A DNA stretch of 64,000 bases from Macrostomum lignano (Eukaryota): NCBI GenBank assembly GCA_002269645.1, contig NIVC01001138.1:120699-184698 (forward strand), given 5' to 3'. Below the pieces are notes generated by a model. That model searched no databases. It saw only the letters and a list, made by a program, of their open reading frames with translations, and was not told the origin of the DNA. Positions 1 to 64,000 of this stretch are shown piece after piece (the stretch's first letter is position 1; the number at the start of each line of letters is the position of its first letter). The position numbers and the translations under genes are program-made.

Positions 1-14839
<14,839 letters not shown>

Positions 14840-16903
14840 TTGTATGCAGAGAAGTTTTGCTTTGCTTGAAGCTCTGAAAATTGAACAGAGTATCAAAATA
14901 TGTTTGGTAGAAATTAAAGTTACTCAAGCAACTGAAGAATTTCCTCACTTTTTATCAAGCTAAATATGTTTTCAAACTTCTGGCTTTAACTTATAATGAA
15001 AAGCAACTTATAAATATTCTTAATATTTGAGGAACTTAAAAACAAAAGATAATATCTTGGGTGATAAAATAAGACACGTTTTGTATAAATCAGTATAAAA
15101 AACATATACATTAAATAGGTACTCAAAATTCATTGAAATTTAATGCTATTAAGTAAACTTATACAATTATAAAGTAAAACTGTTCAGGATATAACAGAAA
15201 TATAATGCTAATAAAATTTAAATTATTATTTATTTGTACATATTTGAATTCGATGGTAATGAATAAGTTGTCAATAAGTGAGATAGCAAACAATATATGC
15301 TACTAAAGAATGTGGTGCAGGTGTTCATGTGTGAATTTGAATGCTAAATTTAAATTCTCTTCATTAAAATGTGATGTCAAGATTGCAAAACCGGTACAAA
15401 AATTATTTATGTGAAGGGTTGTACCAACTTTTGTTTGGTTTTTTGCAAATGTCTGACTATAGCAATATACAATAATACAGCTGTATGTGACTTATTCGGA
15501 CAGAAGATTCAAACGTTACGAGTATAAAACGTCTAAGCCTAACTCTAACTCTAACTAAGACTTAAAAGTAAAAAGTTCAGTTAACAAATTAGAACAGTCA
15601 GTGCAAGAAGTAAAGACAAAGAAAATCGGAAACAGACAAATTCTTCTCGCGATCATTTAATTACCGTGCTTGTTGTAGCATTTGAATTTCCGCCAAATGT
15701 TAATGACGCGAACAAAAGCAGTTTCGTTTACAAATAAAACCCGCAAAAATCAATATTTAAACATAAATGAAAAGCCTAAATCATTCAAACCTTGGAATAC
15801 AATGGTTTTCTTCCTTTTAATTCAGGTCTGCCGAACTTTTCGCCTTTTTTCTTTTAAAACAATCGGTCTGTGAAGTTTTTAATCCTTATTCAATGGGAAC
15901 ATATTGAATGGTCCTTCGAATCAAATCAAAATATTTATGAAAGAATAGGGAACACATGACAAAATTTTAACAGCGCTTACTCTTGGGACAGAAGTATGAA
16001 TTAGATATGAAGAGATCGAACAGAAGATTCGAGTTAAATGCATGGGGTTATTGCAAAAAAAATAGAGAAAATATGTTTGCAAAAGCTGAGCAAAGGATTA
16101 ATGCAAAAAAAGGAATTTTTTGGAAAAACCGAGAAAGTGATTATTGAAAAACTAAGAAACGATTAAATCGAGGGCGTCGCCATGGATTTTGTGGTAGGAG
16201 AGAGACAAAGCCAAGAATTCCACATTTACATTCCTAGATACATTTTATTTTGAGAATCGGCGTTGTCAGCGTTTCTTTGACGCCGCAGGCAGCTCATTTT
16301 GGTGCTGCAGGCACTCAGTTTTGGCGCTGCAGCTGGGGCTATATATTTTGCCGCCCTGTGAGGAAAAATAAAATATTTCCAAGGGGTGGGGGACTTCAGA
16401 AGGCAACTTTCATCTACTGTATAATTATTCTACTACTGTATAATATAACTACTGTATAACAAATAGAACAGAAATTGGTAGAGATTGATATAATTTTCTA
16501 GTAAAAAACAGATTGGAACATGCTCTCAAGTTTCGAAATTTATGCATGTATGAGACTATAAAAAACACAGAAATTTACAGATCATGCATTGCACTTCTAT
16601 TACCCTTAGGAACGCTTTCATTTTCACACTAATAAAGCAGCTCGTAGTGTTTAATTTGTTTCTATAGAACCGACAAAAGCAAATATTGTCTTTTTAATAA
16701 GACGAAATTGCATGTTTAGTGTCTCCGTTAATTATTTTGAGGCTGTTGCATACATACATGTAATTTATTTATGGATATTATACTGCGTAAGTGATGAATG
16801 TAAGCCCGAACTTGAGCGTTATATATAAGACCATTTGTATTCTTGCACACAAGTAACTCATACAGCTTTTCAGGACATTCAATCTGCCCTATAAAAGGTA
16901 ACC

Positions 16904-17725
16904 ATGCCTCAAGTTCACTGTAAAAAAGACGCGGCCCGAATAGCAGAAAGCACCCGCGGCCCGTGCGCAACTCAATTGAAAATGTCAATTCTATCAACGG
17001 TGAGTCGGAAAATTCTAATCGACGCCCTGTCGCACATTTCAACCACACTGTCCAACCGCTTGAGCGCCTCGGCTGAGTCCAACTTGACCATAGACGTTTA
17101 CGAAGCTCTGACCGCCGCAGTCTTCCTCATGTCAAGCGCGCGTCACCTCGATTTTGTCAGTCGCCTCTCCCGGCGTCGGTCGTTTGAGCAAGCGAGCTGG
17201 AATCAGAGCAGACTGCTGACAATCGATCTAATGGTTGAAAGCGGCTTCTTTGCCACACAGGACGGCGATCACGTGAAGTGCTTCTTCTGCGACGTCGGTC
17301 TGAGAGACTGGGACGCCGACGACTGCCCCGAGCTCGAGCACGTGAAATTCAGTCCTCTGTGCTTCTTTCTGAAGAGCTCCAGAGGCATGACCTGGCTGCG
17401 AGGCTCCAGCTCGGGAAGGAACAACTATCCGTCAGCGTACCTGCGTCAGGATCACAACCAACTGCTAAGGACGCTGTGGCAGGAGTACAAAGGCAACAAG
17501 GCAACTATCGCCAGAGCTGTTGGCTTCAGCGACATTAAGGTTCTATTGTGCGTTTCCAGAAGCTACATTAGACTGAATAAACGGCTTAGCATGGAGGAAT
17601 TAATCAAGGAACTGCAACACGACTGGGACTGCGACTTAGGGGCGTCAGATCCTGACTTAATTGCGGCGCCTTGCTTTCAAAGTCAGTTTTGCCTGGCGCA
17701 GGTGCTCAATGAGTTGTTTAGTTAA
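16904..17725 (+). CDS. Intronless single-BIR (IAP-like) protein, 273 aa, with a probable UBA-like region and no RING
   Basis: Exact BIR zinc-ligand spacing C-x2-C-x16-H-x6-C (CFFC-DVGLRDWDADDCPELE-H-VKFSPL-C), preceded by GFFATQDGDHVKC. The downstream ARAVGFSDIKV...SMEELIKEL resembles the IAP UBA region (inference). The true start is uncertain. Confidence 0.8.
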   Translation: MPQVHCKKDAARIAESTRGPCATQLKMSILSTVSRKILIDALSHISTTLSNRLSASAESNLTIDVYEALTAAVFLMSSARHLDFVSRLSRRRSFEQASWNQSRLLTIDLMVESGFFATQDGDHVKCFFCDVGLRDWDADDCPELEHVKFSPLCFFLKSSRGMTWLRGSSSGRNNYPSAYLRQDHNQLLRTLWQEYKGNKATIARAVGFSDIKVLLCVSRSYIRLNKRLSMEELIKELQHDWDCDLGASDPDLIAAPCFQSQFCLAQVLNELFS

Positions 17726-18075
17726 TTGTACTGATTGACAAGTTTTATAGTATTACTGCATAGTAAAAGTACAAGACCCAATCGCAGGTTCATACGCTCG
17801 TACATTGGATCGTTACATCGATGCTGTAAACAAACTATTAATAATTATTTGCTTCTCTGCTTGGCTACATGCCATGGCGGGATATAATGACTGGTGCAGA
17901 AGTTTTATTTCGATATGTTGTTTTATCTATTTCAGAATTGAACAAGTTATACACTGTATGTGAAAAGCAATGAGCTACATCAGTAATGAAAGTCGAAAGT
18001 TCAGTAGTACGCAAAAAGACAGAGAAGGAAATGTATACTAGGGTGGTTAGAGGAGACAGAATTCATTGGGAGCTA

Positions 18076-18600
18076 CATCATAAGCTCGAAAAGTCACAAC
18101 CTCGAAAAGTCACATCGTCGAAAACTGATTTAGCAGCCACCATCATAAGCTCAAAAAGGGTTAGGGTTAGGGTTAGAGCTTGTGATTTTTTGAGCTTGTG
18201 ACTTTTCGAGCTTGTGACTTTTCGAGCTTGTGACTTTTCGAGCTTGTGACTTTTCGAGCTTGTGACTTTTCGAGCTTGTGACTTTTCGAGCTTGTGACTT
18301 TTCGAGCTTGAGACTTTTCGAGCTTGTGACTTTTCGAGCTTGTGACTTTTCGACGATGTGACTTTTCGAGCTTGAGACTTTTCGAGCTTGTGACTTTTCG
18401 AGCTTGTGACTTTTCGACGATGTGACTTTTCGAGCTTCTGACTTTTCGAGCTTGTGACTTTTCGACGATGTGACTTTTCGAGCTTCTGACTTTTCGAGCT
18501 TGTGACGGTGGTCGCTAAACTTTTCGACGATGTGACTTTTCGAGCTTGTGATGGAACCCTGTTTCGACGATGTGATTTTTGAGCTCATGATGGCGACCCA
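18076..18600. repeat. Foldback-like repeat: 16-bp units (GAGCTTGTGACTTTTC) with a reverse-oriented left arm and (GGGTTA)3 at the axis
   Basis: 18076-18157 carries the units in reverse complement (AAGCTCGAAAAGTCACA, CACATCGTCGAAAA); 18158-18176 is GGGTTAGGGTTAGGGTTAG; 18177-18600 carries forward units. Confidence 0.85.
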
Positions 18601-18833
18601 TTAATTATACACTGGGGGAGGAGGGGGTAGCAATTAAGTTAGCGTGTACGTACACAGAAAGGTACAAGAAAAAGGGTCGTAAACATTCGCCGAAAAGTTT
18701 AGTCTTGAGATAAACTAACCCAAAATCATTGGTAAACTGCTCCCAGACTTTCAACGAGAGAACAGTGATGAGAGTCTGAGACAAGTACATTGGTCAAGGG
18801 GTGTACTCGAGTTGTTCGCTGCTGGTCAGCCCT

Positions 18834-20141
<1,308 letters not shown>

Positions 20142-20774
20142 TGTCCTATTAATAATATAATTATTCTGTAGTAGAATATTACTGAGCAGTTTCTATTGCA
20201 GTGTGAGTTTGTTCTAGCGCTGTCTGTATGCTAGCATGCAGAGGTCTAAGTAATATAATATAGGCATTGAGACAGCGGACACCCAACCCCTTTCAGCCAA
20301 TAAGGCGCATGGGACAGCAGAGGCCGTGATGACTGCACTTTAACTCAAATTTGCAGCATTTATCACTTCTATACCAGTTCTCAACGCAAGAATTTTAATA
20401 GAGATTGAGAAATATGAGCCAAATGAGTTTTAGCTTAGGCAGACAATGAAATTGGTAGCTCTATGGAGCTATTCAAGCCATTATCTGCAGGTGCACAAAC
20501 CGAGGCGTCCCGTTAGAAGTGCTGTTCATTACACAGGTACAGAGTTTGCATCAGAGTGAGTGGGCTATTTTATTCTGACGCAGGATGAAAGCCTTACTCT
20601 GGTAGCTTTTGCTGCTTCTCTGCTTAGCGTACATTTGCTTGCAACTATTCTTCCAGCCCATCTGTACAGAGAACTTGTACTTTTATGGGAGCCAGACAGG
20701 ACTATACTGCTCGTACATTGCTGTTACTAATCTGATTTTTAATTTAGTAAGGTATAGGATATAATATAAGGATA

Positions 20775-20940
20775 CAGAGTGACTAAACTTTGTTCTAAAC
20801 AGAGTAACTAAACTCAGTGGTAACAGAGTGACTAAACTCAGTGCTAACAGAGTGACTAAACTCAGTGCTAACAGAGTGACTAAACTTAGTGGTAACAGAG
20901 TGACTAAACTCAGTGCTAACAGAGTAACTAAACTCAGTGA
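20775..20940. repeat. 24-bp minisatellite (TAACAGAGTGACTAAACTCAGTG[C/G])
   Basis: About 7 tandem copies. Confidence 0.9.
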
Positions 20941-21057
20941 AAGTTGGTTAAGTTGGTTAAATTTAACGGATTTAATGGCTGAAATGTTTTAAGAATTTAC
21001 AGTTATTCACTGTGGAACTGCACAATTTTGTGAGCTATAGCATAGCGATCTGGAACC

Positions 21058-22618
21058 ATGCAGAAACTCCAATATCAACTCGATGCGCCTGCACCTCATG
21101 CCACAACGGCCCTAGCTGCGCGGGCCAATTCCTTGAAAAAATGGATTGTGTAAGTATTGTATCCGTAGACAACGAAAAAATATTTACAATTCTGACTCGC
21201 CCCCAGCCAGGAGTCGCCAGAATCAAAGGCCTGGACCAGTTGCGCGGCTCATTCACGGTGAGTAAGGACCTCGGCGTGTGCACCTCTGTGACAGATCTGA
21301 AGCGTCACTCTATACCAGTGTGTGATCTCCTGCTCCGCTTGGAGCTGCGCCTTGCTCAACTACAATCGGAAGCAGAGAGCCTGCCAGATTCTGCAGATGT
21401 TTCCCACACCGCCCGCGGACAGCAAGGACAAGGATAGCTCGGCCGTTTGCACAACTGGTGAAAAGTCGTTGGGAGGCGGGGACGGAGATGAAGTGTGGAT
21501 GGCCAGAGACTATTACGAGCGCTCAAACAGGAGCCGCAGGTGGTCATTTATATCGCCAAAGGAACATTTTACCGTGAGTAAGGGTGCATTAATGGTCGTC
21601 ATTGAGTATCCGAGCCATTTACATCTGCCTAATCAAACAACCCCTCCCCTCAGTTCCTTCCGGAGCTCCATCAGTGCAGCTGGCCAGCGTGCCCCAGACC
21701 GGCTGCTACCGCATCGAGGCCTTCGGAGGGACAGGCGGGGCAGTCATGACACTCACTGATGGCGTCTTCAACGGAGGTCGCGGCGCGACAGCGCTTGGCT
21801 ACTTCAACCTCACCCATGGCGACCTGCTGACCATCGTGATTGGACAAAAACCTGTCAATAGTAAAACTGCTACGCTCATAACTCTAGTCCACCGAAGTAT
21901 TTCTTACATCATCCCATTTTAAGATTGAATTGATGAAAAAACATTCTTCAAAATTGTCAGTGGCCACGGAATCTACGGACAGCGATAACGTGGGTAGCGG
22001 GGCCGCTGGCGGGGCGGCACCTTCGTGTACAGGAGCAACGACAGTCGCCTTCTGGTTGCCGCAGGCGGTGGCGGAGCAGCCGCGGTGTTTTTTGACGGTG
22101 CGTTGCCATGCCAGTGTGCGCAGCGCATTTCCAGCCGCAGTTCGCAGCGTCAGCGCCCCACAGCTGCCCCACCCCCTCCTTCCGTTCCAGGAGTCGACGG
22201 TCAGGCCGGCGAGAGCGGCGCAAACTCGACTGGCGCCGAGTCTGGCGCGGTCGGCTCCGGCGGCGCGAGCGGAGCTCCCGGAGCGTTCGTGAGCGGCGGC
22301 GGCCCGGGCGCGGGCTGGATGTTGAACGGCAGCATCTGCGACCGGTGCGGCAAAGGTCGAGACGGCAGCTGGGCGGGAGGCGAAGGCGAGATCTCCGGTA
22401 GGACGGGCGGCTTCGGAGGCGGTGGCGCTGCCTCTGCCGATGCTGGCGGCGGTGGCGGCGGCTTCAGCGGCGGAGGCGCGGGCTCGACTCAGCAGGCGGG
22501 CAGCGGCGGCGGCGGCTCCTTCTGCTCCGGCAGCGGTTGCAGCGCCACTACGGGCTGCAACACGGTTGACGCCGGCAGAGCCGTCGTGACGCCCGTCGGT
22601 CAGGAACTGTGCGTCTGA
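21058..22618 (+). CDS. PAN/apple-like + ALK/LTK-type glycine-rich domain protein, copy 1 (frameshifted as assembled; 5' exons uncertain)
   Basis: PAN-like Cys pattern VTLYQCVISCSAWSCALLNYNRKQRACQIL (~21303-21400). Glycine-rich domain motifs VPQTGCYRIEAFGGTGG, GGRGA...FNLTHGDLLTIVIGQ (exon to 21860), then from 21961 GGGGTFVY...LLVAAGGGGAA, GGGPGAGW, GGFGGGG, GGGGGGFSGG, GGGGSFC; stop at 22616-22618. A 1-nt shift is needed at GGGG 22011-22014. Confidence 0.75.
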
Positions 22619-23545
22619 TGAGGCTCAGAGTCTGTGTGATGTCAGTCAGTCAGGAGCTGTATGAGTCTGATGAGGCTCAGAGTCTGTGTGATGTCAGTCA
22701 GTCAGGAGCTGTGAGTCTGATGAGGCTCAGAGTCTGTGTGATGTCAGTCAGTCAGGAGCTGTATGAGTCTGATGAGGCTCAGAGTCTGTGTGATGTCAGT
22801 CAGTCAGGAGCTATATGAGTCTGATGAGGCTCAGAGTCTGTGTGATGTCAGTCAGTCAGGAGCTGTATGAGTCTGATGAGGCTCAGAGTCTGTGTGATGT
22901 CAGTCAGTCAGGAGCTGTGAGTCTAATGAGGCTCAAAGTCTGTGTGATGTCAGTCAGGAGCTATATGAGTCTGATGAGGCTCAAAGTCTGTGTGATGTCA
23001 GTCAGTCAGGAGCTGAGTCTAATGAGGCTCAAAGTCTGTGTGATGTCAGTCAGGAGCTATATGAGTCTGATGAGGCTCAGAGTCTGTGTGATGTCAGTCA
23101 GTCAGAAGCTGTGAGTCTAATGAGGCTCAAAGTCTGTGTGATGTCAGTCAGGAGCTATATGAGTCTGATGAGGCTCAAAGTCTGTGTGATGTCAGTCAGT
23201 CAGGAGCTGAGTCTAATGAGGCTCAAAGTCTGTGTGATGTCAGTCAGGAGCTATATGAGTCTGATGAGGCTCAGAGTCTGTGTGATGTCAGTCAGTCAGA
23301 AGCTGTGAGTCTAATGAGGCTCAAAGTCTGTGTGATGTCAGTCAGGAGCTATATGAGTCTGATGAGGCTCAAAGTCTGTGTGATGTCAGTCGCTGTGAGT
23401 CTGATGAGGCTCAGAGTCTACGTGATGCCAGCTCTGAATCTGTGTGATGTTATTAACTATATGAGTCCGTGTGTGATGTCAGCTCTGAGTCTGATGAGGC
23501 TCAGAGTCGATGTCAGTCTGCAACTTGAGCTGTGGTCTGGACTCT
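22595..23545. repeat. ~42-58 bp minisatellite beginning inside the last codons of the glycine-rich gene (GTCAGTCAGGAGCTGTATGAGTCTGATGAGGCTCAGAGTCTGTGTGAT)
   Basis: Tandem copies; the first unit overlaps the coding end gtc ggt cag gaa ctg tgc gtc TGA. Confidence 0.95.
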
Positions 23546-25269
23546 GATGAGGCTTAAAAACTGTGTGATCTCAGTCGGTCTGGAGTCATGAGACTCTGAA
23601 AATATATTGGTGGTTGGGTTCACGTTTATTAAGTCGTGTATTGTACGAAAGGTTCTCTTGTAAAAAATCAAAAGCGATTAAACTTCACACTTGTAAAAGC
23701 ATTTTTTAATCGAGCGTATGTGCGCACTCAGTGGCATATTTCATTTGAAAATTCGAGCTACATGTACATGCAGTATCATGCACAAATGCATGTACAGTGC
23801 AGTATACCTGCACTAGTTTTGCAATTCATACGCAGTGACATTACATGGACTATTTATTGTCGTTTCTACTTAAGTAGTCGCGGCCGTGTGACATCATACT
23901 ACAGCTGCATGTATTACCTGCAAAATACAGTTGATGAATTTCTCTAAGAATTAAACTTATAAGTTTAATATTTAAATAGTAATTCTGGCACTGTTACTAG
24001 GGAAACGAAAATTCTTTTTTATTGTCTTTGATTTATTTCGTTAAGTGAAACATTACAGGCCCAGAGATAAATACATGTTACATATATGTACAATTGTACG
24101 TATCATATCATAATTAATGTAGCAAATCGTTAATTTTCCTTTACAAAAAGTACATGTACTCGCTCTCTGCCACTCATTAAGTTTATTGCTTCGTCACTGC
24201 TAGAAAAGGTAGGAAATTGGACACCCGTATAACCGTTTGGAAATTATATATGCCAAAAATGACTTTGTGTATATCGTCCTTGGAAATTAAATGTTTTAGG
24301 ATTTTGTGATTGAGAAAAACAAATTAATTTCTTATCGTCTCACGCACTTTCTAAACGATCAACTAATAAGTAAAAATACGAGCTATTTTCCTGTTAAGCA
24401 TATATTTTTTGCTTTTCGAATGTATTCTCAAGTTATTTTCGTGTATTTTTTAAGCACCTGTCAACCTATTATTTTTTCCTTAAAACGTTGTGCTTACGTA
24501 AGCATCTGTGATCTACCTGTGTATTTGTTGTCGTTCACTGAATCAATGAACTGAATTAAAAGTGATTTGTATGTTTTCGTAATATTTGAGAAAAAATAAG
24601 CCGTCAGATTTTGACGCTACCTGATGTGCTTCCTGACAATATGTAGGTAGGTTGTAAGTAGTTTAGTAGTTATACTAGTAGTAACTAGCATCTCGGCCTA
24701 GGAATTTAAGTGTAGACCCTCAAGCTAGGCCTAATTTATTTTATTATCAATATCATAGGTCTGTCTATCATTTATCTTTTTCTTTATTTAAATTTATTAG
24801 AACCCTGGCCTATGATATGAATCATAGGGGGGCCTACTCTTTCTTATAGATAGGAAGATAGGGGGGCCTATGTATGTCCTATTTCTATATTAATTTTTTG
24901 GCTAGGCCCTACGCCTATAATAATAAATAAGTTGATAGGAAAAAGATTTAGGGATAGCTTATATTTGTTTCCATGCTTTTTGACACTTGTGCTTTGTGGT
25001 GCCCAGCATTTTTGTATCCCAGATTGTTTTATAGTGCATGGTGCCCCAGTTTATGATGCCTAAATAATAAAATAATCTTATACCTTTTTTAGTTTGGGCT
25101 TCTACCACCTACAGTACAAGTACCATAGTCCAGATTATGCTGAGTGCATATCCAAACAAAAATCAAATAATTATAAATGCATACCAAAAAAAATGAATGT
25201 ATACCTATTCTCAAAACTTTGCCAGTGTTGCAACAATAAATGACCTTTTTTATATTGTGATAATAAATA

Positions 25270-28200
25270 GGCAGTGACTATTCATCCGGTATCGGGTGAA
25301 CAATGTGGATATTATTCGTCTGGTACCGGGTGAATAATGTCGTTTTTATTCGTCCAGGACTCCAGTAGTGTTTAATAAAAGGAATGATGGTTGTTGACCA
25401 AAAATTTGTACATGTACAATTGAAATTAATTTGCGTCACTTCTTGTTATTCATGCTTAAATCTTCTGTTCCAGCCATTAAGCATGTCGTAACAATAATCC
25501 TTCGTGATACAGGACGCTACATTTTTTGAATTGTGTAAACTAAACAGAAATTAATATACTGTCTAGTACTGGGGTGAATATCCCCATCTTTTTCTATCTC
25601 TCTCTGTCTCTCTCTCTATCCCTCTCTGGTTCTTTGGGTACAGAAGTTACATTAAATGCACAATACATGTATGTCTGTGCATATTTAAGTAATAAAATGT
25701 AAACACATGAAATAGGGACACTCTACAGTAGGGACTTCAGTGAGTTATAAGAAGTGCGTGCCAATGGCAAAAAAGTAAGAAAAAAGTCCAATTTTTCAAG
25801 GGCGATTTTAAAGAAACTATAGAAGCCAGGATGAAAGTAAAATATGCATTTAAAAGGTAAAAAGGAGCTCTTTCAAATGACACCAACTGCAAGTCTAGCT
25901 TTGTTATACTTTTTGCACTGTCTATTTTTAAAGTTGACCATTTTTTAGGAGGAATATAAAATTGAAGCCAAAATGAATAAAAAAACAGTGGTTCAGAAAA
26001 TGCTTTTTCTTAGCTGCAATGTGTTTCTTATAATGGAAACAAAGGTTTTATAGTGTAAAGGGATAATTTAGAAACATTTTTCTGGTGTTAAAAAAAATTT
26101 TTTTTTCTTTTAATGCCCATATGGCTCTATGCAAAATTTCAAATCCAAAATTTTCCATGAAATCCTTTTCCTGCATTGTTTCTCTTTATATTTTTCATTA
26201 CCTATTGACAATACAAGCACAGTAAAAAAAACCACTTGCCAATAGCTATAGGCGCAAAAATTTTGTGGAGGTTTCTTTTTTTGATACGTTTACATGTAAA
26301 ATACCCATTGAAACGTGTATTTCGTGTTTTTTGTGAGACTCTGCCTTCCGGCAAACTAGTTCTCTGTGTCATTTAACTAATTCTGCTATGCTGAACACGA
26401 TAGACAAAACCGTTTTTTAATAAACCCATGCGCAAAGCCTGTACAGCACATTACATTGCAGTTGGGGTGTCTGTCATGCATTAAAAATTTAGGGCAAGAA
26501 GTAGAATAGTATTATAGTAGGTAAAAACCTGAACAAAATGACACTAGCCTTATATAAATTAAGCAAGCAGAACAGATGCTATTGTATTTTTAAAATTGCA
26601 ATCATTGCGTATCTGGTTAAAATAGTCAAAATTTCATACACCCATCCTGTTTCAATTAGCTTAGCAACTTGGGCATATAAAATAATATTAAAATATATAA
26701 TTCATACAATTAACACTAAAAAACTGAACAAAATGACACCAAGCACAGTCATTTTGGTTGGCTAGAAAATTAATTACAAGTGTTCAAAGACAAAAAGCCA
26801 ACTTTTTGGCCAAAAATGATCACAAACCGTAATGTAAAAATTCCATTGGCTAAAGGCACAAATCGGGGTTACTAAAATAGCTGTAGTTTCCTTATTACTC
26901 AACCAAATCACTAAAGTTTGGCCATTTTGGAAATGGGAAAGTAAGATCTATCTAGTGAAATAGCAGCCTATAACAATTTCTGAAATTTAATTTTCTCACT
27001 GAAGTGCCTATCTACAGTGTACATGCACGTGAATTTGCTTCCGTAACCAAAGATTAATTGTAGGTTGATATTTTTACCACTCAGGAGATAAAAGGCTACG
27101 TCCATCGTATTTAAGTTTCATTTATGATGGCTTTATATGTATAGTATGAAAGCCAATAGTTCATATAAAAGCGTAAAATGGAGATCAAGAGGTTCTCTTC
27201 AGAATTCAGATACACAGTGCTTTTAAATGCGCACTGTGCTGCAGCTTACTGTCGCTTGCACACAAACCACCATGCACTTTGTGTGAAATTTGGGGTTTGA
27301 AAATTTCCATGCAATCTACGCATATACACACATAAGACAACAATTCAATGGATCGATGAACCTTCACCATCAAGCACAAAAAAACTTGAGCCAATGTACA
27401 TGCAGCTACTCATGAGATGAAAAAAACATGCAGCTGCAAATACATGTAGTGCATATCGAAATGGCCCCAATGCTATGAGGATGACTTGTTCCCGTAGTCT
27501 TAGACGTTACAACCAGAACAATTGGAGGAAAGCCTAAGAAAGAGGCTCAACTTGATTACAATAGGATTGACACTAAGTAACAACAAGTAACAAGACAAAG
27601 ACAGGTATAGGGAAGCTAATTTTGCGCTCTGATGAATTAACCTTACAGCAAAAAGCGAATAACAAATTCCTCTCTCTCTCTCTCTCTCACTTTTCTTGGC
27701 CCACTGGCGACAGAATTGGTTGATGGACATATTTGTAGCTAGTTTTAATTAGTATTCAAAAAGTTCGACCTGCATGCTCATTGCCTTCTGATATTCTGAT
27801 CTAATAAGTGGTGATCAATATAGAATGTTTATGGCTTGGCAAAAAACTAATATCAATAGAGACACACGCAGCATACTAGCTTTACTACTTTATCAAATGC
27901 ATCTTGATGCATTTGCTAGGTCCTCAACAAATCTAACTTCTGCTGTGCTGTCACATACCGTTCATGTCTGTCAAAGTTTGATGTTTTATATCAGTCAAAT
28001 GATCAGAATTTACAACCTCCCCATTCACTACAATGCAACTTCGCAACTTCGTAACACAATTAAAAAAATGTAGCATCCTGTATCGTGAAGGATCATTGTT
28101 ACAACATGCTTAATGGCTAGAACAGAAGATTTAAGCATGAATAACAAGAAGTGATGCAAATTAATTTCAATCGTGCATGTACAAATTTTCAGTCAACAAC

Positions 28201-28312
28201 CATCATTCCTTTTGTTAAACGCTACCGGACAAATAAAAACGACATTATTCACCCGGTACTAGACGAATAATATCCACATTGTTCACTCGATACCGGATGA
28301 ATAGTCACTGTC
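25270..28312. mobile_element. Non-autonomous Mutator (MULE)-like DNA transposon, ~3.0 kb
   Basis: ~260-bp imperfect terminal inverted repeats (25270 to ~25535 versus ~28053-28312; G[G/A]CAGTGACTATTCATCCGGTATCG...). 9-bp TSD TAATAAATA at 25261-25269 and 28313-28321. No transposase ORF inside. Confidence 0.85.
25729..27010. mobile_element. Nested non-autonomous hAT-like element inside the MULE-like element
   Basis: TIRs TAGGGACTTCAGTGAG (25729-25744) and CTCACTGAAGTGCCTA (26995-27010). Flanking direct repeat TCTACAG(T) at 25722-25728/9 and 27011-27017/8, i.e. a 7-8 bp TSD. Confidence 0.75.
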
Positions 28313-29449
28313 TAATAAATAACCCTTTTTTGAATTGCATAAAGTAACCTTTTTGGCAAATAATTTGGTTCATTTTTTATTTAGCAATACCAATAGGCCA
28401 TAAGGGCCTACTCTTTCTAATAGAAAATTTATACATGCCAAAATTTGTTTAAATGCTTTATTATAAGCTTGAAAACCTAGAAAGCTTTAAATTTACACCT
28501 AAAAATAAGTTTTTTTCATATTTTTTCTACTTCATATTTTCTTAGAAGTGATACATGCCAATTGTACATGCCTATTTTTGGCATGCTAGGCCAATGTATA
28601 CCCAATTTTTTTGGCATATATTGTATGATCCAGAGTATAGTATAAGTATAATTATTTTTCTACAAAATTTTGTTTCCTAATATAAACAATATCTATTCCG
28701 TTAAACTAGCATCCCAGGCTGCCATTAACATTGATACAATGTTTTTTAGTGGTTAAAAAAAGGTTGCTATTGGATGTTGAAATAACGTCATTTTTAGCCT
28801 GTCTTTTTAAGATTTTTAAATGTTAGTGGCCAATGTTGGGATTAGATTAAAAAATAACCATCTACCAACCTTTTTGCTACATGCCCCACTGACTACTTAT
28901 AGACATAGCTCTATAGTTTCAGAAAATAATTAACAGAATAGTCTTTTGCTTTTTTTAGCAAAAAAGATTGATTGTAATTCCATTTATTTAAAGTGGCATA
29001 ATAAACTTATGGTTACATCAATAATAGATGTTATAAAATGAAACTGGGCTTATATAAATTTGGTAATATGTTTTGATATATAATTTATTAAAAGCTAGCA
29101 TACTTTAGTAGGAAAGATTAAAAGACTGCATGAACACTTATATAGAAAGATGCGCTCTTACGCAGGTGGGCCTGTAAAATTGAACCTCATTAATTAGTTG
29201 ACCAAATTTTTGCAATAGCTAAAATAAGCTCATATGGGAAAGCAGTGCTTGCAAACATGCTTACTAAAAGTGGTTAAGAGTTTAATTGTTTTTGTTGTCA
29301 AATAAAAATTTGAGTTTCTGACCATTTCTGATGGAAGAATTAAAATGTTTTAATAGATAATTTTTGTATGAGCATAGCAAGTACAATATATTTTACAAGC
29401 TATTTGATACGGATGGTGGATGCTGTTTATGTTATATAAGTGGCTTAGT

Positions 29450-31584
29450 CTGCATACATTTCACATAGAAGATCCCCATCCTCCTCTGTGTCCGTGTCAC
29501 CATCCTCAGCAGAATCACTCGAAATTGTCAAACCTTCAGCAGCTGCTGAACCAGTCTGGTTTCCAACAAGCAGCAACCTTTCACTCTGCTTTCTGATTCA
29601 AGTGCCTGCGTGCCTTAGATGCTCGCCAACTGCGGCTTCAGCCATTATTTTTGTGCAGTCACGGAAGACGCCAGAAGCTGCAGCTAAAAATACAAGATTT
29701 TGAAATATATTTTAAGCAGTACCTTTGAGGGATACAACTGTGGAAGGCTAATCCTATTTAACTCAGCTCTGTCAACTCAATTTAATACAGCTATATAATG
29801 TTGCAAATTGCACCAAACTGATTTATAGGAATCTTACTTACCATGGATAATAGGAAATAGACCAAGAGAGTTGAAGCTTCTCTTTGCGGCTCCTCGGCGA
29901 GTAGCCCCTTGCAGGCTAAACTGTGCTGCAAGCTGTCACAAAATGTTGGAAATCAGGTAATTTAGCCTCTTGCCCCCAGAGAGCAAAATCGAACAATCTG
30001 AAAATGGATGATGGGGAATTATCTGCTGATTATACTGACTTTTATTACATGTGTGTAGTGCGTAATATCTAATTCAGGGCCTATATAAATTATTTTTTGC
30101 AGTATAAATGTAAGACTGTTCTCTGTTATTAGCGTTACTACTTTAATCAGTAATAAGTATCGACATCGAGTGACGTCCTTTGTTCACTCACTGTGGCTTT
30201 TTCGGCCTTCTTATCTCCCTTCACAGCCAAAATCTAGCTCTCAAGGGCTGCAAAGTCACTGAATGGCAATGCTTCAAATAGCTGACGGTAGTCACAGCTG
30301 TCGGTGTTGTTCTCGTGTGGATTAGTTAGATGAGCCATTGTCTTGTTCTCCAGATCTGTTAATGCAGCTGTCACTGATGTATGCTAAGCCCAAACTACAT
30401 CTGTGCAGTAGAATGATACAGTATATTATATAGAATTAGTAGCATATTGCATTATTGCAGTTCAGCATAAGAAGTCGAAATCAAGTAAGAAAGTACAAGT
30501 ATATATTTACTTTGATTCAGGGGTTGCAGAGCTAGATTTTTTTAAGAGGGGGGAGGGCATTTTTCTTTTTAATCAAGGATTTTTTTTTCTCTTTCAATTG
30601 AATAATTAGGCTTAGGGACTTTAATTTTAATGCTAAATTCACATGTAGTCACTCTCAAGCTGCTTAATAGCTGCTGTGAGCTTGTCTACTTTAGCGCACA
30701 AATTAGACGCAGAGACGCTATCATTTGGCTGCATTTGTCTAAACGCAAGAACGTTGGGCTCCCTGTTATGAGCTGCCGGTGTTGATGCGACAGTCAGTAT
30801 AGGTGTGCCAAAAATGTTGGTCCCAGTAGCTGCCAACATGCTGGAATGATCAGCCGCTGCTGCCGCTCCTGTCAACTTGGAAGTTTGCGATTGCACTGGC
30901 ATCTCTGGTGATGGTGAATTTCTGATTGGCAGAATCGGTGGTGGAAAGCTTTCCTTTTGCTGTTGTTTCCTGCGACTTTGAGTCGTGTCATCAGGCCCAT
31001 GATCCGTCCGTCTGTCTCATCGATGAAGCATGCTACTGGCTGCCGAGACTGTGGAGCATCAGATTCACTAGTCTCTATAGTGCCTCTCCTTGCGAATCGC
31101 TTTCAAAATTCAAAAGCTTCCTTCTGAGAGTCTGCAGCAGTGAAGATCAAAGAGAAATGATTTTATTTGGCACTTTAGCCTTCATTCATTTTGATTTGAT
31201 ACAATGTATTGTGATAATTCATGCCCACGTATTAAGACACATGCTTTATGTGTCTTAGAATTGGGATTGGGTATTGTATATTTACAAAGTTAACGTTAAA
31301 GCTAAACACAGGCGTTTAAAAACTGCAATATAATTCCTCAAATATTGAAAATAATACTTATATTAACTATTCAATTGAATTTTCTTATCCCAAGATCTAA
31401 CTATATCCACTGTCTTGAATGACCACTTGTCACTCGTCATCTTCTTGCCATTTATGGCTTGCTTATAGTCCAATACTGGTGGCCAGCAAACAAGATTTGG
31501 GTTCTTGAACCACGTGTTTAGAGTCAACTCTATGCTGCCATTGTCAAAAATGACCAGCACAAATTTTTTCTCCAAATGGGACAT
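29450..31584 (-). pseudogene. Degenerate relic resembling the EnSpm/CACTA ORF2 accessory gene
   Basis: N-terminus MSHLEKKFVLVIFDNGSIELTLNTWF...VCWPP parallels ORF2 of the element at 44355 (FPVVQFCNDETVEYVSGAW...CYWP). The next exon has an in-frame TGA (~31104) and a frameshift (~31010), then a coiled-coil-like NLCAKVDKLTAAIKQLE. A possible EnSpm-type end CCCAGGCTG lies at 28713. Confidence 0.5.
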
Positions 31585-32630
31585 TTTCGGATGATTAGGC
31601 TATTCTTAATTCTATGAAATAAAATGGAGCTAGGATGACACCTAAAGCACTTAAACTAGATTTGATGAGAATATTCTAATGACAAAAGACAAAGTCAATA
31701 TGATTAAGACAGCTAGCTGAAGCAAAATATACAAACAGTTTTCTTTTTACTCATTTACCACAGTTTGCATATTGGCTTTAAAGTATATTTCCATCAGTCT
31801 TCACTCCTCAGTCAACCAATTAAAATGAAGCAGCCCCCGGAATGAGGCCTCACCGCCTGGCCAATTGAACATTGCATATTGGACAAGCAAAATTGTACTG
31901 AAATTGTATCTTTCAGCAGCGGCAGATCCAGGGTTTTTGCTTAGGGGCTGAGAATTACATGTGAGGGTGCCGCCTTTTGTCAGGCAGGGGCGCCTGGCGC
32001 TGCATCAGGTTAGAACCTATGCGATGAACGCCATTTTTAGCGCTTGCAGCACCTTTTGGCGCCTGTGACCCTTTCTAGGACAATGGAGCAACCTCCTGTG
32101 ATAGGGCGCCCACCTAAGACAGGCGCTGTTCGATTTGGGTGGCGGGGGACAACTGGGCGGGTCAATAGACCATGTGAATGAAGTGAGCAGTCGCTCAAAC
32201 TCTTTTGTTCCTTCGTTATATGAGTGATTCGCTCATCGTATTGCAGATCATTGTTGGTAAAATAAATAAGACAAAGTCATATCTTCTTTAAGGAACCAAA
32301 ATTTTTTTTAGAAACTATAAAGCTAAGCCTTGGGGCTTGGGGAAACCTGGAGAGCCAGTAATTTATGACGGGGAGACATTTAGTTTCTTTTACTTCCTTA
32401 GTCGTTTATCCTTTCATTGACAGGAAGGAAGAAAAATTACATGTAAAATTTGTAACCTTCTTATGCCATGACTTCAATCTATCTGATTTCATCAAACCAT
32501 CCAGACTTCATAGATCCCATGTCGTCATATTTTATCTGTCATGTTTCTATTTCTTCTGATTTGAAATGCCTATTAGTGCTTATTATGCGCAATGATATTT
32601 TTTCCAATTTTTATATAGCTTTTATTCCAC

Positions 32631-35250
32631 GGCGCGTTGACTATGGCGGCGAAGAACTCGCGCATCTCGTTCCTGCGCTCATCCGGAGTGTCGCCTGCCA
32701 GGTTGAGCACGATGCGACGCTTTCGCCCCGTCAGAGTGTTGATGACGGACCAGGCCACGCGCTCTCTGGCATTGGGCCCTGCGGCAGAGACGGCTTGGAT
32801 GGCGTCATCGACAGCGGACTGCTGCCGCTGCAGGTAGACAGCCGCCAGAGCCTCCTCCGCCTCGCGAGTTTGCCGCCCACTCAGACGGAGCCTCTCCAGA
32901 TCTTCCCTCGCTTCGTCGATCGCGGGGTCGTCCTGCCAGACCGGCTGCCTTCGCTGGGCCGGTCGCATCAGCGGGACTGCTTGCTCCGCAGCGGCTCGAA
33001 CTGCAGCGCTCACCTCCGCGTACTCGGCTCCTCCACGCTTGTCGCCCAGCGCAGTGACAAAGGCACCGGCAAAGCGACATCGCGTCTCGGCGTCCCTGAG
33101 CGCGCGGTAGTAGCGCCGCGGTGGCCGCTTTGGCGGACGGTAGAGCGGGTCCCGAAGCCGAAGGTCGCAGATGAGCAGCCGATGGTCGGACCGCAGAGCC
33201 AGCGGCGTAATGGTGCGGCAGTTGGTGACGCGGCGGCTCACACGAAAGCGCACAAGCACGTGGTCGAGCTGTGCCAGCCTCCGCGTAGCGTTCCGGCCGC
33301 GCGCGTTCCGCCGCCTCCGCTTGCAGCCCACGAAGGTCGCGAGCCTGCCCGGTGACTTGCGGAATCTGGTGTTGGCCGACACCATGTCCTGTCTCTCCAG
33401 GAAGTCCTCTAGCGCTCCGGTGTTGCCGTTCTCGCGCGCTGTCACGAACAGCGATCGCTCGGACCTACGCAGAACTGCGTTCAGGTCTCCGAGAATGACC
33501 ACTGTGTCACGTTGCGCCATCTCCTCCACCCGCACCGAGAGTTGCTCGAAGAAGGCCTGAGCCTCATCGGAGCGGGTAGCAGGCGGCGCGTACGCGCAGA
33601 ACAGGCGGGCGTTCCGGCCGCGAAGCCGGACGTCGACCCGAAGCAGCCGAGAAGACAGGGAGACGCAGCGACAGCTCTGCTGCAGCCTCGGTCCGATCAG
33701 CGCTCCAACTCCTCCACGGCCTCGCTCATCCGCTGAGGTGTACCAGAGTGTCCACCCGGCGCCCAGGTCCTCACAGTGAAGTCCGGGGTCGGCTCTGATA
33801 GACACCTCCTGTAGTGCGATGACATCACAGCTGAGGTCGAGCGCTAGCCTTGCCAGCAGCCCTCTCCGCCATGTGGCCTTGAGAGTGCGGCAGTTCAGCG
33901 TCCCGACCCGAAGCGTGCCCTCTGGTACGGCTGGGGCTCGGTGCTGGTGAGCCTCATGGCCCCCGGCGCCACCCGGAAGATCCAATTGGGCCAGCGCAGC
34001 AGCAGCTCGGCGGGCGGCGCCTGAGCAGAACGGATTCCGGCCCCATCGCGGCACAGTGACGCAGATCCTGGCTCTTCGGCGAGTCATCGAGGAGGCGCGC
34101 ATCCGCCAGTTGACCCTGATCCTGATCTTCGTTGATTTCAGGAAGGCCTTCGACTCGGTCGTGAGGGACGCGCTCCCAGAGGTGCTCCGTGCGTACAACG
34201 TGCCAGAGCTGCTGATTTCTGCTGTCATGGCGCTGTACCACGGCACGACGGCTGCTGTCTCAACACCGGACGGCCTATCGGATTTCTTCGAGACATCCTC
34301 CGGGGTGCTCCAGGGAGATACGCTAGCGCCGTTCCTGTTTATTCCGGTGCTTGACTGGGTGCTACGGACTGCTCTGCCTTCCAACGACGACGGCTTCCTG
34401 CTGCGGCGACGCATGGGTCGACGCCAACCGGAGAGACGGCTCAGCGTGCTTGGCTACGCCGATGGCCTCGCCCTGCTGTCCTCGACCGTCGAGGGCGCCC
34501 AACGACAGCTGGATAGGCTGGTTGCCGTTGCTGCGAGCGTCGGCCTGGTGGTCAACACGCAGAAGACCGTCGTGCTATGCGTGCCGGGCGACACCGAGGC
34601 TGCAATCTTCTGCCGAGGCGCTGACGGACAGGCGAGTGAGCTTCCAAGATGTCAGCAGTTCGTCTACCTCGGCGGTCTGGTTCCCAACGTCCGCGAGGAT
34701 CTGCGGCGTCGCCGAGGACTTGCCTGGGCTGCCTTTCGTTCTATAAGGTCAGTCCTGCAGTCCGAGGCCCTACCGGACCGCCAGAGGGCGGCGCTGTTCC
34801 AGGCGGTGATCGAGACCGTCCTGTTATACAACACCGAGACCTGGACGCTGACAGACTCGCTCGAGGCTCAAGTCGACGCGGCGCACGCTGGCCTGCTGCG
34901 CGCCGCCTTCAAGATCGGCAACGAGCGAGTCACCAACACGGTGCTCTATCATCGCGTCGGCCTGGCCCGTCCTAGCGATCTGCTGCGCCGTCGGCGACTC
35001 CAGCTGGCAGGCCACGTCATCCGCGCCGAGGCCTACTGTCCGGAGCCGGTGCAGGTGCTGCTACTTACGTTGCAGGCACCCTACCGGCGGGGACAGGCGA
35101 GGACTCGGCGCTACGTCGACTGTCTGCTGGCTGACGCCGGCGCCCCGGACTCTGCCGGCGGTGCGGCCTTTGTTCGCGCCCAAGCCTTGAAGCGCGCCAT
35201 CTGACGCTGCTTTTGCGAACTGACAGCGTACAATGTTGTTGTTGTTGTTG
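32631..35250. mobile_element. RTE-type non-LTR retrotransposon with inverted 5' segment
   Basis: Minus strand 32631 to ~34018 encodes an AP endonuclease (LRVGTLNCRTL, DVIALQEV, ILGDLNA, QLDHVLV, SDHRLL). Plus strand ~34019-35204 encodes RT (EQNGFR, DFRKAFDSV, GVLQGDTLAP, YADG, YLG). (GTT)n tail to 35250. 9-bp TSD TTATTCCAC at 32622-32630 and 35251-35259. Clade assignment is by resemblance. Confidence 0.92.
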
Positions 35251-35639
35251 TTATTCCACTAATTTCTATGCTAAAATATTTTAGCTTTTAACCTATATCT
35301 ATTAATAAAAAAACAAATATAGCTAGAATGGCCAAGGCTTTGCAAGGTTATTGATAAAGTTAGCTCTATGCCTTAAAATGTGCATTAGTGACAAAAACAT
35401 TTTAGATTTTTTGCTATTTTTTCTATTCTCTTTAATTCTTTTTTTCCTATAGAAAAAATGGAGTATTTTAAGTTGTTTATTGTTTATTGACTATTTAAGA
35501 CAACAAAGCTAACTTATTCAAAAAATATAAAAATAAGAATTTTGTCAGAATTTCAATTATATCTAAATAAAGAAGATGAATAAAAAATAGAAAAAAAGTT
35601 TATTATATTGGCTTTGCATTTTATAATGACTTCTTATGT

Positions 35640-35830
35640 TAACATAAGCCTTTTTGACTGTTCTCTCCTTTTCTTTTCCTTTTTGTCTGCCCTCTCCTTT
35701 TGCTTTTCTATGCCCCCTTTTCTCTCCTCTCCCCTTTCTCTTCCCCTCCTCCCTCTTCTTCCCCTATCTTCTCTTCTCCTTCTCTCTTTGTGTTCTTTCC
35801 TCTTTGCCATCTCTCTCCTCAAATATCTCT
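35640..35830. repeat. CT-rich low-complexity tract
   Basis: Polypyrimidine stretch with no exact period. Confidence 0.8.
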
Positions 35831-36813
35831 TTTTATAATGTTTGAGTGATTAAAGTAATAAAATCTGCAATTCTTGCTGAGATATTCTGTGAGAGCAATG
35901 GCTTGCTTATCAATGGGTTTTCAATAAGCCTCATTTGCCTTCTTCCAATCTGATCTCATTGTGGACATGGCATTAAAAATCTTTGTTGCTTAGAAACTGG
36001 CAATATTCATTTATCAAAAAAGCTTCCCTTATATTAAAAGTGAAAATTATCTTAACTTTAGCCTCCCTCCCATTTTAACCCCAAAGAGCATGTAGTATTA
36101 AAATTTTCTGTCTGTTGCTTGAGTCCCCAATTCTAAGGGTTTAAGAGCTCGTCTCTCATTGAAAGTGAAAACACTATTTTAAATTTAGCCTCTACTTTCC
36201 AAACCCTATCCTAGTTCCTAACTCTAGGGACTAAAAAGCTCCCATTGAAAGTGAAAATATTCACCTTTTAGCCCCTACCACCCAACCACAAGGGGGACAT
36301 GACATTGAAAATCTCCATTGCTTGAGTTCTAGATCCTATAGATTAAGAGTTCCCCTTACTTGGAAACTGGCAATATTCATTTATTTCTACTATCCTACTC
36401 CCATCAACTGAACAGCTTCAATGGTCTTTTAAGTGTCAGTTGAGTGGTATTTCTAGATATGGGAACTAGATATGGGAAATATGTTCTTTTAACTATATAC
36501 ATATGCTTTGTCAAAAACTTCTAAAAAGTATCCGTAACTTATAGCCATATCTGTAGCTAAAGTGGAACTCTAATTCTACCTATGTAGTTGCATTGCGAAG
36601 TTATTCATTTTCATTATTTATTAATTCATTCTTAGAGTTAAATTAACGAAGCTGTATGCTTACCTCATCTTCAACATTGCTAAGCACTACAAGCTGTTTT
36701 TTCTATTATACTTAATTTTCATTGTTCTAAGTGAATATTAATTTAGATTTTTACTAACAGTAAGAATTAAATAGGATCCTATTCTGTAACAATTTATTAA
36801 AATATCTGTTTGC

Positions 36814-39800
36814 ATGCCGCCGCTAGCAAGTACGCAGGCCCTTCGTAGGCACCCGACAATGCACACAGCAGCAGCGGTTGCTTCAGCCGCCTCTGTTACT
36901 GCTGAGGCCATGCCAGCTGCTAGCGGTTCTCCATTATCTAGCGAGCAGTGGCCTAGTAGTTACCAGGGTAACCATAGCAACAGCGGCAGCAGTTCCCCAG
37001 CCTCCATCAGCCTGCTGCACCAGCAGTCTCGCAAGCGCCGTCGCACCGGCGGCCCGCTATCGTCGCCAACAGCTAGTAATCATAATTCAAAGCTGCCATT
37101 TCATCTGCCACCGATGGTAAAGAAAGAGAAATCGATCAGTCTAGTTGCCATGGAGACGGCTAGTACAAGCGAGTCTGTGTCGGATGCTTCTATGCCGAAT
37201 GGCAGCGGCGCAGACCAGAGTAGTCACGCCGGCGCCAACGGCAAAGAGCTGTTTGTACTGTCGCTGGCTGTGATTCTGTCGCTAACTGGAGGCGGCGGCC
37301 AAGCACCCTGGGATGAGTTCTCCGCTGCTAGCCAGCCGTTGCCAGGCGTTGCCAAGGACGCCGCTATGCTGCCGCAGCTGCCTCATGACCTGGCTCTAAT
37401 TGGCGGCCTAAGCAGCAAATCCGACCGCATCTCCGATTGGCTGGCCGCTAATCCTCTGGCTCTGCGTCAGCAGCAGGCGGCTTATCCCAGCACCATTGTG
37501 GGCTGGTCGCCGTCAACTTCGACTAACTCAATGTGGAACGATCAGGACACGGTTGCTTTGGCATTCTATCAACAGCCGGATTCGAAAGATTTAATGCTAG
37601 GAGGCGGTGCAGCTGCCGGAGTGTCTGTGTTACCGAAACCGCTGGCTACTATGAGTAGTAGCAGCAACGGCAGTCAGAGTCCGCCGCAATCGACCACATC
37701 TTCATCTCTGTGGTGGCAGGCTGGTTTAGAATCCGACGCTAACAATAGAGACGAGCATCTGAGCGAGTCGGAGTTGCAAATCAATGCCGAATTGGATCAG
37801 CTGTTTCCGCTTGGCGAGTTGGATCAGCTGGGATTTGATCCCGATAGTTTTATGGGGTTGTTGAACGAACCTGCCGTTGACATTTCGGGCGCGGCTGGAA
37901 CGGACAGCGAAGGTCAAATGATGTCAGCAATGCTGATGCCGCCAAAGTCTGAGGACGGCGACCAATCGGAAGGATTTAAAACTGAGGAGTGTGTAAGTTG
38001 GTTTGGGTTGCCACTTTTAGGGTAGGGGCCATATATGGGGCTTTCAGAGTCCCTTTTTATGGACCATATGGGGCTTTCAGAGTCCCTTTTTATGGACCAT
38101 ATGGAGCTTTGAGAGTCCCTTTTTATGGACCATATGGAGTTTTGAGAGTCCCTTTTTATGGACCATATGGGGCTTTGAGAGTCCCTTTTTATGGACCATA
38201 TGGAGTTTTGAGAGTCCCTTTTTATGGACCATATGGAGCTTTGAGAGTCCCTTTTTATGGACCATATGGGGCTTTCAGAGTCCCTTTTTATGGACCATAT
38301 GGAGCTTTGAGAGTCCCTTTTTATGGACCATATGGGGCTTTCAGAGTCCCTTTTTATGGACCATATGGAGCTTTGAGAGTCCCTTTTTATGGACCATATG
38401 GGGTTTTCAGAGTCCCTTTTTATGGACCATATGGGGCTTTCAGAGTCCCTTTTTATGGACCATATGGGGTTTTCAGAGTCCCTTTTTATGGACCATATGG
38501 GGCTTTCAGAGTCCCTTTTTATGGACCATATGGGGCTTTCAGAGTCCCTTTTTATGGACCATATGGGGCTTTCAGAGTCCCTTTTTATGGACCATATGGG
38601 GCTTTCAGAGTCCCTTTTTATGGACCATATGGGGTTTTCAGAGTCCCTTTTTATGGACCATATGGGGCTTTCAGAGTCCCTTTTTATGGACCATATGGGG
38701 CTTTCAGAGTCCCTTTTTATGGACCATATGGAGCTCTCAGTCCCATATGGAACCACATAGTTTTGGACCATATGGGGTTGCAGCGCACTTTTAAAGCCTG
38801 GTTGAAGAACTGAGTGAGTCAGACTGTAGGCTACCGACAAAATACCCAGTATTTAAGTGTGCACTGTATCGAATATTTGAGTAGAAAAGACGCTGCTCGT
38901 CTTGCTTGTTATGGACCAAGCCTTGAGCATGGGAGTCCTTTATAAAAAATGAAAACAGAAATGTCTGACTCGCTGTTAAGTCTTTTTGAACGAGTTACCT
39001 AAACAATTTTTTCAACGGGGCATATAGAATTTTCTGATGTACCAGCGGCCCAGGCTCGATTCCAAGTGCAGTCACGTTAATTTGGGGGCTAAATTGTAAT
39101 CTCGGCTTGGCTCTGCTCGTGCAATTAAAGCCCTTCCCGATTAAAACGGTACCCAGACCAAAAATCTTCTCGTCGTTTTAGAATCGTTTAGAATCGACTC
39201 CCCTGAATGCTTAGGGGAGTCGGCCGAATGGGCAGTAATACCTCTCGCCGGTTGTGCGACAATGCCGACAATGCACACAGCATCCTGCCTATAATAAAAC
39301 TTACACACCTGTAAACAATATTCATTTTTTCAGGCTGGCCTACGCGCTATGCTTCACAATCACACCTACGCCGCTTCGGCTGACGCTGCTGCGCCTTGGC
39401 AACCGTTGCTAGGCAACAGCGACGCCGCTGAGGACGACAGTAAATCCGGTATTTACCTGGCTGAAGCGCCTCGGCTGCTGCAGCAACAAGTCGACTATCA
39501 GGATTACGAAGATTACGAGGACAACTACGACTCTAGAGACATGCGCTCGGCCATGTACCGGAACAAAGACCCGGCTAGGCTAGTGGCGGCAGGAGTCAAG
39601 CTAACCTATAACGAGGTTGTCACCTGTAGTCATCAGAAATTTCTAGCCCTGCTGCAGTGCTACAATCGCAAGCAGCAGGCCGTACTGCAGGAGGTGCGCA
39701 AACGCGGCAAAAATCGTTTAGCCGCGTCGAAATGCCGACAGAAGAAATCGGATCGAGTCGGTCGAGTTCGGGAAGAGCTCAGCGAGCTTGGCCAGCGCAC

Positions 39801-39993
39801 TAACAGGCTGGCTGCTCAAACTGAAGCTGCTCAAGCTGAGGAGAGGCGCTTGCGCGACAAGTACATGCAGCTGTACCTGACCGCCTTTGGCAGGCTGAGG
39901 GACGCTGAGAATCGGCCGCTGGATCCCAGGGTGCACCGGCTGCAACACGGCCTGGATGGATCCGTGATTCTGGTTGCTAGGGACGCTGCTTAG
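36814..39993 (+). CDS. cnc: CNC-bZIP transcription factor (cap'n'collar / NFE2L1 / NFE2L2-like), 2 coding exons
   Basis: Exon 36814-37992 (donor TGT|gtaagt) joins in phase 0 to exon 39334-39993 (acceptor tttttcag). Family motif HNHTY, CNC region (LTYNEVV...F..LL), basic region EVRKRGKNRLAASKCRQKK and leucine zipper; stop TAG 39991-39993. Confidence 0.9.
38025..38745. repeat. 33-bp intronic minisatellite (GGACCATATGGGGCTTTCAGAGTCCCTTTTTAT)
   Basis: About 21 tandem copies directly after the splice donor of the CNC intron. Confidence 0.97.
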
Positions 39994-40069
39994 ACTGGGA
40001 AAACGCTTCTATGAATATGCTTTTGCGAACTTGATTGACTGGTTGCTAAGGTGCGCTAAATGAACTCTT

Positions 40070-40590
40070 TAGTTGCTGTCCGGTTGCCAGAGACGCTTTT
40101 TCAGCTGCGGTTCTAGACACGCTTCTTTTGTGGTTGCTAGGGACACGCAAGCTATGCCACAATGCAGTCTGGTTGCTAGGGACACGAAATCTGTACCCCA
40201 ATGCAATGGTTGCTAGGGACACGCAAGCTATACCCCAATGCAGTCTGGTTGCTAGGGACTGAAACCTGTACCCCAATGCAGTATGGTTGCTAGGGACACA
40301 ACCTGTCCCCCAGTGCAGTATGGTTGCTAGGGACACAACCTACCCCCCCGTGCAGTATGGTTGCTAGGGACACAACCTGTCCCCCAGTGCAGTATGATTG
40401 CTAGGGAACAACCTGTACCCCAGTGCAGTATGATTGCTAGGGAACAACCTGTACCCCAGTGCAGTATTGTTGCTAGGGCACAACCTGTACCCCAGTGCAG
40501 TCTGGTTGCTAGGGCCAGAACCCAAACCCCAATTACCCCAATGCAGTCTGGTTGCTAGGGGCGCAACCTGTACCCCAATAGTCTGGTTGT
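40070..40590. repeat. ~37-40 bp minisatellite 3' of the CNC gene (TGGTTGCTAGGGACACAACCTGT[A/C]CCCCAGTGCAGT[A/C])
   Basis: About 12 diverged tandem copies; the core matches the last codons of the gene. Confidence 0.92.
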
Positions 40591-42405
40591 TCGGGTTGCA
40601 ATAGAATTGTGGTGCGGTTGCTATGGAAACAATTAATATTATTGATATCAACCCTCGTAATTGTCTTCGCCGTTTGGTGGTCCAATTTTAATACAACAGT
40701 TTTATTTTCTATAACTAAGCATGAAATTTAGTTTTCGTCAGTGTACTATTAAAACGGCCCTTTTCGTGGCTGTCAGTTTTTTTGTCTCGCACTCTTGAAT
40801 ACAAAAACAGGAGCGTACATCAAATGCTTACTTGAAGTAGCATCGCTGGTAAAGAAAAATAGTATATACTCTTACAAAAATTGTTTATTTCAGTTTTAAT
40901 TCTTTATCTAAGCTAAGTAGTATAATCACAGTAGTATGAGCTGTTTTTTTTTTAATTTTAGTACACACGGTTACATCTTACCCAAGTGTGATGTGCTGGC
41001 TTTGCTCTCCGCTTTCTCCTGTTATTCTGCTTTTTTGATTTAGTTAGACGCTCGATCTGTTTAAATATGACTCCAGTTTTTTGTTTAAACAAGCTTAAAT
41101 AGTCTTACTCTGCACTCCTATTGTTGATCGTTGTATATTCAGTAAAGTTGAAAGTAAAATTGATAAAAATATCCAAATGAAAAAGCCATAAATCAAAATA
41201 AGACAGGGTAACGAGTGTTTGTTTATGTATGAATAAAAATCGCTTGCTTTGTATTATTTTTATATTTTAGTTTCCACCCAATGAACCACCAGACGTCGAA
41301 CTGACGTCATATTTAGGTCTAAATTGGTCGGTTTGGTCGGGCAGTTCTTTTGGTTAGTTTTATAAGTCTTATGGACGTTCAACCGACGTTAAAGAAAAAA
41401 GCAACTTTTTTGACTAGTGTAAGAAAAATAGAATTGCTTAAATCGAAAGATGGAAAAAATAAAAAGGAAATATATTATGTTTTTGCTTAGTCTGTTGAGA
41501 CGAAAATCATAGCGAATATTTTTATGAATAGTATTTCTTATAACGGACAAATTTCAAACGAAAATTTTACCACATTTCGCTCTTGCAATGTCTGCATGCT
41601 TTGAACTTTGAAGACTGTCCTGAATTATTATACTGAAATATTTTCAGATACTATTTATTCTAAAGAAAATAACCTCTTAATATCATTATTTATCTACTAC
41701 AATAACAATGAAGAGAATGAGCTAACGTTATCAGTTTCAGTATATATATAATTATACTTATCTTAGGCCTATGACTTATGAGTTATTAGAACTTATGATA
41801 TTAATAGCATACTTATAGAAAAAAAAATTGACAAAATTATTTGTGGTTTTGCTAATAAGAGTTTATTTATTAAAATAAGATATATATAGGTTAGCTTTAT
41901 GGCCTTGGGCTTGGCTTTACACTTAAAAAGGTTGTTAGTAGGCCTATGCTAGAAATTTCCAGCTTATCAATTGACAGTTTAACTATTTGGGAACTTTTAA
42001 CTTTTAGGGACTTTTAGGGACTATAATAAAGGTCCCATGATTTGCCAAACAATAAATATGCAGAGAGTAGAGAAGACTAATAGTATTTGCAACTAAGTTT
42101 TGCAATCTAAATTACAGAAAGCATTAAAATATTAATTACTTTAAAAAACTATGATGCTTAAAAATATATGCTTTTGCTTTTGCAGGTTAAAATTGAAAAA
42201 TTGGTTGGCCTACATTTTATTTAGCTTAGGCCTATACTAAAACACTAGGCCAATATAATTTTTTTTCAATTTCAACTAAGCATTTTCTGTCTTAAAACTA
42301 TTTGAATATCTTTCAAAATCTCATTGGAGACATTATATAAACCATTAGACTTCTAGTAATAATTTTGTTTTTAATTTTTTGTTTCAGATGTTTTAATTAG
42401 GCCTA

Positions 42406-44340
42406 ATGGATTTATCTAATGAACGTCAAAGACAAAGATCAATAAAAAGAAAGGCAGATACACTTATTTCTGAGGTGCTTACTGATGAAACCAATAGTCA
42501 AAATGAAGTCAATGATAATGCTAATATCTCTAAGGAAACTTTGGCTAATACTAATACTACTAGCATTATAGAATTAGATTTATCAACTGACTATTATTAT
42601 CCAGAGTCAAGTGAAGAAGATGAAGATGAAGATCCATTATCAAAAAGTATTGGTTTTAATGAGACACTTAAAGAGTGGGCAATCAAATTTAATATAACGC
42701 ATGCCGCTACTTCAGAATTATTGCAATTACTTTCAAGTCATATTCCAAACCTGCCTAAGTCAGCAAGGTCCCTTCTAAGCACACCACGAGTTAATAATAT
42801 TACTATTCTTGGCTCTGGAAAGTTTGTATATTTTGGCCTTGATGAGATCAAAAAAAAGATACCACAAAATAATAGAATGTTTTCAAAGCTACAAGTGCAA
42901 ATCAACATTGATGGACTCCCTATTTTTAAAAGCTCAAAGCAAGAATTTTGGCCTATTCTTGGTGCAGTTGGTTCTAGTGCACCATTTGTTATTGCAGTGT
43001 ACTTTGGACCTGGTAAACCTATGCTTGAAGCATTTTTAACTCAGCTAATTTGTGATTTGAAAGAAATTGAAGACTATGTTAGCTTAATATTCATTTGTGA
43101 TTCACCAGCTAGAGCTTTTATTAAAGGTGTTAAGCATCATAGTGGCTATTCATCATGTGATAAATGCACTGCTTCTGGAACTCATGTAGGTCATGTTGTA
43201 TTTGATGAAATGACTAGTGCACTTCGTACAGACAAATCATTTCGGGACATGGAAGATGAAGCACATCATAATCAAGCATGTCCTTTATTGGAACTTAAAA
43301 TTGATATGATAAATAGTTTTCCATACGACTATATGCACCTAGTATGTCTAGGTGTAATGCGACGTTTGCTTCTTCAGTGGATGCAAGGAGATCTTCCAAA
43401 CAGGCTTCCAAGTAGAGTTGTCACTCAGATTTCAGATTCTCTACTTTCATTTGTGCCGTATTTTCCAACAGAGTTTGCTCGCAAGCCAAGGTCACTCTCT
43501 GAATTAAAGTTTTGGAAGGCTACAGAATATCGAACCTTTTTGCTATATTCTGGTATTGTTGCATTGGCTTCCAATCTTCCAACATCATGGTATCAGCATT
43601 TTTTGCTACTTCATGTGGCTATTTCAATACTTTGCAATCCAGCCGTGTCTCTTCAAAGGGCTGATTATGCTTCTGAGTTACTATATTTGTTTGTCAGCTG
43701 TTGCAAAGAACTTTTTGGTAAAAAAATGCTTGTATACAATGTACATAGTCTTTTGCACTTGGCAAATGATGTAAAGTTGCATGGACCACTGGATGGATTC
43801 TCTGCCTTTAAGTTTGAGAACTATATGCAAACAATTAAGCGTAAGCTAAGAGCTAAACATCTACCACTAGAACAGCTATGCAATCGACTCACGGAAGAAA
43901 AGCAAGTGACTTCAAGTGCCAATAGTAAAGAAACTAGCAATGACAGCATAAAAGCAAAGTTCAAGTATTTGTTTTCACATTCAGCAGGGCCACTTCCACC
44001 TTCATTAACTTCAGAGTATGATCAGTACAGTGCAGTTCAAACAGACAAATTTCGGTTTTCTACTCATCCTAATGACTGCCATATTATTGACCTAAAGAAG
44101 AACTGCTTTCGAATTGTTAATATTGTCAATACAACTAAAGGCCCAGTTTTTATTTGCAAAAAGTACTTGAAAGTTCAGTCATTTTTTGAGTATCCAGTTG
44201 ATTCACAGCATCTGTCAATATTTAGTGTTTCTGATCTGTCTGATGAGCCTCAATATGTTGTCGACATAGGCCAAATTTCTGCTAAGTGTGTTGGATTGCC
44301 TCACATGAGCAGTATTATTTTTATTCCTCTACATTCTTAA
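42406..44340 (+). CDS. EnSpm/CACTA-type transposase, 644 aa, open frame
   Basis: INIDGLPIFKSS...FWPIL, FICDSPARAFIK...HSGYSSCDKC, FPYDYMHLVCLG, FARKPRSLSELKFWKATEYRTFLLY, YNVHSLLHL...GPLDGFSAFKFEN are typical animal EnSpm transposase motifs. Confidence 0.9.
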   Translation: MDLSNERQRQRSIKRKADTLISEVLTDETNSQNEVNDNANISKETLANTNTTSIIELDLSTDYYYPESSEEDEDEDPLSKSIGFNETLKEWAIKFNITHAATSELLQLLSSHIPNLPKSARSLLSTPRVNNITILGSGKFVYFGLDEIKKKIPQNNRMFSKLQVQINIDGLPIFKSSKQEFWPILGAVGSSAPFVIAVYFGPGKPMLEAFLTQLICDLKEIEDYVSLIFICDSPARAFIKGVKHHSGYSSCDKCTASGTHVGHVVFDEMTSALRTDKSFRDMEDEAHHNQACPLLELKIDMINSFPYDYMHLVCLGVMRRLLLQWMQGDLPNRLPSRVVTQISDSLLSFVPYFPTEFARKPRSLSELKFWKATEYRTFLLYSGIVALASNLPTSWYQHFLLLHVAISILCNPAVSLQRADYASELLYLFVSCCKELFGKKMLVYNVHSLLHLANDVKLHGPLDGFSAFKFENYMQTIKRKLRAKHLPLEQLCNRLTEEKQVTSSANSKETSNDSIKAKFKYLFSHSAGPLPPSLTSEYDQYSAVQTDKFRFSTHPNDCHIIDLKKNCFRIVNIVNTTKGPVFICKKYLKVQSFFEYPVDSQHLSIFSVSDLSDEPQYVVDIGQISAKCVGLPHMSSIIFIPLHS

Positions 44341-44354
44341 TGTCATTGCTTCAG

Positions 44355-46423
44355 ATGAACTTCCCAGTTGTCCAATTCTGCAATGATGAGACTGTGGAAT
44401 ATGTAAGTGGAGCATGGATGGTTGGAAGAACGCAATGTTACTGGCCTAAGCGGAGTGGACGCGAAGTTGTACGCCTGCGTACTAGTCATGCAAGGCCAGA
44501 AGATGATTGGGAGCTCCATTCTTGTCGTCTTTTGTCAGTTGCACTAAATGAGAAGACTGCTCGCCACCGCCTACAAAAGGCTGTTAAAGGCTTTGATGAT
44601 TTGACAACTGAAGCCGAAGAAGATACTGAAGCGCCACCTCCTAAGCGCCAATGTGCTCCGAGTTCGAGCCAACTTGTTGATATTACTGTGGATAGTAACC
44701 CTAACCCTACGGAAATCCAACTGCTGACTAGAGCACCATCAAAAGGCAGAGGATCTAGTAGTGGGGCCACTTTCAGCATGCCAGCTCCACCTGCATTACC
44801 TGCGGCGATTGGTCAGTTTTTCTATATTGGCATAACAGTATGTGGGGCTATTGCATTAGAAAAGCTTGTTTTTAACTGTAAATATATAGGACAATCACCT
44901 TATTGATACCATTATAGCAAACCTCTCTTCTGGAAATATTGGAGCCAGTCAGTCCAGCCATGCAGACTTTCCTCTGTCAACAAGCTCTCCTAATTTGGCT
45001 AGAGAAGCTTCAGGTAAAAAAAACTTTTAAAGTCCCATCGCTTTATTTAATTTTTGTAATATTGTTATATAGTCCCATCGCTTTGGTATAATGTATCTTA
45101 GGCTGCTCTGATGGCGAGCCAAGAAGCTTAAAACTATATTTAATCGCCCTGCCTCTTAGCACGTAGGCGGTGGTCAGGGCCATAGACATGGATATACTAA
45201 TAAGAGTCCATCCACATCAAATATTAGCTTTTTCTTCAACACTTTCTGTAACATTTAGGTCAGCAGCGCGAAGACCGGCTGCTCCAAGGCAATCAGCGCG
45301 AAGACCGGCTGCTCCAAGGCAACCAGTTCGAAGACGAAGACCGGCTGCTCCAAGGCAATCAGTTCGAAGACGAAGACCGGCTGCTCCAAGGCAATCAGCG
45401 CGAAGACCGGCTGCTCCAAGGCAATCAGCGCGAAGACCGGCTGCTCCAAGGCAATCAGCGCGAAGACCGGCTGCTCCAAGGCAATCAGCGCGAAGACCGG
45501 CTGCTCCAAGGCAATCAGCGCGAAGACCGGCTGCTCCAAGGCAATCAGCGCGAAGACCGGCTGCTCCAAGGCAATCAGCGCGAAGACCGGCTGCTCCAAG
45601 GCAATCAGCGCGAAGACCGGCTGCTCCAAGGCAATCAGCGCGAAGACCGGCTGCTCCAAGGCAATCGATGCTCCTATCAGCGCCAGCTGGATGAGCGGCA
45701 GCAGCGTAGCTCTTCAGTTAGTGGGCAGCAAGCTGAACTTCAGCCGCCATCATTGTCATGTAAGTAGCCCAGAATATTTTTTCATCAATTAATGTAACCG
45801 CATTTTTTGTATAATATACACTACTTTTTCTAAGAAAATATTTCTCTTAAATAGCCTTTGAAAGGGTTGTGCTACGCGAACTGGCTGCCATAAGACAACA
45901 AGTGGAAGAAAATGGCCGACACATCGCTGCCATTTCTTCACGTCGAGGCGTTAACCTTCGTCTGCCTGTCGATTTACCTTGTACAACAGTTCCTGACGCC
46001 AACACGTTGTGTGATTTTTTGGAAATCGAAGGCAACATGGAAAACTTGGTAAGAACCGTGGTTACTGAGCCATGTAGTCTTTTGTATTAATTTTTATTTG
46101 AAGCGATATCTCGAAGTAATATCGTCACTTTGGAATTATATATTATATTGTCAAACTTTCTATGGCTATTTCAGAAGCGACAACTATCCACTGCTGGTGG
46201 TCGGTGCACCAAGGACGTGGCGAGACGCATCCTAAAGAAATTGATGACCGCCTCTCTCATGGAACTCTACAGCTTCGCCGGACGAAAGGGCAAGCTGGCT
46301 TTTAAAACAACGAAGTTGTGGGAAACTGTTTTGGGAGCTTGCCTTTTAAGTACTAAATGCACTGACGCAGAAGTTGAAAACTGTGTCAAGGATATTTTAA
46401 AGCATGCAAAGGATAGCAAGTAA
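44355..46423 (+). CDS. EnSpm ORF2 accessory protein (spliced; DUF4806/BEN-like C-terminus by resemblance) containing a 10-aa tandem repeat
   Basis: Predicted exons 44355 to ~44838, ~44890-45014, 45259 to ~45759 (reads G-QQR-[EDRLLQGNQR]n), 45856-46049 (SFERVVLRELAAIRQQV...) and ~46174-46423 (KRQLSTAGGRCTKDVARRILKKLM...YSFAGRKGK..F). Phases are consistent; the first donor is uncertain. Confidence 0.7.
45262..45665. repeat. 30-bp coding minisatellite (GCAATCAGCGCGAAGACCGGCTGCTCCAAG)
   Basis: About 13 copies; two carry a 6-bp insertion that keeps the frame. Confidence 0.96.
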
Positions 46424-49400
46424 TTTTTTGTTTCTGTTACTTATGCTACAGGTGGAACAAAAGTTTTTGCATCTTGCCAGGCTCCATGCTTCGACTGCGC
46501 TTTTCTTAGCCTCGTTAAGTGTCAAATTATGGAACAGCTATTTTTTGCAGAGTTATAGCTCAACGACAATACTTTTGTTTCGCCCGAAGTAGGAATTAAG
46601 AATTCCGGTAGCTGCCGCTTTTTTTTTAATTTTCTCTTTAAGATTGTCTTAAGTCTTCTTAAATACACATTAGTATACAGTGAGTACACTAGTAGTACTC
46701 AGTTAGTATACGAAATGATGAAATGAATACGAATTTTATTAAATTTTATAAAACTTTATCTCACTTTAAATCTAATACAATGTATAACTTTTATGTTAAA
46801 ATTTTAATAATTTTATATCATTTTTTGTTTTAACTTTTAAACATTATGCTACTCTTGACAATACTGTATTGTTCTCATTGTTAATGTTTATTTTCTGTTC
46901 AAAGTTTAGTGTATCCTTCAACTATTCTTAAAGTTTAAACCAGTGTAGTAAATGCGTCTTGTTGAAATTTTTCAAATTTAGTTTGGCGAAATTCAATACA
47001 GTTAATTTAAATTCAAAATATCCCATCTTTCTATTATCCCACCCATCTTTCAATAAGTAACTTGTGTGTACGAGTACTTAACTAAACTAAATAAATGTAA
47101 ATTAAAGGCTTCTTCAACATAATTTAAATCAACTGCATTTTATACAATGTTTCAACAAAAATAGCACCAACCCATGACTCTATAATTGTTTTGTTGACTA
47201 AGAAATGCGATGAATTTGAAATCAAATTTAATAATGCAGGCAGTATTGCAGCATTCCTATTTTGAAAATCTATATATTCCAAAAATTTTGAACGTCTAAA
47301 ATAAGTCGACCTAAGGTCGAAAACCGACGTCGGCAGCAGACGTTATTTCGACGTTCGCCCAACCGACAAATCTGACCGTCGATCGACGTTGGTTTCCGAC
47401 GTTGTGCCGACGTTCACTAGACGTAAGTGGTTGTCTGGGCATTCTGTTTTTGTCGGTTTTGGGTTTTTTTCAAACGGCCCTTTTTAGGGTCAATTATGAT
47501 ATTTTAATGCTAGTTTGAAGTGCAAAAATGATTGTTATAAATGAAAAAAGTTGGGTAAATTTTGCTTGGTGGTCAGTGTAATGTTAAAACGGCCCTTCTG
47601 AGGGCTGTTAGTTTGTTTTGCATTCGATGACAGAACAGGAACTTTAGCAACTGCATAAAACCAGACACAATGAATTCGTTCTGTTTTGTCTACTCTGATG
47701 CACTTTAACCTGTAAATAGCTGTCATCATTGTTTCCTATATATTAACTTTTTAAATATATTTGTTGTGCTTGCATCTTTCTATTTCTCTTTTTTAATTGT
47801 CAAACTTTTTTTCTACTCTTAGTAGTCTATCCCGGGTTTTTTTAGCGATTGAGAGTGTCTCTGTTAATTTAATCTAAATGTTTATAGTATATAGGTTGCT
47901 TTCAGTTAATGTTTTATTAGAATCACACCTTATATTGTATTATATTGTTAATTTTAGGCTGTGAAATTTTCGTTGGCAAAAATTTTATTATTGTGTCCTC
48001 AGCTTGTTGTTCGCTTGCTTTGTTTAAAAAATAAAAACTTTATTATTGAGTAGTAGAGTTAGTTTATATTTTCTTTACATTATTATCTTGGTGGTGTGTT
48101 CATTTTGTTTCCTCGGTTGCGGATTCTAAATGCAAATTGCCGATATGAAAAATAAATAATAAAAATGCAAGATTATTTAATATTTTTTTATTTCCCTCGA
48201 TATCCTACTGATCAGTAGTGTGAGTCGGTTTTATTCGCTTTAATCTAAGTGTTCACCAGTAGTAATTTATTGTTTATTTATCTATTAATTTTTAATCGGT
48301 TGTTTACTTGTCCAACCTGAGACCCTTAAGCATTTGTTGTACCAATATATTTAAAGTGAGTGAATATATTGGCTGCCTGTTGTCCCTCTCTATCCTATGC
48401 GTGCTTCTAATTCTAACCCACTACCTTGCTAATTAACATTTTACTATATAAAAGTGTCTTGCGAGCAGTTAACTTGAAGAAAAATAAAAATAAAAAAACA
48501 AAAAAATTTGTCGCGTGCGTTCTGTTTACTACTACCTAATTACAAGAACTAGTAGTGATTCCTGCCTTTTTGCGCTTTTGATTTTTAATTTAAAAAATCC
48601 TGCATCATTCAAATACGAACCAAAATATTCGGCCCATTCCGATGTGTATTCCGATGTGAATTGCAGGACAAGTAGGTCAAAATTTACTAACTGCAAAGCC
48701 AATAATTTGCTTCAATCTTAACTTCAAGCGATATTTATTTTCTTTCAGCTAAGATTTTTAAATTTTTAGAAAGTCTATCCACTTCACATTTTTGCGATTC
48801 TGCAAACTTTATTTTCGACTTCCTCCGTTCTCAGCGAACCAGGCTTTGATCCTCGGTAGGCTCTCTATCCTCCACTTGGCGTTGATGAGCACTTTCTCAA
48901 GAGACTGAGCCAGCGCGCGACCGACCTTCTTCAGATTTTCCTTGTTTTGCCTTTTGAAATCCAAGATCTCCGTGTAGTGCTCCAAATCGCTGAAAATGCC
49001 CAGGTAGCTTATGACATCAGACTGCATCAGTGGACTTGGAATTTTACTGTTTACATTCGTCCAATTCTTCTGCAAGTGGTTCCAGAAAATCTGCAAGCCA
49101 TTAGGATTCTTGGCCATGCTTTCAAGCGCAAAGGCCATTTCCTGCATTCGAAAATGGCTGTCATTAGCTGCATGTTGGAGGTAACGCTCAAGAATCGATG
49201 GCTTGCTAGAGCAGGCAAGACCTCGGATGATGTCGATCTTAGTGCCTAGGTGAGAAACGGTCTTGCTGAACATTAAAAGTGAGTGCCACTCCTCCTGAGA
49301 ACTCCCTTCAGCCCCCTCGCAGAGAACAGCTTGTCTAAAATCAGGATTAATCAGCGACCGAAACCCGGAATTCACGTATTCTCTGAACTTCGGCATTTTT

Positions 49401-49701
49401 GCAGCTCGCCAATCCGTATTTGCACGCCGACGAAGTGATAAGCTCTCGTTTCAGCTTAGTCAGGTGGGTGTCCGTGTCTTTGTTTTCAAGCCCGACATCG
49501 TTGAAGGCTCCCTCGAGTAGATCTCGCATGTACGCATTCAGTGGTCCGTACTCAGAAGGCCGTGACTGCAGCATCGGGCGAGGTAGCCAATCTTCGATAG
49601 AGCGGCCGACCACGGTGCAAAGTGCGTCTCCCTCTTCAGGTACTTGGTCATGTTGAGCGGAATGCTGTAGTCCAGATAGCCGGCACTGGCCAGAGCGAAA
49701 C

Positions 49702-50039
49702 TGCAATGACTCGAGAACGAAGTCTTGATTCGCTATGCACTGGAAATTGGCTCCCGAGTGGCAGACAGGAATAAGAGATGTAAACCAGACCGTATCGTCT
49801 AGCTTTGCCATATACGAGTATTCGTGGGCTCCTGGGCCCCAACATAGCCAGGCGCGCTGTGGCACGATGCATGGAACACGCGTACGAATGGTGCATACGT
49901 AGCATGGGGGAAGTGTTCAGAAGGGGTGACTCCGGTGAGTCAGTGAGGGGAACAAACAGAGTGCAAACAAACATAGTCAGTGGTAGCGGCAGACCATATG
50001 GCCAGGACTGCGGAGCGATCCCCAGCCCAGGCCATCACA
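49702..50039. mobile_element. Solo LTR (338 bp) inserted in the aminopeptidase coding sequence
   Basis: TG...CA termini (TGCAATGAC...CATCACA); 5-bp TSD GAAAC at 49697-49701 and 50040-50044. Removing it restores LLDDSFALASAGYLDYSIPL. Confidence 0.8.
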
Positions 50040-50860
50040 GAAACTGTCATCGAGCAGACGAGCCCTGTCCTGTGGACTGAACACCGTGTGATTCGAGACC
50101 AGCTGATCGATGAGCCGCTTCCAGTTGTCCAAGTCGTAGTTCACTCTGTAGAAGCCGGACGAGCGAAGGTTGAGCAGATACCAATCGGCCGAGCTGTCGA
50201 GTTCGAAGGACTGCTCCTTCTCGGTCATCCAGTTCACGAAGCCCGACACGTCCCATGGTGACAGGGATGATCCACGTGTAGTTGTAGTCGCTCAGGTAGC
50301 TCGGAACTTGACTGGCATTCCAGAGAAAGTGGTTCTGCGTCAGTGTGAGACGTCCAGTTGCAGTGACGGAACAGTTGAGCACGGGGTAGCCCATCTGCTT
50401 GATCCAGCGATCCATCACTAAGCCGACGTCGAGAGACTTGTTTGTGGACTCGGAGTACTGCCGGGTCAGACTGTCATAGAGAGCGGTGTGGAATGTGTTT
50501 CCGTAGCTGTTCTGACGCAGGTAGTTTCCGACACCTTTGCGGAAGACCTCGTCACCAACGAACCCGTGAAGCATGCGGAGAATCATTCCACCTTTAAAGT
50601 AAGTGATTGAGTCGAAGTTTTGGTAGATATTTATCAGTTGCTTGACTTCGAAGAAAATCGGATGACTGTTAGCCAGCGAATCTGTTTCCAGCGTCTTCAG
50701 CTTATAAGTCGCAACAAACTGAGCATCAAAATCCCAATCCGGTCGAATGTTGTTCACGCCAATGGTTAGCGCGAAACTAGCGAATCCTTCGTTCAGCCAC
50801 AGGTCGTCCCACCATTTAGGAGTGACTAAGTTTCCAAACCACATGTGAGCGACCTCGTGA

Positions 50861-51429
50861 CAAGGACCACTAGAAGTTACCGTTGTATCAGGACGCAACA
50901 CTCGTAAATATTGCAAAATTATTTGAAGGCCCGCTTGTTTACGTGTATCTATCGGTACTTGCCTTCAAAAAAGTATTCTACTTTACTGTTTTAAAGAAGC
51001 ATGCACTACATTTGAGCCTCAGAAACTCAACATTTGCAGCCTACTCAACTCTGTACAGATTATCTGCTTTATAAAGCTTCCAAACTGGAGGATATAAAGT
51101 ATGGTCTGCTACTTTATCGAGACTAGGAGGCAATGATTGAAGTAACTGAAACTTTATTCATTTTGTATGCAATGAAATATTGTGTATTGCCGTTACTTTA
51201 CTGTACGCCCGCCGCTCCTACATGTAGATATAGCGCCAAACTTTGCATCATGTTAAAGAAAACAAAATTTTGAGCAACCTGGCGAAAAAAATATCTTTTT
51301 AAGTGCAACCAGTCCGGAGTTATGAGCATTTAAAGTTCAGCTGCAATGCAAACAAGCGGGCCTTCAAATAATTTTGCAATATTTACGAGTGTTGCGTCCT
51401 GATACAACGGTAACTTCTAGTGGTCCTTG
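50861..51429. mobile_element. MITE (569 bp) of P/hAT type with perfect 80-bp TIRs
   Basis: TIR CAAGGACCACTAGAAGTTACC...GGCCCGCTTGTTT at 50861-50940 and reverse complement at 51350-51429; 8-bp TSD CCTCGTGA at 50853-50860 and 51430-51437. Confidence 0.93.
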
Positions 51430-53402
51430 CCTCGTGACTGACAAGAATTCCACTAAACTGGTAGTTGAAGGCCCTATATTTTCGGTTGTCAATGGCAACG
51501 TAACTTTCACGATAGACAACTAGACCCCAGTTTTCCATGCCCCTTGAAGGAAAATCAGGAACAGCAATTTGGTCTAATTTTTTTCAGCGGAAATCGAACA
51601 TCAAAGTAGGATTCGAAGAACAGAGTTAGATTCTTTAGCGCGTCCTGTGAAAAGTTCATTATGTTTAGAAGCTCTGGTCTCACATAAGTGCGGTACGTTC
51701 GCATCTGAGAATCCGTGTCTTCAATGTATTCGAACTGAGAAACAACGAACGCAAGAATGTACGTGGACATGATGGGAGTGGTCTCAAAGTCTTCCTTCTC
51801 TACCTGATCCGAGTCGCTCATCTCGCTGAACCAATTGCTGGCCCTGGCTTTGGTGACTCGTTTCGATGGCATGTTGCTGAGCGCAGTGAAACCCTTCTCT
51901 CTGACAATGCTGATGTCAAACCTGGCCTTGAATGCGGGCTCGTCGAAACACGGAAACACCATCCTGGCGTGATATACTTGAAGCTGGGACGTCGCTAGGT
52001 ACTTTGTGGTTCTCTTCTCGGTGTACGAGCTCAGGTACAAGCCTCGCAAACCGGATCGAAGCGGAGATCTGAAGCGTGGGATCTCGATCACGATGTTGGT
52101 GCTGTTCGCTGGCAGCGGCGCACACAGGTCGATGCTGTACCACTGACTATCCCTGTCGTACACACAGTTGGCGATTGCGTAGTTTATGTCTAAGCAGCTG
52201 TCGTAGACCCGAAAATCCGCTGCGGTGAGTTTAATGTTCTCCGCCGAGTGCAGCTTTATGTTGCTAGTTGAGTCTTCGATGCTGAGTCTCACCTGCATGG
52301 AGCCGATGAAGTAGAACTCCAAGGCATTGCTGCCGTAGATGTAGGGCGCCAGGGTGACTGCATAGTGTAGTGGCTTCACTCCGGTCGGCAGGCGGACGTT
52401 AGGCGGCGGTTGCCCCGCATTTTTTGCCTTGGTCTAATTGGTGCCGGATGTAGGTGCAGGAGTTGCTGGGGTCGGAGCAGTGTCAGGCTGGCCATAAACA
52501 GGTCCTTCTGCGAGCAATAGCAGCAGTGCTAGGGCCGTTAGCAAGCGTTGCTTTGGTGATTTCATTTCGAATGATTTTTTGTCTTCTTGTTTAGTCGCAG
52601 AATTGCTCTGTTGGTTCTAGCGAATTTATTCGTTCTTATTTTACTTGTACATAGGGATTTTGTAACGAACTGTATCATTTTATATCATTCTAGTCTGGAA
52701 GAAATCAAAAAAATCATACGAAATTATCTTGTTTTTTTAGAATATCCAGATCACTCCAGCTCCTAAATTGGTATTTATTGCATGCATTTGGATAAAACAT
52801 ATCAAAAATAATTAAATAAGGTTGAATAATTCTTAAGCTGAAAAATTTTGCTTAATAAAAAAAATAGCTATCATGAAAATTTCAACGTTTCCAATTTATG
52901 AGGTTGAAGCTTTAGCCTGCAGGAATGGATATCTGCGGTAAAAACTCACTGAAAAAAGCATTAGCTAGGCGCAGAACAAGGACAACTAAAGCAACGTATA
53001 TACAGGACGCAACACTCACGTTTCATGGGAAAGGTTCTGAAGCTTCATGGGCCACTTTTTGCCAAAAAAAAATGCACTAGCTATGGAGATAGAAAGTTTT
53101 GATTTTTTCAGCACAAAAATTGTTTTTGCTTTCGACAGATCCAATGTTCATCGTTTGATATGTTAATTGTGCCTTTCTTATAGCTCTATTGATATTCATA
53201 AAGCTTTTTGTTCAAAAAATTAACTAGGATTATGTGTTAATTTTTTATTCACCGTATATGTACATTTCCTGTATCTAAAAATCATAAAAATGCATGGCAA
53301 AGCTCGAGTCTTTGGTTTTGTGAATCTATTTTATCATCTCTGTTTCACATGTTGTTACAAGAATGGCAAAATAGATTCATAAAACCAATGAGCCGTGCCA
53401 TT

Positions 53403-55080
53403 AACTACCGACGGGGGGCAGAGCGCCGCGATTAGGCTGCGAGGCCCCTATCGCAACCCCAAGCTAAAAGCAGAAAGGCGTTAGCCTTGGGGCTGCGCCC
53501 ACCCCTCGCCGGCAGCAGAAGCGCTGGCAAGAGTGGCGGCGTCTGCGATCTTCATCCGCCCAGAATCTCGAACGAATGCGCGCAGGTCACGGATCCGGTC
53601 CGGAGTGGTGAGCTCGTCCAGCCTTAGCGGGTGACCGAGGTGACGCCTTCGCGCCTCGCTGAAGTGCGGGCAGAAAGTGACGTGGTTGCGTCGAGGTTTC
53701 CTCCTCTAGATCACAGAATGGGCAGATAGGGGAGCAACCACTTTGCAGTGAAATATGTCTCTGGAAGAAGCCATGGCCAGTGATGACCATGCACATCTCC
53801 CTGATGTCAGTTTTACTTAAGGAGATTAGATATTCGGATACTTTCCGGTTTATGACAGGCATTGCAATTCGTGTTTGCCGATATTCGGAGCAGCTGTCCC
53901 AGTGGACCTGGTGCTGGCGATTCAGCCAATCTTGAATGGCGCGATTGACTGATGACTTCGGAGAAGGTAACTTGACTGGGCGTTGGGCTCCACCGGGGTG
54001 CAACCCGTTTAACGAGTTGATCCACAAGCTCATTGCCGAGGATGTTGCTATGGCCTGGTGTTCAGATAACATTGATCCTGTTGAGAATCGCTAGGGTCTG
54101 CAAGCTTTTGAAGCAGTCTGAAACTGATTTGGTTGAGAGCTTGATGGAAGACAAGGCCTTAGTAGCAGCCTGGCTGTCAGAATAAAAATAAATGTCAAAG
54201 CTGCTGATACCAGCTTTGTGCAAATTTGCTCAGCGCACTGGTTGATGGCTCCAACTTCGGATTGAAAAACCGAGACATTCTCACCAAGATGAAGACTTTC
54301 TTGTAAGATCGCCTCACCCTAGTGGAAAATGGCGATGCCCGCGCCCGCGAGACCGTCACACAGGGATCCGTCAGTGAAGCAGTGAATACCCTGGCTTCTC
54401 CTGCCCACGTCCAGCGGGTGGCTCCCTCGCGGCGGAAGGGTTGAACTTGAAGCCCTTCCTGAGGATGAAAGTGGGGGGTTTGCAGTCCACCTCGTCTAAA
54501 TTGAGGTGGATGTGTTGAAGATCGCGACGGATGTAGTCTAGATGTGGGATGAGAGTCTTCTCGGGCATGAAGCCCGAGGGGGTGTTAGCAATAAATTTAT
54601 CACAACTGAGAAGCGTGGCACCCTTCATCGCCTCAGCTCTAATGAACAAATGCAGCGGAGGCATGCTGAGGATGGTGTTAAGGCCCTCGTAAGGGGTGGA
54701 TGGATAGGCACCGGTGATGGCACGGCAGATGTACCCTGGAGCTGGTACAGCCGGTCCCGCACAGTCTTCAACTCCAACGCACTGGACCAGATAACACATG
54801 CGTAGGTAATACTGGGTCGAATGATGCCAGTGTAGATCCACCTGACCGTCTTGGGAGATTGTCCCCAGGTAGGCCCAACGTGCTTGGTTAAGTCCAACGC
54901 AGATCGTGAGTGAGCGTCACACCTAGATATTTTGTTTCCTTGACTAGGGGGATGTCCTTACCATAGATGGTGAGGTTCCGCATGCTCCACTTCCGCTTCC
55001 TGGTGAAGATAATGGCCATCGTCTTAGCAGTGCTAATGGTTAGGCCGTGCCGGGTAGCCCAGGCTTGCGCCTTATCGGCG
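53403..55080 (-). mobile_element. 5'-truncated, decayed non-LTR retrotransposon with RT thumb and RNase H (LOA/R1/I-group-like)
   Basis: [24 protein letters not shown], RNase H (CFTDGS...GAG, VFQSEV.AI, YSDSQAA, PGHSNI.GNELVD), C-terminal CPFC; stops and frameshifts present. 13-bp TSD GAGCCGTGCCATT at 53390-53402 and 55081-55093. Confidence 0.85.
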
Positions 55081-55093
55081 GAGCCGTGCCATT

Positions 55094-55268
55094 TCAGTGG
55101 TTTTAAGGTAACCTTTTTACAACTGGGTGAACTGAAGCAATGCAGAGTTAAGTATCTTGCTCAAGGACACAAATTGTGGGTAGAGACCGAGTGGGTCGAG
55201 AATTGAATCCCCAACCTTTCAGTCGTGAGTCCGAAGCTCTAACCACACTATAGGCTGCGACCCCACTA
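55094..55268 (-). mobile_element. tRNA-derived SINE (head and conserved central domain), interrupted on its 3' side by the LINE
   Basis: Minus strand: A-box-like TAGTGTGGTTAGAGC, B-box-like GGGATTCAATTC, then TGTGTCCTTGAGCAAGATACTTAAC...CACCCAGTTGTAAAAAGGTTACC, which resembles the Meta-type SINE core (from memory, not searched). Confidence 0.7.
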
Positions 55269-56334
55269 GCTTCAAGGCCAAGCGCTCTCCTATTAATGAT
55301 GAAGTGGAAGCAGAACCGAAAACTGTCGACATTGATTATATAGTCACGCAAGAATTCAACGAGCGGCCCATCTAGAGATAATTAGCATTTAACAATACAT
55401 CGTATTTTTGGCTTCATGAAGTGAAAAAAGTAGCTAATGTTTTTTCAGACAGCTTTAATAACATAAGTTTGGAATCAATATACACTTGCAAAAATACGTA
55501 CATTTATGTATACGCAATCAATGTTTTTCCTGCCTACCCTGAGCTTTAGCGGCGGCTCTTCAAGTGAACACTTAAAAGGAAAAGAGCTGAAAAATGAGAA
55601 AAGGGAGGTTGCTGAAGTGTACCGAGCGGGAAGTGCTACCCTTCTTGGGAAACTAGGAAAAATTAGTCAAGAACCAGAGAGTTTTGCCCAATTGACGCCT
55701 AAACACCACCTGTCGGCACTCTGTGGCTGTTTTTACGTGTATACATCGGAGTTGTCTATTTTATCGCGTTGTGTCAAGCGCTTTAATTGTTTGTGCCGCC
55801 TTCTGAGTCAGGTTTACCCCACCTCTACAGAAGAGTAGGAATTAAAGACGCTTTCCATCTCCGTGTCAGCTTCTCGACTTCCTAGCCAAGTAGCTCCTAC
55901 TCTCGATCTTTCTCCAAAGCCACTCGACTCATCCCGTCACCCTTAGTTACTGGTCCAACAACTCAAGCTAAAGTTACTTCTGTAGAAAATATTTCTTTTG
56001 TTTTTATTCCCAAGTTAGTCCCAGCCGCTGTCAAAAATAGGAACAGGAAACATAAAGCAGGCGTGCATCTTCAGACAGCAAATGCAGCGCTTGAGAAAGG
56101 CTGGCTTATTGATTCGCTGAGAGGGTTGCGTCTTCATTGTGGTCCAAGCATTTTGACTATTTAGCTGACGCCTCTCACGGAAATATGGACGCCACTCTCT
56201 CAAGGAAGAGGAGAAACTTTTCAATTAGGTATAAAAAAGTAAATTTAACAGCAAGAGACGAAACAGATAAGATTACGAAAAATCTTAAAATTTTTATTCC
56301 ATTCCGAACTACTCGTAGAACTTTTTTAGCTGAA

Positions 56335-58040
56335 ATGATTTCGCAACTAATAATACTTTGTTTGCTATCCACCGGTAAGCTGCCTAATCCATTTCGCAAC
56401 TCACTTTGACCCAAATATCCCTGAACTCCCAATTAATTGCTTATTTCAGCCACCTGCGTGACTGCCAGCCAAGCTCCTGAGCAAGAGTACTACCTGGTCG
56501 ATGAGCCCGTTACCATCAACGCCTCGGTGAGCAGCGAAGTGATCAATGTGACCGGGGTGGCTTCCGAGATCGACTGCGTGACGAGGTGCCTGTCGAGAGG
56601 CTGCTCAGTGGCGGTGGCTCACGAGAGCATCGGGCTCTGCCAAATGGCCATGGTGTACGAAGGCCACTCGTCCGGGAGTCGCGTGCAGAGGCTGCTGGGC
56701 TCGGAGGCCGGAGCCAGGGTCTGGACGTTCGACGCACCGCTAATTCACCTAAACTTCAGCATTGAGTTTCTCAGTAAGGACTTCTGCAAAATTCCAAAGT
56801 TTCGTTAGATCTGCGAATATTTATCTCTCTATGCTAAACTCCATCTTCCAGACTCCAGCACCGGTAGAAACGGCACCATCCAGCAGCTGCTGATCGACAC
56901 CACCCACTGCTACCGGATTGAAGCTGCCGGTGCCAGCGGGAGTCCCGGGGCTCGACAACCGAGCGGTCGAGGAGCTGTCATGGCAGGCAACTTCAGCCTG
57001 ACTGCCGGCACCCTGCTGACCATTGTTGTCGGACAGCAGGGGGGCCCCGCTAGCGGTGATGGCGGCGGAGGTGGCGGCGGAGGCAGCTTTGTGTACACTG
57101 TCAACGCCTCTGGCAACCCGCTGCTGCTGCTAGCTGCTGGCGGAGGCGGCGGTGGCTGCTACTATGACGCTGGTAAGTGCCAGAGCAGGGTCTCGTCTGA
57201 CTGCTGAATCACCTGTTTGAGATGAGAGCCTTCATGCGAACGCGAGCATTGGTTATCAAAGAAGAATGAAGCGGATTAAAAAAAATTAAAGAGATAATTA
57301 ACAATTATTTTCTTGATTAGGACTCATTATTTGACATCATCAGGGTTGAATTATTTAACGAACGAGTGACTGAGCAAATTTAAAGTATGTACAGCTAGAG
57401 GAGAATGAGCAAAAGCAATGACTATGGCCCTAACCTTTGATTGATGGATTGGTTGATTGATTGATTGACTTATTGATTGATTGGTTATTTACAAGCTTAC
57501 TACTTACTATTAGTAGTCAGTTATCAAAGTTAAAGCTCCTGTCGTGTTTCAAAATTCAGGTGCTGATGGCTCAGGAGACGAAAGAGGCACGAACTCAGTT
57601 GCTGGGGATTCTGATTACTCTGGCTACGGCGGCAGCAACGGTCAGGCGGGCTTCAGCAATTCTGATAATAATGACGAAGACTACTACCCCGGCGGCTGCG
57701 GCGCCGGCTGGTTTGGCAAGAATACCAACGCTAAAGCCACGCAGCACGACGGCGACCACGGTGGAAGCTTGGCTGACGGCTGGGTCGGCGGAGCCGTTAA
57801 CACCAACTATAACGGCGGAACCGGAGGGTTCGGAGGCGGCGGCGGTGGCGGCAGCACCCCACGAACGACAATGGCGGCGGCGGAGGCGGCGGCTTCAGCG
57901 GTGGCGGCGCCGCTGGCAATCACGGTGGCGGAGGCGGCGGCTCCTTCTGCGGCGGCCGCGGCTGCGCCGCCATCAGCGGCGGCAACACCGGCAGCGACCA
58001 GGGCTTCGTCAAGGTGCAGTCGGTCCTGGATTGCGATTGA
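56335..58040 (+). CDS. Secreted PAN/apple-like + ALK/LTK-type glycine-rich domain protein, copy 2 (one frameshift as assembled)
   Basis: Exons 56335-56374 (MISQLIILCLLST), 56450-56773 (A-TCVTASQA...SEIDCVTRCLSRGCSVAV...GLCQM), 56852-57172 (GRNGTIQQ..IDTTHCYRIEAAGASG...GRGA...FSLTAGTLLTIVVGQQG...GGGGGSFV...LLLAAGGGGG) and 57560-58040 (GGCGAGW, GGFGGGGGG, GGGGGGFSGG, GGGGSFC; TGA 58038-58040). All introns phase 1; shift at ~57860. Confidence 0.85.
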
Positions 58041-59820
58041 ACAGTTTTGATGATAAAACAACTTTGGGTTGAGAATTCGAACGTTTTTGTCAATGTTATT
58101 TACCAGCCTAAGTAAGATTTCTAGTTAGTTAGAGGCAGGCGGTTGTGTGTAGCCTGGCGCACTTTAGGCGCGACATTGGCACACAACCGGCGAGAGCCAT
58201 TACTGGCGCCCATTCCGCCGAATCCCCTGAGCAGGCACACAAGCCGCGGATACGTACGCAGTCATACGCACAGGCACACACTCACACAGGAGTTTACAGC
58301 GGCCCTGACTTTATTTATCGTTAGGCATGTACACTTCACTGTGCCTTGGGGGTTGGGCCTCAAAGACGTTAATTTCAGGAGCAGAGCCAAGCCGAGATTC
58401 CAATTCAGCCCCAAATTAATGTGACTGCACTTGGTATCGAGCCTGGGCTGCTGGCACATCAGAGCGCCACGTTGGACCGCTGGGCTTCAGCCCCTACCCG
58501 TGACCTGACACAACAATTCTATATAGCACATGCATACGGTTATTATTACTACTAGTACATTTTCTTCTTCGTAAACATCATGTACTTTCTGCTAGAAATT
58601 GCCTTCATAGTTGCTCCTGTTCTTTTTGCTTTTTTTGCTGTATTTTTCTTTCACAAAGTAAAAAAGGTTTTTCAATCTGTGATATTTAATTTGGGCCCTT
58701 TGGGCCAGTAAGCAACTTCTCTCGGACCTCCCCATGAGGGTGTAATTCGAATTTGTAATTTTGCTGTTACACCCTATCGCTCAGCGTGGTGATTACGTAA
58801 TATACGCCCCGCAGTGTAAAGTGGAAGTTGTGCAACATGCAATTAGGGAGATTCAAGAGAAGTTGTTTACTTGTGCAAGTTTTAAATGTTGCCATTTCTC
58901 TAAGCTCTGCATCATTAACAACCCGATTTGTTCGATTTCGATCGCAGCTTGTGCACTATGCAGTTCTTTATAACAAATAAACATTGCACAAAAGAATTTT
59001 AACACCTGATTCTTATTGTTATTTGAAAATCGTTGTACACGCCGCAGAGGTGTTCCATTTTAATTATTTAAGCTAAAGTTAAATGTTTGCGGTTAACAAT
59101 CTTCTCTGTCAAGTAATGTCGCCCATGGGCCATACTACCGAACATCGGTTAAGGAAGCAACTTCTTCGGTTCTAGGAAAGTCTGTTTCTCAAAAAACCTG
59201 TGCTTAATGTGCTTAAAAAGCAGTACAGAAGTGTTTTGAGTGAGTATTGTCAGCTCAACTAAAAGGGTCTGAAAGTCAGCAGAAAATTGAAAGGGGAGGA
59301 GAGAAGCCTCCTACCCTGCTGACGCTGAGCACCTGTCCTCCTGCCCCTCTCGTCCATTTAGTTGCCAAGTGCCTTTGTTGCCAAGGCGATCTTCTAAGTT
59401 ATTAACCCGGCCCCGCCAAAAGAGGAGGAAGATGCTTCTAACTTCTCAACACCCAACAAGAGTTTCTACTCCTGATCATTGTTCTTTGCTCAGCAAGACT
59501 CGCCTGCCGCCTTACTGGTCTTTGCTTTTGTTTTAAGAGGCTCCCAAATTCACTGGCAAAAACTGAGACAAAAGCTGAAAGCTGCCAGGGAAGCCTGACA
59601 GGATTGAGAGGCTGGCGTATTGACCGAAGGGTAAAAATAGCGATGAAGAGGTTGTTTACCTGCCTTCCTTGTGGTATACTTAGGCTATTTAGCAAAATTC
59701 TCGCACCACAGAAATTGTGAGGCTCTCCTAATAAGCAGGGGTTCAAGTCTTTTTTCAAGGCGATACAAATCAAGACTAACCCTGATTTTATAATATTCAA
59801 TCCTAGTTTTCTTTACTGAA

Positions 59821-62290
59821 ATGATTTCGCAAATAGTACTACTTAGCCTGCTCTCCACCGGTAAGATACCTAATCCATTCCGCAACTCACTTTGACCCAA
59901 ATATCCCTGAACTCCCAATTAATTTGCTGATTTCAGCCACCTGCGTGACTGCCAGCCAAGCTCCTGAGCAAGAGTACTACCTGGTCGATGAGCCCGTTAC
60001 CATCAACGCCTCGGTGAGCAGCGAAGTGATCAATGTGACCGGGGTGGCTTCCGAGATCGACTGCGTGACGAGGTGCCTATCGAGAGGCTGCTCTGTGTGG
60101 TGGCTCACGAGAGCATCGGGCTCTGCCAAATGGCCATGGTGTACGAAGGCCACTCGTCCGGGAGTCGCGTGCAGAGGCTGCTGGGCTCGGAGGCCGGAGC
60201 CAGGGTCTGGACGTTCGACAAGATAAGCTCGGGACCTCGGGACAACAGGACTTTTATAAGTGAGCATTTATTTCTACTCTTTCACTTCGGCTTGTCTGGA
60301 AAGTCGAGAAAATGTGTGAAGCAAGCAAGAAAGAAGCAAGCTGTTGACATGGTGGACAAAGCTCAAGATCCTGACTTTATCGCCAGCCAAAGTAATAAAA
60401 GATCGTTGGCACAGTTCCCTAACAGCAGAAGTCGTAAATTTCAGACACCGGAACCGGCCGGACCGGCTCCATCCAGCAGCTGCTGATCAACTCCACCGGG
60501 TGCTACCGAATTGAAGCTGCCGGTGCCAGCGGCGGCTCCAGCACAGCCAAATCAGGCGGTCGCGGAGCCGCCATCGCTGGCACCTTCAGCCTGACAGCCG
60601 GTATCCTGCTGACCATTGCTGTCGGACAGCAGGGCGGTGCTGGTGGATCGCTCAGCTGGGGGGGCTACACAGGAGCTGGCGGAGGCGGAGGCAGCTTCGT
60701 GTACACATTTAACACGACTGGTTTGCCAACACTGCTTCTGGCCGCCGGCGGTGGTGGAGGCGCCTGTTACACTACTAATGGTAATGCTTTTAATGCCTGT
60801 TAATCCAATACACTAAAAATGTTCTGTCGGTATGTGTGTGATCGGGCCTGCCAATGATCAAGGTGGAATGCTGAGGCACATGTAACAAAGCTTCTAGTCT
60901 AAGAATTCTTGCTAAAAGGGGCTACTTTTCCTGCTGAATCTCTGACATGAATAACAATAGAGACTATCAAACATAGTTGAATGTTTTTTTAGATTTTTTC
61001 TTTAGCTGCCTAAAACACATTGCAGTACGAGACCCCTTGCTACCCCGGCCCTGTCCCCCAGCGACTATGAGAGTGAAATGTAGTATTGTTAGTGGTAAAT
61101 GTTTCATTCGAATTTAAAGAAGTTGGAAAAACATCGCAATGGGCCCGTCAACTTAAGCCCATAAAGTGGAGCCCGAGTAACATATGTACACAAATGATAC
61201 GCCATTATTCTCACAATGGCACTAGAAGGAAGCTGGGTGGTTGCACTAAAAAGCGACGAAAATTGGACTACGTGGGTAGAATAAAAAATTAACATAGAAT
61301 CCGATTTTTCTGAACTAGAAGCTTTATGAATATCAATAGAGCAATAAGAAAGGCGCAAATTATCAAAAGACGAACACTGGATCTGCCTCCTATCAAAAGC
61401 AATAACAATTTTTGTGCTGAAAAAATGAAAACTTCCTATCTCCGCTGTGTATTTTTTTCGGAGGAAACCTGCCTTCAAACATTTTCCAAAAACGAGGTTT
61501 CCTGTCCTTCCACTTAAGCCGTCCTTGATCCGTAACCGTAGCCGCCACTAGCTAGGCAGGATCTCCGTAGTCGCAATCCGTAACCGAATTTTGCTCAAAA
61601 AAATGCTGCGCCAAATTTTCCTGTAACTGCATAGTCGTACATGTAATTACGGTAGAACACTATAGCTAGGACAGATACCACAACTAATAAGTGTTCCTTA
61701 ATCGGTGTCTAGCAGCTCATTTCTGAAAAAATCAAGTTTTAGGGTCTTTCTGCTTCGGTTGTCCATCAATGACTCTAATATCTCGTAAAATATACCCCTC
61801 CATGGTTAATATTTCAGGCGCCGCCGGTTCCGGAGGAACATCCGGTACGGCTTCGATACCCGGTGACACTCCATACTACGGCTACGGAGGAGCGAACGGT
61901 CAGCCCGGATCCAACAACCCCGCTGGAAGGAAAACAGACTCTTACGTCGGTGGCTGCGGCGCCGGGTGGCTGGGAAAGGCAGCAAACCCACCAAGTAACA
62001 TGTACGATGGAGGTCGAGGCGGCAGTCTGGCTGATGGCTGGATTTGTGACAGCGCTGGACTGCTGGCGGCTTCGGTGGCGGAGGCGGAGGAGCTAATTAC
62101 CCGATGACGAGTCTCAACGCCGGTGGCGGTGGCGGCGGCTACAGGCGGCGGTGCCGGCGTCGCTGGCAATCACGGCGGCGGAGGCGGCGGCTCCTTCTGT
62201 GGCGGCAGCGGCTGCGCCGCCAGCAGCGGCGGCAACACCGGCAGCGACCAGGGCTTCGTCAAGGTGTGGCCGATTGATCAATGCAATTAG
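59821..62290 (+). CDS. Secreted PAN/apple-like + ALK/LTK-type glycine-rich domain protein, copy 3 (three frameshifts as assembled; may be a pseudogene)
   Basis: Exons 59821-59860, 59937-60259, 60445-60780 and 61818-62290 with the same phases as copy 2. Same motifs (GCYRIEAAGASGG, GGRGA, LLTIAVGQQGG, GGGGGSFVY, GGCGAGW, GGGGSFC); TAG 62288-62290. Shifts at ~60097, ~62060 and ~62143. Confidence 0.8.
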
Positions 62291-63191
62291 TGGGGCTTTT
62301 TGGGAGAAAAGCTAAAATGATGGCGTATCGAAGGAAACTGGAAGCGAAAATTGCCAAAGCCCTTATAACAAATCATTTTAAAAAGTTTATTTGTTAATTT
62401 ATTTATAAAATCTCTTTTCGAAGTCATGCAAGATTTTTTGTGGCAGAGTCAACAAAAGTTTGAATAACGCTTTTTCTGTTTTTGAATTTTAATGTTACAA
62501 TCGTTTTAAGGAAATTTTTACAAACTAAGCCAAAATTATCATTATTAAACTTTTCTCTGCCTCCAATTTCACTCGCATGCCCTATTGAATGCTGTAGTGT
62601 TCGTTGTCGCCAGAATATTTAAACTTTTTTTTCAAAAGGCACCTTTGGCTTTCGCCATTGTTTGTTATAATCGATTTTTTACTGAAAAAAGCTTTTTATT
62701 TGACAATAGTAGTCCACATATACTTAATTTTCTCTGGTGATAATTTATCTTGTTTATGAAGTTATTTTTCTCAAATGCCGGCACGTCAATCAATGCTTTT
62801 CTTTTGTACCAGATTCTTAATCTTTATTTTGTTACTCAAGTCCAGCTTATTCTTTTTGTTTATTTCTTCTAAACTAAACTTTTTGTTTAACTTTTCAACC
62901 GTATTTATCCGCTACGACGCGTCTATTTTAATTGAAACAGTTGAAACTCACTACCCGAATATACGAAATATACTACTACCCTTGTCCACGTAGTTTTGCA
63001 CATTTTTTGCATGAAGCACTATCAGCTAGCTACTCAGATACCTATAATGTGCCCGTTGTTTAGTTTTGGAAGTGCAGCGGAAAAAGTGAGGTACAAATAA
63101 CATGCAAGATTGGATCAGCTGATAGACATCGATGCAGTCTGTTGTGTATTGCAAAGGCATGCAATGCGTAGGGATAGTTCGGGGACAGCGT

Positions 63192-63289
63192 TTCTAGAAA
63201 CTTCCACAGCAGGACTTGTTTACGCATAGTTCCAGAAGTTTCCTTTCCCGGTCTTTCTAGAACTTTCCTTCCCCGCGAGCATAAATATA
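63192..63289 (+). promoter_or_regulatory. Cluster of three perfect heat-shock elements followed by a TATA-like box
   Basis: TTCtaGAAacTTC 63192-63204, TTCcaGAAgtTTC 63230-63242, TTCtaGAActTTC 63255-63267, then CATAAATATA 63280-63289. Confidence 0.7.
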
Positions 63290-63454
63290 CGAGCCGTCCT
63301 CCTATTGGCCAAGCCTTCTTTTGGTGCCACTGAGCGCCCGATAATTATCTATCTTGTTTCTGCGTTCGTTAATTCAACAACAGAACACAGTCTGCTGGAC
63401 ACGATAATAATAATAATAATTGATTGCACCTACCCTAATTGGGCCAGATGTGCA

Positions 63455-63660
63455 ACCGTTAGACGCAATGCAACCTGTTAGACAGAATGCAACCTGTTAG
63501 ACACAATGAAACCTGTTATACACAATGCAACCTGTTAGACACAATGCAACATATTAGAAACAATGCAACCTGTTAGACACAATGCAACATATTAGAAACA
63601 ATGCAACCTGTTAGACACAATGCAACATATTAGAAACAATGCAACCTGTTAGACACGATG
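63455..63660. repeat. 19-bp minisatellite (AATGCAACCTGTTAGACAC / AATGCAACATATTAGAAAC)
   Basis: About 10 tandem copies with two alternating variants. Confidence 0.92.
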
Positions 63661-64000
63661 CGATAGATTTTTTGGAGCAGTCGTGGCAGTTGGGTACGAT
63701 GGCTGACAACCAGGAAAGGGGACCTTAAGCGGCTCAAGGAAGGAACTGGAGTAGCCTCTTCTTGGTGTCAGGATACAAACTAAGATCCTGCTTGCTTCTG
63801 TAACGGCCTATTATAATGTTAATTGTATAACTACGAGTACATAACTCTTTTAATCATTGTTGCATACCTAATTCTTTGTTCTCAAAACTAGCCTTATCTA
63901 TTAACTCTTGCCTTATCGATTATTATTTGCGCATAAATAGAATCTTAATACTTACGCCTTTTTCTTGCGTATTTTACGAGTAATCTGCTGACACTTTATT

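What the first reader, a model, noticed from the sequence alone, without database searches (positions are those of the whole stretch)
21058..62290. Candidate undescribed system: kinase-less PAN/apple + ALK/LTK glycine-rich domain gene family (three members)
Seen: three genes (21058-22618, 56335-58040, 59821-62290) share a PAN-like Cys module followed by CYRIEA.G..G / GRGA / F.LT.G.LLTI.VGQ / GGGGSFV / LLAAGGGG / GGxGAGW / GGFGGGG / GGGGGFSGG / GGGGSFC. They stop right after, with no TM or kinase; copies 2 and 3 have signal peptides. Established: this motif series matches the ligand-binding glycine-rich region of ALK/LTK, a TNF-like beta module fused to a polyglycine-II helix bundle; PAN/apple domains bind proteins or glycans. 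Inference: secreted binding proteins (decoy receptor, lectin-like, mucus/adhesive or immune effector) that reuse the ALK scaffold. Standalone ALK-type glycine-rich proteins exist in other invertebrates, so novelty rests on the PAN fusion and its function.
Basis: partly seen in the sequence, partly recalled or inferred. Interest (0 to 1): 0.8.

Follow-up and report, generated by a model that had tools for sequence, protein, structure and literature searches.

The report
Flatworm secreted PAN plus ALK-type glycine-rich proteins
Three intron-containing flatworm (Macrostomum) genes encode small secreted proteins that join a divergent PAN/apple module to the ligand-binding domain type of the ALK receptor without any kinase; the family is real and unstudied, but dozens of copies are already listed in public databases.

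Summary
Three + strand genes (about 21064-22618, 56335-58040, 59821-62290) encode a four-cysteine module followed by the full ALK/LTK glycine-rich motif series. All three stop directly after it.

- **Glycine-rich domain:** Pfam PF12810 passes its threshold for genes 2 and 3. A family profile hits ALK, LTK and SCD-2 in the PDB (E 1e-18 to 1e-11). A confident AlphaFold model of a 41%-identical homologue matches only ALK/LTK structures.
- **N-terminal module:** it misses the Pfam PAN models. Its model matches only PAN/apple/WSC folds, its profile reaches a canonical PAN protein, and two paralogues pass the PAN_1 threshold.
- **No receptor features:** the window holds no kinase motif, and the proteins have no transmembrane segment.

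- Every copy carries frameshifts (1, 1 and 3). So does the neighbouring aminopeptidase gene, in homopolymers, so assembly error is likely.
- Gene 1 has no identifiable start or signal peptide.
- At least 45 Macrostomum lignano UniRef entries are auto-named "Apple domain-containing protein" or "receptor protein-tyrosine kinase". Those examined share this architecture, and corals have kinase-less relatives.

The family is therefore catalogued but uncharacterised. The proposed function, soluble binding or recognition, is inference.

The parts
56335..56374 (+). Gene 2 exon 1: ATG plus the hydrophobic signal-peptide-like segment MISQLIILCLLST, ending in phase 1 at a GTAAG donor
   Evidence: highest Kyte-Doolittle window of the protein is at residue 1
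56450..56773 (+). Gene 2 exon 2: divergent PAN/apple module with the cysteine pattern C-x3-C-x4-C-x11-C
   Evidence: AlphaFold model with core pLDDT 80-91; Foldseek top ~40 hits are all PAN/apple/WSC folds; no Pfam PAN hit
56852..57172 (+). Gene 2 exon 3: first half of the TNF-like/glycine-rich (TG) domain, from NSSTGRNG...CYRIEA to LLLAAGGGGG
57560..58040 (+). Gene 2 exon 4: second half of the TG domain and the stop codon. One frameshift at the C4 run 57857-57860, which needs +1 nt
59821..59860 (+). Gene 3 exon 1: signal-peptide-like exon MISQIVLLSLLST
59937..60259 (+). Gene 3 exon 2: PAN-like module, identical in protein to gene 2 up to VWTFD (residue at the frameshift undetermined). It has a 1-nt deletion at about 60098 (GTGGCGGTGG in gene 2, GTGTGGTGG here)
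60445..60780 (+). Gene 3 exon 3: first half of the TG domain
61818..62290 (+). Gene 3 exon 4: second half of the TG domain and the stop codon. Two frameshifts: -1 nt at about 62045-62062 and +1 nt at about 62143-62145
21064..21149 (+). Gene 1, first recognisable exon (...TPISTRCACTSCHNGPSCAGQFLEKMDC). The 5' boundary is a putative phase-1 acceptor. The upstream signal-peptide exon was not found
   Evidence: the GQFLE motif is shared with M. lignano P0002
21207..21573 (+). Gene 1 PAN-like module in two exons (21207-21257 and 21319-21573), with the cysteine pattern C-x3-C-x4-C-x10-C
21680..22618 (+). Gene 1 TG domain in two exons (21680-21860 and 21961-22618) plus the stop codon. It has a frameshift at the G4 run 22011-22014 and a 30-aa Pro/Ser-rich insertion. 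It is the most divergent copy
   Evidence: (PF12810 21.5 bits, below the cutoff of 24.5)
56322..56733 (+). Homogenised tract shared with 59809-60219 (95.6% nt identity). It covers 13 nt of 5' leader, exon 1, intron 1 and most of exon 2. The rest of the two genes is only 72-84% identical
   Evidence: dS 0.067 here against 0.86 in the TG domain

Best explanation
The three loci are paralogues of a multigene family found here only in Macrostomum flatworms.

Shown:
- Each gene encodes a roughly 390-aa protein with no transmembrane segment, no EGF module and no kinase.
- The parts in order are: a signal peptide (genes 2 and 3), a divergent disulfide-bonded PAN/apple module of about 90 aa, a short N-glycosylated linker, and a complete TNF-like plus polyglycine (TG) supradomain homologous to the ligand-binding region of ALK/LTK.
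- Genes 2 and 3 are a tandem pair 1.8 kb apart. Their 5' halves were recently homogenised by gene conversion. Their TG domains have diverged under purifying selection.

Inferred mechanism:
- The proteins are secreted and act as soluble two-module binding proteins, not as receptors.
- The PAN module supplies a glycan- or protein-binding anchor.
- The invariant glycine motifs of the TG domain build a rigid polyglycine lattice on a TNF-like sandwich.
- The variable segments between the motifs form the specificity-determining surface, as in ALK (cytokine binding) and in the TG-type phage tail fibre Pam3 gp24 (host-receptor binding).
- The most likely biological role is extracellular recognition or adhesion, for example innate recognition of microbes or binding of matrix or mucus components.

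The frameshifts are most likely assembly indels.
For: Homology of the TG domain:
- PF12810 passes its threshold for genes 2 and 3.
- The family profile hits human ALK at 1.5e-18, LTK at 1.5e-17 and C. elegans SCD-2 at 1.4e-11.
- The AlphaFold model of homologue P0001 (41% identity) has pLDDT above 90 across the domain. Its 21 best PDB matches are all ALK/LTK TG or GRD structures, E 2e-11 to 2e-6.

PAN module:
- The model of the window exon 56452-56772 has a beta-beta-beta-alpha-beta-beta-beta-beta topology.
- It matches only the HGF N domain, plasminogen PAp, fungal oxidase PAN, Wsc1, SML-2, MIC4 and AMA1.
- Its profile reaches a canonical PAN protein, P0259, at E 3e-5 across 1.84 billion representatives.
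- Paralogues P0249 and P0243 pass the PAN_1 gathering score.

Secretion:
- Genes 2 and 3 have a hydrophobic N-terminus, 5-7 N-x-S/T sequons and 12 Cys, and no other transmembrane-like stretch.
- The intact M. lignano member P0276 has the same layout and ends at the same point.

No kinase motif occurs in the window.

Constraint: dN/dS is about 0.3 over the TG domain between genes 2 and 3. Differences cluster between the Gly motifs.

Precedent for a conserved Gly stem with variable binding tips: PMC9608196.

Assembly error: the adjacent M1 aminopeptidase has at least 3 frameshifts, two of them verified in A7 and A5 homopolymers.
Against: - No expression, localisation or binding data exist, so the functional part is inference.
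- The window copies get no Pfam PAN hit even at E<=10. The Foldseek E-values for the module are only 7e-3 to 0.3, with TM about 0.5.
- The TG fold was modelled on a 41%-identical homologue, not on a window protein.
- Polyglycine-II geometry was not measured directly.
- Gene 3 has three frameshifts, one of them outside a homopolymer. Gene 1 lacks a start and signal peptide and scores below the Pfam cutoff. Some copies may therefore be dead.
Confidence: 0.55

Rival explanations
1. Some or all of the three copies are pseudogenes. They would be decaying duplicates of a large family with no current function.
For: - Frameshifts occur in every copy: gene 1 has one, gene 2 one and gene 3 three.
- The lesion at about 60098 in gene 3 is not in a homopolymer.
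- Gene 1 has no recognisable start or signal exon, a 30-aa insertion and a sub-threshold PF12810 score.
- Large lineage-specific families usually contain dead copies.
Against: - The conserved M1 aminopeptidase gene in the same window has at least 3 frameshifts. Two were verified in A-runs. This gives an indel rate of roughly one per kb, which explains the GRD-gene lesions.
- No premature stop occurs apart from those created by the shifts.
- dN/dS is about 0.3 across the TG domain of genes 2 and 3.
- M. lignano database models of this family show the same out-of-frame stretches (P0011, P0015, P0242, P0255). This points to a systematic assembly problem in GC-rich glycine runs.
Confidence: 0.2
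2. The proteins are soluble decoys or ligand traps. They would bind the flatworm's own ALK ligand (Jeb-, HEN-1- or ALKAL-like) and modulate ALK signalling.
For: They carry the complete ligand-binding TG supradomain of ALK/LTK without signalling parts.
Against: - Identity to ALK is only 18-26%.
- The family has dozens of divergent paralogues, which is unusual for a decoy of one ligand.
- The nearest non-flatworm relatives are kinase-less coral proteins and bacterial surface proteins, not ALK.
- In invertebrate ALKs, ligand binding also involves other ectodomain regions (general knowledge, not tested here).
Confidence: 0.08
3. The proteins are structural or adhesive secretions, such as mucus, rhabdite, eggshell, adhesive-gland or seminal-fluid components. 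They would not be specific recognition molecules.
For: They have a secretory layout, 23% Gly, many Cys and glycosylation sites. The family is lineage-specific and expanded. PAN/WSC-type modules are frequent in extracellular matrix and adhesive proteins (general knowledge).
Against: - The glycine content is organised into a compact folded domain (pLDDT above 90), not an extended fibrous repeat.
- The proteins are small and have two modules.
- No literature link was found.
Confidence: 0.15
4. The three loci are 5' exons of larger ALK-like receptor tyrosine kinase genes.
For: UniProt auto-names several homologues 'receptor protein-tyrosine kinase', and one (P0012) 'Protein kinase domain-containing'.
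Against: - An in-frame stop follows the conserved C-terminal Cys in all three copies and in homologues P0001, P0003 and P0276.
- No kinase motif occurs in any frame of the 64 kb.
- Pfam finds no kinase in P0012.
- Gene 3 starts 1.8 kb after gene 2 ends.
Confidence: 0.02

Closest known systems
Macrostomum lignano 'Apple domain-containing protein' / 'receptor protein-tyrosine kinase' entries (e.g. A0A1I8HRN4, A0A1I8GEH1, A0A267FZB5 = PAA78312.1)
   Same: They have the same architecture: signal peptide, four-Cys PAN-like module, NSSxGRxGSIQ linker and a full glycine-rich domain, with a stop right after. They are 40-50% identical (46% or less for members aligned full-length) and share the same motifs and Cys positions.
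   Different: The window copies are distinct paralogues, or orthologues in a close relative. No hit exceeded 51% identity. Those entries are automatic predictions with no experimental characterisation.
ALK / LTK receptor tyrosine kinase ectodomain TG (TNF-like + glycine-rich) supradomain (PDB 7NX0, 7NX1, 7N00, 7LRZ; C. elegans SCD-2 7LIR)
   Same: The domain is homologous. It has the same order of Gly motifs, the same predicted fold and an extracellular location.
   Different: The window proteins have no EGF-like module, transmembrane helix or kinase, and no MAM or LDLa region. A PAN module sits upstream instead. Identity is 18-26%. The ligand is unknown.
Kinase-less GRD-only proteins of cnidarians (Pocillopora damicornis RMX57863.1 and related contigs)
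   Same: They are small proteins of about 300 aa consisting of the TG domain alone. They are 37-46% identical to gene 2 over that domain.
   Different: They lack the PAN-like module, and the one locus examined is a single exon.
Bacterial PF12810 'glycine-rich' proteins with PEP-CTERM or T9SS sorting domains
   Same: They share the Pfam domain and are exported or surface proteins.
   Different: They are prokaryotic, have different partner domains and are uncharacterised.
Phage tail-fibre receptor-binding TG module (cyanophage Pam3 gp24; compare S16 gp38 polyglycine sandwich)
   Same: A TNF-like sandwich carries a glycine-motif lattice whose variable distal tips bind the target. Its authors report structural similarity to C. 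elegans ALK (PMC9608196). It is a weak Foldseek hit, 7yfw, E 0.16.
   Different: It is a trimeric fibre with an N-terminal helical shaft, and no sequence homology was demonstrated here. It is a working analogy only.
PAN/apple domains (HGF N domain, plasminogen PAp, apicomplexan MIC4/SML-2 lectins; WSC)
   Same: The predicted fold and the core Cys pattern C-x3-C...C...C on a helix-hairpin agree. A core of four to six cysteines is described in PMC9249922.
   Different: The hairpin between the middle cysteines is shorter (x4). The window copies fall below all Pfam PAN models.

Membership tests
ALK/LTK glycine-rich domain family (Pfam PF12810, TG supradomain) | Match to the PF12810 HMM at or above the gathering score (24.5 bits) | tested here: met
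   Gene 2 scores 26.5 bits and gene 3 scores 33.8 bits. Gene 1 scores 21.5 bits, just below the cutoff (on frameshift-corrected conceptual translations).
ALK/LTK glycine-rich domain family (Pfam PF12810, TG supradomain) | Sequence homology to solved ALK/LTK TG domains | tested here: met
   The profile of the three window proteins plus homologues hits ALK at 1.5e-18, LTK at 1.5e-17 and SCD-2 at 1.4e-11, aligned across profile positions 95-367.
ALK/LTK glycine-rich domain family (Pfam PF12810, TG supradomain) | TNF-like beta-sandwich interrupted by a polyglycine-II lattice | tested here: inconclusive
   The model of the 41%-identical homologue P0001 has pLDDT above 90. It has beta strands at both ends and a 145-residue stretch without regular helix or strand between them. 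It matches only ALK/LTK TG structures. The window proteins themselves could not be modelled. Phi/psi angles of the glycine stretches were not available.
ALK/LTK receptor tyrosine kinases | Transmembrane helix and cytoplasmic tyrosine-kinase domain downstream of the GRD | tested here: not met
   A stop codon follows directly after the GRD in all three genes. No HRDLAARN, DFG or GxGxxG-VAVK motifs occur in six frames of the window. No transmembrane-like window was found.
ALK/LTK receptor tyrosine kinases | Membrane-proximal EGF-like module after the GRD; MAM and LDLa modules upstream (ALK) | tested here: not met
   Only 8-20 residues follow the last Gly motif. The only Pfam hit at E<=0.01 is PF12810.
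PAN/apple domain superfamily (PF00024, PF08276, PF08277, PF14295) | Match to a Pfam PAN HMM at the gathering score | tested here: not met
   The window modules get no PAN hit even at E<=10. Paralogues do pass: P0249 PAN_1 22.6 bits and P0243 23.5 bits against a cutoff of 21.4.
PAN/apple domain superfamily (PF00024, PF08276, PF08277, PF14295) | PAN fold: beta-sheet packed on one helix carrying the C-x3-C pair, with four core cysteines | tested here: met
   The AlphaFold model of window 56452-56772 has core pLDDT 80-91 and the order E-E-E-H-E-E-E-E, with the helix at the C-x3-C. The top ~40 Foldseek PDB hits are all PAN/apple/WSC, with E 7e-3 to 0.3, probability 0.57-1.0 (at least 0.9 for the first 35) and TM about 0.45-0.5. 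This rests on a predicted structure only.
PAN/apple domain superfamily (PF00024, PF08276, PF08277, PF14295) | Profile-level link to canonical PAN proteins | tested here: met
   The module profile hits the Bulinus truncatus protein P0259 at E 3e-5 across 1.84 billion representatives. The matched stretch, residues 94-154, overlaps a PAN_3 hit. The whole protein scores 82 bits for PAN_1.
Macrostomum PAN-like + GRD secreted family (UniProt unreviewed entries) | Same domain order, linker motif NSSxGRxGSIQ, conserved Cys positions, and termination right after the GRD | tested here: met
   Shown by the alignment with P0001-P0010 and the intact member P0276. All named hits of the module profile except P0259 are M. 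lignano.

The most novel reading that the evidence does not exclude
The Macrostomum PAN+TG family is a diversified repertoire of secreted recognition molecules. A polyglycine-lattice scaffold would display variable loops, the same design principle as phage tail-fibre adhesins and the ALK cytokine-binding site. The repertoire would be used for innate immune or self/non-self recognition and would diversify by tandem duplication with modular gene conversion. That would make it a previously unrecognised class of invertebrate pattern-recognition proteins, and a clue to what the ALK ectodomain did before it was wired to a kinase.
Probability: 0.15. Interest if true: 0.7.

Novelty: new member of a known kind. 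Interest (0 to 1): 0.38.

Why it matters
The ALK/LTK glycine-rich domain is known functionally only as the cytokine-binding part of a receptor kinase. Its wider distribution (bacteria, Trichomonas, corals, phage fibres) is unexplained.

A flatworm lineage keeps dozens of kinase-less secreted copies fused to a PAN module. Macrostomum lignano offers RNAi, transgenesis and in situ hybridisation, so this is a tractable place to ask what the scaffold binds when it is not a receptor.

For genome annotation there are two practical lessons. These proteins are auto-named 'receptor protein-tyrosine kinase' although they have no kinase. Their GC-rich glycine runs are also hot spots for frameshift errors in the assembly.

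Tried and rejected
- **Pfam PAN models** on whole proteins and on seven isolated N-terminal modules at E<=10. The only hit was one sub-threshold PAN_1 match (P0009, E 0.11).
- **Word-indexed homologue search with the N-terminal module alignment.** It returned one hit and was uninformative. The exhaustive HMMER search was used instead.
- **Structure prediction with the spliced, frameshift-corrected window proteins.** I therefore modelled a database homologue for the TG domain and the uninterrupted window exon for the PAN module.
- **Exact-sequence look-up of the intact 644-aa transposase-like ORF** to identify the source contig. It is not on record.
- **Search for a signal-peptide exon of gene 1** in 19800-21060. 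None was found.
- **Four of the six literature searches** (Macrostomum with ALK, glycine-rich, PAN or apple; PF12810). No paper describes this family.
- **Chance Gly-rich low complexity.** Rejected. tblastn hits at 5201-5974 are CT-repeat artefacts, whereas the three loci have ordered motifs and significant profile and fold matches.
- **Bacterial contamination.** Rejected. The genes have GT-AG introns and metazoan neighbours: ABCG, BIR, bZIP_Maf, M1 aminopeptidase and LINE.

Full report
**Nature of the window**

The 64-kb window is eukaryotic. Its genes have GT-AG introns and it holds 31 minisatellite arrays. Pfam identifies metazoan genes:
- an ABCG-type transporter on the minus strand,
- a BIR-domain gene,
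- LINE endonuclease and reverse-transcriptase fragments,
- a bZIP_Maf gene,
- a DUF4218 transposase-like ORF,
- an M1 aminopeptidase on the minus strand.

A 289-aa aminopeptidase exon finds Macrostomum lignano as its best named hit at 76% identity. The next animals reach 41-46%. All named close homologues of the finding are also M. lignano. The window therefore comes from a macrostomid flatworm, either M. lignano itself (a paralogous or homeologous copy) or a close relative.

**Checking the observation**

Three-frame translation and splice-site inspection confirm three + strand genes.
- Genes 2 and 3 share a four-exon structure with introns in phase 1: a signal-peptide exon, a PAN-like exon and two exons for the glycine-rich domain.
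- Gene 1 has a different intron pattern and is much more divergent (39% identity to gene 2).
The motifs align column for column with database homologues.
- tblastn finds only these three copies. Two additional hits at 5.2-6.0 kb are CT-repeat artefacts.
- Each gene ends with a stop codon a few residues after a conserved C-terminal cysteine. The M. lignano homologues P0001, P0003 and P0276 terminate at the same place.
- No kinase signature occurs in any of the six frames of the window.
- The only strongly hydrophobic segment apart from a conserved beta strand is the N-terminus of gene 2. Gene 3's N-terminal exon is only moderately hydrophobic.

None of the three reading frames is clean.
- Gene 2 needs one extra base at a C4 run (57857-60).
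- Gene 1 needs one at a G4 run (22011-14).
- Gene 3 needs three corrections, at about 60098, about 62045-62 and about 62143-45.
- The ATG at 21058 proposed for gene 1 is out of frame with the conserved exon that encodes ...GQFLEKMDC, a motif shared with P0002.
- That exon most plausibly begins at a phase-1 acceptor at 21064, as in genes 2 and 3. No signal-peptide exon was found in the 1.2 kb upstream.

**Are the frameshifts real?**

The neighbouring M1 aminopeptidase is otherwise highly conserved, with an intact HExxH, yet it shows at least three frame changes inside conserved motifs. Two were examined:
- [13 protein letters not shown] at an A7 run,
- SCKK/MPKFREYV at an A5 run.

The third, at about 50200, was not inspected at the DNA level. 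This amounts to about one indel per kb of coding sequence across the window, which is typical of an unpolished long-read assembly.

Several M. lignano database models of this family also contain translated out-of-frame stretches (P0011, P0015, P0242, P0255).

Between genes 2 and 3 the glycine-rich domain has dS 0.86 and dN 0.26, a ratio of about 0.3, so both evolved under constraint. I therefore regard assembly error as the most likely cause. I cannot exclude that gene 3 (three lesions, one of them not in a homopolymer) or gene 1 (no start, a 30-aa insertion, sub-threshold Pfam score) is a pseudogene.

**The C-terminal domain**

- Pfam PF12810 (ALK_LTK_GRD) is the only hit at E<=0.01 (gene 3 also has a sub-threshold Gly_rich_2 match, E 0.055). 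It scores 26.5 bits for gene 2 and 33.8 for gene 3, both above the cutoff of 24.5, and 21.5 bits for gene 1.
- A profile of the family hits the PDB sequences of human ALK (1.5e-18), LTK (1.5e-17) and C. elegans SCD-2 (1.4e-11) over essentially the whole domain.
I modelled the best homologue, P0001 (41% identity), with a 35-sequence alignment.
- In that model residues 150-410 mostly have pLDDT above 90. Beta strands lie at both ends, with a long confidently placed stretch of almost no regular helix or strand between them. This is what a TNF-like sandwich carrying a polyglycine lattice looks like to DSSP.
- Foldseek against the PDB returns 21 significant hits. All are ALK or LTK TG/GRD structures, including the invertebrate one, with E 2e-11 to 2e-6.
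- The next hit, which is not significant, is the cyanophage Pam3 tail fibre. Its authors describe a TNF-like plus glycine-rich receptor-binding module similar to C. elegans ALK (PMC9608196).

**The N-terminal module**

- Pfam PAN models do not detect it in the window copies, even at E<=10.
- The cysteine pattern C-x3-C-x4-C-x10/11-C fits the PAN core. I recall the HGF N domain as C-x3-C-x9-C-x11-C.
- The uninterrupted window exon 56452-56772, modelled with family members, gives a core pLDDT of 80-91 and a beta-beta-beta-alpha-beta-beta-beta-beta topology.
- Its top ~40 PDB matches are exclusively PAN/apple-type folds: the HGF N domain, plasminogen PAp, a fungal copper oxidase PAN domain, Wsc1, SML-2, MIC4 and AMA1. 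E-values are modest, 7e-3 to 0.3, with TM about 0.5.
- An exhaustive HMMER search with the module profile against 1.84 billion representatives finds 25 proteins. Every named one is M. lignano except a snail protein with three canonical PAN_1 domains, matched at E 3e-5 at a PAN_3-positive stretch.
- Two paralogues, P0249 and P0243, pass the PAN_1 gathering score, and P0249 also passes PF12810.

I conclude that the module is a divergent PAN/apple domain. The claim rests on predicted structure and transitive profile evidence.

**Family context**

- The same architecture occurs in many M. lignano entries. UniProt auto-names them 'Apple domain-containing protein', 'WSC domain-containing protein' or, misleadingly, 'receptor protein-tyrosine kinase'. 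I counted at least 45 UniRef100 entries.
- PAA78312.1 (405 aa) is an intact example: signal peptide, PAN-like module, GRD, stop.
- The PAN-like module also occurs beside fibrinogen-C domains in two very long, possibly fused, M. lignano models.
- The nearest relatives outside flatworms are kinase-less GRD-only proteins about 300 aa long. One is from the coral Pocillopora damicornis and others come from animal contigs in metagenomes.
- Next come bacterial PF12810 proteins with PEP-CTERM or T9SS sorting signals.
- The scaffold is therefore not an ALK invention, and the PAN fusion is not undescribed in databases. My searches found no paper that characterises it.

**Evolution within the window**

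Genes 2 and 3 lie 1.8 kb apart.
- From 13 nt upstream of the ATG through exon 1, intron 1 and most of exon 2 they are 95.6% identical (56322-56733 against 59809-60219).
- The rest of the two genes is 72-84% identical.
- dS is 0.067 in the 5' part against 0.86 in the rest.

This mosaic indicates a recent gene-conversion event confined to the signal-peptide and PAN part. Differences in the GRD concentrate in the segments between the invariant glycine motifs.

**Mechanism**

Shown:
- the domain composition,
- a secretory-type layout, with a signal-like N-terminus, 5-7 N-glycosylation sequons and 12 cysteines,
- the absence of receptor parts,
- purifying selection.

Inferred: the proteins are secreted, soluble, two-module binding proteins.
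- PAN domains in other proteins bind glycans or proteins.
- The TG supradomain binds a cytokine in ALK/LTK and a host receptor in the Pam3 fibre, where conserved glycine motifs form the stem and variable tips give specificity.
- The pattern of conserved motifs and variable inter-motif segments in the flatworm paralogues fits that design.

I consider extracellular recognition or adhesion the most likely role. I rank lower a decoy for the ALK ligand, a purely structural or adhesive secretion, and pseudogenes. The idea that these are exons of a receptor kinase is effectively excluded.

**Verdict**

This is a real, correctly recognised domain architecture. The three genes are further members of a lineage-specific family that is catalogued but functionally unstudied. 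It is of moderate interest for the evolution of the ALK ectodomain. It is not a new kind of system.

Noticed in passing
window 48809-52500 (- strand): An M1 (aminopeptidase N-like) gene has an intact HExxH but at least three frameshifts inside conserved motifs. Two are in homopolymers: an A7 run at about 51575 and an A5 run at about 49398. This suggests a window-wide indel error rate of about one per kb of coding sequence.
   Followed up: partly
window 56322-56733 vs 59809-60219: A sharp mosaic separates two parts of genes 2 and 3. The leader, exon 1, intron 1 and the PAN exon are 95.6% identical, and the rest is 72-84% identical. This is a recent gene-conversion tract that ends just after the codons for VWTFD. 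Upstream promoter regions show no BLAST similarity.
   Followed up: partly
window 1668-14896 (- strand): ABCG-type transporter exons (ABC_tran, ABC2_membrane_7) are spread over more than 13 kb. The introns are filled with long minisatellite arrays of 20-, 24-, 54- and 90-bp units, up to 2.2 kb each.
   Followed up: no
window 16904-17725 (+): An intact 273-aa ORF carries a single BIR (inhibitor of apoptosis) domain. A 743-aa BIR protein (P0253) also appeared as a hit of the PAN-like module profile (E 2.9e-10), which probably reflects a fused gene model.
   Followed up: no
window 32573-35204: LINE-type endonuclease (- strand ORF, 613 aa) and reverse transcriptase (+ strand ORF, 382 aa) lie on opposite strands and overlap by about 360 bp. 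They are either head-to-head element fragments or a long antisense ORF in GC-rich sequence.
   Followed up: no
window 36814-39993 (+): A bZIP_Maf / CNC-like transcription factor gene (basic-zipper exon 39349-39993) is interrupted by a 33-bp minisatellite at 38033-38740.
   Followed up: no
window 42406-44340 (+): An intact 644-aa single-exon ORF has a weak DUF4218 (transposase-associated) match. The exact sequence is not on record in the assembly collection.
   Followed up: partly
window 22595-23431: A 48/98/194-bp tandem array starts at the stop codon of gene 1 and runs for about 0.8 kb, so the gene's 3' UTR is a minisatellite.
   Followed up: no
database proteins P0251, P0256 (M. lignano): The same divergent PAN-like module occurs next to fibrinogen C-terminal domains in very long M. 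lignano gene models. If these models are not fusions, the module is shared with fibrinogen-related lectin-type proteins.
   Followed up: partly
database proteins P0244, P0249, P0250, P0252, P0254 and cluster members: UniProt automatically names many kinase-less GRD proteins of M. lignano and of the coral Pocillopora 'receptor protein-tyrosine kinase'. This naming appears to be an annotation error carried over from the ALK domain rule.
   Followed up: partly
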